DNA of 63,782 nucleotides, counting the filler, from Lenisia limosa (lineage: Eukaryota; Protista; Breviatea), in NCBI GenBank assembly GCA_001655205.1. It is 10 parts of 10 records of this genome, joined end to end, with 100 filler letters (N's around TTAATTAATTAA, not from the genome) between each part and the next. Parts side by side here need not be neighbours in the genome. Positions count along the whole stretch, not along the records: positions 1 to 5,002 come from LPNZ01004941.1; positions 5,103 to 6,908 come from LPNZ01001583.1; positions 7,009 to 25,248 come from LPNZ01006526.1; positions 25,349 to 36,812 come from LPNZ01006245.1; positions 36,913 to 46,245 come from LPNZ01005566.1; positions 46,346 to 47,643 come from LPNZ01004228.1; positions 47,744 to 49,104 come from LPNZ01010750.1; positions 49,205 to 52,819 come from LPNZ01008954.1; 2 more parts are not named here. One strand, given 5' to 3'. Shown piece by piece: positions 1-63,782 of this stretch. Each line of letters starts with the position of its first letter. The stretch's first letter is position 1. The translations under genes and the position numbers were made by a program. The notes under the pieces were generated by a model. That model saw only the letters and a list, made by a program, of their open reading frames with translations. It was not told the DNA's origin and did not search any database.

Positions 1-204
1 GGGGGGGGGGGACATATGAATATAATATGATAAAATACAATAAAATGTATATAATTTGTATTGCGTATTCAGTGTGTACTATGTAAATATTACATGCCAG
101 CTGGCGGTTTAATATTGGATTAAAGCAAAGTATCAATTCACTGAAATATTTTAGTCATATCCCGTATTGACAGACCCCATTGCCTCCATAATCCATTTTA
201 ACCA

Positions 205-321
205 GAGCTTCACTTTCGGTTCAAACTAAGACTGAATCCTCGATAAATCCTCGCTAAATATCGATAAATCCTCGATAAATTGCGATATTCTGTCAGACTT
301 TTGAAACCGAAAGTGAAGCTC
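205..321. mobile_element. MITE family M copy
   Basis: GAGCTTCACTTTCGGTT...AACCGAAAGTGAAGCTC inverted termini; core duplicated internally. Confidence 0.85.
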
Positions 322-325
322 TAAT

Positions 326-3300
326 TTAAACCCTTCTAGTCATTCCTTTTTTTAATGCCATTAACAAAAACCTGGGGGGGGGGGNNNNNNNNNNNNNNNN
401 NNNNNNNNNNNNNNNNNNNNNNNNNNNNNNNNNNNNNNATACCGAACTGAAACTCCAAACAAACAAAAAAAACAAAAAAAAAACAAGCATTAACAAACAC
501 GAGCAATCAGCGCTATAACTAGATGACAAAAACAAAAACAAGCCCGAGCCAGCCTTTGAAGAGTCCCACCACCGCTCGATCACCCAAACGTATGTGTAAT
601 TGTATTTTAAAAATATACCATCCATAGTTAATGTCAAACCTGGGGGTGCCACATGCCATTGATGTTGGTAAGAAGCTTCGAAATGTGCCATAACGCTCTC
701 GTAAAGACAGGGAGGGTTAAAAGCTGACGTGGGGGTACGGAGGCGCCTTCGTCCTCTGAAAACAGTAAGTCTTTGTACGCTGCAGTGTTGTGAGTAGGGC
801 TTCACTTCAGTTCGAAAAATACTGGGAAAATATCGATAGTTTCGAGGATTTATCGAGAAATTCAGTCTTTTAATGAACCGAAGTGAATCCCTACTTGTTA
901 TGCAAAGAATTACTATGTTGGGAAGGAATGAACAAAGTTGTGCAGAGTTGCCAGGTAATTGATTAGGTATAACTATAGTCCCCCCCCCCCNNNNNNNNNN
1001 NNNNNNNNNNNNNNNNNNNNNNNNNNNNNNNNNNNNNNNNNNNNNNNNNNNNNNTGAAGGTGGCAATTGGCCGCCACATGCGCAGACGTGACGCAACATG
1101 CGAGGCGTCCAGGCGCGGCGGATCCGTGTTAGAGAATAGTCCAAGGTATCTAGAGGGGGTAAAACAAAGGAAATTTCGGCGAAGAATATTAACAATCTGA
1201 AAGCGAAGTAAAAAATGGATGAAATAAGCAAGAGAGAGAGAGAGAGAGGGTAGAGGGGGGGGGGTAAATATGATAATATATCATATATATATTAAAAAAA
1301 CAAAACAAAACAAAAAATCAACAAATTTTTAGATCCTCATTACTCTGATAAAACGTCCTCTGAACGGCCAAATAACTACCCCCATAAACCCTGCTTACGT
1401 GCAGAGAGCAGCGGGAGACGCCATGGCCTGGGTCATCTCAGGGGCTATATGGTCAGAAGTCGGGACAGAGTATCATTATGCATAGACAATGATTTTCTAC
1501 ATAGCCCACATTCCTTATTTCTCTGTTATAATGAATCATTATTCATAGACATATCAGACACCACATTCCATTATTCACATAGACATATCAGACATAACCC
1601 ACATTCCAGGGTCTCAAGCTCGGGTTTCAGCAGATCATTGACTGTGGCTGCCACCTCGGCCGAAGTGCTCAAAAAAGGGGCCAACTGTGGGGCGGGAGAT
1701 GAGATGATAAAGCAGGTTGCGGTTGGAGAATCTGGCTCGGTCGAAGGACAAAAACAACCGTAAACGAGCGTAAGTTGCGTTATTCAGATTTAGTGTATTA
1801 AAAGTAATTATTAACCGCAACCTGCTTTAAAGGCTGCCGACACACACCCTATAATCAACACAACATCCCACACAAAAATGCATACACAACTAGGGCTTCA
1901 CTTCGGTTCAAGAAAGATTGAATTTCTCGATAAATCCTCGAAAACTAGCGATAATTTACCGGTCTTTTTCAAACCGAAGTGAATCCCTCGCCAACAGCAA
2001 TACAAGCTTCTCGCGAGTGCACAGCTTCTCCAGGCATGTCATGGGACAGGAAGGGCCCGAGACACTGCACAACAAACTGGATGTCTGTCGCCATCAACTT
2101 GCCGCTCTGGGGGGTGGAGGGGAGTAAAATTGGAATATTTATGAAACAACCCAGATCAACTCTGTTGGCTGACAACACACGAGTGTTGATAACAACAAAA
2201 CANNNNNNNNNNNNNNNNNNNNNNNNNNNNNNNNNNNNNNNNNNNNNNNNNNNNNNNNNNNNNNNNNNNNNNNNNNNNNNNNNNNNNNNNNNNNNNNNNN
2301 NNNNNNNNNNNNNNCTTACATCAGTACAAAGACGGACAATGACACCACTAGCCTTCCGACGAACAGCAATGGAATCTAGGGAGAGTTTCCTAATATGGTA
2401 AGTTCAGTTAAGGGCTTTTCTAATAATATGGTAAGTTCGGCTAAGAGGTTTCTCATATGCCCCCCCATTCCCACGAGTATTCGGTATTTTCCTCTGCTGC
2501 CGTTTTGAAGCCGATCAACTTGGCCGTTTCTTGGAAGATTGTGCGAAGGGCCTGGGGGTAACACGAGGGTGGTGGAGGAAAATTCGATACACAAATAAAG
2601 CATCCACACGCTGATAAAAGATATTGGATAATAGTAGCAAGCCGAAGCCGTCCATTCCATCACGCTTATGAGAGTTATTGGATTATAGCATTGGTAATAT
2701 ACTATAATATACACTAATTCCAACCCCCACATCAGGCTTGGTGCTAAACCAAGGCGAAAACGCTTCAACACACGACAGGAGACGGGAAATTAGGAGGGGC
2801 AGCTGTGGGGTAGCCTGGAATAGAACGGTAATACACGCTCCACAGAGCTCGTCAATTTTCTGTGGGGGGGGGGTGAGTAGAATGAAGGGACAAAGAAGAA
2901 GAAGAAGAAGAAGAAGGTACTATTTTTGGATAATTTGGAGACAGATGCAAAACGATACTCAATAAACATAACATGATATAATATAACTGCAACACCCCAG
3001 CACACATAGCCAAGCCACTAATCCAGTTTTAAGCGTAATTAATAGAGTACTATACTCAACTACAACAATATTAAAAGTGCCGAACCAGACCGCTCACGCC
3101 AATATAAAGGGGCTGATTTTTGTTCTCTGGCCCTGGGCTCAGCCACTCCCTGTTAACATCAGATTTTGTTTAAAAGTAAATGCTAGATTGAGTTCTTTTA
3201 AAGGAAGCACAAAATGTAATTTTAACGTAAATACCAGATTATGGTATTTAAGCAAACACATCGTGAAAGATCAAATTATGTTGAGGAATATTGGGTTGTA

Positions 3301-4960
3301 ATAACTACATTTATTGAAGGAAACGAATGTTGGATGCTAAGACCCCCTTTTTTCAAAGCAAATTTATCTCCCTCCCCACTTTTTCAAGGCACTCAAGATG
3401 GCGTCACAGGAGATGCCGAGGGCGTCCAGCTCACGGGACGGTCTGGGCTGATACTGGTCACTGGACGGGGGGATCTGGAGGCGTGAATGTAGGGGTACCC
3501 GCTCCACCCTACGTATGTATTTATTTACCAAGAAGTTATTAATTTGGCTACATGTACGTTTACTGCGATACTGACACGATTGGCAAAGTCAAGCTCAATA
3601 TCCGTGATAGTACTTTTGCGTATAAGCTCTCAAGCAAGGCCATACCTGAGAAACCTGAGGAAGAGTATTACTGAGTTGATGAAGAGCCCACTCCAGCGTT
3701 AGGACTATAAAGTGAGCATTTTACCACAATACTGAACAGTGAGTATTCATTGGACTACATATACATACATTGACTAGGATAAGTCTCTACCGATTGTCCT
3801 TGAAAAATCATGTAACAAATCGGTCAAGACTTATCCCGGTCAATGTGTATAGTGAGTTTTTATCAAAAATCACGTTTTTAAGCGCCACTATTGGTACTAC
3901 GGGTTAGGACTAAATAGTGAGAAAGGATAAGTCTTGACCGATTTGCCCGAATTGCTATGTGCTTTCCAAAGGAAAATATGTCGACTTATCCCGGCCACAG
4001 GGCGGGTACTGGAGTGTGCGGTATGATAAGTAGATGATGACCTTGCCCACACACTCCATTTAAAAACCATCTTCACAAAAAAAAAAGAATTATTTCACCT
4101 TCTTGAGACCTAACCGACCTTAGACCCCGTCCAAATCAAATCTTGCGATCCTACAAACAAAGGCCTCAACAAAAGTGGGATGTTTAAAGCACCTCACCCC
4201 CCACTCGGCAGTTTGAGTCCGATGGTGGTGAGGGTGCGGGAGGTGACGTGACGAACAGTCGCAAAGAAAGGCAATACCTGGTNNNNNNNNNNNNNNNNNN
4301 NNNNNNNNNNNNNNNNNNNNNNNNNNNNNNNNNNNNNNNNNNNNNNNNNNNNNNNNNNNNNNNNNNNNNNNNNNNNNNNNNNNNNNNNNNNNNNNNNNNN
4401 NNNNNNNNNNNNNNCTTTGGATCACTATAATTCCCCCCACAATGTCATAATCAAGCATCACGGTCATTGCAAGCACCTTGTTGTTGTCTACAGGGTTTCT
4501 GGGGAGGGGGAGTATTAATGCAAGACAATATTAACACTACAATCCTACGATACTAATACAGTAACAATAAAGTGAGTCTTGACGGACATAGGCTTACGGA
4601 GAAATGATGGACTGGAAAAGCAAGGGCAGAACCTCAGCCACAACTTTGGAGTCCTTTTCAAAGGGGATGCTCTACATTGGTAATTTCATTAAACAGCAAG
4701 AAAATACACTAGGAAATTTCCTTAAACAGGAAAAACACATAACAATTCCGATGCTCTGAATGGACGGTAAAGATGACAGCATAAAACAAAAGGTCACCCC
4801 CCAAAGAGAAATAACATTTTTACTCCCCGCCCCACTTGGACACAATCATGCCACGCCCCCGCAAGCATAATGGCGATATATGGGCTGGGGTGGCGGCTGA
4901 GAGAAAGCAGAAGATTCAGCAAGGGCATAACTGACGAGATTCCTTCGTCTGTGGGGAGGA
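326..4960 (-). CDS. XPO5: Exportin-5/HASTY/Msn5-like karyopherin, multi-exon internal fragment
   Basis: GT-AG bounded exons read, in order: DEGISSVMPLLNLLLSLSRHPSPYI, VLPFFATVRHVTSRTLTTIGLKLP, RELDALGISCDAILSALKK, KIDELCGACITVLFQATPQLPLLISRLLSCVEAFSP, ALRTIFQETAKLIGFKTAAEENTEYS, KLSLDSIAVRRKASGVIVRLCTD, SGKLMATDIQFVVQCLGPFL. These are colinear with recalled XPO5 segments (FTTHPSQFL; DPLILSCVLTNVSALFP; NVRRHACSSIIKMCRD). Ends are uncertain. Confidence 0.65.
797..891. mobile_element. MITE family M, ~95 bp, TA-flanked (Tc1/mariner-type, non-autonomous)
   Basis: TIRs GGGCTTCACTTCAGTTC / GAACCGAAGTGAATCCC with TA on both sides and the shared core ATCGATAGTTTCGAGGATTTATCGAGAAATTCAGTCTTT. Confidence 0.9.
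1893..1987. mobile_element. MITE family M copy
   Basis: Same TIRs and core; in an XPO5 intron. Confidence 0.88.
3760..4057. repeat. Cluster of intronic inverted repeats (family E)
   Basis: GGATAAGTC..CCGATT / AATCGG..GACTTATCC hairpins at 3777-3836 and 3925-3991, plus GGAGTGTG/CACACTCC at ~4010-4057. Confidence 0.75.
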
Positions 4961-5046
4961 CGGGTGAGATTGGAAAATTTATGAAACAAATAAGCTCAAA
5001 ATNNNNNNNNNNNNNNNNNNNNNNNNNNNNNNNNNNNNNNNNNNNN

Positions 5047-5058
5047 TTAATTAATTAA
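5047..5058. other. Artificial contig linker TTAATTAATTAA; others at 6953, 25293, 36857, 46290, 47688, 49149, 52864, 62011
   Basis: Identical 12-mer with stops in all six frames, each embedded in ~45 N per side. Confidence 0.97.
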
Positions 5059-5202
5059 NNNNNNNNNNNNNNNNNNNNNNNNNNNNNNNNNNNNNNNNNN
5101 NNAAAACACGAGGGTTGATAACAACAAAACATACAGTACCACATCCCATCACCACCGAAATTCACTATCATCACCATATTTATTCACCATCATCACCACA
5201 GG

Positions 5203-6900
5203 ACTTCCTTTCGAGTCTTGAGCAGTCAGCGGCCGACTCGCTCCATGACACCATGTTGCATGCATCTCTCCTTAGTAGGCCTGGTTTATGGTGTCAATGT
5301 CAGCTTTTTAATAACTTACAACTGGAAGAACAATGTAACTGGCACAGCTTTTCGAGTAAACACGACCTTGTTGATTCTCTGGGATTCTCTGCTTCGTTTT
5401 TTTTTTTCTTTCTGGATTACGTTCCCGCTTACTCCCCCCCNNNNNNNNNNNNNNNNNNNNNNNNNNNNNNNNNNNNNNNNNNNNNNNNNNNNNNNNNNNN
5501 NNNNNNNNNNNNNNNNNNNNNNNNNNNNNNNNNNNNNNNNNNNNNNNNNCGCCTAACACGTGCGTTGCGTTGCACTGCCACGTATATTGCATACCTTGTT
5601 ACGAGGGACCGTCTTGCTGAGAGTCTTGCTGATATCAAGGTAAATTGGGGACTATAATAATATGGTTTATTGTTTCATTACATTTATCATCTTATATTCG
5701 GTTTGTGAATTAATAAAAGCCACTGATCGCGAAAATCTTGATCAAATGAAGATGGCAAACACTATGATTGATATGCTTAAACGGAGGTTATTTAATATCT
5801 TACCCCAATGTAAGATCCTTTTTGTTTTCCAAATATTAGAGGCAAAATTACAATATCTAACTCACACCTTATTAGGACCTCTCCCGGCCTTCTTCATCGA
5901 CAATCGAGGACCCGGGTACCTGGCTGGCCACTCGGGGTTCCTGGCTAGTAGACACTCTCACCGGCGTGCATTGCGAGGCACCAGAGGAACCATTCATGGC
6001 TCCTCTGTTCTGGGCTCTCAAAATACAGGTATGGCTCTGAACCAGTTGTTCATTTCATTTCAGTTCAGATTTATGTTATTTTTATCAAATTATTACTACA
6101 TGTGTATAATAATTGAAATAAAGTTAATCAGGAACAGTTCAGATGTTATCAGATCATATATATAATACATAAGATACAGTACATGTATTTCTCACCAGTT
6201 CCATTCCACTTAACACCACCACCACCCTTGATTCTCCTTTTAGGCATTCCCGACCCTCATATCGGCTCACCTTCTCACGGAAGTTCTTTCTGTTGTCCTC
6301 CAAGCCGTTCCAGTCTCTCCTGCATCAGCTATCATTGCAGCCTTTTTTGTGTACGCTGCAAGAATAATGGGGTCTCAGTATTTTTTTCTTTCTAAATCAT
6401 ATGATATGTATGATACCACTCACTAAACCAATTCTGCGTCTTTTAAAAGGACAGCTTAATCTGGGCGTTGCTTTTCAAAGTACAATTCAAAATTCAACAA
6501 TGCCAATGATACACTTGGGTGACACTGACAAACTCTGCAGACCCCTGACGCCAGCATTATCACAGCACCACAACCCGGCGGTCAAGGCGCTGGCATTGGA
6601 GATTACTGGAACAGAGGGACCGCTGAGTCCAGAGAAGTTGGTTCGACCATATCTTCAATATATGCCATACTACATGTATATTATATAGAAATATAATTAT
6701 ATATATATATCATATATAATATGTGCTGTTTCATATTATTATGATCACCATACCATATGTAACTTTTGTTGCTCCCACCACGAACACCGCACACACAAAG
6801 TTTAGACTCAGGATATTGGATATGTTTCTTTCTTTCATTAAATGTTCCATTTTTACGATGGGATGCGGTGGTCAGAAGCGACTGGCCGGGGCTTTGTTTG
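5203..6900 (+). CDS. Multi-exon hypothetical helical protein fragment
   Basis: AG/GT-bounded exons such as DFLSSLEQSAADSLHDTMLHASLL, RLTRALRCTATYIAYLVTRDRLAESLADIK, AFPTLISAHLLTEVLSVVLQAVPVSPASAIIAAFF, RPLTPALSQHHNPAVKALALEITG. No family recognised. Confidence 0.5.
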
Positions 6901-7029
6901 TTGTGTTGNNNNNNNNNNNNNNNNNNNNNNNNNNNNNNNNNNNNNNNNNNNNTTAATTAATTAANNNNNNNNNNNNNNNNNNNNNNNNNNNNNNNNNNNN
7001 NNNNNNNNGGGAGCTGCACGATAGGCAAA

Positions 7030-9330
7030 TTGAGCTAATCCCGGACACCTTTTTTCTTCGAAGGTGTCGTGGGGTTGGAGGAACCATAGTTACTAGATAT
7101 CGAGAAAACCGACGGAGCGCCATGCTTCGCCCGTTTCTCCGCAATTTCTTGTTGTCGTTGCTGCTCAAGTTTGGTTTGCTTCTGTCGCAGTAGCTCTTCT
7201 TGAACCGCCTTTTGCCGCTACAGTGTTAATTGTTGATCCAACCTCTGAGAAGAATTATCAAATCACTCGGACGCCAACAGGTATAGTGAAGTTATGTTAA
7301 CTGTCATTCTTCAATTGGAAATATTTACTAGTTTGAATATTTCATACCATTCACAATCAAACAGTCTTTGCAAATGTGAATAATGCTTATTACAGGGTTT
7401 CAAGGAACCTTACCTCTTCTTTTCGCTTGTTATATTCAATCTCTTCCTGGATTCTCCTTAGTCGGCGCTCCTCGATCTCACGTTGCTGGGGATGTTATAC
7501 AAAGAGAGAGTTCCTGGAGATGTTAAACAAAGAGAGAGTTGCTGCGATGTGAAATAAAGAGAGAGTTGCTGGTGTGTTAAACAAAGATGAAAGATAATTA
7601 CTATTATTATCCAATTCACAAAAAGCAACAGAAGAGAGGGGACGTTACTCAAAGAGTAGCTATTCATGAAAAGCTCACCTTTTCTTCGTATTCTCTAGAT
7701 TTTTCTTCCCTCTTCAGCTTCTCTTCCTCCTTTCGTTTTTGCTTTTCCTCGTACTAAAAGATCAGTGAGATACGTCACAATTGGAGTCTGATCACATTAA
7801 TTATCAACCTTATTTTTGTATCATTGCTATATGNNNNNNNNNNNNNNNNNNNNNNNNNNNNNNNNNNNNNNNNNNNNNNNNNNNNNNNNNNNNNNNNNNN
7901 NNNNNNNNNNNNNNNNNNNNNNNNNNNNNNNNNNNNNNNNNNNNNNNNNNNNNNNNNNNNNNNNNNNNNNNNNNNNNNNNNNNNNNNNNNNNNNNNNATT
8001 AAAAAGCCCGGAAGAGAGACTGTCATATAACTTCTCGTTTTATTAGTACAATAATGTACTGCATTATTGAGAGCGCTATTTAAGACATGATTGTTAATTA
8101 TTTGAGAGGTGCGTTCAGGGGCTTACACTGCATTGTTCGTGGGGTTATCCGCTCGCTTCTTGCTTTCTACAAAGGATGACAAAGAGGTAAATATAAATGG
8201 CTTGAGACGAGGTTAAAATGCTTGAAAGAATGGACTGTCTACAAGATTGTTGGGAATCAATATTAATATTATATAATACTCAGTATTGGTGGTATGGTTT
8301 ATTTGATACACTGAAAATCTGCCTCAGAACTACACGCCTATGCAAATCATCCCATTCGGGTGCGTGAAAAAAACCACGCATACTTGGTGCAGATGTGTCG
8401 TCTTCGGAATCATCATCCGTCGGCGTTGCTTTCTAAGGCATGAGCAATCAAAAACAATCAACGAAATGGGTTACAAGTCTCGACGTGCAGTTGGAAGCAG
8501 TCGTATGAGTTGCCAATAATCCTACCCCTACCTCCATCTTTTCCTCCATTTTACGATCGAAGAGCTTTTTTTGCTTCAGATAAGCTAGGGGGTTAAACAA
8601 TATGACAACATAAAAATCAAGAAAGAAAAAAAAAAAAAAATAGAGATGTATAATATTATGTTAATTAGGAGTTATCAGATCTAGTTAATCACCATGCCAA
8701 GTGTAACAGCAAGACAATAAAGATATCGAATGGTAAGGATAAAATGAAGATATAGCAACTGTGATAATAGTATGTTTGGCTCACAGTTACAGTCAAGCCC
8801 CTTCAACAGCGTGAAAACGAAAGCCATATACACCAAAAAAAAGAGCTGTCATTATCCCCTCCTCCAATCTCATGTCATCAAGAGGCCCACTTTTCATGGC
8901 CTTGCGATGGTAGTTGTCCCTGCCCTGCGAGAGAGTGTAGGGCATAGGAGGTGCGTCTCCCTCGTACTCGTCAACTGCAGAGTGAGGGCAGAAGAGAACG
9001 TAGAAGCGACTGGATCAGGCCGAAGCCGTCCACTTTATCAAGTTTACGGAGAATTACATCAAACCACCCTACGTACGCCAGTAAAATGATATAAAGAGAA
9101 AACACAAAAACAAATGAGCAGAGGATCATAAAAGGCACAAACAACTTAATATGTGCAGAGTACAAAACTTCTCAATGAAGGTTCGGTTCAAAAATCAGCA
9201 ACCAGAGCTATTCTATTATAAACAGAATTAATTTGTCCCGACAATACGCAAAGGAGAAATTCCATCCTACATCCATAAGCTCTAGCATCATCACGGTTTT
9301 GGCGGCGTCTTGCTCTAGGCATCTTTTCCT
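7030..9330 (-). CDS. Hypothetical charged coiled-coil protein, multi-exon
   Basis: Exons MPRARRRQNRDDARAYG, YLKQKKLFDRKMEEKME, YEEKQKRKEEEKLKREEKSREYEEK, QQREIEERRLRRIQEEIEYNKRKEE and AVQEELLRQKQTKLEQQRQQEIAEKRAKHG...KKGVRD*. Boundaries approximate. Confidence 0.55.
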
Positions 9331-10097
9331 CTTCTTTGCAAGCGGACGTCAATAAAAAGTAGAAGATGTTTCAAAGGGGGAGTGGAAGAAGCCAGAAGAG
9401 CTGTAGTAGGATTGATCTGGAGTAATTATTGGGGGATTCGATTATGTGCTAGCTTGGGTAGTGTTGAATAATCTTATGCTGTTATGCTCTGTTGAATACA
9501 CTTGTGTTTTTTTTCTTTTACGCTTTTGCTTTTATTTTCTCCCATTCTCCTCAATTATTTTTATTTCTTATCTCCGCGACCGTAAATTAATTTGTGGCTA
9601 TTTTGACTGATTTGACATTGTTTACAAGCTTTGTGGTTTACCATGTTAACATGTTCTGAGAGTGTTCTGCAACACTGCTGCAACATGTCTTGTTGTTGTG
9701 AATGTTATAATGTTATTCAGAATATGTGGATATGGGCAGTTGCATCTTTGGAGTCATAGAGTCATACTATACATTCATTATTAACAATCGAGAAAGCCTT
9801 GAGGCATTAGCGTTGAGCAGTGAAGGGGTTGTGCCCCTCCCAGTTCGTGAGTTGGTTGATGAGAGCGACAAATTCATGGCCCTACGATTGTTAGACAGAT
9901 TCATGCTAAGGCTGACAGTATTGCCCCTTTGCAACATCCCAATGTAATGGTAATTTGAATAAGTAATACACGAATGCACAAATGTATGTTTTGTGTTAAG
10001 GTTTTCTTTTCAAAGACAACAGTAAACCCACAATACTTCATTCTAACCAAAAGAGAGTAGTCCATTTAGCATATTCGATTACAAGCTACAGCCCCAT

Positions 10098-13000
10098 TCA
10101 CCATTGAATCAAGCCATGGTTTATCTTCGTCCACCCATTGGAAGCTCCTGTGGGCATGAAGAAGGGAATTTCTTTTGAAACAATAAAGAGAGATGTCGAT
10201 GAGTGCATAAGGATAGTTGGCTCATCCCAATAGGAAAAGGTGGTCAAAAACATCACAGCAACATTTGATATGTACAAAGAGAACACTATCACTATGTGGA
10301 ACTGCGCTAAAAGGTGTACATACATCATGTTAAGCAAAGAAATGTATTATTCGCCATATTGTACCGCTATCCCCATACCAGCCGCCTCTTTTCGGTGCCA
10401 CGCGGGGTGCGTGTGCCANNNNNNNNNNNNNNNNNNNNNNNNNNNNNNNNNNNNNNNNNNNNNNNNNNNNNNNNNNNNNNNNNNNNNNNNNNNNNNNNNN
10501 NNNNNNNNNNNNNNNNNNNNNNNNNNNNNNNGAGGAAATCTCCAAATATCCTCTCCTCCACAATCATCAAAAATACGAAATAGCCCCATACATCTTGGGT
10601 AGGTCCCTGTTGAAGCCAAAGGTAGTGGCTAAAAGCGTGACATCAGGTGACAAATGCTCTTGGAGGGCGGGTTTTATCTCATATCTAAAGCTTCCCAGCA
10701 TTCTCAAAAAAAGACTTGAGATGTTTTGAGATATTCAGTCATTTTGTGCCCAAGAGGACAGCCTTGTTTCAGTCATACCAGTTGAGTGGGTTCCTGCTGT
10801 AGATTTTGTCTGCAACATCTTGGAGGGTTGTAGTCCAAATATCTGAGGGAATGACACAGAAAAGACAATTGGAACACAATAGGTCCAGCAAAATCGAGAT
10901 TACCCAGGGTTTATCCAAAATATCACATAATGTAGAAATACGTTAAAAAATCAAGAAAGACAAATAAGACATCCACATACCCATCATTTGCCTGATTTGC
11001 ATGTGGATGGAAAGGAGGTGCAGGGGATAGTCTGGCCTATCGACAATGGAGTTGACAAAGAAGAGGTCATTTTGGTGAGGGCAGATCTCCTTTTGCCACA
11101 CTGAGGGGGATGTTATAGAAAAGTGCTGAGATGCGTAATAGCAAGATTTTTCGGAAAAAAAAGGGGGCAACATCATTATCATTGGTGATGTGCCGACAAA
11201 ATCTCCCTTGACTCAATTAAAACCTTTCGTTATTCAGCCCTTCATTTAACCATAATCCTTAACTCAGTAGCTCCAAGACACCATGCTTACTTGGGAACAT
11301 AATGCGTTCACTTGGTCGACTCCAGCCATGGAAGTGGCCAACATGGTCAAAAGTGCACCAGAACTCCTGGGGGGGGGGGGNNNNNNNNNNNNNNNNNNNN
11401 NNNNNNNNNNNNNNNNNNNNNNNNNNNNNNNNNNNNNNNNNNNNNNNNNNNNNNNNNNNNNNNNNNNNNNNNNNNNNNNNNNNNNNNNCCAAAACTAGTT
11501 TGCATGATAGTTGGTGGGGGCACGTCTGAGAGTCAGGAACATATGACAGAAAAAGCAAGCGGTCCAAATCAAGAATAGCCACTTGTTACTTATCATCAAA
11601 AGGTATTTCAATTTTCGCTCTGAGCCAAGTGCTGCAAAAAGCTTTGGTACAAAGACAAAAATATTAAAAGAAAATAAAGTCAAAATCAGAAGCCATCATA
11701 AACACATGCTGTCCGTTCCACATTTCATACCCCATTAGAGCGCTCAGAGAAGTCAAGCCAAGACTCCCACCTGAAATGTTGGGTAAAGAGGATATGGGGT
11801 GTTATGCAATCGGTTCAGCCACCAACATAGTCTGGTTTTTAGTTTCGAAGAGTGACACGAGAACACCAAGAGTCATGTCCCTTGAGAAAACACTGTGCTT
11901 CTGATAGGTAAAGGGGAGGGGTTCCTGTGTTTTCATTTGTCTCCCAAAATACATGTGTTTGTATGGTTTCTGGGTTATAAGAAGAGAGGTACTGGATGAA
12001 TTACCAATCAATGAAAATATTGATGACATTATGGGAGGTATATTACTATTGAGAGCATGTATAGTATGTGAAATAGATCTTTTGGTTTTTGTTTCATAAA
12101 TCAGGGTTTCAAGTGGAAAGTTCTCAGATATCAGATTACAAAATCGAAGAACAATCCTTTTTAAAGTTATTTATTACTTTATTTAGGACTGATAATGACT
12201 CTGAAATCAAATTTGAGAGAAGATAAAGAAGTAAAAGTCGCTGTGAATCACATTCAATAGAGGGCAAAAAAGAATAGCGTGCTTTGGGTGAGACAAATTT
12301 CCTATTTGAAACTCTGCTTTTAGTCCTTCCCCCCCACAGTTGGGTCTTCTCCAACTTGCCATGGAGATCTCCAGATCTGTCCATTTGAGTCTTGAAGGTT
12401 GTCTGAAAAGTATGAAGAAAAGGAATGCTTGGGAGGGTCGGGCGAAACAGATTTGGGTCAACAAAGGTGGAAAAAATGAAAGTAACTTGGGGGAGGGACA
12501 AACCACATTTTTTCGCCAAATTCCTTCACCCTCCCACTCATTCCTTCACACGCCTTCTTATCTCCGGAGCCGCAGAGGAGACCAGTCCACAAACAAGTGT
12601 CGCATCCAGCTGGGTTGCATGCTGGGGGGTAAAGTGGAACATCCAGCTGGGTTGCATGCTGGGGGGTAAAATGGAACATCGTGTTCATTTATCTTAAGTC
12701 GTCAAAAGTAGGTAGCTTGGGTTATATTTGCTCCTCTACACTCACCCTATACTATCTTAAGCTCCTCCCAACACATCAGACAGCCGACCTTTCCTGCACG
12801 CTACGCCCTCACTCCAATGGGCCCACTCCTGGATCGTTTCACGCAGTTCTACGAGTCTGTTCGGTTAGCCATTCACAAAGAAGCGTAGAATGATATATGT
12901 TAGGAGAATTTCAAGAGAACTTCGTCTTTTTAGCACTTAAAAAGCAACATTGCTTCTTGCTCGGAAAAAGAAGGTTTCCATGATAGTTCAAAAGCTACTA

Positions 13001-13363
13001 CCATAAATCAGGAATCAACAGTTGGTTAGATCGGACCAATCCATGCTGGGGAACCAAAAGACAAAAACCCCAAACTGTTTCAATGAAGCATCATCGTAGG
13101 TTCTCTTGTGGAAGATGGGGGAAGAAAGGTGATCGTCTGGAAAGCTTAATTCAACTCCAAATTCAACTCTGTAATAAGGGGAATATGTTGGATTTGGGTA
13201 TTGCCAAAGATACTCTATTTGAATAAATAAAATAAGTGAAGTGGAAGGGTGGAAGAGGACAAAATAGCAGAGCTTGAGCAATAGAGAAGAGCTTGGTGGA
13301 GATCTTCATACCAGCAATGGCCAAGCTGAACAGAAGAATCGCAAGCAGCAGAAGGTCCTTCAT
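10098..13363 (-). CDS. Putative secreted or membrane hypothetical protein, multi-exon
   Basis: ATG at 13363 gives MKDLLLLAILLFSLAIA (signal-peptide-like), followed by a GT-AG intron into EYLWQYPNPTYSPYYRVEFG. Many downstream GT-AG exons (ETIQTHVFWETNENTGTPPLYL, EFWCTFDHVGHFHGWSRP, YEIKPALQEHLSPDVTLL). The 3' end and single-gene status are uncertain. Confidence 0.45.
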
Positions 13364-14578
13364 GGCAACGGGCAAGCAACGGGTTGTTTGAACTTTGAAC
13401 GTTGAACAGGTTGTTTGCCCTGGCTGGCTGGCCTTGGCCCTGGCAGCCCTGGGCGGGCCCCAGCAAGGCTGCAGATCAAGCGGATCTGTTCACATTGTTC
13501 GTTTTTTGCTTTTCCCCCATTTGTCACCATGTCCCCATTGTGTCAATCGTGTCCTTTAGCTTGAGTCTGAAAGTCTTTACCATCTTTATATTGGGATTGA
13601 TTCAATCCAATCGAGGAAAATTCGACTCGGCTTTGTCGATTATTTGACATCTCGCTCTTCCTAACTGGACCGCTTTCATCAGTTTGAGCTTGTCTTCTTA
13701 AGAAAAATGCATAGCGCCAAGCTAACGGAAACCTACATTCTTGATTGACAGATTCCCTTTCTGGCCAATCCAAAATGGGACTCTTTAGCAATAAGAAGAA
13801 GAGGGAGAAGGAGGAGCGGGAACGTGAGGAATTAAGACAGGTTTGCCCATCTTGAAGGTTTAGGCACACCAAGATACGAATCTATATTTGACAAACATAA
13901 CTTCGCGTTTGTCTTCTGTCATGTTAACCGTTTAGAGGGAATTGGAACTTGCCCGCCAGCAAGTTGATCTTGAAAAACAAAGGGCGGAGATCGAAATAAT
14001 GAGACTCAAGGCTGAGGTCTGGACTGGGTCTTTGGGAAAATAATGAGATTGCAACTTTCTCACATTTTTTCTGTTTTGTCCTGTTTTTGTTTTCTTTTTT
14101 TTCCTTTCACATACTACTACTATACTTTGAACGTTGAACAGGTTGTTTGCCNNNNNNNNNNNNNNNNNNNNNNNNNNNNNNNNNNNNNNNNNNNNNNNNN
14201 NNNNNNNNNNNNNNNNNNNNNNNNNNNACCCATATATTGGAATGATATTGCTTAACTGTACTTTCCCAGGATAATCATATGTTTCTTTGTTATGTACCAC
14301 TGACAATCTAGATGGCCCAGATGCAGCAATCCCAAGTAGCACAGCAACCTGTTTGTGGCATGTTGTCTTTGTCTTTGTGGCCATGAGGGGGGTTGTCAAA
14401 ACCCAGCATGTATAGAAGTGATAATAGGTTACTACGGAGCATTATTTATTCACCCTTTATGGTTTAATTAAGCTTCCTCTTTTGTAAGAGTCCATTCCAA
14501 CAAGCCTTAATTTTACGCCCAAGGCCCACCAACCTTCCGAACCCGAAACGGAAGGAAAGAGTCGCCCAGTTAGCACCA

Positions 14579-17500
14579 ATGATAGTTGGAGATGCTGAGA
14601 TGGGATTCCAATCCGTTTTCCACAAGCATATACTCTTCCTGGTGTTAACTCGTTCAGACGGTTATAACAAAGGATTGAACCTTATTATTCATGTAAATAA
14701 TGTATTAACTTGGTTAATAAAAACGTTAAATGTTAACTCGCTAGTGTCGGAGCAACTGACGTGTTGCGTTTGTATGGATATCTTTGATGATCCTGTGATC
14801 AACAGCTGCGGACATAACGTCTGTCGCAAGCATATCAGCGTAGGTGTGGGGACTTTTAATGAGATAATATTGGATATTGGGTTTGTTTTGTCAGGCGATT
14901 TTTGACTTGTCTTTGAAAAACAGTTCCGAAGAGTTTCTCACACATTCCAGAAGTTACACGGCCAATGCCCCACCTGCCGGAAGAGTTGGGATAGCGACAC
15001 GTCGAACTACTCTCTCAAAGACATTATCAGGGTGAGCCATATCTCTCAGAACAATTCAATGATGTTAATGTCTCATGATATACAACATGAGATTATATTT
15101 TGACTAGCAGCCGCACTGAACGTTGATCAATTTTTTTTCTGAAACATTGAAGAGTATGTAACTATATAGACCTTCAATGCTGGTGATCTTGCTGAGTCCC
15201 CCTCCGCTGCCCAACAAGAGTTTGTGGCAACTGATGTGAATTATGAACTTGTGCAAAATGTTGCTACCATTTTCCTATTTGCGCGGATAAAAACAGGTGT
15301 TTGATGCACAGCTGTATATAAAGCGGTTTTTACTTGTCAATACTTGCGATAGTGCCCATAATCTGACTAATTAAGGAGACAGCCCGCTAGAGTGGTTGCC
15401 TCAATTTCGGAGGCACCTTTCCAGCCAAGTGTAGGTTGGGGTGAATATGGGGTTCTCTTTTTGAATTTCCATTTTTTTTATCTTTTCAGAGTGGATGGAA
15501 TGATGAGACTGACGAATTACCAGGTTTGACACCATTCGGCTATTAAAAGGCGGGATTCCATATTGGAAACCCCATGATATTGGATAATTTCAAGGCATTG
15601 AACGGACCCTTGAATACTCTCTTGGGATTTATTTTTGTGTGTGGTGATTTTGGCGTATGTTCAACTTTAGATTAAGAATTCTATCCACATGTGTCCCGGA
15701 TAATATCCAAGACATTTTCCTGTTTTTTTTTTTGGGTATTTTCATGTATTGACATAAATTTATTGAGCATAATTTTACTTGCTCTCTTTTAGGTAAGCTT
15801 GAAGACATGTCCGATGCCCCACTTACTGAGGATGAGAAGCATGATGGTCAAAAGGTGGGGTTACGAGTAAAGGGCTGTTAATCTAATGATTTTGATGCTC
15901 AAATGGCTGAGGCATAGTATCGAAGTTTTTCAAAGATTTATTATTGAGAGGAGTGTTTACTGATGTCACCTTCCCAGCTACTTGTTACGCGACTTCTCTT
16001 TTCAAAAGTAGCCAATAAAGACCCCGAACACCTGCTGCCAGGTACGCTTCTCATCATTGTCCCAACTAATAATCCTAACTATGCTGGGAGGCACGCAGAA
16101 AGCTGTGTGCACAGATTTGTGCGACAAATGATTGGGTGAATTAATATTATACTATAATTCAATATTCTTATAAACGTGATGGTGTGGATGGCTTCGGCTA
16201 GATAAAACCTTGTTTTTTTAAAGATAATCGGTTTAGAAATCCTCTCCACGTGGAATGAGATCGAGGGTCGAGAGAGTCGTGATAAGTTCTTCCTCTTCCT
16301 TGACCAGTTGGCCTGGGTGGAGTATTAACCTTTCATAATGACATATGCGTGGAGATATTTCATCGATGAATATCTTCATTCAGTCTTTATTGTATGACTA
16401 TTTAGAACGAAAGCCATGTCAACAGATGGTTTGTGAGATTCTCTTTACCTGATTTGCTGACTAAATATCTCAATCAGACAAGTCAAATGGTTTATTTTCC
16501 TATAATTCTAATTAATCTCAAATAAGCATTCAGCTTTTTGACAACAATGCTCAACTCTTTAGATGCCTCAGTTCGTATCATGAACATTTTGGGCTTCCCC
16601 CAAGAAATCAACAGAGTGGGGCTATTCTCACTACAAACTGCCTCGAAAGGCCTCCAAATAACATGGTTTATGAGGTGGCTATATTTCATAAACAACTAGG
16701 TGGTTCAATTTTAATCGTCAACCCTCTGCTGGGTTTATGTCTGCTGTATGTCACTGTGTTTTACCTTTGGGGTTGTTTTTGCATGTTGTCAAAATGTTCA
16801 TTCTCCCTAACCTCCTCTGATGGTTTACACCAATGTCCCTTATAGGGCTTCACTTCGGTTCGAAAAAAAGACTGAATTTCTCGATAAATCCTCGAAAACT
16901 GTCGATATTTTACCGGGTTTTTTTGAACCGAAGTGAAGTCCAAGTCCCTTAGTTTCATCCCTTCAGCTCCTGGGACTATTCAACCGAAAGGAAGACAGAA
17001 TGATCATCAACGGCCTGCTATTTGCCCTCGGAAACATGATGACCGCGACACCAGAACGACAGGATTCGGATGTCCTCAAGGCCGGCCTTTTGTCTAACGT
17101 CGTAAAGGCTCTTGAGAACAACATCAATGACACTGATATTTTCGAGTTAGGAGGATGGCCAAATAACATACTGTTCATGATAGCGTCGCCCAGTTGATGG
17201 GTGTACTTTCTCAATAGCCCTGTATGACTCTCTTGGAGAAGCCATTATTGAGCTTCGACCCCCATTATTGAGCTTCGCATTGACCCCCCTTTAGGTATTC
17301 AGTCGGAATTGCGAGCAACGTCAAAGGCAATTGTGAGGGGGGGGGGGCAAGAGAAATAGAAGGGGGAGAGGAGCATATTATGTAATTTTAGAAACAAATT
17401 GGATCAAAATTCAACTTTATTCGAGATTCAAGCGATTAGTTAAAAATAATTGAATATAAGATATACCGCGCGAATCGCTCAGATTGCTATTTTGTCTTTT

Positions 17501-20500
17501 TTTAAGATTGTTTCTGTCTCCTTACGTCATTTACAATGGTAGTGCTTGCGGCCTTATTTATGGGGTCAGACGAAAGTTTCTTCAAAGTCGTCATCAAAGG
17601 CAGGGGGGGGGGNNNNNNNNNNNNNNNNNNNNNNNNNNNNNNNNNNNNNNNNNNNNNNNNNNNNNNNNNNNNNNNNNNNNGTCATTTGGCCTTTGTACCC
17701 TCACTATCCAAGTGTCTCTTTTTTGCTTTATTCACTATTGGGAGGGAACATGTGAAAATTGGTACGAAGAGCATAATTCATCATCAACCACCGCAGGTTT
17801 TAGTTAACACCCCAGGCTTTAAGCTTCATCACTGCAACGAAGGTGCCTCATCCCGCGCAGTGAGACTCCTGGCTGGCTTCTTTGCCAAGTTTGGCAAGGG
17901 TGAGCTTCAAAATGATACTTGTTTCAAAGGGCGTCGAGAGGTTTCTATAAATGCCGCGATATTGTGTTATTTTGTATGAGGTGTTTTTTTGTGCATGATG
18001 ATGCGGATGCTTCGCACAGATGTCTCTTTAGTAGTTTTTTTTCATTTTACCTGTGGTGTAAGCTAGCATATTACCATATTGGGAATGTCTTGTTGAAGTT
18101 ACCAGATAGGGATGGCATTGTTGAAGTTACCATATAGGGGATGGTCTTGTTGATGGACCCGTGCGGCAGTTCCTTGCCAGTGAGGAGAACCTCAAATTCT
18201 ATTCCGACTTCCTTCTTGAAGTGTGGGGGTATTCTTATAAATAATAAGCTAAATTTCCGCTATAATCCATTGATTTTAACGTCTTTTGAATTCCCCTTTC
18301 TTACTATTCAAAGGGACAGGATTAGATCAGATCTGTCACAATTTTTGCGCTCCTATTATTCGCCTTTCTTCTTCACTATACAGCACCACCACTACCCAAC
18401 TCATACGGAGTGCATGATAGACTTCCTCCATCATCTCTCCTCTTCAGGTACGACTGGAGGGTCAGGTCAAACAGAAGTCTTGGATCCCTGTTGAAGGGTT
18501 TTGTTCATTCTGTGAACCTGATTACAACCCATTATCTTCAAATATTCAACTTCATGGTGCCATCACTTTGATCGCTACTATTGCAACATCATGAACTTTT
18601 AATTCGCTGTAGACTCTGTCAGCCGAAATTTTGCTAGAAGTGTTGTGCCCGAAACCGCTTGTCGCTTATTGGTGTGTAGGGGATTAGCGAGGGGACTATT
18701 TTGTCTTTTTGGTGAATTTTGGGAAGAGAGGTACTCAGACATATTGAATTGCTGAAATGGGATTATTTCCAGACTCCCCCCGATAAACTCTCTTCAAGTT
18801 ACCTTCGTTTTACTTACCCCTTCTGCCACCTCCCCCCTTTTCGTTATTTTCTACCCTTTTGTGATTCATGGTATTTTTTAACTGTTTCATAAATTTTCCA
18901 ATTTTACCCCATGCGGTGCTGCTGTTATAAACCCTCGTGTGTTGTCAGCCAACAGAGTTGGTTTTGGGCTTTTTTTGTTTCATAAATTATCCGATCCCCC
19001 TCCACTCCCACCCTCAGGTAAGAGAAATGAGACGACCCAATGTGAACGTGGATTTCTTTCCTGGCTGCTTGGGCGTTCTTCTACATGCGGGTCGCGCTAA
19101 TGCCTCAGGTGGGGGGCTATATGCTTGGGGGCTTCACTTTGAAGACTGAATTTCTCGTTAAATCCTCGAAAACTATCGGTATTTTACTGGTATTTTCGAA
19201 CCAAAGCGAGGCCTTTGGAGGTTTCGAATGTATCATCATCCCTTACATTGAAGTTTTGCTTACATTAAATAATTCCCTCTTACATTGAAACATTTCCCAC
19301 TTCACATTGAAGCCTTGTTTTCTCTTGACGTTCCGGAGAAGATTTTTAAGTTCATGCAGGCCGCTCATACGGTATGATCATGGGTACTCATACCGTGTGA
19401 TAATATTTACTCAGACAGTGTGATAATGGGTTATTGTGTACTCTGTGAAAGGATGAGCACACTCACAACAATGCGCAATAAGTAAAAGCTAACTCAAGAA
19501 TATTCGACTTTGTTCGGCAGTTTCCACTGTGGTTTTTACCTTTCATTCTCCTACTGTCGGAGTTTCACCCTCTTCAGTTTTTAATAAGACATAATATACT
19601 ACAATACATATTCAGGGAAGCAAATAAGTACACCAATCGCCTTAACATGCGTAGTAACCCCATTATTTGTGTTATTTCGTGGTTTCTTCGCTTGATTATG
19701 TTATTACATCTTGATTTACTCCTTTTCGCCATGTTTAACCCAGCACAGCAATTTCCGTCAACTACTCGGAATAAGAGTGGCTTCTCCGACCTCATCTCCA
19801 ACTGCTGCCTTGCGGTCAAGGCTTATCTTGTCAATTGTGGGTCTATCTTGTCGGGTTATTCACTGTGGGCTGTCTGCTGGGGAGGCACGAAAACAGCTGT
19901 GTGCACAGAGTTGTAAGGCAAATGATTGGGTGAATTAATATTATAATACTACAAACCAATATCTTTTATAAGCGAGATGGTGTGGACGGCTTTGGTCAGA
20001 CACACCTTTGTTTTGTTTCCCATCTATATGCAGTCATTTGTGGGTTGTCTTGTATTGGAATTGGGTTGGTCGTGGTATTGGAAATTAGAACTGGTGAACT
20101 GTGCCTAGTTGCCCAATATTGCACTTTCTATCTCTCATTTCATCTTGAAACTTGAAGATCCCCGAAGTAATACACGTAAGATTATGTGTAATATACACTG
20201 GCCTGATACAGCCTTTCTGTATTCAATCATTTCATGAAGTTAGTGATCTATTATAGCTTCTGGTTTCTATAGTTGTTCATATTTTGGCTTTAGTTCACAA
20301 TTTTCATGAAACGTCGATTCACGATCAATTCATCCCAATAAAATGAACTCCTTTCTCCTACCTTGCACGGTGTTAACATTGCAGATTCGAACCCGAAACT
20401 GATCCCGTCCGAGGCCTTTGCAGCCCTCCGAGACGTTATGGACTACTCCCCCGAACCCGTGCTCAACATCCTCATGGTCATCATGGTGTCTGGTGGGGGN

Positions 20501-23500
20501 NNNNNNNNNNNNNNNNNNNNNNNNNNNNNNNNNNNNNNNNNNNNNNNNNNNNNNNNNNNNNNNNNNNNNNNNNNNNNNNNNNNNNNNNNNNNNNNNNNNN
20601 NNNCTTTGTTGTTATCTGTTTTGGGGGTTACCTTATACTCTCTTTTTGTTTGAGTTTTCACCAGAATCCGATATATTTTTAAAGTTATTAGTATGATGGT
20701 ACGACTGTGACTTTTTCTTATTTCATATAGTATGTACTTTTCCAGTTTCTTGCACAATTTACCAACTCCTTAGACCGTTTGGACTACTTATGGGAGTCAG
20801 CTACCGGGGTGAATCTACTGAATAAATTGAAAAGAGTTGGGGGGGGGGGGGNNNNNNNNNNNNNNNNNNNNNNNNNNNNNNNNNNNNNNNNNNNNNNNNN
20901 NNNNNNNNNNNNNNNNNNNNNNNNNNNNNNNNNNNNNNNNNNNNNNNNNNNNNNNNNNNNNNNNNCCATAATATGGATGGATGGCTTTTACATAAATTCA
21001 TGTTTCATAAATGCTTTATGCAAGATATCTCTGCGTCACCAAAAGGCAAATGATTGGGTGAATTATATATGATATGCATGAATCATTAACATATGATGGT
21101 ATGTTCAGTGCGGTGCCCTCTAGTTTTTCTCTCATTTCATCCCAGACGTATTGTGCGAATAAAGACCTTGCGGACAAATCGGAGCAACTTCAAATGATCA
21201 TCCCTCTCTTTGCCAGGAAAAACAGTACGGGTACTTTCTTTAGTTGCATTTTCTGATAAGAAGCATTTATGGTTTTTAATGGATGTTGATATTTCTGTTT
21301 AATGTCTCTTTGAATACCTGATAAGACTGATCTTAGCTTTTGCGAGATACTATTTTTCATTTCTTAATCCACATGTTTCAGTTTTAGAGGCATATTTACT
21401 GTTTCAGAGGTTCACTGTGAGAGTCTCATTGCTTCCGAAATAATGAATATCCCCCAGGTATACCCAAACGGGTGAGTGGGCTGCAGTACGTCAGGTATAC
21501 CCTAACGGGTGAGTGGCTGCGGTACGTTAGGTATACCCAAACGGGTGAGTGGGCTGCAGTATGTCAGGTATACCCAAACGGGTGACTGGGCTGCGGTACG
21601 TTTTGCACAAAACCCTTCAAATCTTCCCCGGTATAGGAGAAATAGGCTGAGAGTGCTGTCCACCGGGTGATAAAGTTATTAATATCTATCAGAGTTTTTC
21701 GAAGAAGTCCTGTTTTATTACAGAGGGAGCGCATAGCTTTGCAACAATTCATGATTCTGCTCACTATTCAGGGATAGCGGCTGTCAGTTCTGGGGCGCTG
21801 TGTCAACTAAAGGTGGGTAGGGCGATACTCAATCGTTCTGTATTTCTCGCTGTCAATATTTCTCTATAGAATAGCAGGATCCTGAAGCCATCTTTCTCAT
21901 CTTAATGTTTAGATGTTCTCATGGATTGGATCTTCCGAAACCACAACATTTATGACTTGGTATGGGTTCCTCAGTGTGTCTCTTTAACTACTCCTTCACA
22001 CACCCCCGGGGCCTTCATTACCTTCACACCCCCGGGCCTTCATTACCCTACACTAGACATATATTCCCTCTTCAACATTGTTCAACCTATCTATGCACAT
22101 CTATTCAACAACCCCCGTCTCTAACCAACCACGTAGATCTTCAATGCCTATGAAAAGAGCTCGAAGTCAGAGGAGTCGTTACACGGTGCATGTGTTGGAA
22201 TGCATAACCTCAGCACTAACTGTAGGCGCAGGATGGATATGAGGCCCACTTAGGATGGATATGTGTCGATCGAAGGACTGTTGATTTCAGAAGTATTATG
22301 CATATCATATATTAATATTACCTATCTATCATACTACGATATTAATTACATAGTATTGCTGAGACCATGCCACGTTATCTTCCCCATGTTGTCCCTGTGA
22401 CCCCCCCCCCCCNNNNNNNNNNNNNNNNNNNNNNNNNNNNNNNNNNNNNNNNNNNNNNNNNNNNNNNNNNNNNNNNNNNNNNNNNNNNNNNNNNNNNNNN
22501 NNGTGTTACTCCCTCGGTCATAAATGTGGGTGGTTTTGCCTCGTTCCCACGCACATCCCCACAGATTTGGGCCTTCTTATCGGATCTGCTCTGGATTTAT
22601 TCATCCAAGAATTCAACTCCATGGAGATAGTGATTTGGTCCTTCTTGGACTAAAATGAAGCCCTAGTGTACCCGTTATTTGAGCGTTTCGTGTTCCAAAT
22701 GATATAAATATCAAGCATATCAGATAATCTAGCCTTTGAAACCACTTTATCAGTTCTTCATCAGACCATCCCTTCACTCATCAGACGTTCTTATCAATGT
22801 ACGAGATTCACTCTCCCTCCACGCGTTGCCTTGAATGCGTCATCTTCTTCTTACGCAATGTAAAGAATGAGAAACGTGAGCCCAAAGCAGGGGTTCCTGG
22901 GAAGGGGGCTTTTTATTGAGTGGGAAGTTGGAATAACAAAGTAATGGGACCTTGTTTAAAAAAAGAGAGGGGATATTCTTTGAGCCTACCCTTCCTTACC
23001 CGGTCAGATACACCCTTGTTTTACCTCCGCTGTATATTATAAAATACTGTAATGTAAAAAGGTGTATCTTTGCGAACAATATGTTGCATGGAATGTGAGT
23101 ATTTTCATATTCAGCCTTTTTCCCAGTCTTATTGGCTGTCTAGGCTCGGTCATTACGAATGAGGTGAAACAGAAGGTTGCCAAGTTTTACGAGGTAATTT
23201 CACCTGTGCAAGTCATCTTATCTTTTAATCACAAGTCTATTGTGCCTAGTGCTTCACTTCAGTTCAAAAAAACTCGATAAATTCTCGAAAACTTCGATAT
23301 GTACCGTTATTTTTTGAACCGAAGTGAAGCCCTAATTGTGCCCTTTTCTGTCCTTGACATATCAAAGAAGGCCAATCTCATAGAGGGAAGTGTAATACAG
23401 GGTAAACCTTTTTTTTAGCTCAGCCCTGTGCTGTTATTACGTATCGTTCTATATTGCATAAAAAAAACTGCATTTCTCGATAAATCCTCGATAAATATCG

Positions 23501-24074
23501 ATATTTGACCGGTCTTTTTTGGACCGTGGGAGCCCAATATACTATGATACAAATGTATAATACAACTCTATGATACTGTTTTGTTTACCCCTTAGAACAG
23601 CCAACCCAACCCCAACTGCCGCAGATTCTACGCCCAATTCAAAGACGATAATGATGATGGTTGGGGGGGGGGGGGCAAGGAAAATGGNNNNNNNNNNNNN
23701 NNNNNNNNNNNNNNNNNNNNNNNNNNNNNNNNNNNNNNNNNNNNNNNNNNNNNNAGATCCTTTGAGTCGACCTTTCATTAGTTTCCTTCTTACCCCCCCG
23801 ACTCGGGCTTGTTTTTGTTTGTGTTTTTTGTCATCTGGCTTTTGTCTTGTTGTAGCGTTGGTTGCTCGTGTTTGTTATTCCTTTTTATTTGTGTTTGGAG
23901 TTTCAGATTATTCGGTTCGTGATTAGTACCTTTACTCCAATTTCATCGATTCCTTCGTTTTACCTTAGAGTTGATTTGGGTTTTTGTTTTTACTCCTCAG
24001 ACAGCGATGACGACGCAGAAGTTAACCAGTTGCTCAGAGCGCTGTTCATTAGCGCAGCCCTGCATGCCTCCTAA
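14579..24074 (+). CDS. RING-finger plus ARM/HEAT-like repeat protein (putative E3 ligase), dozens of exons; may be more than one gene
   Basis: Exons 14745-14839 and 14951-15031 splice in frame to CCVCMDIFDDPVINSCGHNVCRKHISKLHGQCPTC (RING). Later exons look ARM-like (IINGLLFALGNMMTATPERQDSDVLKAGLLSNVVKALENN). Same-strand exons continue to DSDDDAEVNQLLRALFISAALHAS* (stop 24074). Confidence 0.6.
16845..16941. mobile_element. MITE family M copy
   Basis: GGGCTTCACTTCGGTTCGAAAAAA...TTTTTTGAACCGAAGTGAAGTCC; intronic. Confidence 0.9.
21455..21601 (+). repeat. 4 x 36-37 bp tandem repeat containing AG and GTGAGT splice signals
   Basis: Unit CAGGTATACCCAAACGGGTGAGTGGGCTGCAGTACGT, contiguous with no spacers. 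Confidence 0.9.
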
Positions 24075-24395
24075 CTCTATCATATTCCCAGTATATTTAT
24101 ATGTTTTCATTTGTTATTATGATGATATTGCTTTTTGTTTTCTGTTTTTTTTTTATATTTCTTAAGAGTTTCTATAGAATTTTATTTTCAAACAATGATA
24201 AGGCACATCCCACACTCCCCTCCTCCTCACTTTCAGCGTAATAATATAATGATACGATATGCACCGAATCTCAACGCCCAAAAGTATGCTATTTGAGAGT
24301 AGTACAATAAAAGAAACAAAAGAATAGAGTTGAAACCCTCTTGTTAGAACCTAGAATAGAAGTACATATACTGTGGCATCAACAAAGAAAAACAA

Positions 24396-25003
24396 TCATC
24401 GAGAGGAGGCTGTGGGGCCGCCAGGAGGGAGAAACTGTCTAATACGCTCAACTACCAGGGAGAAGCTTGTTATGTCTGGGGGGAGGGGTGAGAGTAAGCT
24501 TGTTATGTCTGGGGGAGGGGTGAGAGTAATACAATAAACACATCTCATAGAAAAAAGAAAGAAAGAAAAGATGCTTGAAATGCCCAATAAGGAAACTCGG
24601 CCCACCCCCTGAGCTGCACGTGAAGACGATGTTGGCATTGCCGGTTTCCGAGTTGTTGAAGGGGATAAACTCGATCCGAATCTTTAGCGCTAAAACGTCA
24701 GCTGAAAAGAAAAAGGCTTCCAAGGTGTATGAAATGACGAGATAGACAAACGTGTTGATGCGGACGGCTTCAGTTAGAAACAAACAAACCATCACCATAC
24801 GTTGGAAACAAATCACCATACGCAAAATATCAAAGAGTCCATCCTTACGCCCCCCCCCCACGAGAAGGGCTTTCGAACTTGGCCTTGACGGACCGGGTGC
24901 GAGGGATGAGCTTGACCCTGGCCTTGAGGCTATCCAGACCCCTTCCGACACTTGTCCAAAGCTCAGCAAAAGGGCCACTAGCAAGGACAGTGATGACATT
25001 CTG
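24396..25003 (-). CDS. 3' end of a gene with a KA1 (kinase-associated-1)-like C-terminal domain
   Basis: Spliced exons give ...LKIRIEFIPFNNSETGNANIVFTCSSGDITSFSLVVERIRQFLPPGGPTASSR*. The SGD..F...VERI ending resembles MARK/MELK/Chk1 KA1 domains. Any kinase domain is outside this piece. Confidence 0.4.
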
Positions 25004-25349
25004 GGGGGGGGGGNNNNNNNNNNNNNNNNNNNNNNNNNNNNNNNNNNNNNNNNNNNNNNNNNNNNNNNNTCTGTTGGCTAACAACACATGAAGTTTGATA
25101 AAAACAGGGGGAGGGGGACAGGGGAGAAAACATAGGAAATTTCCATGAAGAATATTGGTGTAAAGGTACTAATCACGAACCGCATAATCTGAAGGGTAAA
25201 AAACTATTTGGGGGGAGAAGCCTAAAATCTTCTGGGGGGGGGGGGAAANNNNNNNNNNNNNNNNNNNNNNNNNNNNNNNNNNNNNNNNNNNNTTAATTAA
25301 TTAANNNNNNNNNNNNNNNNNNNNNNNNNNNNNNNNNNNNNNNNNNNNA

Positions 25350-28200
25350 CTTCTTCTTTGCTGTTGTCTTCTGGCCGGTAGGTTCTGCTGAGGCACGGCG
25401 TTTGCGGTTGGCATCCAGTTTCTACCCCGTCAAAGTTGTCAACAAGAATCTGAAAGAGTAAATGGTCATCAAGCAAAGTAAATTTGTTACAATTCATTCA
25501 AACCTTTAACACAATATCATGTATGGCTTTGGAGTCATGTATTGCTNNNNNNNNNNNNNNNNNNNNNNNNNNNNNNNNNNNNNNNNNNNNNNNNNNNNNN
25601 NNNNNNNNNNNNNNNNNNNNNNNNNNNNNNNNNNNNNNNNNNNNNNNNNNNNNNNNNNNNNNNNNNNNNNNNNNNNNNNNNNNNNNNNNNNNNNNNNNNN
25701 NNNNNNNNNNNNNNNNNNNNNNNNNNNNNNNNNNNNNNNNNNGGTTATTGCTGCCAACATCCTTCTGCACTCGATCCTTGGTTGACTTGACCATTGCAAA
25801 CTGGTGCTGCAGATTGCCCTTTGAGTGCCTTTCATTCAGCTTTGTATGGAACTTGATGATTTTCTCAGGTATGGGCTTCGGCTTGAAAGTGGGGAATGGA
25901 TCGATGTAAGAAAGGTTAAAGAATGCGGTTCCAGGAGGGGTATGTAGATTGATGTGGGAGAAGAGACTCTTCAAGAATGGACCGTTGATGGTGTTGTAAC
26001 GGTAGGAAAGACCAGGTATGTAGACGTCTTTGTTGATAAGCGCAGTGTTATGTCTCCCTGTCTTTTCAAAGCCACAACATTTCATCTAGGCACCATACAG
26101 CTCAAGGTCAGTACCATGGAGGGACTCAGAAATGAGGGTCACAACATGCACGTCTTTGACATCCCTATGACAATAAAGAAAATAATGTCATTGTGTTGAA
26201 TGATGAGAAGAAATAAAAGTAGTTAAGTTACTCTGATTGCAAAAAACATGCAATTACTATCACACCACTCACTTATTTCCATGCTTCTTGCAAAAAGACT
26301 GAATTTTTGATCGCAATTTTTTAATTACATACGGGTGGTGGTACTGGTCTCCAACCTACTTTGTTAACACTATAATATCTTAGGTCATATAACATAGACT
26401 ATACTCTAGGTTGCTTGAATTTAAATGCAAAAACAAAATATATATCACAATAATCCTTACTTGGAGGAAGTGTGATGTGAATGATGGCTCGATGACGATG
26501 AGTAGGAAGAGCTTGTACAAGGCAAGTGCACAAACCTGGGGAGTAAAATATAATAATTGATGAAAATGGAAATAAAGGAATACCGTACCTCAGCTGAAAC
26601 CTGGATTCTGGCGCCAAAGATGGGGGAAAGGCAAAAGAAACATGAATATTGGAGCAAAGCAATCAGTGATTACTTGTTGAAAGTTATCACTTTTTTAGTG
26701 TTCCTTATTTTTGGGCAGAACTGCTGGTTCTAATATTGATTGGTTTATCATATTAATGTAATACGATATAATCACGAAAAGGTTCATATTAAGCTCCTCT
26801 TATTTAGTGAACAAGATCACTATTTTGTGAAAACTTGATCTTGTCATAAAAGCCCCCTTTTACTTTAGACGCACCCGGAAATATTATAAAATGTTCATAA
26901 CATTATATTTGAAAGTGAATGATGGTAAAATTACACACTCTCCCCTTTCGGAGCATACTTCTCCCAAATGTCGCTTTAGCGATTTGATGCGTGGAAATTG
27001 AAAAATACATTTTTTTCTTCACAATAAATACCATAACCAGGAAACAAAAAACCAAGAATGAACTTTTGTTAAAAGGTGTTCCTAAATTTGAAAAATAGAA
27101 AATAATCGGATATAATCGGATTAAATGACGCTAGCATATAGTATATATGATATATAGTATGCTTGGGAGGCACGCAGAAAGCTGTTTGTACAGAGTTGTT
27201 AGCCAAATGATTGGGTGAATAAATGAAACAATAATCCAATTCATCTTATATGCGTGGTGTGGACGGCNNNNNNNNNNNNNNNNNNNNNNNNNNNNNNNNN
27301 NNNNNNNNNNNNNNNNNNNNNNNNNNNNNNNNNNNNNNNNNNNNNATTGGATGACCACCCTATCTTTCCCAACTTTAGTTGTATTTTGCTTTCTTGAACA
27401 TGTTTACATAACAATGTGCGTCCATGAAAGTCACTAACCAATATAGTTGGAAGAAATCCACTACTATGGTTAAGGACGTCAAATCTCAGTATTTTCATAA
27501 TCAGTAAGCTGACTCGACATTTTGTTTATCGTCAAGGGAAATCACCACCCGAGTCTTCACCTTTGATTCTCTTGAAGGCCTAGTCAAGCCCAAGTCAGGG
27601 ACTTGGGCATACAATTGGACCGCTTTCCCTACTGTATGTTCTGTTGGGCTGTTTTTTATTTCTTCTTTGTAGTTCACAACAATTATCTTGTAGTCCCCAA
27701 CCAACGCAGTTTGGGATGCTCTTCGGTTTAAGGTGGGGGGGGGGGGNNNNNNNNNNNNNNNNNNNNNNNNNNNNNNNNNNNNNNNNNNNNNNNNNNNNNN
27801 NNNNNNNNNNNNNNNNNNNNNNNNNNNNNNNNNNNNNNNNNNNNNNNNNNNNNNNNNNNNNNNNNNNNTCACCTGCCTCACATACACAGAAAAAAATATA
27901 TTTTGAGAAAGACGTGGAGTCAGATGCTCTGTTCTTGGAACAATCCACTGTCGATAAGAAGGGTTCCCATAACTTCAAGATTGGATCACTGCTCACACAG
28001 TTTGCTTCACTCGAAAAAGTTGGCTTCTGCGTCATTCTGGCTCTTGACTATACATACTGCATCTTCTCAATTTCGATGCCTATATCTTTGGTATTCAGCT
28101 GTTTTACCCCACTAGATAGGACTTGACTTTAAAAAGGTCAAGATTGTTTTAGTCTTGGTGACGCCGACAAAGTAGGTCCCCACATCATCTTGCTTAATGG
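25350..28200 (-). CDS. Hypothetical multi-exon gene(s)
   Basis: GT-AG exons such as DVKDVHVVTLISESLHGTDLEL, DVYIPGLSYRYNTINGPFLKSLFSHINL...PEKIIKFHTKLNERHSKG and KLDANRKRRASAEPTGQKTTAKKK. Not recognised. Confidence 0.35.
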
Positions 28201-30647
28201 TTATAACACTATATTTGATATAATATTACATTTAAAGTGTTCTGGTCTGGTGCTCACTCGTTTAACTATGTTACTGGGTGTAAGTTGGTCTTGTGTTGTT
28301 GCAAGCTTATATTTGATAGAGTTGCTTGCTTATTGTCTTTTATGTTTTATTCGTGTTATTGCACACGAATATTCTAACTTCCTTCTGTGATATTCTGGTA
28401 TAATAGTGATACGTAATTTGAGTGTGAAGAGGACAACAATGCTGGCGTATCTGGTCAGAGCCCCCGTAGAGGCCTATCAGATGTGGATACCGTTTTTATA
28501 AACAATCGAATTCAGATGTTTGTTGTTCCATATCTTGAGTAATGTATTATATTGATATCATCAAAACTCCGGACATATTCACTGGACATCAAAATTCCCG
28601 GACAGTTTGAATTTTCCCTTTCAATCACGATCTCTTATAAGCGTGATGGTGTNNNNNNNNNNNNNNNNNNNNNNNNNNNNNNNNNNNNNNNNNNNNNNNN
28701 NTCCTACCTCTACGCACTTCCAAAATGCATAAATCCCCAAGAAGCTTCCGTACCTTCTTCTTAGCTTTTATGCTCCATGTTTCTTACCCATATTGAGAGT
28801 ACTGCATGCTAAAGACCTATTGGCCAACGCCGTCATATTTTAACCCATTCTGCTGAACAGGCTGCCATTAATCATATTGGAACTACCCATTCGCTGTAAT
28901 ATGATTTCTAAACACCGTATACCAAGTTCATACAATCTGACCTCATAAATGATGTTAGAAGCATAGTTGACGAAGCATTCACTCATATTTGGATAACATC
29001 TCGGTCGACCATCTGAAATTATGTCTCAAATCTGGATGCGTTCAACACCAACATTTAACCATGATATCCATGATCTTCACTGGCTTGTTTCTAATACTTA
29101 TGTTCACAATGGCACTTCATTTGCAATTGATAACGGCCTCTTATTCAGATCTAACTAATGTAGCTGTGAATACGGCTGGGTGCTGAGCTGTCCAAAGCGC
29201 GGAAACACGATAATTCGCCCCAAAGAATACCTTTGCCATTTGTCGTCTTTTGATATTTCCGTAGAGACTATCAAATCGTCTTCACAGGCATGGGAGACTG
29301 CGATCAATCAACTTGACCTTGAATATTGGCACGCAACTTATGATATGAAAGAGACCGTTCCGCTACCTCTGAATGAATCCGTGGTATCTGGGAATTATAT
29401 ATTTGAGTCTTTTGGTTGTCCTTTTTTGCCTTCAAACCAGCTGAATTTGACTCATTCTGCAGAATTTTGGCACTGTAGATGCAGCTCGCGAACTGTAGGC
29501 TGAAAGGATTGTTTGAATCCAGGTATCACACATTTTCCCGAGTAATAGAGCTGTTTCTAATGATAACTCCAATCTCTTTTGAAACTGTTATACAGGGCTG
29601 TAGTATAAAAGGTTATTCTGAAGGGTAATCTGATTCGCTGCACAGTGACTGTGTATAGAATATTATATTCATAGTTTAATACTAGGTGAACCATTTATCA
29701 CTGCTCAGAATTGAAAGTGTTGTTGAAGAACCAAATGCAGTTCTTGTGGACCGCTGCGTTGAAGACATCAAAACAACTCTAAATTTCCAAGGAGTAAGCA
29801 AACTACAATCACCTGATGATATCGCCGTAAAACCCAGAGATTACTACTGGGCCTAAAGAGGACAATCTAACTTCATCATTACTACTGTGAACTAAACAAT
29901 GTAAAAATGGGTATATAAATTCACCATCATATAGTGTAAAAAAGTCTACAATATATAGCTAATCTATAAATGTGATATATTTATATAGGTCCGAAAAAAG
30001 ACTGGATTTCTCTATAAATCCTCCAAAAGTACAATATCGATATTTTGGGACCTTCTCGGACGGAAATGAATGAAGCCCTGCCTGTATTGCATATTGTGAT
30101 ATTCACACAAGGTGATTCTATTACCATATATCACACCGTCCATATAACTGTGAATTTTTTTTAAATATACGAAAATTTTTGCTAAAAATATGGCATGTAA
30201 CTAAGAGAATTGTCGTAACACTGTTGCTAACAAAAATGACAATAACTTTTATTTGTTGGTGACAACAACATTTTTATTTTGGTGAGATTGCTGCTTATTT
30301 NNNNNNNNNNNNNNNNNNNNNNNNNNNNNNNNNNNNNNNNNNNNNNNNNNNNNNNNNNNNNNNNNNNNNNNNNNNNNNNNNNNNNNNNNNNNNNNNNNNN
30401 NNNNAAAATGTTCATTTGGCTTGTTTTCACAGATAGAGGAAAATTCCCAGATATATGGACGGTGTGATATCTACAAGCGTATCCATCTGTTGTCCGGAAT
30501 TGCAAATGGGAGGGTGACACGTAGGGTGACACGTAGAACGTGTACTGGGTTTTGGGGGTAGACGAGGGTTATTATATTTAATGCAATAGCCTACCTGGGT
30601 TATTATGCAGGGGCTATTGTCCTTATTCGTGAATCTAATCCTTGCAG

Positions 30648-30783
30648 GTAGGCTGGGGAGGCACGCGGAAAGCTGTGTGCACAGATTTGTAAGGCAAATG
30701 ATTGGGTGAATTAATATAATTCTATAATCCAGTATCTATAGACGGCTTCGGCCAGATACAAACTTATTTTTTATTTCTCAAAG
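30648..30783 (+). mobile_element. Repeat family C spanning a whole GT-AG intron (introner-like)
   Basis: GTAGGCTGGGGAGGCACGCGGAAAGCTGTGTGCACAG..CAAATGATTGGGTGAATTAAT..GACGGCTTCGGCCAGATAC..TTCTCAAAG. A near-identical whole intron is at 40202-40345(-); further copies at ~16080, 19870, 27157, 45350, 46600, 47120, 59160, 62870. Confidence 0.88.
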
Positions 30784-33142
30784 CTATATATAATACAATG
30801 GGTTATGATCATTTCGTTTAAGGCTTGGTCTAACCTTAACATCAGGAAACATCCACTTTTCTTGCTTTTTTGTCATCAGCTATGCAACAAAAATCTTCGA
30901 CCAAGGTTTGGTGAAGCTCTGTTGGTTGCTGAATTTCGAGTATCTGGGGATTTTGGTTTGGGATAAGTCCAAGTTATATATTGAATTTTATTAGATAATT
31001 TCAACTTTTACTAAAATAACAGAAGCAGCAACACCTAGGGTGGTCATCCAAACCATATATACCTTTGTGTGCATTATTTGACCTCCCCCCTCACCCCTCC
31101 CCCTCTAGTCATGTATTCCTTTTTAATCATAAAAAATTACCAACTCAAACAATATGGAGAAAATGCTTCTCTGAAGACTCGTTGTATTGCTATTAAAGCT
31201 ACTATCCCTGCTTCTATGGACACTACTTCTCATGGCTCCAATGTATCTGCATTTCAAAACGCTGGTATCTTTGTGATGAAAGGTGAAGATGGTCCTGTAT
31301 TGAAAGTAGACCCTTCTGCTGTGCTCTTAAAAACAGAAAAGCCCAACAAAGTGCTGTTATTAATTCTCCAAGAACAATTAGAGTTGTTGCTGACTGCAAG
31401 TTCAATGAAAACTCAAACTCAATTCCAAGTGGTTTGACTAACTCTTTGAGACATCAGGGATATTCAAACTGCAAAAGAGCTGAAAAGACACAAGAACAAA
31501 GCTGAAAGCTCCCGTGGGCGGATAGCCCCTTATTGAGAACTGGACAGATCTCTGCAAAGCCGCCTCCTCGTGTTGACATTTCACTATTAGCAATGAATGA
31601 ACAAGAGCAGTTTTACTCTGATTTGGTTCGGAATGATGTAAAGAAGAAACTCTTTGAAAACGCAAAAAAAAAAGAGAACTGCTGAACTTAAGGACATTCA
31701 AATAGAGGCTGCGAAAGGAAAAAAATTGCTGATAAATGCACAACTGAGTCAAAGACAAAGACGCAAAAATGCTTAATTTGTTAAATATATTCTATTGTAA
31801 TCTCTAGGGTGCTCAAAATCCATTCGAAACAAATTTGAGGTAATGCGAAAATAGAGGTGTTTGATTCAACTCAGATACTTGATTCAACTCAACTACATGA
31901 TTCAACTCGGGTATAGTGACCATATAATATATAGTATACACTATGTATGTCACTCTCGTAAAAAAATAATGGTGAAGGAACGGTTACTGCTCGGGCTTCA
32001 TTGCGGCTTGTATTTGAACTGATTGTGCTGTAGACAAACATTGATTATCTTCTTGAAATGAACAATGAACTTCTGAAGAACTTCATTAACAAGCTTTTGA
32101 GCAGAGCAGAAGGTTGGAAGATAGGACAGCATTTATGTAACACCTTTGAATTTCACCAACTTTTTAGAAAGCAAGGATCTGAAGCGAAGGCGTAGCTCCG
32201 CCGGCGCTGCACAGTGGGTTGCCTTTTGTTTAGTCATTCATTTTCTTGTAAACTAGTGACTGGGTAGTGCCAAATTAGTGATCATAGTTGTTATTTTAGT
32301 AACACGCCTTGCCCCCTTTCCTTTTTTTTTCCTTTTCTTTTTTTATTTTTATTATTTTGTGGATCTGGGCTTAACTTTTAAGACCCCGTCCCTCTCAGCC
32401 CCAGGTGCTACAGTGCTAGTCTGACAAATGTGTGTTTTATGACTAAACTAGAACACTACGTTAACCACAAATGAATTTTTTTTTACTTTTCTTTATTGGG
32501 GAGGTAGGAAGGTCCCTTGCCCTAGAGCAAGTGAAACCGAGCAGCGGAGTTATATGGTAGTCTGAAACGGGTGTTTTAACAAAAAATCAGATACATCAAT
32601 CAACCATCAGTTCACTGAAAACAGTGAAAAACAACTCTACTATAACAAACACAACAATATCAAACAATACAACCCCATTCCTCCTCATCAGAGTACATTC
32701 AGATGTGGTCTGGGTAGTGAGTAGATGAGAGCGTTAATTTCCTTATACTTACATAATATATATAGCAAATATATATGATATAAATATATATATATAATAG
32801 AGCAGTATCCCAGGTGGCATGTTTCACGCAACAACACAAAATCAGCACGCAAAAGATTAGGAGGAGGTTAAAAAACAACACAAAAAGAAAAAGTGACAAC
32901 TTGTCTATCAAGAAATATTGAATTTTTATCCATCCAGTTCGCATCCCAACTCGGATTGGTGGTGACGGTTGTCGTGGGGTTGGTAGCAGAATCAGCAGTC
33001 TGTGATGGTAAAGATATTCACTCTTTCTAGGGACAATAGACATAAAATAGCAGGCAAATATGTACAAGCTTAGTAGTGATCATAGAGCTGCGAATGGGTA
33101 GCTACGGAAACGTCTTTGTTGTGAACAGAAACTCTCTTTACT

Positions 33143-33351
33143 ATAGGGTCACCAGATTAGCTTTAGTAAATAACAAGATTTTAATCGCTAATCGCTAATG
33201 GATTAGCAAGCATTTTGAGTTATTTTGGGGGTGAAAAAAATAGGAAAAAACCAAATAAAAATTGAATTTCCCCTGTGCCAAAATAATAATCGCTAACTGC
33301 TAACGATTAGCGCTAAAATCAGGATCAAAGTGCTAATCTGGTGACCCAACA
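33143..33351. mobile_element. 209-bp TIR element with 9-bp target-site duplication (MULE-like, non-autonomous), apparently forming an intron
   Basis: TIRs GGGTCACCAGATTAGC (from 33146) / GCTAATCTGGTGACCC (to 33347); direct repeat CTCTTTACT at 33134-33142 and 33352-33360. Confidence 0.85.
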
Positions 33352-33844
33352 CTCTTTACTGTTCCTCCAGCAAAATCTCGAAAAAACTGATCTTCTTTTT
33401 TCGCCTCACCCTGCGACTCCGTGCTCGAGGGCAAGTTTTTCATAAGAATTCCAAGCACAACAACGGTAAAAGACATACACCCCATGGGATTTTCGTTTTC
33501 CTGGTTTTCCATTTGCATTTTTTCCAATATATTGTAACATATGACAGACCATCCTGCTGCGCCTGCCTTCCCGAACTTGGCGGCAGGGCGGCAGGTGGAA
33601 TTGGAACCGAAAAAAAAGCCTCTCTCTCTACCTTGTCTGCTGACTGGCTTGATCAGGGGAAAGTTGGGGTCAAGCTCAGGAAACACACAAACATGGAACA
33701 GGAGGGACAGAGTAAAGCAGGTTTTCAAGTGTTTTTGTACTGGGAGGGAATGTAATTGGGATATTTATGAAACAAAAAAAAGCGGCAAAACGAAGGAAAC
33801 CAGCTTTAGGGGGGAGAGAACTACTGTACATTAGAAAAGCCGGT

Positions 33845-34427
33845 TTAGGAGGACTGCGGCGCGGCTGCTCTCCAACAAAGAACAGCGTTCTTGTCAGTGA
33901 CACCAACTACCAAACTGGCGTCGTGGTTCAAGGCAACCTAGGGGGGTAAAACGAAGGAAATTTCTATGAAGAATATTTGGCGTAAAGGTACTAATCTCGA
34001 AACGAATAATGAAACCCCAAACAAAAAACAAGAATAAACAAGCAATAACAAACACGAGCAACCAACGCTAAAACTAGAAAAAAGCCCGATGACAAAAACA
34101 CAGAAACAAAAAGAAGCCTGAGCCGAAGAGTCTGGAAATGAAAGAAGGGTAGTAAATTTTCAAGTTATTCCAAATTTTTGGTGGCACACAATCCCCCCCT
34201 TATAACCCCTTTATACTCCCCTCCTTCAAAAAAAAGGAATATGAACAACCAACCCAAACCCAGCACGCAAACAAAAAAACCAACCCAAACCCAGCACACC
34301 CAAAAAGAAGACAATCCAGGGTTTTAGCAGACTGTATTCAATTATCATCATTATTGTCAGCAACCCAGCATACGCATCGGTAATTTGACGCCGGGTTCAA
34401 CTTGCTGCACTCAAGCTCGCACACAGG
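33845..34427 (-). CDS. C-terminus of a WD40-repeat protein (LRWD1/EED-like final blade)
   Basis: Exon 34374-34427 (PVCELECSKLNPASNYRC) splices in phase 0 to exon 33845-33937 (VALNHDASLVVGVTDKNAVLCWRAAAPQSS*). Resembles LRWD1 TALTDSNIVAIWG and EED SFSRDSSILIAVCDD. Confidence 0.45.
33938..34130 (-). mobile_element. Intron-associated repeat family A (introner-like)
   Basis: Sense consensus CTCGGGCTT...GCTCGTGTTTGTT...TTCGTGATTAGTACCTTTACGCCAATATTCTTC..AAATTTCCTTCGTTTTACCCCCC.AG. Also at ~439-560(-), 1155-1210(-), 23797-23970(+), 25100-25200(-), 54488-54655(-). Confidence 0.85.
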
Positions 34428-35039
34428 CTGGAAATTGTCAGAAGTGGAGGGAGGGCTCGTGGGAGGGTGGAATGCTAACGCCCATAAAGATCAGCTTCCT
34501 TTTACAAGGAAAAATATTGTTGTTGGGTATAAATGAGTGCGGGAAGCTGATAAGAACCCCCCCCCCCCNNNNNNNNNNNNNNNNNNNNNNNNNNNNNNNN
34601 NNNNNNNNNNNNNNNNNNNNNNNNNNNNNNNNNNNNNNNNNNNNNNNNNNAAAATCGGTGCTTTTTGTTTTTCATATTTGATGACACGTTATGGGACGAT
34701 TTTCTCCCCAAATTTCCTGAAAAAAGTTACCCGGGTCTTTGGCTATTGTTTTTTTCTTTCGATTCTCTATTCTCTTAAAATTGTGTTTGAAAAAAGGTTC
34801 ATTAACCGCCCTTTCCCCATATGTGTACTTCTGTGTTGATATTTTTACATTCTGTCAAGATATTCATTGTTCGAAAAATACCCAGGTGCTCTCAAAATTG
34901 GTACCCGGGTATTTTCAAAATTCAAGCCCCCTCTATCTCCCGCCCCGGGATAATCATATTTGTGATAAAATGATTAAAAAGGTATTAGTTCTTTTTGCCA
35001 TTTCACTGTCTTGAACTTAATAATTCTTTTAGAATGGTT

Positions 35040-36020
35040 CACCTTGACACCATTATTGGAAAGTATCAACACTACTCAGAGATACCAGAAGAGTGGAAAT
35101 AAAAGTACAAAAGACCAAGCAGAGATGTGTATTTAAATGCGCTTATTGCTGCGAACTTGAATGGATCAAAGGTTAGCTTATTATATTTGTACTTCACTTC
35201 TGATTGATGTCTAATTGTGTAGGTTAAGATTGGGAGCTATCGTCATTATATTCCTGACATTCCACACGAAGGCTACTCGCGCCTTCAAAATCCTGGCATC
35301 CCGCTGATTCCAAGAAAGATATTTGAAGACATTGTGAAGCGAGGGCAAAAAGTCGTCCACGACTAATACGAAATGACTTATGATGCTACGACTACGTCAC
35401 TAAAAAAAAATTGTTGTGGTTGTTTTGTATGCCATCTAACTATTACATAGAGTAAAGGAAAACTACCACTGGAAGATATCAAACGTGTTGTTCTCCGAAA
35501 GTCTGGAAAAGTGCCCTCTGATACTTATGCTCGGAACCTGAAAAACAACACAGTGACAACGAGTAGCATGGAAACAGCACGTCAAAGAAAATGTCAGGTT
35601 AGTAGCTCTTTCAGGAAGATCTCATCTCCAAAGCAGCAACCGCGACGAGACATGCACTTGACGGAAACTTGATAGCGTGTAAGTGGCTTAATAAAACCAT
35701 AATCACTGTGCTACAACATCATAGTAGGTTATTACACCACGAAAGGATACTCCAAAGAAAGCCCCAAGAAACCAAGAAACACGGCTTGCCCTTTGGAAAA
35801 CGGTGCTGTTTTAACCCTTATGCAAACGGAAAGACTTGGTGGCGCGGCTCTTATGACGACTCATCACCGCAAGAGGAGAGCTGAGCTGGATGCCCTTGAT
35901 ACTGATAGAGCAACTGTCGCTCAGGGACCTGGGAGAGGAAGAGCAAGAGGTCGTGGACGGGGACGTGGTACCGTGCGAGGAAGCCCAAGAGGCCGTGGTC
36001 CACCCCGGCTCAACCCCTAG
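35040..36020 (+). CDS. Hypothetical gene with RG-rich C-terminal tail, possibly degenerate
   Basis: GT-AG exons end in ...GPGRGRARGRGRGRGTVRGSPRGRGPPRLNP*. Apparent in-frame TAA codons lie in upstream segments. Confidence 0.35.
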
Positions 36021-36912
36021 TATTACTGGATTTCTGTGTTCATTTTCTTAATGCCAATTGTATAATATTTAAATAGAGCATACAACCATTATTTCCATTT
36101 GGTCATATGCTCTAATCTGAAAAAAAAAACAGAATAACCCCAAATATCAGTATATTTTACCCCCCCCCCCACGTCAATGTCTATAGGCTTGACCATGCCT
36201 TCGGTACGGGCTTTTTTGGCATTTTCGCGGACCGGAGAGAGATCAAAGAGCGCCACCTTCTGCTGCGAGGTGCCACAGGCGTAGTATTTGCTATCTGCAG
36301 TTGAATTAGTTACATTAGCTACATCGGTGTAGCATTTGCTATCTGCAGTTGACCTAGTTCCTTTATTAATACCCACCTTAACTCAATCCCCCCCCCCCAC
36401 CAAGTTAAAACAATTGTCNNNNNNNNNNNNNNNNNNNNNNNNNNNNNNNNNNNNNNNNNNNNNNNNNNNNNNNNNNNNNNNNNNNNNAAAAAATCAAAAT
36501 ATAGTCCCCGCACCGTAGCTCAACCGCCCGCGCATGTAGCGATTCGGTACGCCCTCACAAGACGTAAGCTTCAGACGAGCAATGAGTTTCTGGGGGAGGG
36601 GAGGTAAAACGAAGGAAATTTCAAATCACAAATGAAAAATTTTAACCCAGAAGAAATAACTTGAAGAAAAAAAAAACAGGGTTTCACTTTGGTTCAAAAA
36701 GGACCGGTAAAATATCGCAAGTTTTCGAGGTTTTATTGAGAAATTCGGGTTTTTTGTCAAACTGAGTGAAGCCCTTCTAGAAACACCTCAACATCAAAAT
36801 CCACGTTCTCCANNNNNNNNNNNNNNNNNNNNNNNNNNNNNNNNNNNNNNNNNNNNTTAATTAATTAANNNNNNNNNNNNNNNNNNNNNNNNNNNNNNNN
36901 NNNNNNNNNNNN

Positions 36913-39900
36913 GCGGTAAATGATAGAGCTTCACTTTCGGTTCCAAAAGACAAGCAAACTATGTCTTTTTTGTAACGAAAATTAAGCTTAAATGAGAGCA
37001 ACGGGACAATTATTATATATTTTACCGGTCTTTTTCGAAGCGAATTGAAGTCCAAGAAACAACGACCGAAGCTTAAAGCTCCAATGAAATCAGANNNNNN
37101 NNNNNNNNNNNNNNNNNNNNNNNNNNNNNNNNNNNNNNNNNNNNNNNNNNNNNNNNNNNNNNNNNNNNNNNNNNNNNNNNNNNNNNNNNNNNNNNNNNNN
37201 NNNNNNNNNNNNNNNNNNNNNNNNNNNNNNNNNNNNNNNNNNNNNNNNNNNNNNNNNNNNNNNNNNNNNNNNNNNNNNNNNNNNNNNNNNNNNNNNNNNN
37301 NNNNNNNNNNNNNNNNNNNNNNNNNNNNNNNNNCTGGCTGACAACACAAGAGCAAACACAGTGGTAAGACTTGAAAGAAAAAAGAATATGCGGATTTAAG
37401 GAGAATACAATTTCCCCTAAAATAACTAGTCAAATTTATACACTTAGGGCTTTCCTACGGTCCGAAAAAGGCCGTTAAAATATCGATATTTCTCGAGGAT
37501 TTCTCCGTAAATTCGGTCTTTAGGACCGTAAGGAAGCCCAGGACACACCAGTGTGTACTTTTAACATACTGTAGATGGCACTGTATTTTGCTTGTGGTAT
37601 ACCTATTATTTATTTGTTTCCCTAGATTTCTAATGGAAATTATTTCTCTTGTTTTAAAACGAAAACAGGTCAAGACTAATTCCGGTCACTATATGTGTGC
37701 GTGAAGGTTGAATCAAATAAGGATCCATCAAGGGGTTGGGGGGATAAGAGCTGTGTTGAGTTCTCTCCTAATATTCGAGTTGACACAGCCCCAGTCCCAG
37801 CCCCAGCCTGGTTACCTCCATAAGGTCCTGCGGGGCCAGAACTTCAGCTGTATTTGTGAATTGTTCGATATCGCTGAAGCAAATCGAGACTTGGCGCGGG
37901 ACTACGCCAACCTGGGGGAGAATTAAATTATAACACAAAAAAAAGTTTTAAATGCAGAAGTGTGTCAACGGTTTAATTTCAGAAATAACAAAGGTTGTGT
38001 CGAAAATAATTAGAAATAAAGTTTACCCTTATTTCGAAAAATCAATTCATGGACTATCCAAGTCACCTTGTTTTGATTTCTACTTTCATGTTCACTTTTA
38101 GAGCCTCTATTTTCAAATGTTTCAAAAAATTAAGTGACTCACAATAAAATGGAGGAAAAGGGGTTACGAAATAAAGAGTAGGAAAAGGGGGTGTTAACGG
38201 ATTATGAAATGGAGAGGAGGAAGAGTAGAAGCCGAAGATGGAAAAAGATATGCAGTTTATAACCAAGGCGCACCCCCCAAACAGAAGCCTCTTCGTTTTT
38301 GCTGTTGAGAAGAGTAACAACACTATCGGGGACATATCTGAAGGGGTTAGGAAAGCATGGTGTTTTTCATAGTTATTTAATATTAAAGTAAGAGGAATAA
38401 CATAAGTGGCTTGGGCTTCACTTCGGTTCGAAAAAAAGACTGAATGTCTCGATAAATCCTCGAAAACTATCGTTTTTTTAAATTAAACAGTCTTTTTCGA
38501 ACCCAAGTGAAGCCCTAGTTACAAAGCAGTCTCGATTGACGGGTAGATTATGGGGACAGCTTCACTTTGGTTCAAAAAAGACTCAATTTCTCGATAAATC
38601 CTCGAAACCTATACATGAGACCCAAAATTTAATTACCTTGAGAACGACACCAGATTTCTCCGCATGACAGCAAACGAGGATTGAAGCATCTTGACCTCGA
38701 ATAGGCCAGTGCTTTCAAGAGAATTCGACCTGGGGATGTTACTCTGTGTTATTTCTTATTGCATTCAACTCTCAACCACACTATGGCGCATTGACTTGGG
38801 GTTCTTGTGAACAAGTTGGAATTCACATTGGAATCACATGGAATTTTATGGAAATCGGAAGAAATTGACGTGATTTCCAAATAACACAGAGGAATCCCAA
38901 CTCGATGCGCCATTGGCAATCAAGTGGTTGCGTCACTGGCTTTCCATTCCCTCTCCAACCTGTGCAAGCCGCCGGACGTTTCAAAGTTGAATGAAGCAAC
39001 CTGGAGTTAGATGACAGCATATTTGGAATCTTCAATGTTGCTAAAATCAATGGCGATATGCCTGGAAGCAAAGGAAAGGAAAGGAAAAGGGAATATAAAG
39101 AGGGGAGTAAAGGCAAAAAAGAAAGAATTGCAGACGCAAGAAGCGACTTGTGCATATTTCAACCCATCTTGACACTTACCTGGTTCATTCGTTGAGTGAT
39201 TTGATGGATTGGTCTGGTGACCTTCTTTGTAACAAGCGTGCTTATGACGGTGCCGCTGGAAAAATCCATAAGAAATAGACATGCAGAAAAATAGCTTAGT
39301 CGCCAATAGCTCAACTGAATTACACTGTTGCAAAAAACAATGGGTCCACAAAAACAATGCATTACAAATCCATATCAAAATGTTGAATATTTCAGCGGTT
39401 TTTCAAGGAAGCAATACACATTGTACCTACATAGACATCCATATGATGTGTACAAGAAGCCCTATCAATGGTTTCACTTCGGTTAAAAAAAACTGAATTC
39501 TTGGTTGAAGGCTCGAAATTTCCCGAAATAATATTTATGACTTTTGAACCTCAATGTAGCTCCAAACCAAACCCCGCTAACATTGCAAGAGCGACAACAG
39601 AGACAGCAACGATCAGCATTACGGTGCTGCTGATCTTCTCGTCTAGCACCTCGTCAATTGAGTCGAACTAATGAGGGGGGGGGGGGTAAATTGAGAAAAT
39701 TTAAGAAAAAAAACAAGAAGCCCAAAATCAACTCTGTTGGTTAACAACCCACGAGGGATGGGAACAACAAAACAAACAAAGCCGAAGCCAGTCGCTTCTG
39801 TACCGAGTGACGAAAAGAACTAATATGGAGCAAAAATCCTAGGAAACCAAAAGGGGAATGTCATACATAAGACTGACACTCTTCTGAACTATCGAAGGTA

Positions 39901-42900
39901 GCCAGAATATACAATGAAGTATAATATCGTATGATATAATTATTCGGTAGCTTGCATACCATATGACTTTTTTTTACAATAGAAGTATTCTGTGATTCTA
40001 GTTAAGCGATGCGTATTCGGAAAGGATAGAATTATGTTATCTGGCAAAACCCTAAGTTCACTACCCCCAGCCAAAGGACTTAAACTCTTATGCTATCTAG
40101 CAAAGCTTTACCTCTCAACTTACCACATCATCATAGTCTGAAAAAGGAGTAACACAGACTACGACCATACGCAGAGAATGTTCCGTATCATAGCCTCCAA
40201 CCTAGCCAATCATATAATACAGCAATGAGAATAAAAAAACAAGGATGTATCTGACCGAAGCCGTTCACACCATCAAATTTATAAGAGATATTGAATGTAA
40301 AATATTAATTCACCCAATAGCTTTCTGCGTGCCTCCCAGGCATACGTTAATAAATCACGGAGAGATTTTGTAGTGATACTACATACAGCAGATATATACT
40401 AGCTAGGACTGACTCCATGCAATTTATTGAAAAATTAATTGCAAAATTTGAAGTGAAACATATTGAAAAACTCAATTTCAGACACCATATTTTCAAATTT
40501 TGCCAATTAATTTCTTCAAAAAACTAATTGCACGAAGTCGTAATGCTAGCTACTACCTACAAATTATATCAGTAGTGCATGACTACATACGTAAATATCT
40601 ACAGTTATGTATATGTATACATTGCCATGTAATTATGTATGTATGTATGTTGAAACAAAAATATGAAAATATGTAGGTACTATATATGTCAGACAAACAG
40701 AAAATGCTAACCCAATGCTAACCCCCCAACACTAATGACGCTACCCCTCTCACACTAATGACATAGTTATCAGCAGCAAAAGCCACCGTGTTGACCATTA
40801 GGCTGTTTAACGCCAAATCAAGATCTTGATCTTTTTCGAAGGGAAGAGCATTTTCACTAAGTGCGTAAAATCGACATATTTAAGAGAGCGTGGTGATTAT
40901 CTTGGCAGTAATTTACATCTACTTGTTTTTGGAGTTTTCATTCACCATGCCAATTTCACTTTTNNNNNNNNNNNNNNNNNNNNNNNNNNNNNNNNNNNNN
41001 NNNNNNNNNNNNNNNNNNNNNNNNNNNNNNNNNNNNNNNNNNNNNNNNNNNNNNNNNNNNNNNNNNNNATCTGGAGGGATAAACAAAGTTTGGAGAAGAA
41101 TTGAAGGAATCGTTATCACGGACGACCCGATTTCAATTCATGGAAAAAAACAGAAAATGCGAAAGAGTTAATAAGATTCAAAACTCTATAATTGAAAAGT
41201 GACTTTGGCGTTTTTATGTCACCCCGTTCCAAATACATTAGCAGGGCGCGGGTTCAGTGCGGTAACATTTCTTGACGCTTCAATAACATGTCCAGATTCG
41301 CTCAGAATAGCGACGATGGTGTTGGGAGACACTTTCAGGTTCTAAGAGACTTACAGGCATGATTATCATATCCGTGTGTAAATCGTTGACTGAGCAAACT
41401 AAAAATAGTTTTAGAAGCAGAACTGTGTTTAAAAACAGTTATGTTTCAATACAGGTGTGCACACAGAATACCAAACCATAACAAACTAATATTAAATATG
41501 TTATATCGAAAAACAAATTCACGTATTTTGTCCTGCCTTAGTTAAAGCAAAAAATATGGAGCCTATTTACAAAGCTAAACCGCCTTAATCCAGATACGGA
41601 GTTGCTGGCCAATTCTCTTTCAACAAATTACATGTACCCCTGTATTTTCACAAAGACAATAATTGAAAATTGCTGAAAAAAATATTATTTTTGAGTGAAC
41701 ATCAAACGATGCACAACAACGATTGAAGACAACTTTAAAATTTTACAAATCTATGTATAATAATATGTCAACATATATATTTATAAAATGAAGAATCCAA
41801 GACATGCGGCAAACCTGTAAAAACTCCTTGATTGTTCTCATGTTAACAGACACACCCAAAATGACACTGTCATTGACGCTAGTACCAGGGGTATACGGCA
41901 GTGGTTGATCTGTGTAGTGAGGAAAGCAGGGAACAAGGCAAGACAAACAAAATATGAAAATGCTTGTTTGAGTTTCATATAAGTCGAAAAAGACCGCTAA
42001 AATATTGATATTTATCAACAATTTATCGGGAAATTCAGTCTTTTTTTGGGAACGTTGGGAATGCCCAGATATATAATGTATGAAGAGTATACTAGTCATA
42101 CATACACAGTACAATTCATCACAAGTCTCTCGTGGCTTACACCATACTAGAGGAAAGGAAAATCATTGAAAGTATCATGGAATGAAATGAAATGCCTCCA
42201 CAATAACACAAGGGTTTCACTTTGGTTCGAAAAAGAACACTACGATATCGATAGTTTTCGAGGATTTATCGAGAAATTCAGTCTTTTTTTCGAACCGAAA
42301 TGAAACACTACTAACAGCCTACCCTTTTCAAATTCCGTTGATTGATTGACATGTAGTGCCATCCACATATCCGTGCCCATATCGCCATCACTCCACATGA
42401 TGAACCCCTCTTCAGTCCAACGCTAGTGAGAAAGGTTAGAACTGAAGCATGCTTGGGTGTTACAAATACGGGACATTTATTACCTGTGAGAATGAAAAGT
42501 TATCCTAGTCACTCTATGCCACACCCGATTGTATGACAAAAACGCACCCACGAATATTTAATCTCCGAAAAATCAAGGTAACTACAATCCCTTGCCCCCT
42601 CAAACAGGTCTCCCTTGACAATCGTTAACAGCGTGTGTGAGCCATTTCGTGTTGATGTCTTGCCATTCTTCTTCGGCCGCAATTATATAGCCCTTGCTGT
42701 CAAGCGCATCAAGATAGATCACGTTTTGCTGCTGCGGAGCAATTAAATTCAAATAGGTCTGACTGCTGCGGAAGATTTTCAGTTGTGAGATAAGAGGGAG
42801 GGAAACAGGAGACAATCAGGATGTGTAAAAGCACGGCAAAAAATTAACACTAATTCAAAATGAATTTCGAAGATATATCAAGTTAATAATCTATCAAAAA

Positions 42901-44627
42901 ATAGGGTATTAGTCTATAATCACCTTGACATAAGGTAGAATAGTAGATTTCAACCACTATTTCGAAAATATGAGAAACCACTAAGGCTTCACTTCGGTTC
43001 AGGAAAATATCGATAGTTTCCGAGGATTTATCGAGAAATTCAGTCTTTTTTCGTGAAGTCTTAGTAACCACCCACCATTGTTCTATTAGAACAGTACGTG
43101 CAGCCTGGGATTGATCCGTCGGTTGTGAGGGTCTCAGTCCAGAGTGAATAGTCCTCACCATACTGATTGACTGCAATAACCCAGTCTAAAAAGTCAGTTC
43201 AAACGGAGGAACTTGTAAAAAACAATTAAATTTAACAGCAGGGTAGTGTGATTACAGAAATTATACCATCACCACCTTTGGTTGCAAATGAGGTCCAAAT
43301 AGTAGCAGTGTCCATCACGGTTAAGCGCCACAGCACCTCGCGAAGAGCCTCGAGGTTGGTCGCAAGGTCGGTGTATTGGTAGGTGTTTGCAAGATCATAG
43401 ATAGTCCCTACTGGCTTCTACAAGGACATTAGAGAAAAAAAGTAGCGCAGTTTAATACTAAATTATTAATAAACGGAAAATCCAGCATATGCTCTAGTTT
43501 TGACATAGAAGAGGTCGCATTAAGCCAGATAAATTCGGACAACCCACCCATTCAATGATGTAACATAGAAGGCATTTACCGAATAATACCTCCTAGACTC
43601 TCAACCGGTATGCTATGCTGAAGCTGTTGCTGATGATAGCCTCTATAATGTATTTTTGATATCATGATGATATTTTCAATTTGTATTGTGGTTTCCATTG
43701 GGATGATATATACAACCTGTATCCCCTTTTTCATGAAGCAACCACAACCACAAGGCTATCGAGAACAACCCCTGAATCAAGGAGGAGTACTCCTCGGTAT
43801 AGATTAGGAATAGGTAATATGCTATCTATTATCTATACTCCTCCTAGCCTAAATCTCTACAGACCTCAAAATACATCTGGAAGTTGAGCACAACATTGTC
43901 AATGATCTCTCCATTGATCTAAAGAATTTGGGTGAGTATGTCATCCATTAATCTAAAGAGTAGGTGGTGAGGATGTCACTTTCCCTAACAATTATTTATC
44001 CCATGCCCAAAATTATACAGAAAATATAATAATAGTGCACCACGGTGGGTAGTTAACTGGTCAAAAAGCTAGGTCTCCCGTCCTGTTACCTCTTCAATGC
44101 TCCCAATCAAAGAATCGGTAAAGAGTGAATCGGATTCTTCGGAATAGTCAAGGAACACAAAAATGAACGAAGCGCACAGCCCTAAAGTGACCAGAAACAA
44201 GAGAAGTGCAGTCCTAAAAAGATTAAGCCAATGATGCGAGAAGGCCCTTGAGACCGAGGCAAACATGATAGTGAGGACGCTCCGGATGGAAATGCTGCTA
44301 TTTACTTCTTCTTCAAAGCAAGCATCACCGTTTAGAAGGCGAGAATCTCCAGACTACAAAGTTGTGAACTCTTGGTTCTCACCCCAAACCTGGAAGGATT
44401 TCTTTGAGCTTTGAAGTGAGACTATTGACTGAGTTATATTCTTGTCCAGCCCCTAAAAAGAGTGAAACAATCAGTCCGAAAGCTGCAAAGCCAAAGCCAC
44501 ATACAACATTGCCCTTCCAGAGGTAGCTCTCTGCTGATTCTTCTACTTTGGAAGCATTAAATTGCTTAATATCATCTTGAACAACATCGACAAAAGCTAC
44601 CTGCTCAACAGGAGCTTCAGTTCCCAT
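36913..44627 (-). CDS. Receptor-type class III adenylyl/guanylyl cyclase (TM - extracellular Cache-like - TM - HAMP - cyclase), 3' end missing
   Basis: ATG 44627. TM1 TALLLFLVTLGLCASFIFVFL; Cache-like NLKVSPNTIVAILSESGHVIEAS; TM2 TVMLIVAVSVVALAMLA; HAMP KVTRPIHQITQRMNQVASFNF; LFEVKMLQSSFAVMRRNLVSFSRYVPDSVV; cyclase start GVVPRQVSICFSDIEQFTNTAEVLAPQDLME (exon 37816-37911) carrying the metal-binding FSDI Asp. Confidence 0.88.
37447..37539. mobile_element. MITE family M, variant-TIR subfamily
   Basis: TIRs GGGCTTTCCTACGGTCC / GGACCGTAAGGAAGCCC around the same core. Confidence 0.85.
38413..38515. mobile_element. MITE family M copy
   Basis: Canonical TIRs and core; in a cyclase-gene intron. Confidence 0.9.
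39668..39790 (-). mobile_element. Intron-associated repeat family B (introner-like)
   Basis: Sense consensus TGTTGTTATCAACCCTCGTGTGTTGTCAGCCAACAGAGTTGATTTTGGG..TTTCATAAATTTTCCAATTTTACCCCC..AG. Also at ~2108-2202(-), 18880-19015(+), 45405-45610(+), 50335-50373(+), 50670-50770(+), 52920-53020(-), 53830-53900(-). Confidence 0.88.
40400..40552. mobile_element. Dispersed inverted-repeat element family G
   Basis: Imperfect termini AGCTAG..GACTCCATGCAATT / AATTGCACGAAGTC..CTAGCT. Its reverse complement matches 50775-50895 in a dynein intron (GTGTCTGAAAT..TCACTTCAAATTTT..CAATTAATT..AATTGCA.GGAG). Confidence 0.7.
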
Positions 44628-44908
44628 CTCTCTTCGTATATTCTGGAGAATTAATCGACTATTGTTATTTTCAGCGGGTCAAGGGGTCGTCAATGTTGTG
44701 TTCTTTTGAACAGGCCAATTGAGCTGATTTTTTTTAAAACCTTTAAATAATGTTACTAATGTAAACCAAGGTGAAAAACATAAAATAAACCTGGGGAAGT
44801 AACCAACAATTATTTCTATATATAACTGACAAGAAATATATTTCTGTTTTTACTGTTTTAACTATAGAGAGAGCGCCACTCGCGTTGTTTATAAGAAGGG
44901 CCGTCAAT

Positions 44909-46245
44909 ATGGGACGGCGAATGAGTAAAAAATGCCGGACTGAGACGTTTGTTGAATCAGGTAAGCCGGCTGGGACGTTTCATCCCTTATTAAGAATTTT
45001 CTTTATGTCACATTCATGCATTTCAGTCGGGATAGAGCATAAAGAGGAGCTACGCTTCCTTGTTTCACCTTATTCCTAGTTAAGCAGCCGTCTGCTGAGC
45101 CTAACTCTGGCTGCAATCCAGCAACATGGGTGTTATGGGGCACAGGCGAGAGCGGTAAGTCGACGCTGCATCGTCATTGGACACATCTCTTCGGGGACCG
45201 AGCCTCTCATGACGAGTCCGAGTGGAATCGCCAAATGCTGCAGTTGAACATGAAGGACACCATCAAGGTTATTCTCGAGAACATGGAGGTGAGCCACTGA
45301 ATTTGTATGGATTTACTTACCCGTCCCATTATTCTAAATTGTCTGCGCACACAACTTTCTGCGTGCCTCCCAGCACATATCATACTCTATCAGACTTTAT
45401 CGCTAACATGGTTGATTTTGGGCTTTTTTTTTGTTAAAGACAGTTTTCATCCCGTCAGCCAAAAGAGTTGCCTTGGGCTTTTTGTTTCATAAATTTCCTA
45501 TTTTACTTGTCTTTGTTTGTTTTGCTGTTATCAACCCTCGTGTGTTGTCAGCCAACAGAGTTGATTTTGGCTGTTTGTTTCATAAACGATCTTATTTTAT
45601 CTACCCCAGGATAACGGTATTCGCCTGCTGACCGCACAAGAGTCTGGCAGAATAATCAAAGACGCCGATGGTGGGTTTTTGGGTTATCTTGTGTATTTTG
45701 GTTATTTATTTAGTTAAGAGAAATTGGGGAAATAGGATAAGTTAAATTTATTTTTTAGACAATGTGAAGGGTTTCAGCTTGTGGAGTATTATGAAGGCTT
45801 TTAACTTAGAGTATCATAATGCGGTTTCTCTTTCAGCTTAAGTGAATACAATCGTCTTAGTAAATATCTTGCATGAGGAATCGTAGAATATCTCTATAAA
45901 TGTCTCTTTTTTAGCTTGGAACAATCATCCATCTTGATATCTTGTAGCAACATAATCATCTTCGAATATATTGTTTAGCTATCCATGTTTTGTAATCCCA
46001 GTAGTGATTCTGGACGGTTTCGGTCAGTTACTACCTTGCCCTATTTCCCACTCAACATCTATTTCTTTTTGAATATGGAACATTACCAGCCATTGTAGAA
46101 TACGAGGATCCAACCGAAGCTGAGCTGAAGGCTGCATTAGACATTGCCTGTGATCCTGCTTTCAAACAAATGATCAAAATCATGGGTGCGAGGGGGGCTT
46201 TCAGACAAATGATCAAAATCATGAGGGGGCTTTCAGGCAAATGAT
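44909..46245 (+). CDS. Divergent heterotrimeric G-protein alpha subunit-like gene, 5' part
   Basis: MGRRMS (MGxxxS myristoylation motif) splices in frame to exon 45080-45288 containing WVLWGTGESGKSTLHRHWTHLFG (G-alpha P-loop GxGESGKST). A later exon, ELKAALDIACDPAFKQM, resembles the helical-domain LW.DP motif. Confidence 0.75.
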
Positions 46246-46497
46246 NNNNNNNNNNNNNNNNNNNNNNNNNNNNNNNNNNNNNNNNNNNNTTAATTAATTA
46301 ANNNNNNNNNNNNNNNNNNNNNNNNNNNNNNNNNNNNNNNNNNNNCAGGCTGTAGAATCGACTGACCTGGGCTGTGTTGTTGTTTTCAACCCTCATGATT
46401 GAAAGGTTTTTTTTTTGTTATTTCATCATTTGAAAAAAACATCATAAAATGCTTAGGGGCTCTTTCCTCTATTTTAAAAGTCACCCTACCCACGATA

Positions 46498-47606
46498 ACC
46501 ACTCAGAAAGCTCCATGGACGTGAAATCTATGAACATCGATCCTTTCGTCATGGCTAAATGCTCCTCCGTGGGAAGGGGTTTCTATGTTGAGTTGTCAAG
46601 CAAATGATGGGTGAATTAGTGTTTATCTTACTATAATCATTAACCATTATAAACGTGATGGTGTGGACAGCTTCGACCTGGTACTCTTATTGTTTCTCAT
46701 TTCTACATATTAAGGCTTCTTTTAATTTCATTCACATTTTCAGGTCTGTATCGCGATGGTCCAACGTGGGTAGACGAGGCTACTGATATACGACATAATT
46801 AGGGCTTCAATTCGGCCTACACAGACCATAATCGATATTTTTCACCATACTCTTTTTATTAGTTATTAGTTCTCTACCTTGCGGGGGGGGGGGGNNNNNN
46901 NNNNNNNNNNNNNNNNNNNNNNNNNNNNNNNNNNNNNNNNNNNNNNNNNNNNNNNNNNNNNNNNNNNNNNNNNNNNNNNNNNNNNNNNNNNTAATGATTC
47001 GGGTTTTTCAACATACAATAAGCTTCATGAGTACATGCTCTTTACTGTTCTCATTTTGTTACTCATACTACATGGTGCGAGTTTCACAATGGGCCACTAT
47101 ATTTCAGAGTTGTCAGGCAAATGATTGGGTGAACTAGTTTAACCATTATAAACGTGATGGTGTGGACGGCTTCGGCCTAATACTCTTATTTTTTCTCATT
47201 TCTACATTATTTCTTACTCACAAATAACTATTGTAGTTGGTGAATCCGCGGTGATCACGCCGGACTCCTACTCATCCACATCTAGCCTCCCCAAGGTCAT
47301 GCTAAGCTCAGGCACTCCGGGTGGGTCTTAACTATTGCTGAGCTTTTTGTGTTAGGGCTTTTCTACTGTCCGGAAAATGACAGGTTGTCGAGAATTCAGT
47401 TTTGGAGTGAAGCCCTATGCTCAACACATACCGATAAATGAGCCTTATTTTGATGAGTATATGTATGTGAGTCACCTTTGCAGGCCAATACTTCCTGAAG
47501 GCTACCGGTCGCTCAGTAGCTGAGGAGTCAACCTGGTTCACTCTCATCCACCCCATCAAAAACATCACCATCGTCACCCAGCCTATGGGCCTCAACAACG
47601 ATGCGG
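46498..47606 (+). CDS. Hypothetical multi-exon fragment, beta-rich or surface-protein-like
   Basis: Exons ESSMDVKSMNIDPFVMAKCSS, VGESAVITPDSYSSTSSLPKVMLSSGTP, QYFLKATGRSVAEESTWFTLIHPIKNITIVTQPMGLNNDA. Confidence 0.4.
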
Positions 47607-48361
47607 TATGCACGTTGATATCGGGGTTTTATTATTTGTTGTCNNNNNNNNNNNNNNNNNNNNNNNNNNNNNNNNNNNNNNNNNNNNTTAATTAATTAAN
47701 NNNNNNNNNNNNNNNNNNNNNNNNNNNNNNNNNNNNNNNNNNNACATAATGAGGTGTCAGTATTTTGGACCCTGTCATTAAGATTGATTTTTAGTTTCAC
47801 CATATTAGCTCTTTTCAAAATGAGGTAAAAAACAGGTCATGTTCATTTTGTGCTAGTTAATGGTTTTAATCTCTTAGGCTGGCCTAAACATCATCGAAAA
47901 TGAATCTACTGTAAGAGAAGGGCAGTACTTGATATTGATTCTGGGGGGGGGGGGGCNNNNNNNNNNNNNNNNNNNNNNNNNNNNNNNNNNNNNNNNNNNN
48001 NNNNNNNNNNNNNNNNNNNNNNNNNNNNNNNNNNNNNNNNNNNNNNNNNNNNNNNNNNNNNNNNNNNNNNNNNNNNNNNNNNNNNNNNNNNNNNNNNNNN
48101 NNNNNNNNNNNNNNNNNNNNNNNNNNNNNNNNNNNNNNNNNNNNNNNNNNAAAATATTAAGCGTGGTGTGATACAACCCTTGTTTTATTTCTCATCTCTA
48201 TACACTGAGCGCGATAAGTCCTGACACGATTGACTAAAGATAAAGCTCAGTATCCGTGTCTGGATTTATTGCGGTCTGTGTGTATGATATGTATGTTTAT
48301 TTTATTTGTCATCTCTATATTATATGATATAGCATGTATGTGCATATAGTCACCATTGCAG

Positions 48362-48993
48362 GAAGACGAGTTTCCCGGGCTCAAGATCATGAGGGAGGAA
48401 GCCCATCTGAACCTTGCCAAGCTCACTGCCGCCACTGTGGGGGGGGGGGGGGNNNNNNNNNNNNNNNNNNNNNNNNNNNNNNNNNNNNNNNNNNNNNNNN
48501 NNNNNNNNNNNNNNNNNNNNNNNNNNNNNNNNNNNNNNNNNNNNNNNNNNNNNNNNNNNNNNNNNNNNNNNNNNNNNNNNNNNNNNNNTCCCAACGCCGG
48601 CGCATAAGGAGGAAAAGCACTACCGGTCGCGGATGGACGAGACGCCCAGTCACGGCGGCGGACTTTCTCGCGACGCCAAGAGTCGCGTTGAGCGTCAGGC
48701 TGATCGCCACCGTGATCGTAGGGGGTTGGACTAGCAATATGTGGTACCTTACGAGTCATTATTCTTCATCGAAATTTCCTTAGTTTTGCTAGTTGATTTT
48801 GGGTTTTTTTTGATTCATAAATTGCATTTGTTTTACCCCCCTCCCCTCCAGGCAACCGGAGTCGCGAGGACCGTGACCGTGATTATCGTGACCGTCGGAG
48901 CTCCAAAGACCGGCCGCGTAGTGAGCGCCGCGATAGAGACGACAAATATGAGCGCCGAGGCTCGGAGCGAAGAGGCTCTGAGAGGAGTGACAG
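48362..48993 (+). CDS. DHX38: PRP16/DHX38 pre-mRNA splicing helicase, N-terminal fragment
   Basis: EEKHYRSRMDETPSHGGGLSRDAKSRVERQADRHRDRRG matches the recalled DHX38 motif RHYRSARVETPSHPGGVS and is followed by an R/D/E-rich exon. The helicase core is not in the window. Confidence 0.62.
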
Positions 48994-49210
48994 GTTTGGG
49001 AGGTGTGGGGTGGAATTTAATATGTTAAGCCTACAGTGGATTCGGGTTTTTATTGTTTTTTCACAAATTTTCCAATTTTACTCCCCCCCCCCCTCCACTG
49101 GAGTNNNNNNNNNNNNNNNNNNNNNNNNNNNNNNNNNNNNNNNNNNNNTTAATTAATTAANNNNNNNNNNNNNNNNNNNNNNNNNNNNNNNNNNNNNNNN
49201 NNNNCCCCAG

Positions 49211-49636
49211 AGATTGGCAGGATATGGTCGACGAGTGGACGGCCATGCCTCTCATGTCGCTCGATCCGGATGTGATCCACCAGAAGGTCGTGCAATACTC
49301 CAAGACAGCTCACTCGCTTGATCGGTGAGAGGGTGTTTTAAGAGAAATCAAACGATATACGTTAGAAATCTAGGGAAGCAAATAAACACATTGGGATACG
49401 ATAAACAAATTACCATGCTTCTGCGAGTATGTTCCTTTGATGTGTGTGGATGCGGAGGGATGGGTGTGGGTTGTAGGGTCCGAAAAAAACCGGTTAAATT
49501 ATTTTTCGAGGATTTATCGAGAAATTTGGTCTCTTTTTTTGGTACCGTAGAGAAGGCCTAGCTATGTTACTTTGATGTGTGTGGGGGAGAGGGGGGGTTT
49601 TATCAATCATATCATATTTATTATTATTATTATTAT

Positions 49637-49686
<50 letters not shown>

Positions 49687-52451
49687 TTTAACATTTCCAG
49701 GGGCCTCGGTGGCGAAAACAAGGCGGTTCCGCGNNNNNNNNNNNNNNNNNNNNNNNNNNNNNNNNNNNNNNNNNNNNNNNNNNNNNNNNNNNNNNNNNNN
49801 NNNNNNNNNNNNNNNNNNNNNNNNNNNNNNNNNNNNNNNNNNNNNNNNNNATTTTCAACCACTTTTCACTTTTGTCTCCATTTCTATCACATTTCTGTCA
49901 GCAGTGCAATAACCCCGCAGATCTCGCCATCCATCCAAGACCTGCGCAACCCTGCCCTCAAGCCGCGCCATTGGGATAAAATCCAAGATATCCTGGGGCA
50001 GCGCCTGGTTAGGGATGACACCTTCACGCTCGGCCTTCTCATGGACTTGAATCTGCCGCATTGTGGGGGGGGGGGGNNNNNNNNNNNNNNNNNNNNNNNN
50101 NNNNNNNNNNNNNNNNNNNNNNNNNNNNNNNNNNNNNNNNNNNNNNNNNNNNNNNNNNNNNNNNNNNNNNNNNNNNNNNNNNNNNNNNNNNNNNNNNNNN
50201 NNNNNNNNNNNNNNNNNNNNNNNNNNNNNNNNNNNNNNNNNNNNNNNNNNNNNNNNNNNNNNNNNNNNNNNNNNNNNNNNNNNNNNNNNNNNNNNNNNNN
50301 NNNNNNNNNNNNNNNNNNNNNNNNNNNNNNNNNCTTTTGTTGTTTCAAAATTTTCCAATTTTACCCCCCCTAGTCAAGCAGCCCGTTGCGGCCGTATCAG
50401 CAGAGGCGACTCAGGAGGCAGCCCTCGAGGAGAGCATCAAGAAGGTGGGGGGTTTAGAGAAGGTATAAAGAATGTTCAGAAGGGGACAGAAAGCCCCCCC
50501 CCCCCCTTTTNNNNNNNNNNNNNNNNNNNNNNNNNNNNNNNNNNNNNNNNNNNNNNNNNNNNNNNNNNNNNNNNNNNNNNNNNNNNNNNNNNNNNNNNNN
50601 NNNNNNNNNNNNNNNNNNNNNNNNGATCCTTCCCTGCAGAGACTACAAGGACGTCTTCATCCTAGGCGGTATGCATGGGCCTGTTTTTTTGTTGTTGTTG
50701 TTCTCAACCCTTGTGTGTTGTTAGCCAACAGAGTTGATTTTTGCCTTCTTTTTTTTGCTTGATAAACATTTTTGAGGAAATTTATATACATAATTTGAAA
50801 AAAAGTGTCTGAAATGGGGTTCTCGCTACAACAGGTCTCACTTCAAATTTTTCAATTAATTTATCAATTAATTGCACGGAGCCCTAATTCACCATTTAGC
50901 TGTCGACGAGATCCAGCAACTTCTCGAGGACACCCATGTTACAGTCACTACTATCAAGGTGGGGGGAAATGGATTCAACTATTGAACAAGAAGAGTGTAT
51001 GCTATCACTGTTTTTTTTTCTCTCATTGCAATGTAAACATGATATAGCATATTATACATATGATATCTGTTCATATTGGCACGTTACGTCCTTCCTTTTC
51101 CTATGAAAACCGTATGCTAAGATAATGTAGGGTTCACGCTATTCCGGGCCAATTAAGGCGCTGGTTGACGAGTGGGATCGCACGCTGAGTCTTTTCGGTG
51201 ACACCCTTGAGGAGTGGTTGACCTGTCAAAGAGACTGGTANNNNNNNNNNNNNNNNNNNNNNNNNNNNNNNNNNNNNNNNNNNNNNNNNNNNNNNNNNNN
51301 NNNNNNNNNNNNNNNNNNNNNNNNNNNNNNNNNNNNNNNNNNNNNNNNNNNNNNNNNNNNNNNNNNNNNNNNNNNNNNNNNNNNNNNNNNNNNNNNNNNN
51401 NNNNNNNNNNNNNNNNNNNNNNNNNNNNNNNNNNNNNNNNNNNNNNNNNNNNNNNNNNNNNNNNNNNNNNNNNNNNNNNNNNNNNNNNNNNNNNNNNNNN
51501 NNNNNNNNNNNNNNAGGTATGTTATATCGTTTGTTTTCATATTTTTTTTTTATTTTTTTTTTGTAATTTTAATATTTTTATGATAAATATTGAGATATTC
51601 ATTTCTCCAGGTTGACAAATGGTGGCGTGATTTGATGAGGCGTACGCGCGATTCTCCAAACGCCCTTCGTGCTACCACCCAGGTATTGAATATAATATAT
51701 TATCTCAATTTGACAATTACGACAAAAAAAAAAGCGATCGCCTTCCAAATAAGGCAACCCGGCAACCTTCCTTATTAGGAAGGCTTGAAAAACAACGCAT
51801 GATTTTCGTATTGCGAGAGTCTTCCCGTGACTCCCTGCATCATCTCCCATGCAATATTCGACAAGCGGCGTAATCCCCTCGTGGCTCTCTCCTTATAACG
51901 CAGCTTTTTTCTCAGAATCGGCCAAGAACACCCGATTCTGACTAGCCAGCTGCTAGACTGCCCAGGGTTGCTGTCCGTTGTCATTTAAAATCCGGGAGTT
52001 CAGTTCATTTTTTAATGAACTGAACTGTCGTTTTTTGCCGTGTTAAACCCTGATCAACCCTCGCAAAACCCTTTTTTAAGGCAGAGCGAGGTTTATTTCT
52101 GGGTGTTTTCTCTGCAGTTTTCCGGACAGCGGACACATTTTGACCCCCCCCCAGGACGGCCTTTTGCAGACACTCAACTCGCACAACAAAGCCCTGGCCC
52201 AGGTTGGAGGAGGGGGGGGGGGATATATATACGGTGACCGGAATAAGTCTTGATCGATTTGCTGCTGATTTTCCCAAGGAAAATCGTTCAAGACGAATCT
52301 CGGTTATGTCTTTGTTATAAAAAGTCTCACGCATGGGTTAACGTATCCCCATGTATTTATTTGTTTCCCATAATTTTTTATGTGTTGTCACCACGTAGGT
52401 ACACAAATGTCTGGAGGACTATCTCGAAACGAAGCGTCTCGCTTTTCCTAG
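49211..52451 (+). CDS. DNAH6: Axonemal dynein heavy chain, DNAH6-like, linker (DHC_N2) region fragment
   Basis: Exons 49921-50062 (DLRNPALKPRHWDKIQ), 50374-50444 (AEATQEAALEESIKK), ..YKDVFILGG, 50900-50958 (VDEIQQLLEDT), 51131- (GSRYSGPIKALVDEWDRTLSLFGDTLEEWLTCQRDW), 51611-51682 (VDKWWRDLMRRTRDSPNALRATTQ), 52155-52202 and 52399-52451 (VHKCLEDYLETKRLAFPR) are colinear with DNAH6. Confidence 0.92.
49620..49685. repeat. (TTA)n(GTA)n microsatellite in a dynein intron
   Basis: Direct trinucleotide runs. Confidence 0.95.
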
Positions 52452-53278
52452 GTAAATTACATGGGAAATGAGAGAGCTGGGCGAAAGAATATATTTGTCT
52501 GCATTCANNNNNNNNNNNNNNNNNNNNNNNNNNNNNNNNNNNNNNNNNNNNNNNNNNNNNNNNNNNNNNNNNNNNNNNNNNNNNNNNNNNNNNNNNNNNN
52601 NNNNNNNNNNNNNNNNNNNNNNNNNNNNNNNNNNNNNNNNNNNNNNNNAAACAAGGAACCCTCTTGCTGTGGGGGGATATAGGATAACATATTTAGGTCT
52701 TCCCTACGTTCCCAAAAGACTGAATTTCTCGATAAATCCTTGACAATATCGATATTTCACAGTCTTTTCGGACCTAAGCAAGACTCTTCATATAATACAT
52801 GAATACATATACATGTTCTNNNNNNNNNNNNNNNNNNNNNNNNNNNNNNNNNNNNNNNNNNNNTTAATTAATTAANNNNNNNNNNNNNNNNNNNNNNNNN
52901 NNNNNNNNNNNNNNNNNNNGGGGGGGGGGGTGAGGACAAAATTGGAAAATTTAAGAAACAAAAACGCCCAAATCCACTCTGTTGGCTGATAACACACGAG
53001 TGTTGATAACAACAAAACAAATCAATAATGATATTTTTTATTGGGGGAGAGTGTTAAAAATGAACAATTGAAATACAAAAAATAATCACTCTCTGTTGAC
53101 TGACCATTTACCATGCAAAGGGCTGAAAATAAGAACACAAAAACAAAGTAAAGGCGTGCGATTAGAGAATATAAGGTACGTAAAACCTTAATATCCCCCA
53201 TTTTTAATCTCTCTTCAGAAACTGTTGTTATATTCGCTAGTACTTATGCACCATTATCTCGTATACTCCGCATATCTA

Positions 53279-53374
53279 CGGCTTCATTTCGGTTCGAAAA
53301 AGACCGGCAAAATATCGATAGTTTCGGAGGAGTTATTGAGAAATTCAGTCTTTGTTCGAACCGAAGAGAAGCCC
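53279..53374. mobile_element. MITE family M copy
   Basis: Canonical TIRs; begins 4 nt inside a minus-strand GTAA donor. Confidence 0.88.
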
Positions 53375-55000
53375 TTACATTCGGTAGCAACCACTCCTCC
53401 TCCTCTTCCATTAATGACACTGGTCTTTCGGGGGTCTTTGGGCCCGAAATGGGCCAAAAAACCACTGTTCTAGTGCTTCCCTAAAATCCAAAAAAGACCG
53501 GTCAAATATCAATATTTATCGAGGATTTATCGAGAAATTCAGTCTTTTTTCGGACCATAGGGAACCTCTTATCAAACCGGACCCCCCCTCTCACTATTAA
53601 GCCACAGCATAGACTTTTCACCGATCGTAGCCATAACCGGATCGTGGCCGATCGTCAAATTGACCGCCGTGGGTCCGTCAAGATAGATCATATCCGTATC
53701 CGTGGCGTGCGCTACGCCAGAAGATGGCATAGAGACGCCAAGCATGAGACACGGGCCGCTGCTGGCGCCAGGGAGGCATGATGACGTGTCATCGTTGAGT
53801 CCGGTTGCGATGATGGGTGCGGCTGCGGGGGGGGGGGGNNNNNNNNNNTCTGTTGGCTGACAACAAACAAACAAACAAACAAACAAACAAACAAAGCCCC
53901 CACCAGAGCCGAGAAGCCCTTCTTGCTTCTAAACACTATGAAAATGACGGCCTTGATGATAGCGACGGCAGCGAGGAAGAGCGGAACGTCCTTGTAATTC
54001 ACACCGGAAAGTGCGACTAAAAGAACGACCGGCTGGAACGTGAGGAAAAGGGACATTAGAGAAGATGGAATTGGGATATGGCCTTTTTTTTTTATTTCAT
54101 TCAATGTAGTTTCTTGCTATTTGTCATATACAATGCATTTATATGTATCTGTATATCATATGTATACTGTATCTATACGCAGTATATTATGATATACATA
54201 GTACGATGTACGTCATCATAAAATCTTAAAAAACGTCCATCCGCCCACAATGACGTCAGCGACACCGGTCCAAAACCCTGCCCAGCACAAAATAGTCTGG
54301 AAAGAGCCACGGTTTGGGAGGTTCGGCTCCGTAGGGAGAAACAGTGAAGGCGGGAGGGACACGAAATGTTTCCCGGCTCGGGAGGCGGCCAAAATTGCCG
54401 GAGTCATGAGAAGGAGGGAGAGGAAGACGGAAATGAGGGCGCCCGTTATGAGCGGCGTGGGGAGGGGGCTGCCCACTATTGAAGAGAGCTGGGGGGTAAA
54501 ACGAAGGAAATTTCGAAGAATATTGGCGTAAAGGTACTAATCACGAACCGAATAATCTGAAACTCCAAAAAAAAACAAGCAACAACAAACACGAGCACCC
54601 AACACTAAAACTTGACAAAAACCAGCTGACAAAACACAAAACGAAGGAAATTTCGATGTTGAGGAATTTGATGATAGCAGGAAATGATAAGCACAAACGA
54701 AGATTGGATGAGCTCAATACCCACATCCGCCTCAAAGAGCCTCGCTCCAACCAAAATGCCAACACTATATCACTGAACAACGCTACATCCAAGACAGAAA
54801 ACACTCAACTTCCACCTTCCTCAACTCCGCCATGGCGGCGTTTTAACAAAGATTGGCAGTTGTACCGAACGTGATGTGCCAACATTGGTCACGAATGCCC
54901 CCTACCGGAAAGAGCGTTAAGCACGAAAAGAAGGAATAGTACCACTGTCAACAGCATAATGACGACAGTTGGAAGAGGTATGCGCTGGATAGAGAAATGG
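53370..55000 (-). CDS. Hypothetical multi-pass membrane protein fragment
   Basis: Hydrophobic exons RIPLPTVVIMLLTVVLFLLFVLNALSG, LITGALISVFLSLLLMTPAILAAS, PVVLLVALSGVNYKDVPLFLAAVAIIKAVIFIVF. Confidence 0.45.
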
Positions 55001-56779
55001 CTTGGTAATCAGATCACATTCTCAGAGTGTATATCGCCATATCCTTCAGTATTTATCATTTAGACATTTAGTGGCTCCAATAATTCACTAAGAGGTCCTA
55101 GCTTGTGAAGAATCCAAAACAAGCAATCAATTTAATAATATTCGCACATGGGGGAACATCTCACAACATTGACTTTAAGTCAACTACTTTAGCTTTCACC
55201 TGTATGACGATCTAATGCCAGTATAATGCTATAATGCAGTATAAACGATTTTTAAACACGATATTATAACAAATTTATACTAAATAGAGGTGTAGACCTC
55301 ATTCCGAATAAGGCAAGTAAGTCTTTTAGATGCGTTTCAATCATGATTCACGCAGCCATTTTTCCCGTTACCGGTTTCTGCTGTTTCTAGTTTAGTGAAC
55401 TTATAATAGTGATCTTAACTCAATAAATAGACGCTTATAGAGTTGAAAGAAGGCCGTTCTTTCGCCTTTCATTTGAGCCCAACACTTTCCCCTTTTCTAA
55501 ATCCCTCCTTGGGACACCCCTTCTGCTGTCTTCGAGAGGTGGGTTTATTAGTTTTAGTGTACTTTATATTCCTTATTAACATGACTCTGACGCATCCTGG
55601 TGTTTGTTCTATAGGATGATTGCATCAGTCTGTCAAGGCTATCTAATGATTAGAGTTTTGAATTAATTTTCTGAATTATATCGATAATCCACGCGGTATC
55701 TCCAACTTTAAAGATTTTAATGAGGAATATTAATATAAACAATATTAGTATTCTCCCTAAGTTTGTCTTATTCTTTGAAGCTTGACTCTCTGGAGCTTCA
55801 ATGAAAAGTTTTCAGTGTAGGTTTGGTATGGTACAAATTTATGAAATCATAATGTTAATTGGTTTTGACAACAAATCATTGGGATTTACACAAGGCTACA
55901 TCGACTTACCATTCCTGGGAAAACGTAGGAATTCACATATTTTACATGGGTATTCCATGGAATTTTGGGAAATTTGAAAACATTTATATATTATGAACTC
56001 TAACCTGCTGCATTCAACTGGTAATTTACCCAGGGCTTTTCCTCCTGTTTCTCGCCTTTGGCATCTTGCTTGACGCGAGTTTTTCCGCTGAAGTTGGCTT
56101 AGTAAGAGGGGCATCATTACGTACAATATATTTAGTTACCCAGATTTCCGAAAAAGATTGAAAAAATATCGTAATTTATCAGCGTTGATGAATTTTTTCT
56201 ATGCTACCTTAGATAGTATTATTAAGAAGACTCAATTACTAAATTATTTACCTCAATAGCCGCCGCCTGAACATGGGGTCCCTCTGATCCCTGATGTGGA
56301 GTTACCTCCCGCATCCAGAAAAAGATCCAACCACCACAAGTATGTGAACTGAGATGGTTTTGAAATATGACTGAGATGGTTGGGAAATATGACGGATGGT
56401 TTGATGGTTTTGAAATACTAATTATTATTTTTTCAGTAAAGTCTCTATTGAAACTAGGATCATAGAGATCCAGCTGTTGACTACACAAAGAAACATCCAC
56501 GAAAAAGACAGAGTTTTAACATTCATCACTATGAACCCATTACACTTATAATTATTTGACAACAACCCAAACCCCGCCCCTATGATCGCATCTGTACACC
56601 TGGAATTTATTCACATTTTAACTCAGCCCAATAATAAATGCAAACTATGAACATATCATTTGAATTAAATGTGGTGAAATATTGAAATATAGTACGCCTA
56701 TTTTACTTCACAAGGCTATAGTTGCCTTTTTAAAACAATTTTGGCGAATAAAAATTTCACATCGTAGGCTAAAAATTAT

Positions 56780-59700
56780 TGCCTACACTGGTGGGCTTGT
56801 AGTTGATGAAGCTGCTTGCACCCCTGGAAAAACACGAATTTCGGTAGGGGGTGTTGGGATATCAAAGATATTGCTGTCTATTCTGATAAAACCAATGTAA
56901 TGAAAGACGTCATCATAAACACTATTAAAATCATATATTTCTTAAATGTTTGTATCAAATGACTATCACGTAAGCTTGTGTAAGAATATCCGTAATTGTC
57001 AGGAACAACAACGTGCCTTAATCACAATATCGCTCATTTTTCGACATGACTGAATAGCAAACCAGGACTTTTTCGTCAACCCTTGAGTTTTTCCCACAAA
57101 ATTAACAAATTGTCCATGTATATTTTCCACTTATTAGCATTTTTACTTCGTAATTGTACCCCATTATCAGGTTGGCTCTACCATTCCGACTTCCCCCAAC
57201 TGCGGACTATCTGCTGCAGGCCCCCATGTAAACTGGTAAGTATTGGTGAACATATAAACTGGTGAACCAACATTGCGAGTCAAAATATTCCAGTATCAAC
57301 TGACAACTATAAGTCAGTGAGACATATTTCTGCTGTATCATGGTTTGTTTTTGTATAAACAAGACTTCATCTGAATAATTCCCTGAAACAATGACTTTAA
57401 ATATATTTTCTTTGTTCAAATTATGCAGCGTCCTCACATACTTTCAGCTTCTTAACCTGCTCGGATGTTGATAGTAGCGGCAGAAATAACATCATTTCCG
57501 TCCAAAAGGTTTGAAACAACAAATATTGAAATAGAAGCTAATTGATTAGAGAGACTACCTCATCAATGAGGTTATTCCCTCCATCGTGAAGTGGTATGAA
57601 GAAGCAATTACCGTGTTGACCCCCCAGCAATCAAGACGACTGGGTGAACGTATGTGATTCTATTTTGGATACAGGATTTTTTAAACGAAGAATTTTGAAT
57701 TATGCGATTAGTATACATATTAAGTATGTATATCATCACTACGGCGCATTGACTTGGAATTCATGTGAAAACGGTGGAATTATGGGAAATTCCATAAAAT
57801 TTTATGGAAATTTGAAGAAATTTATGGGTTTCCAAAATACCACAAGGGATTGCCAAGGAATACTGTTGTGTTTTGAAAATGCTCCTTATATTTGAAGTGG
57901 CAATACAACTCTAGGGCGATTGTGTTAACCTTTCAGTTCTTTCTGAACAATGGCGAAATTGGGAAGCTCTTGCTATCATACTATTTTACTCACATAAATA
58001 AAATTCAGATACCTTTTCTTGGGTTTCACCTCACAGTTCTGTGTAATCAGACCCCCAAACTACCCCATGATCCATCATGGATATTCCCTGGCATGGCGGC
58101 CGAAGACGACATTGCGATTATCATCACTGCCCGTCCCGACTTAGGTGAGCTAGATTTGGGAAGTCATGTTTCTTTGGCGAATTCAAACCTCTCTAATAAA
58201 CTATTTTTTGGGATAAGGGTTATTTGACAGGAAGACAATACATTTGAAATAAATGCTCTTAATACCAATAACAAGTTTATCATTAAAGCTTCCATTCATT
58301 TTACAGCCTTTTTTCTAAAAAAAAGAGAGAGCAAAGGAGCAGTCATCAAAACTTCCATCATCATCCCTCCCAGATATCACCTCATTATACAAACCTCAAA
58401 AATCACGATTTCACCTCTTAATACGCAGCAAGTGGAACTTTTGGTTTCGGTGTGCCTTGCCAAATTTCCTCTTCTAACTCAGTGGGCTATTAAGGACTAC
58501 ATTTTATTGTATTTTGCTATTAAAAAAATACATTTAATATTTTTAACCTGTGTGCTCTATTCTGCAATATACATATACATACTACATAAAATAAATAGAA
58601 ATCATTCATGTTCAATGACAATTTAGCGTCCCTCTCTGGGCTGGGTAAACATCAACCCCCTTCGAATTGACCCGACAGCTAATGATCCTGTTCATGGAGC
58701 ATTCTATGTATGTGGAGATATAACATTGATGTGGTGAGGGATAGTTTCCAAAAATTACAAAACCACAAGATAAATAGCACAAATAAAAACTTTAATTTTT
58801 TAGGCCAATATAATCATTTGACTGATCAGGCTAACATCAACCTAATTGGGGAATTCTATTATCTTGGCAGGCCAATATGATTGCACGGGACTTTGCTAGG
58901 CCACTGGGATTCTCATCAGCCTTCTTGCCGTCGCCTACGTCTTTTTACGTCTCCAAATCAACTTTCACGTTGAGTGGATATTATGGATTTGTTTAATCGT
59001 TAAACTTGTTACAAATGAATACTATCAAGATTAACTCTTAATATGAAATAATGTGTGAAGGTGTGTCTAATCAGCTTTGAACTGAATACAATTCAATAGT
59101 CCCCAAGTGTGTTATTATTGGTTTTGGTTTGAGAAATAATACTTATATCCAATAACTCGTATTTTCGTGATGGTGTGGACGGCTTCAGCCAGATAATTTA
59201 ATCCGATATCTCTGATATGTGTGATGTTGAGGACTACTTTGTATCATTTGCCAGCAATACATACAGTAACCATTAAGGCGGCAACCAACGTCATCGTATC
59301 TCACGTTCACATCGAACCTCTTCCACATTTCTTCTCCAAATGGTAACATGGTGCAATTACATTACATTTTTGTCTTTTAACTGATATATTATTGTGTGAT
59401 ACTGAATTTCAAGCACAATAATCCCTTAATTTCCGTTTAAGTATCAGAAAACAAAATGCTATGTTGAATATTAACCAAATCTCGTCTTCAAATTTGTGAA
59501 CAAAATATCTCGTTTCATTGCCAAAAATTGAATATAATGTCACCAAAACTGCCCTTTCTGATTTTTCCAAACAAAATTGGTTAATCTAAATATCAGATAT
59601 CATATTAAGAGATTTCTTTTAAAATTCTATGTAATATGACACCATTTTACCCCCATTCAGTACAACAATGGGTTAGAAGCCACACTCAATGTCCAACAGC

Positions 59701-61950
59701 TGTTGGTGCCCCGTTATTCGTCGAGGTGAGTGATATTCATCTCATAAGTAGGACACCGTGCGATTAATAAGAATATCTTTTGATTTTGAAGTGAGACATT
59801 TTGAAGCATGAACCATTTCATGAGTTTTGATTTCAAATTGATTCAATTAATTAATTTGACGAAGCGTCATTATTCATTATAATAATAGCATTCGGGTAAT
59901 TCATAATAATGGATAAAATATACCTAGGAGGACTTACTATTTTACTGTATTTGACCAAATGTACTTCAGTGTACAATTGTATTCAAATAACTAAAAACTT
60001 CAATTCTTAGCTCAATTGATTTGAATTTTCATATTTTTCAGAATGGTGAAATCTACTGGAACACCTTGTTCTTCTTTGACGAATATATGACTGTTTGTGG
60101 GTCTACAAAGAGATTCAGTTGTTACCCCAGATCATACTTTAAATTTCCAACACAATGATTAATTAATACCCATAAGATTAAAGTCGTTAAAAGATTTTCT
60201 TGATATTTTAGTCGGCCACAATTAGAGGCTCTGATATGAAGCGTTCGGCACTTAGCTTGGAGTTTTTCAACGAAATGGGGTATATGGCAATCCTGGCATA
60301 AAAACATTCCTGTTTGAAAAATAAATGGTAGATTTGTCACAACTTCAGATGGTATGACGCCAATTTTGATTCCGCACAGCCGTATTTCTGGGGCAAAAAT
60401 GCTGGATGCACCCTGTTCAGTCAAGGTCTGGACTGGTACATTTCTCAAACTAGGGATATGAAATGGAGTTAATTAGAATGTGTATCAGTAATCGCATTCT
60501 ACGTGAAACATACAAGTTTTGGCAATGGAAGGTCGTTTAACGATTTTACAATCTAGTTTGTTCTGAGCGCTCAGCACCGTACCAATGTCCCAACATCAAC
60601 CAAAATGGCTGCACCTACGACCGCAAAGCCCGTGGGCTTTGCACCACCCAGGTTAGTGTCAAGGGGAGACTGATCTCTGACAAGTCCCACAAAAGCCTCA
60701 CCCCATACACACTGTTATATTAACCCACTGTATCCCACAGACATATATACACCCGGCTTAATAATACCCAAATCTCTTCCTGTGACTTAAATAAAGGTTG
60801 ACGACTACGGATCCTGCCAAGTGATTTGGCCGTATAGGAACGGAAGATGCACCGATCTTAACTCACCCAACGCTGAAACGTAAGGGATTTAATAAGAATT
60901 TGGGAAAAAACTATTTCTATTCAAAGATAATATTATATTGGAGATATGTATGTATTTCTGGTGAATAGTCTTGTTCTTAAACTTTTTTTCCATTTCTACA
61001 GTCTTTAATCAAAAATAGATAATTCAATCTTGAACTAAATAGTTATCACATAGTTAAGGCTCACATCGGTTCTAAGACTGAATTTATCGATAAATCCTCT
61101 AAAATTATCGATATTTTACTGGTATTATTCGAATTGAAATGAAACCCTACAGATAGTACACAATATTAAATTTTCCTTCCCTAACGTGACATTACTATTT
61201 AGCACCCAATTCGGAGAGTCATGGGGAGAAAGCAGTCTCTGTTTCATGTCGACTGTCAATACCCTGCAATGCTGCAATGAACAACCAAGGTTAGTCTAAA
61301 TGGAGGGGGCTAAGGGGGTTTGGTGAGAGGATGGTTGAGTAGATGAGGATGATTTAAGTGGGGTAATTATTAACGAGGTTGCTTTGCTATGAAAGTGGTG
61401 TGTGAGTAATATTTAATATACTATGACTTTTTTTCTTTTCACTCTGTATAAATGATTTTAGTGTATATTCTCAAGCTAATTAACTAGGTGTTACAAGCAA
61501 CGTTGCAACGAAGATGGTTCCTACGAAATTTTTGTTGGAGAGAACTGGTATGTCTTTATCACATGTTATCTCATGATGAAGTTTAACTCAAAATATTGAA
61601 GAGATCCATTGAAATGTTACCAATAATTAAAGTGATAAATATCTATTGTCATACAATAAAGTTGTCATTTATACGGTCACTTGCGTTAATGGTTATATTT
61701 GTAATTGGTTGGTCTCAAACTTCAATATCTTGGAGTCTTAGTAATTCGGTTAAAAGGCGAATGATGAAACAGTAATTACATTCGCACCCAATATCTCAAA
61801 AATATATATGATATCTCTTATTAGCGATTGTAGAGAGCTTCTGCCAGATACTCATATTCATATTTCTCAGCTCTGCATAGTAACACTTTATAGGCTTGAC
61901 TGCCCTCTTGGCCAATCCAGAAGCGTTTCTGGTTATCAAAGAAACTCCTA
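56780..61950 (+). CDS. Leishmanolysin/GP63/invadolysin (peptidase M8) homologue lacking zinc ligands
   Basis: Colinear M8 hallmarks: KRDYLINEVIPSIVKWY, DIAIIITARP, FGFGVPCQ, RPSLGWVNIN, LGFS, WVRSHTQCPTAVG, DEYMT (Met-turn), SALSLEFFNEMGWYDANFDSAQPYFWGKNAGC, CTYDRKARGLC, FGESWGESSLCFMST, CYKQRC. Start codon not located. Confidence 0.88.
57739..57865. repeat. Dispersed repeat family F
   Basis: GGCGCATTGACTTGG...GGAATT..ATTTTATGGAAAT..GAAGAAATT shared with 38781-38900 on a different assembly piece and partly with ~55915-55985. Confidence 0.7.
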
Positions 61951-62480
61951 TGTCAGGTGAGGGAGGNNNNNNNNNNNNNNNNNNNNNNNNNNNNNNNNNN
62001 NNNNNNNNNNTTAATTAATTAANNNNNNNNNNNNNNNNNNNNNNNNNNNNNNNNNNNNNNNNNNNNGCTATATATATATATATCATATCTGTACATACAA
62101 TCTATAGCGATATGTCCTTCAAGCTAGGGATACGCTCTAATACATGGAGTAGTTTTTTTAAAAAAAAAAAGCCAAAGTAGTACAAGATACACAGGGATAT
62201 CAAAACACGTACTCCCCTTCTCCCCATCAATCAACTCATCAACTAATCAGAGTTTATTTTGGGTTTTTTTTCCCGATATATTACTATAACATTCTACGTA
62301 CGCTGGAGTGATGGGATGCNNNNNNNNNNNNNNNNNNNNNNNNNNNNNNNNNNNNNNNNNNNNNNNNNNNNNNNNNNNNNNNNNNNNNNNNNNNNNNNNN
62401 NNNNNNNNNNNNNNNNNNNNNNNNNNNNNNNNNNNNNNNNNNNNNNNNNNNNNNNNNNNNNNNNNNNNNNNNNNNNNNNA

Positions 62481-63622
62481 GAATTGGGAGGCCAACCGCA
62501 ACTGGAAGCCGCGCGGGGACCCGGGGGTTGGAGGAGTATTTACTGGATTATCATACTTTTAGCTTGGGGTAGAAGAGTATTTTTGGATTTTAAGGTGGGA
62601 TGTTGTTATTGTAATAAAACTAGGACTTCACTCGGTTCGAACAAGATCGGTAAACTATCAATAGTTTTCGAGGATTCATCGACCGAAGTGAAACCCTAAA
62701 TATATTTCATTTAACAATAATCTGGTGGGATGCCAAAAACAATAGCAAAATGCTGTGCTTAAATACTGTTTTAAAACACAAACACAGACACACATACAAA
62801 CTCACTATCCAGCTGCCTGACCACCCTGACATCCTGGGTTACTTTGGTGGGGGGGAAGTTTTAGTTATTCACCCAATCATTTGCCTTATCTCTGTGCACA
62901 CAGCTTTCTTGCCTACGCAGCATACGATAAAGGAAGAATCAGAATCTTTTGTTAAATACTCGCAATAATTAAAATATCTTAGATATGTTACTCGAAATAA
63001 TGGGCAACCTTCCGCCATTATTATATCACACTCATCACTATAGGCAACCTCGTGACTGTTGATGACATCGGCCTGGCTGAATCTCTGGGGTAAGGCAAAT
63101 TTGGAGGGGGTCAGGACTTCTCTTCTGTCCCAAGAAGACCAGTAAAAATGGATTGTTTTCGAGCATTCATCGGAAATTCAGTCTTTTGATGTAAATAATT
63201 TTTAAACCAATTGAGATTGAGAAATAGTGTACAAAGCTCAAACACTTTAGAGAATTCCACTCCAGGGCTCTCAATTCTTTTGTTGTAACCATAGTGAAGC
63301 CCAAGGGGGGGGGGGGGGNNNNNNNNNNNNNNNNNNNNNNNNNNNNNNNNNNNNNNNNNNNNNNNNNNNNNNNNNNNNNNNNNNNNNNNNNNNNNNNNNN
63401 NNNNNNNNNNNNNNNNNNNNNNNNNNNNNNNNNNNNNNNNNNNNNNNNNNNNNTTTAGGGCTTTCTTTGTTCGCTCAAATCAATATTATCCCCCCAGCTA
63501 TCTGCTGAGATCACGTCTCGATGCTGTCGTGGTCACATCGCAATACGGCGAGAACGAGGTGATAGACTTCTTCCGAACTAAGCGCCGCAACACTACCATC
63601 ATCAACCTCACCAATATTAAAG
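62481..63622 (+). CDS. SMC flexible-hinge domain protein fragment (SMCHD1/DMS3-like)
   Basis: Spliced exons give PDHPDILGYFGNLVTVDDIGLAESLGYLLRSRLDAVVVTSQYGENEVIDFFRTKRRNTTIINL, resembling hinge G..g.l..v.d.....l...l..vvv and SMCHD1 [34 protein letters not shown]. Confidence 0.6.
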
Positions 63623-63782
63623 TAAGTATATTGTATCAATATTAACGTAAGTAATATATTATGTTACATTTACCAATATGTAATTAGGCCCTAGCAATCT
63701 TACCAATATTAAAGTAATTATCTTACCATGGTAGAGTAAGTGTGTATATTATTAATCACGAGTATCAAATTTGGCTAAGCAT

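What the first reader, a model, noticed from the sequence alone, without database searches (positions are those of the whole stretch)
1..63782. At least three introner-like families (A, B, C) populate the introns of unrelated genes
Seen: the same 100-190 nt sequences recur in introns of exportin-5, dynein, PRP16, the cyclase, G-alpha, RING-ARM and WD40 genes on independent assembly pieces. Families A and B follow host-gene orientation in the copies I could assign and end at the acceptor (...TTTTACCCCCC.AG). Family C runs from GT to AG in two cases (30648-30783, 40202-40345). Known: introners are transposable elements that create introns in bursts (Micromonas, Aureococcus, fungi). Inference: several co-existing introner families drove recent intron gain here; I do not recognise them as described elements.
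Basis: partly seen in the sequence, partly recalled or inferred. Interest (0 to 1): 0.88.

Follow-up and report, generated by a model that had tools for sequence, protein, structure and literature searches.

The report
Mobile introns stacked at splice acceptors
Three short repeated sequences shaped like introns recur in many unrelated genes of this single-celled eukaryote, almost always in the gene's direction and at the far end of an intron, often piled one behind another, which suggests they likely spread by copying themselves onto existing intron ends rather than by creating new introns.

Summary
The three families are real: 20 A, 8 B and 20 C pieces in the window, none in shuffled controls, and abundant genome-wide. 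A and B run with the host gene in 27 of 28 cases and end at acceptors: 12 of 20 measurable copies lie within 12 nt, against 0 of 11 for a co-resident MITE. C is weaker (14 sense, 4 antisense) and its conserved part stops short of the AG. Full-length A and C begin with a donor-like GTAYGCTGG, so the units are intron-shaped. But they rarely fill an intron: similarity starts within 10 nt of the donor in only 2 of 18 mapped introns, 5' ends are ragged, and copies stack (B then A; C, A, A) with unrelated partners. There is no TSD, TIR or stable fold. Best reading: mobile intron-like units land, 3' end first, on existing acceptors. Classical introners that later decayed remain the main rival; one dynein intron looks like a whole, internally deleted A. 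Intron gain was not shown, and no relative was available to test it.

The parts
2107..2204 (-). Family A, body and tail, ends at acceptor 2107; 5' part in an assembly gap
4949..5001 (-). Family A tail at acceptor (contig end upstream)
5103..5160 (-). Family A 5' half, the only copy antisense to its assigned host
6834..6908 (+). Older A tail followed by a near full-length A head (stack; contig ends)
18883..19017 (+). A tail + A, ends at acceptor 19017
23798..24000 (+). B (23798-23965) followed by an A tail that ends at acceptor 24000
25070..25203 (-). B 3' half followed by A running into a gap before acceptor 25001
33740..33788 (-). A tail at acceptor 33740
33938..34132 (-). B, ends at acceptor 33938, starts 241 nt after the donor (34373, itself GTATGC-type)
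36590..36642 (-). B tail at acceptor 36590
39668..39804 (-). A ending at acceptor 39668; the GT at 39803 is a weak donor (score 1.2), use uncertain
45402..45609 (+). Three stacked A pieces in the G-alpha intron 45289-45609, last one ends at the acceptor
46346..46397 (+). A 5' part at a contig start, 3' part not recognisable
48744..48851 (+). B tail + A tail in the PRP16-like intron 48718-48851
49027..49097 (+). A 3' half with C-run at a contig end
50334..50373 (+). A tail at the acceptor of homology-verified dynein intron 50063-50373
50669..50899 (+). Homology-verified dynein intron that starts like the A head (internally deleted) and carries another repeat in its 3' part; best whole-intron candidate
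52921..53023 (-). A body and tail ending in a C-run at a contig end
53823..53903 (-). Short intron filled by 5'-truncated A from 3 nt after the donor (10-N gap inside)
54489..54660 (-). B tail + B, ends at acceptor 54489
62298..62481 (+). Full-length A head behind an older A-like tail, then a 160-N gap and an AG before an exon
439..566 (-). B 5' two-thirds running into a gap before acceptor 372; starts 73 nt after the donor
1150..1190 (-). B tail at acceptor 1150
2601..2691 (-). Two C 3' pieces, sense, in intron 2730-2552
16080..16220 (+). Full-length C inside intron 16042-16236: 38 nt after the donor, 16 nt before the acceptor
19872..20017 (+). Full-length C inside intron 19837-20033, 35 nt after the donor; a 21-nt direct repeat spans donor region and next exon start
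21043..21129 (+). 5'-truncated C, 16 nt before acceptor 21145
27157..27267 (+). C with intact 5' end in AT-rich DNA, host not assigned
30648..30778 (+).
40222..40345 (-).
45342..45375 (-). C 5' fragment, antisense in the G-alpha intron
46586..46720 (+). 5'-truncated C, 17 nt after donor 46569, 23 nt before acceptor 46743
47104..47207 (+). 5'-truncated C, 29 nt before acceptor 47236
59136..59241 (+). Two C 3' pieces, the second 13 nt before acceptor 59254
62851..62926 (-). C 5' half, antisense, abutting the G-run of donor 62847

Best explanation
A, B and C are intron-shaped repeats that sit in the gene's direction at the 3' ends of introns whose donors mostly do not resemble them, and they likely got there by being copied, 3' end first, onto acceptors that already existed. 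Shown: sense orientation, fixed 3' ends, ragged 5' ends, stacking with unrelated partners, no flanking duplication and no inverted ends. Inferred: the template is an excised intron RNA. [quoted passage not shown] It is then reverse-transcribed for a variable distance and closed on the 5' side by end joining. The new copy supplies the pyrimidine tract and often the AG, so splicing survives, the old 3' end stays behind as a relic, and the enlarged intron can seed further copies. Most insertions would lengthen or re-end introns; only rare full-length insertions into exons would add introns.
For: Orientation 27 of 28 for A+B (p=2e-7) against 14:9 for the MITE control. Acceptor within 12 nt for 12 of 20 against 0 of 11. 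B: all 7 visible 3' ends at model positions 179-186 of 187, 5' starts at 2-150. A: 12 of 16 visible 3' ends at 118 or beyond of 135, 5' starts at 2-93. Donor-to-family distance 3-271 nt, over 10 nt in 16 of 18 mapped introns, with 14 different donor hexamers. All 5 model-complete copies in mapped introns start 35-241 nt inside. Both complete A heads (window 62298, L004:100) lie behind an older A-like tail with no AG between. Gap-free intron L004:5081-5489 holds C, an A tail and an A in series. In 4 of 4 A+A stacks the partner is not the closest relative (ranks 13, 4, 2, 15 of 15), which fits separate arrivals. Precedents for the steps: reverse splicing into R-loop DNA is proposed for sense-only Micromonas elements (PMC4540971), and linear group II introns join their 3' end first and close the 5' end by end joining (PMC3280974 abstract).
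Against: No step of the mechanism was observed, and no reverse transcriptase or other mobilising gene was found in the window (266 ORF segments). Dynein intron 50669 aligns best of 47 intron starts to the A head (28.8 against 18.1 for the best non-family intron). GTAYGC donors occur in 3 of 18 family introns and 0 of 30 others (p=0.047), as expected if some introns began as whole elements. Acceptor-likeness upstream of the 5' junctions is only slightly raised (p=0.02) and partly circular. C-runs are a general acceptor feature (11 of 30 non-family introns), so short tail-only hits are partly circular. Only the dynein introns are homology-verified; other gene models are my own parse. C has 4 antisense pieces. 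Many gaps fall inside the repeats.
Confidence: 0.45

Rival explanations
1. Classical RNA-type introners: whole GT...AG units inserted into exons and made new introns. Later insertions, deletions and nested arrivals hid the 5' parts while the 3' splicing signals were kept.
For: Full-length A and C begin with a donor-like motif also used as a real donor at 34373 and 50669. Intron 50669 looks like an internally deleted whole A, and its flanking codons align without gain or loss to P0001. Intron 53903 is A from its fourth base. C at 30648 follows CAG with a strong donor score (7.4). Sense-only placement and nested or merged copies are described for Micromonas (PMC3879977). Introns here collect many later insertions and duplications.
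Against: In Micromonas intact introns outnumber remnants 6,112 to 463; here 16 of 18 mapped introns fail at the donor end. Complete 5' ends survive, but inside introns. Decay does not predict repeated arrival at the same acceptor.
Confidence: 0.3
2. DNA-level ectopic copying: breaks or stalls at the C-runs before acceptors are repaired by template switching to another intron's 3' end, so abundant intron tails spread without an RNA step or any mobility machinery.
For: C-runs and G-runs are common at splice sites and assembly gaps cluster there. About eight of the 20 largest short direct-repeat families overlap splice sites by my reading. Junctions often fall in T- or C-runs. It predicts sense orientation and 3' anchoring.
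Against: It should also place reversed tails at the donor G-runs; I saw none among the 28 A and B pieces, though two antisense C halves abut donor G-runs. It does not explain why three families reached high copy, or why complete units begin at a GT.
Confidence: 0.15
3. Ordinary non-autonomous transposons or SINEs insert anywhere; selection leaves only those that do not disturb splicing.
For: The genome has MITEs and DDE transposases. C occurs in both orientations. One C intron has a 21-nt flanking repeat.
Against: No TSD or TIR excess over 50 mapped introns. No Rfam match on A, B or C. The MITE in the same introns shows neither bias. Antisense copies should be tolerated but are 1 of 28.
Confidence: 0.1

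Closest known systems
Micromonas introner elements IE-A (Verhelst 2013, PMC3879977; Simmons 2015, PMC4540971)
   Same: Repeated intron-shaped units, sense orientation in transcribed DNA, nested or merged copies and remnants inside older introns, RNA-linked mobility proposed.
   Different: There nearly all copies are whole introns, with presence/absence polymorphism shown for IE-A and IE-C. Here whole-intron copies are rare, copies are 5'-ragged, anchored at acceptors and serially stacked; mean pairwise identity is 75-82%.
DNA-transposon introners (Gozashti 2022 PMC9860276, 2025 PMC12130899; Polarella ILEs, bioRxiv 2020.10.14.339549)
   Same: Several families in one genome; the element can carry the 3' splice site.
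   Different: No TIR or TSD, the donor is not recruited from a duplicated target, and similarity does not reach both intron ends.
[quoted passage not shown]
   Same: 3' end joined first, 5' end closed by error-prone end joining: the pattern the copies here suggest.
   Different: A ribozyme with its own reverse transcriptase and an engineered target; A, B and C are 140-190 nt, non-coding and not stably folded. A mechanistic analogy only.
Fungal introner-like elements (as summarised in PMC3879977)
   Same: Repeated spliceosomal introns that decay into ordinary introns.
   Different: Their conserved secondary structure is not seen here: 1 of 13 copies has z below -2.

Membership tests
Introner (Gozashti 2022 definition) | Similar sequence in introns of unrelated genes | tested here: met
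   further copies in L004-L007
Introner (Gozashti 2022 definition) | Similarity reaches near both splice boundaries | tested here: not met
   3' end yes for A and B; donor end within 10 nt in 2 of 18 mapped introns; three further candidates (30648, 40345, 39803) unresolved
Introner (Gozashti 2022 definition) | Insertion into exons creating new intron positions | not testable with these tools
   no own genome; no genomic dynein homologue found
Introner (Gozashti 2022 definition) | Removed by splicing | tested here: inconclusive
   dynein exons join in frame across two A-bearing introns; the RNA run bridged only one, non-family, intron
DNA-transposon introner | Target-site duplication and/or terminal inverted repeats | tested here: not met
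   family 11.7 vs other 11.7 (duplication test) and 8.7 vs 9.5 (inverted-end test) over 18 and 30 introns; short junction repeats p=0.23; one 21-nt exception
Micromonas IE-A type | Sense orientation only | tested here: inconclusive
   A 19 of 20, B 8 of 8, C 14 of 18; host strands from my parse
Micromonas IE-A type | Most copies are complete introns | tested here: not met
   against 6,112 introns and 463 remnants
Fungal ILE | Stable conserved secondary structure | tested here: not met
   sense z-scores -3.1 to +1.4, 1 of 13 below -2; MITE control -5.9 to -7.7
SINE | Head derived from tRNA, 7SL or 5S; flanking duplications (features recalled) | tested here: not met
   8 weak Rfam matches in the window, none on A, B or C; no duplication excess

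The most novel reading that the evidence does not exclude
A class of mobile introns that target the 3' splice sites of existing introns, probably through a half-completed reverse-splicing step, and so replace intron ends across a genome again and again, with only occasional true intron gain.
Probability: 0.3. Interest if true: 0.85.

Novelty: new variant of a known kind. Interest (0 to 1): 0.62.

Why it matters
How RNA-type introners move is unresolved. Thousands of sense, 3'-anchored, 5'-ragged copies would be a natural record of partial insertion events and would let the reverse-splicing model be tested at junction level. Screens that need similarity at both intron ends would miss such families. 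They would also show that splice acceptors themselves can turn over through a selfish sequence. If the classical reading holds instead, this is another intron-rich protist with three undescribed introner families, which is useful but not surprising.

Tried and rejected
No whole genome is held. No RNA holder was listed; the same-study RNA run gave 35 laid records and one spliced junction, so it says nothing on the families. A high-resolution read profile of the A and C boundaries was not obtained, so the genome-wide 5' boundary is open. Pattern scans found nothing for A in metagenome contigs or for C, A and B in viral contigs. A scan for genomic dynein homologues to compare intron positions found none. 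Homologue searches: one dynein hit; none for G-alpha or for one exportin-like exon; the full-library profile search was not run. Structured-RNA, TIR and TSD ideas were tested and rejected. Local tandem duplication or one rolling-circle event as the source of A+A stacks was rejected. An 'old acceptor before each copy' signal was weak. Earlier scan notes: none for this genome or sequence; the eight listed by words concern other genomes and did not bear. A recalled analogy with a trypanosome repeat that supplies acceptors was not confirmed and is not used.
Full report
Setting. The window is ten contigs joined by spacers, with many internal gaps, 37% GC. Genes are intron-dense; dynein heavy chain, G-alpha and a RING domain are confirmed by Pfam. 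The lineage was not determined. No whole genome is held. One DNA run holds the stretch. On 36913-46245, 17,231 of its 195,906 contigs were laid at 85% or more, with unique DNA at depth about 38 and repeat bins up to 100,000. Rough arithmetic gives some 4,000 A copies; the tool warns that this depth is not a copy number, so read it as 'thousands'.

The families are real. Profiles find 20 A, 8 B and 20 C pieces, and no hit in five shuffled windows each. Mean pairwise identity is 0.76, 0.82 and 0.75. A pattern scan found A in eukaryote-like contigs inside a bacterial bin, G001. Five such gap-free contigs gave 9 more A, 2 B and 2 C pieces. They share the repeat families and GC content, so they are probably the same or a close organism, not independent support.

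Orientation and 3' ends. Host strands come from my exon parse, not from RNA. A is sense in 19 of 20, B in 8 of 8, C in 14 of 18 (2 unassigned), the MITE in 14 of 23 (3 unassigned). For copies with a gap-free path under 400 nt to a mapped acceptor, the end lies within 12 nt in 8 of 14 A, 4 of 6 B, 2 of 14 C and 0 of 11 MITE; within 35 nt in 8 of 14 C and 1 of 11 MITE. Of the 8 A and B misses, 5 are followed by another A copy. C-runs before AG are general here (11 of 30 non-family introns), so the shortest tail hits are partly circular; copies with a body show the same pattern.

The 5' ends. Here the introner reading weakens. In 18 mapped window introns that carry a family, similarity begins 3-271 nt after the donor, within 10 nt in two, and the donors are 14 different hexamers (four of these introns have a gap between donor and family). 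The five model-complete copies among them start 35-241 nt inside. The gap-free contigs revealed A's real head, which begins GTAYGCTGG like C; both complete heads sit behind an older A-like tail with no AG between. B's real head may likewise be longer than my model. One 409-nt intron holds C, an A tail and an A in series (L004:5081-5489). Stack partners are not each other's closest relatives, so they arrived separately.

C's conserved part ends before any AG. The proposed acceptors score -1.3 and -1.4 against a median of 7.1, and parses forced through these donors lose 4-10 points. The model is crude: its free parse at 30648 wrongly reads the start of C as exon, because the AG just before C is a typical acceptor. 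That junction may be a copy landed directly behind an old acceptor, or a real exon end. It is unresolved.

Evidence for the introner rival. Dynein intron 50669-50899, verified against P0001 with no codon gained or lost, starts like the A head with internal deletions, the best of 47 starts. GTAYGC donors are 3 of 18 in family introns and 0 of 30 elsewhere (p=0.047). Intron 53903-53823 is A from its fourth base. So some introns may have been made or wholly replaced by an element.

No DNA-transposon or structured-RNA signs. There is no excess of flanking duplications or inverted ends over 50 mapped introns; the one exception is a 21-nt repeat at 19837, p=0.002 before correction for 50 tests. Folding z-scores are unremarkable, unlike the MITE's. 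Rfam has nothing on A, B or C. No mobilising gene was seen in 266 window ORF segments.

Mechanism. Strict sense, fixed 3' end, ragged 5' end and repeated arrival at acceptors point to copying that starts from the 3' end of an intron and is guided to acceptors. I favour an RNA template joined 3' end first (0.45). Whole-intron introners with later decay get 0.30, DNA template switching between C-runs 0.15, ordinary elements plus selection 0.10. All mechanistic steps are inferred.

Literature seen. PMC9860276: first of seven parts and passages. PMC12130899: passages. PMC3879977: whole Results and passages. PMC4540971: passages. bioRxiv 2020.10.14.339549: passages. PMC3280974: abstract. PMC2323293: passages, not useful. 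No supplements were read; the family lists in the supplements of the two Gozashti papers could include this organism, and the Micromonas figures of merged elements could show similar stacks. Searches listed no paper on acceptor-anchored, 5'-ragged intron repeat families; the library lacks most subscription journals.

Verdict. New variant of a known kind; interest 0.62.

Noticed in passing
window, 26 loci, e.g. 16843-16943, 23247-23334, 42211-42310: A ~100-nt palindromic MITE, the most common repeat, in both orientations inside introns; 8-bp flanking duplications at two copies suggest a hAT-type element (family trait recalled).
   Followed up: partly
7482-7572, 12595-12668, 19364-19432, 21456-21626, 24479-24529, 36278-36365, 46154-46245, 63603-63733; L005:280-345: Short tandem duplications of 20-50 nt that span a donor or an acceptor together with exon bases.
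   Followed up: partly
whole window: Donors are often GTGGG (17 of 50 mapped) and acceptors often end in a C-run (24 of 50); many assembly gaps sit at these runs.
   Followed up: partly
914-980 and 62851-62926: Two antisense C 5' halves abut the G-run of a donor, mirroring sense copies that face acceptors.
   Followed up: no
40413-40522 / 50769-50881; 38779-38900 / 57737-57856; 37563-37660 / 49335-49433; 3760-3851 / 52226-52294; 30128-30470: At least five further low-copy intronic repeat families, some with inverted ends; several recur in G001 contigs.
   Followed up: no
L004:1420-3750: A ~2.3-kb element with terminal inverted repeats inserted inside an A copy; DDE transposase fragments lie in L006 and L007.
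   Followed up: partly
L006:4060-5500: A DnaJ gene broken by what look like ~25-nt introns, far shorter than this genome's usual 80-500 nt; possibly foreign or a chimeric contig.
   Followed up: no
G001 contigs C39, C43, C60, C67, C69 (L004-L008): Eukaryote-like, intron-rich contigs are binned in a bacterial genome record.
   Followed up: partly
9001-9012 against 6874-6885 and 39788-39799: A 12-nt stretch just downstream of a C fragment is the reverse complement of part of the A head; may be chance.
   Followed up: no

What the first reader, a model, noticed from the sequence alone, without database searches (positions are those of the whole stretch)
58871..60120. Leishmanolysin-like pseudoprotease: all three zinc His ligands and the catalytic Glu are replaced
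Seen: phase-0 splicing gives ...HGAFY|ANMIARDFARPLGFSS, so the HExxH position (canonical HEMAHALGFS) reads RDFAR (58886-58900). The third ligand (canonical SHW/SHI) reads IYW (Tyr at 60054-60056), while the Met-turn (DEYMT), cysteines and WGKNAGC remain and I saw no frame disruption in the exons I could splice. Inference: an M8 fold retained for a non-proteolytic role (adhesin, decoy, receptor), with a basic, metal-free cleft. Inactive GP63 paralogues are known in trypanosomatids, so any novelty lies in the completeness of the loss and the lineage.
Basis: partly seen in the sequence, partly recalled or inferred. Interest (0 to 1): 0.72.

Follow-up and report, generated by a model that had tools for sequence, protein, structure and literature searches.

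The report
Zinc-free leishmanolysin-like gene (dead protease)
This is a many-exon gene for a very divergent leishmanolysin/invadolysin-type (M8) protein that keeps the fold's landmarks but has lost all three zinc-binding histidines and the catalytic glutamate, so it is most likely a non-cutting relative of a protease, a known kind of thing, and its expression is unproven.

Summary
On the + strand, 57429-61547, I could chain 14 exons with GT..AG borders and consistent phases: 389 in-frame codons with no stop, and exons at 47.6% GC against 31.4% for introns.

Tested exon by exon against a profile of 125 true M8 proteins, the five best of 495 six-frame segments are all my exons, in the right order. 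The colinear chain scores 50.7, against a maximum of 17.9 in 100 shuffles and 4.4 on the minus strand.

Anchored on LGFS, the HExxH position reads R-D-F-A-R (58886-58900). Anchored on the conserved Trp, the third ligand reads Tyr (60054-60056). The Met-turn, the Gly, the long Gly-to-third-ligand spacer (67 residues) and most cysteines in the exon segments that align are kept. All 125 references have H, E, H, H and M at these columns.

No alternative HExxH exon exists in the piece. Expression is not shown: the only RNA run touches only repeats. No close relative was found, and both gene ends are unresolved.

Best reading: an intact, long-diverged, catalytically dead M8 homologue (about 0.6). 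The main rival is a decaying pseudogene (about 0.25).

Dead GP63 paralogues are already known, so this is a new member of a known kind, of moderate to low interest.

The parts
57429..57508 (+). exon z (ends ...NNIISVQK), the furthest upstream exon I could chain with confidence
   Evidence: AG/GT borders and phase fit into exon a. It has no profile hit of its own. From my memory of GP63 it resembles the region just before the conserved 'KRD.L...IP'.
57550..57649 (+). exon a (RDYLINEVIPSIVKWYEE...)
   Evidence: Second-best of 495 six-frame segments against the M8 profile, columns 76-104. Matches M8 ORF L097 across the a-b junction.
58037..58218 (+). exon b (LCNQTPKLPHD...EDDIAIIITARP...SHVSLANS...), long form
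   Evidence: Phase fits exons a and c. 58162-58185 SHVSLANS matches SHCNLANA of M8 ORF L030, and the a-b junction matches L097. GC is 45.6%. It contains a strong-looking internal donor, GTGAGC at 58145, which would break the frame if used.
58627..58707 (+). exon c (RPSLGWVNINP...HGAFY)
   Evidence: Profile columns 205-223, with R, P, G, N and P kept. Found by tblastn with several invadolysins.
58871..58968 (+). exon d, the former active-site helix: ANMIA-RDFAR-PLGFSS...
   Evidence: LGFS anchors on profile columns 240-243, so R=H234, D=E235 and R=H238, with Gly kept.
58886..58900 (+). RDFAR in place of HExxH (CGG GAC TTT GCT AGG)
   Evidence: All 125 reference M8 proteins have H, E and H here.
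59278..59342 (+). exon e (…LFHISSPN); its 5' border (AAG acceptor) is the weakest in the model
   Evidence: Phases fit exons d and f. By hand alignment, ISSPN-V continues into exon f as the counterpart of profile 'IVTPRV' (columns 305-310, consensus).
59661..59725 (+). exon f (QQWVRSHTQCPTAVGAPLFVE)
   Evidence: Profile columns 312-327, with R315, H317, C320 and G325 kept. Hit by 11 invadolysins in tblastn.
60042..60092 (+). exon g: NGEI-Y-W...DEYMT, holding the third-ligand position and the Met-turn
   Evidence: W=W341, E=E349, M=M351 and T=T352, so Tyr 60054-60056 sits on H340. By my hand count against the consensus, about four residues of the Gly-rich loop before it are missing.
60212..60279 (+). 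exon h (SATIRGSDMKRSALSLEFFNEM-G)
   Evidence: Phases fit exons g and i. No profile hit of its own. It is placed by order only.
60349..60425 (+). exon i (WYDANFDSAQPYFWGKNAGC...), the best-conserved exon
   Evidence: Pfam PF01457 E=0.014, positions 321-348. 1LML is the top PDB hit, E=0.14. My own M8 profile gives E=2.7e-7 at columns 374-409. Hit by all 124 M8 queries that gave any tblastn hit.
60557..60651 (+). exon j (Cys-rich: CSERSAPYQCPNINQNGCTYDRKARGLC...)
   Evidence: Profile columns 427-442, with C430 and C440 kept.
60797..60879 (+). exon k (VDDYGSCQVIWPYRNGRC...)
   Evidence: Phases fit. No profile hit of its own. It is placed by order and by its resemblance to the consensus '..ADYCP' stretch (consensus), aligned by hand.
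61203..61289 (+). exon l (...FGESWGESSLCFMST...)
   Evidence: Profile columns 516-529, with C524 kept. tblastn match ESYGEKSLCF.
61488..61547 (+). exon m (CYKQRCNEDGSYEIFVGEN)
   Evidence: Profile columns 549-564, with C549, Y550 and C554 kept. The 3' continuation is unresolved.
61633..61707 (+). tentative exon n (…VVIYTVTCVNGYIC…)
   Evidence: This is one of three downstream acceptors that keep an open frame of at least 18 codons after the phase-2 donor at 61547. I chose it for its Cys-containing reading, which suits the C-terminal domain. There is no profile support. Alternatives are read-through to a stop at 61597, or a tail reading from 61662 whose long run of Leu, Ile, Val and Phe looked membrane-spanning to me by eye.

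Best explanation
The piece carries most of a spliced gene (at least 14 exons, + strand, 57429-61547 and probably beyond both ends) for a very divergent member, by descent, of the leishmanolysin/invadolysin family (peptidase M8, metzincin clan).

The protein keeps the family's scaffold. That includes the N-terminal 'IP' helix region, the RP..G..N..P strand, the xxGFS end of the active-site helix, the long spacer, the Trp after the third ligand, the Met-turn, the WY...WG..GC block and the cysteines of the C-terminal domain.

The four residues that make an M8 protein a protease are all replaced: His1 to Arg, Glu to Asp, His2 to Arg, and the third His to Tyr. Neighbouring active-site residues have also changed (HWEKR reads YWNTL, and the Gly-rich loop before it is shortened). 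Without three His ligands it cannot hold the catalytic zinc, so it cannot work as a metalloprotease.

By inference, it is made as a secreted or surface, disulfide-rich protein that uses the old substrate cleft to bind rather than cut. The homology, the substitutions and the intactness of the modelled exons are shown here. Expression, location and binding role are inferred.
For: Gene model: 13 introns of 41-408 nt are all GT..AG, and every junction codon is in phase and none is a stop. There are 389 in-frame codons with no stop, where intron sequence carries 0.071 stops per codon (P about 3e-13); the two off-frames of the same exons have 11 and 30 stops. Exons are 47.6% GC and introns 31.4%.

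Homology: the top five of 495 six-frame segments against a 125-sequence M8 profile are exons a, m, f, j and i, colinear on the + strand. The chain scores 50.7, against 4.4 on the minus strand and a shuffle maximum of 17.9. Without exon i it is still 24.6. Pfam PF01457 and PDB 1LML are the best hits of exon i.

Of the columns that are at least 90% conserved and lie in locally aligned exon parts, 35 of 58 are kept, including seven Cys.

The loss looks old. The Arg codons CGG and AGG are two to three changes away from CAY, and the surrounding site is remodelled, yet frames, splice sites and cysteines are kept. This argues for continued selection.

Literature: E-to-D alone abolishes L. major GP63 activity, and H264, E265 or H268 mutants are dead (PMC11957388).
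Against: No RNA evidence exists. The one polyA RNA run of the same study has contigs only on the interspersed repeats, not on any exon.

No orthologue or paralogue was found, so there is no dN/dS test.

Several splice sites are weak: AAG acceptors for exons e and k, and donors GTTATT, GTTGAG, GTTTGT and GTCTGG. Exon b also holds a consensus-like donor (GTGAGC, 58145) that would break the frame.

The start codon, signal peptide and propeptide were not found (no H.C.H or C.HD motif in any frame), and the 3' end is ambiguous.

Exons b, e, h, k and z have no profile hit of their own. The whole-protein test was not run because the exons were not joined.
Confidence: 0.6

Rival explanations
1. It is a decaying, unexpressed pseudogene: a duplicated M8 gene that lost its function, including its active site, and has not yet picked up a stop or frameshift in the parts I could model.
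For: There is no RNA contig on any exon in the only RNA run. The 5' end with start codon and signal peptide could not be found, and the 3' end is ambiguous. There are weak splice sites and a frame-breaking consensus donor inside exon b. The gene is peppered with high-copy interspersed repeats in its introns. No relatives were found.
Against: 389 codons over 14 exons are open and all 13 junctions are in phase, and the exon/intron GC contrast is sharp. Conserved Cys, Gly, Pro and Trp are kept at 35 of 58 highly conserved aligned columns, while the active site carries multi-step codon changes. That means long divergence without loss of frame, which a neutral copy would not be expected to survive.
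Confidence: 0.25
2. It is an active enzyme after all, either through an alternative exon carrying HExxH and a third His, or through metal ligands that moved elsewhere in the fold.
For: The ends of the gene lie outside what I could model. Pseudoenzymes with relocated catalytic residues are known in general (abstract of PMC10211241). The Asp at the Glu position and the Tyr could in principle touch a metal.
Against: The only + strand HExxH in the piece (59807) sits in a 12-codon open stretch, is not followed by xxGF, and lies after exon f, out of order. The only LGFS with context is exon d. E-to-D alone kills GP63 (PMC11957388). Two Arg at ligand positions are not metal ligands (general chemistry).
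Confidence: 0.04
3. It is not an M8 gene at all, and the motif resemblances are chance in AT-rich DNA.
For: Only one exon reaches Pfam at all (E=0.014, below the gathering score). An exhaustive phmmer search with that exon found only spurious repeat proteins.
Against: The colinear multi-exon chain against an independent M8 profile far exceeds the shuffles and the other strand, even without the best exon. Of the 125 M8 queries, all 124 that gave any tblastn hit strike exon i.
Confidence: 0.02

Closest known systems
Leishmanolysin / GP63 (Leishmania major, PDB 1LML; MEROPS M8, Pfam PF01457)
   Same: The order of conserved blocks is the same, as is the long insertion between the Gly of HExxHxxG and the third ligand (67 residues here, 62 in GP63 per PMC11957388). 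The Met-turn, the WG.NAGC block (1LML is the top PDB hit of exon i) and a Cys-rich C-terminal domain are shared. It lacks the Cys-rich insert of animal invadolysins between profile columns about 105 and 165, as protist-type M8 proteins do.
   Different: All three zinc ligands and the catalytic Glu are replaced. The Gly-rich loop before the third ligand is shortened. No propeptide Cys-switch motif was found. The gene has many introns. Overall identity is very low.
Invadolysin / LMLN of animals (P0014-P0133, for example the Nematostella, Drosophila and Xenopus entries)
   Same: Same family. Exons a, c, f, i, j, l and m align colinearly to a profile dominated by these proteins. A short motif in exon b matches a cnidarian-type invadolysin ORF (L030).
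   Different: All 120 retrieved invadolysins have H, E, H, H and M and are 40-60% identical to each other. This gene gives them only about 20-35 bits per exon and lacks their N-terminal Cys-rich insert.
Trypanosoma cruzi GP63 groups G9 and G10 (PMC11957388)
   Same: They are M8 paralogues judged proteolytically dead from their sequence, yet intact. In T. cruzi they are expressed as highly as, or more highly than, active groups, and a non-enzymatic role has been proposed for them.
   Different: They have lost only the Glu (to Leu or Phe) and keep the zinc ligands. Here the whole metal site is gone. They are intronless kinetoplastid genes in large arrays.
Other metal-site-less relatives of zinc enzymes, such as carbonic anhydrase-related proteins and FtsHi (from my own knowledge and PMC8197885)
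   Same: They follow the same logic: the fold is kept and the zinc ligands are replaced, in CARP VIII by Arg. The protein then works by binding.
   Different: These are unrelated folds. The comparison is an analogy only, and no membership is implied.

Membership tests
Peptidase M8 (leishmanolysin/invadolysin, PF01457), membership by descent | Sequence similarity to the M8 domain along its length, in order | tested here: met
   Tested exon by exon. The best five of 495 segments are colinear exons. The chain scores 50.7 against a shuffle maximum of 17.9 and 4.4 on the minus strand. Exon i hits PF01457 at E=0.014 and 1LML at E=0.14.
Peptidase M8 | Whole-protein score above Pfam's gathering threshold | not tested
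   Single exons cannot reach 21 bits; the best is 14.5.
Peptidase M8 (as an active metzincin) | HExxHxxG zinc-binding and catalytic motif | tested here: not met
   It reads R-D-F-A-R-P-L-G at 58886-58909. Only the Gly is kept. 125 of 125 references have H, E and H.
Peptidase M8 (as an active metzincin) | Third zinc-ligand His after the long M8-specific insertion | tested here: not met
   Tyr at 60054-60056 aligns to H340, next to the kept Trp. The spacer of 67 residues is kept (spacer counted from the exon peptides).
Peptidase M8 / metzincins | Met-turn | tested here: met
   D-E-Y-M-T, with the Met at 60087-60089 on M351 and the Glu on E349.
Peptidase M8 | Conserved cysteine framework | tested here: inconclusive
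   C320, C393, C430, C440, C524, C549 and C554 are kept, and C214 is Asn. The N-terminal cysteines and exons b, h and k could not be aligned column by column.
Peptidase M8 | Signal peptide and propeptide with a Cys switch (HRCIHD-like) | tested here: inconclusive
   No H.C.H or C.HD motif occurs in any frame of the piece. The 5' exons were not resolved and may lie upstream of the piece.
Pseudoprotease (non-peptidase homologue with a function) | Intact reading frame despite the loss of catalytic residues | tested here: met
   Fourteen exons, 389 codons and no stop, with all junctions in phase. This covers the modelled part only.
Pseudoprotease (non-peptidase homologue with a function) | Expressed, and under purifying selection | tested here: inconclusive
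   There is no exon contig in the one RNA run, which is not proof of silence. No relatives were found for dN/dS.
Pseudoprotease | No zinc binding and no proteolysis | not testable with these tools
   This needs recombinant protein, metal analysis and an activity assay.

The most novel reading that the evidence does not exclude
This is the founding example of an old, still-selected, completely metal-free branch of the M8 family outside the kinetoplastids. The zinc site is filled by an Arg-Asp-Arg-Tyr cluster and the cleft has been turned into a binding site. The branch is so diverged that exon-wise searches of billions of proteins find no close relative.
Probability: 0.3. Interest if true: 0.5.

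Novelty: new member of a known kind. Interest (0 to 1): 0.35.

Why it matters
If the gene is expressed, it is a natural experiment on what the leishmanolysin fold does without catalysis. GP63 and invadolysin have proposed non-proteolytic, adhesive roles that are hard to separate from cleavage in the active enzymes. It would also add a case of complete metal-site loss to a family where only single-residue losses (T. cruzi G9 and G10) are described in the papers I could search. In practice it warns annotators that an 'M8 peptidase' label on this gene would be wrong about its activity. Beyond that it is an ordinary example of a widespread phenomenon, the pseudoenzyme.

Tried and rejected
1. Pfam and PDB searches on single stop-free segments. 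Only exon i hits M8, and the active-site exon d gives nothing.

2. The search for related loci with exon b in JGI metagenomes. Nothing was found, not even the piece itself.

3. Word search with the exon d segment and with the exon b segment. No homologue was found.

4. The one exhaustive phmmer job, run with the exon i segment. It returned 13 hits, and the ten I scanned were DUF285, Ig-like or other non-M8 proteins, i.e. spurious repeat matches. In hindsight this was a poor use of the single job.

5. ESM Atlas with exon b. No usable hit.

6. RNA evidence. Only one RNA run was offered, and it lies only on repeats.

8. Rfam found nothing relevant.

9. An alternative HExxH exon is rejected.

10. 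The 132-codon open frame in intron b-c (58228-58623), which tblastn extends into from exon c as a 'DFILYV'-like match. I rejected it as coding because it is 22% GC at the matching part, has no profile score, and is separated from exon c by a stop.

11. The short form of exon b (donor at 58145) is rejected because it breaks the frame and removes a stretch with M8 similarity.

12. Upstream exons x and y (about 56700-56850 and 57165-57227) and the 3' exon n remain tentative.

13. Left out by rule: joining the exons into one protein for Pfam, HHpred-like comparison, AlphaFold or fold search.
Full report
**What is in the sequence**

The piece (52920-61966) is AT-rich eukaryotic DNA, about 35% GC. 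Reading the + strand in three frames, I could chain 14 exons from 57429 to 57547... through to 61547.

- All 13 introns (41-408 nt) begin with GT and end with AG.
- Every split codon is in phase and none is a stop.
- The exons hold 389 complete in-frame codons without a stop. Intron sequence carries 0.071 stops per codon, so the chance of this is about 3e-13. The two off-frames of the same exons carry 11 and 30 stops.
- Exons are 47.6% GC and introns 31.4%.

Exon c ends ...HGAFY at 58707 and exon d begins ANMIA at 58871. Positions 58886-58900 read R-D-F-A-R, followed by PLGFSS. Codon 60054-60056 is Tyr, followed by Trp. DEYMT follows, and WGKNAGC lies in exon i.

**Is it really a leishmanolysin relative?**

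Single exons are too short for the public profiles. Only exon i reaches Pfam Peptidase_M8 (E=0.014, profile positions 321-348), and leishmanolysin 1LML is its best PDB hit (E=0.14).

Exon-wise searches for close relatives all failed:
- JGI metagenomes.
- Two word searches.
- The single exhaustive phmmer job, which returned only spurious repeat proteins.

I therefore fetched genuine M8 proteins another way. A degenerate HExxHALGF DNA pattern in metagenome contigs gave five ORFs that Pfam confirms as M8. Their alignment A1 then retrieved 120 invadolysins.

I built a 664-column profile from these 125 proteins and searched it, with filters off, against all 495 stop-free six-frame segments of the piece. 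It ranks exon i first (E=2.7e-7). The next four are exons a, m, f and j, and exons l and c follow close behind. All are on the + strand and in the same order on the genome as in the profile.

The best colinear chain scores 50.7. That compares with 4.4 on the minus strand and a mean of 7.8 (sd 2.7, maximum 17.9) in 100 residue shuffles. Without exon i the chain still scores 24.6. Homology to M8 over the length of the domain is therefore established without joining the exons.

**The active-site positions**

- Exon d's LGFS aligns to profile columns 240-243. Counting back without gaps puts R on His234, D on Glu235, R on His238 and P on Ala239, and the Gly is kept.
- Exon g's W aligns to Trp341, and its E-Y-M-T aligns to E349-A350-M351-T352. 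This puts Tyr on His340, the third ligand.
- All 125 references have H, E, H, H and M in these columns.
- The spacer from the Gly to the third-ligand position is 67 residues, counted from the exon peptides. That is close to the 62 of Leishmania GP63 (PMC11957388), and this long spacer is the M8 hallmark among metzincins.
- The surroundings are remodelled as well. The consensus HWEKR reads YWNTL. By my hand count against the consensus, about four residues of the Gly-rich loop before it are missing.
- In the locally aligned exon parts, 35 of 58 columns that are at least 90% conserved are unchanged, including seven cysteines.

**Could an alternative exon restore the site?**

The only + strand HExxH in the piece (59807) lies in a 12-codon open stretch inside the intron after exon f. 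It is out of order and is not followed by xxGF. The only GFS with M8 context is exon d. An exon outside the piece cannot be excluded.

**Weak points of the model**

- Exon b contains a consensus-like donor (GTGAGC at 58145) that would break the frame. The long form is favoured for two reasons. The stretch after that donor (SHVSLANS, 58162-58185) matches SHCNLANA of a cnidarian-type M8 ORF. The a-b junction also matches a protist-type M8 ORF nearly residue for residue.
- Exons e and k have AAG acceptors.
- Exons z, b, e, h and k are placed by order and phase only.
- The 5' end (start codon, signal peptide, propeptide) was not found, and only tentative exons exist near 56700-56850 and 57165-57227.
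- The 3' end has three options.
- Intron b-c holds an unusual 132-codon open frame. I judge it non-coding: it is 22% GC where it resembles M8, and it has no profile score.

**Expression**

The stretch is fully held by one DNA-like run at about 35x depth. That run's contigs break at high-copy repeats. The only RNA run, a polyA 'metatranscriptomic' library from the same study, has contigs only on those repeats. Expression is therefore neither shown nor excluded.

**Interpretation**

The Arg codons CGG and AGG lie two to three steps from His codons, and the whole site is remodelled, so the loss is old. Frames, splice sites, GC contrast and cysteines have nonetheless been kept.

This is what a selected, non-catalytic protein looks like. 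It is not what a neutral relic of that age would look like. I put about 0.6 on a live pseudoprotease and about 0.25 on a pseudogene.

A binding role for the old cleft is inference by analogy. In T. cruzi, GP63 groups G9 and G10 have lost the Glu, are still expressed, and have been proposed to act non-enzymatically (PMC11957388). E-to-D alone abolishes GP63 activity, as that paper reports from earlier work.

**Novelty**

Dead members of protease families are common, and dead GP63 paralogues are published. A search for papers that combine leishmanolysin with pseudoprotease or pseudoenzyme terms listed none among its top results. I also found no description of an M8 member lacking all four residues. 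That absence is weak evidence.

I file this as a new member of a known kind, of moderate to low interest.

There is therefore no whole-protein Pfam score, no profile-profile comparison, no AlphaFold model and no fold search. The source organism was not identified: the run names are coded. The intron sizes and splice signals fit a small invertebrate or a protist, but that is a guess.

Noticed in passing
window 56427-56502, 57760-57860, 59147-59195, 61074-61154; also 53272-53377 and 53469-53571: Short interspersed repeats of very high copy number. Summed contig depth is 1,000-17,000 against about 35 for the unique flanks, and the source run's contigs break at them. The copies at 53272-53352 and 53471-53546 are inverted relative to 61074-61154 (about 80% match). 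They are the only parts of the piece touched by RNA contigs. There is no Rfam match. They look SINE- or MITE-like.
   Followed up: partly
window 58228-58623 (+ frame 1): A 132-codon open frame inside the AT-rich intron between exons b and c, about 0.08 expected by chance in the piece. Its last third weakly resembles the M8 'DFILYV...AYC' region and is separated from exon c by one TAG. I judged it compositional (22% GC, no profile score), but a relic of an older exon arrangement is not excluded.
   Followed up: partly
window 58145: A consensus-like donor (GTGAGC) inside exon b that would shift the frame if used. It is a possible source of an unproductive isoform.
   Followed up: no
window 61662-61772 (+ frame 0): An open frame that reads as a long run of Leu, Ile, Val and Phe followed by a basic tail (…KRRMMKQ, then a stop). 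By eye it looks like a C-terminal membrane anchor, but no prediction was run. It joins exon m only through a weak phase-0 donor, and it may be chance in AT-rich DNA.
   Followed up: partly
window 53420-54900: A GC-richer block (45-51%) with a 10-N gap at 53839-53848, long low-complexity open frames on both strands, and a K/N-rich 124-codon frame (54500-54871). Pfam gave only one weak, sub-threshold hit (MupG_C, E=0.0045). Its nature is unknown.
   Followed up: partly
L002, L097, L014 (metagenome contigs fetched): Active M8 proteases of about 510-535 residues with a C-terminal teneurin/tenascin-type EGF domain, from unidentified environmental eukaryote-like contigs. They were used here only as references.
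   Followed up: no
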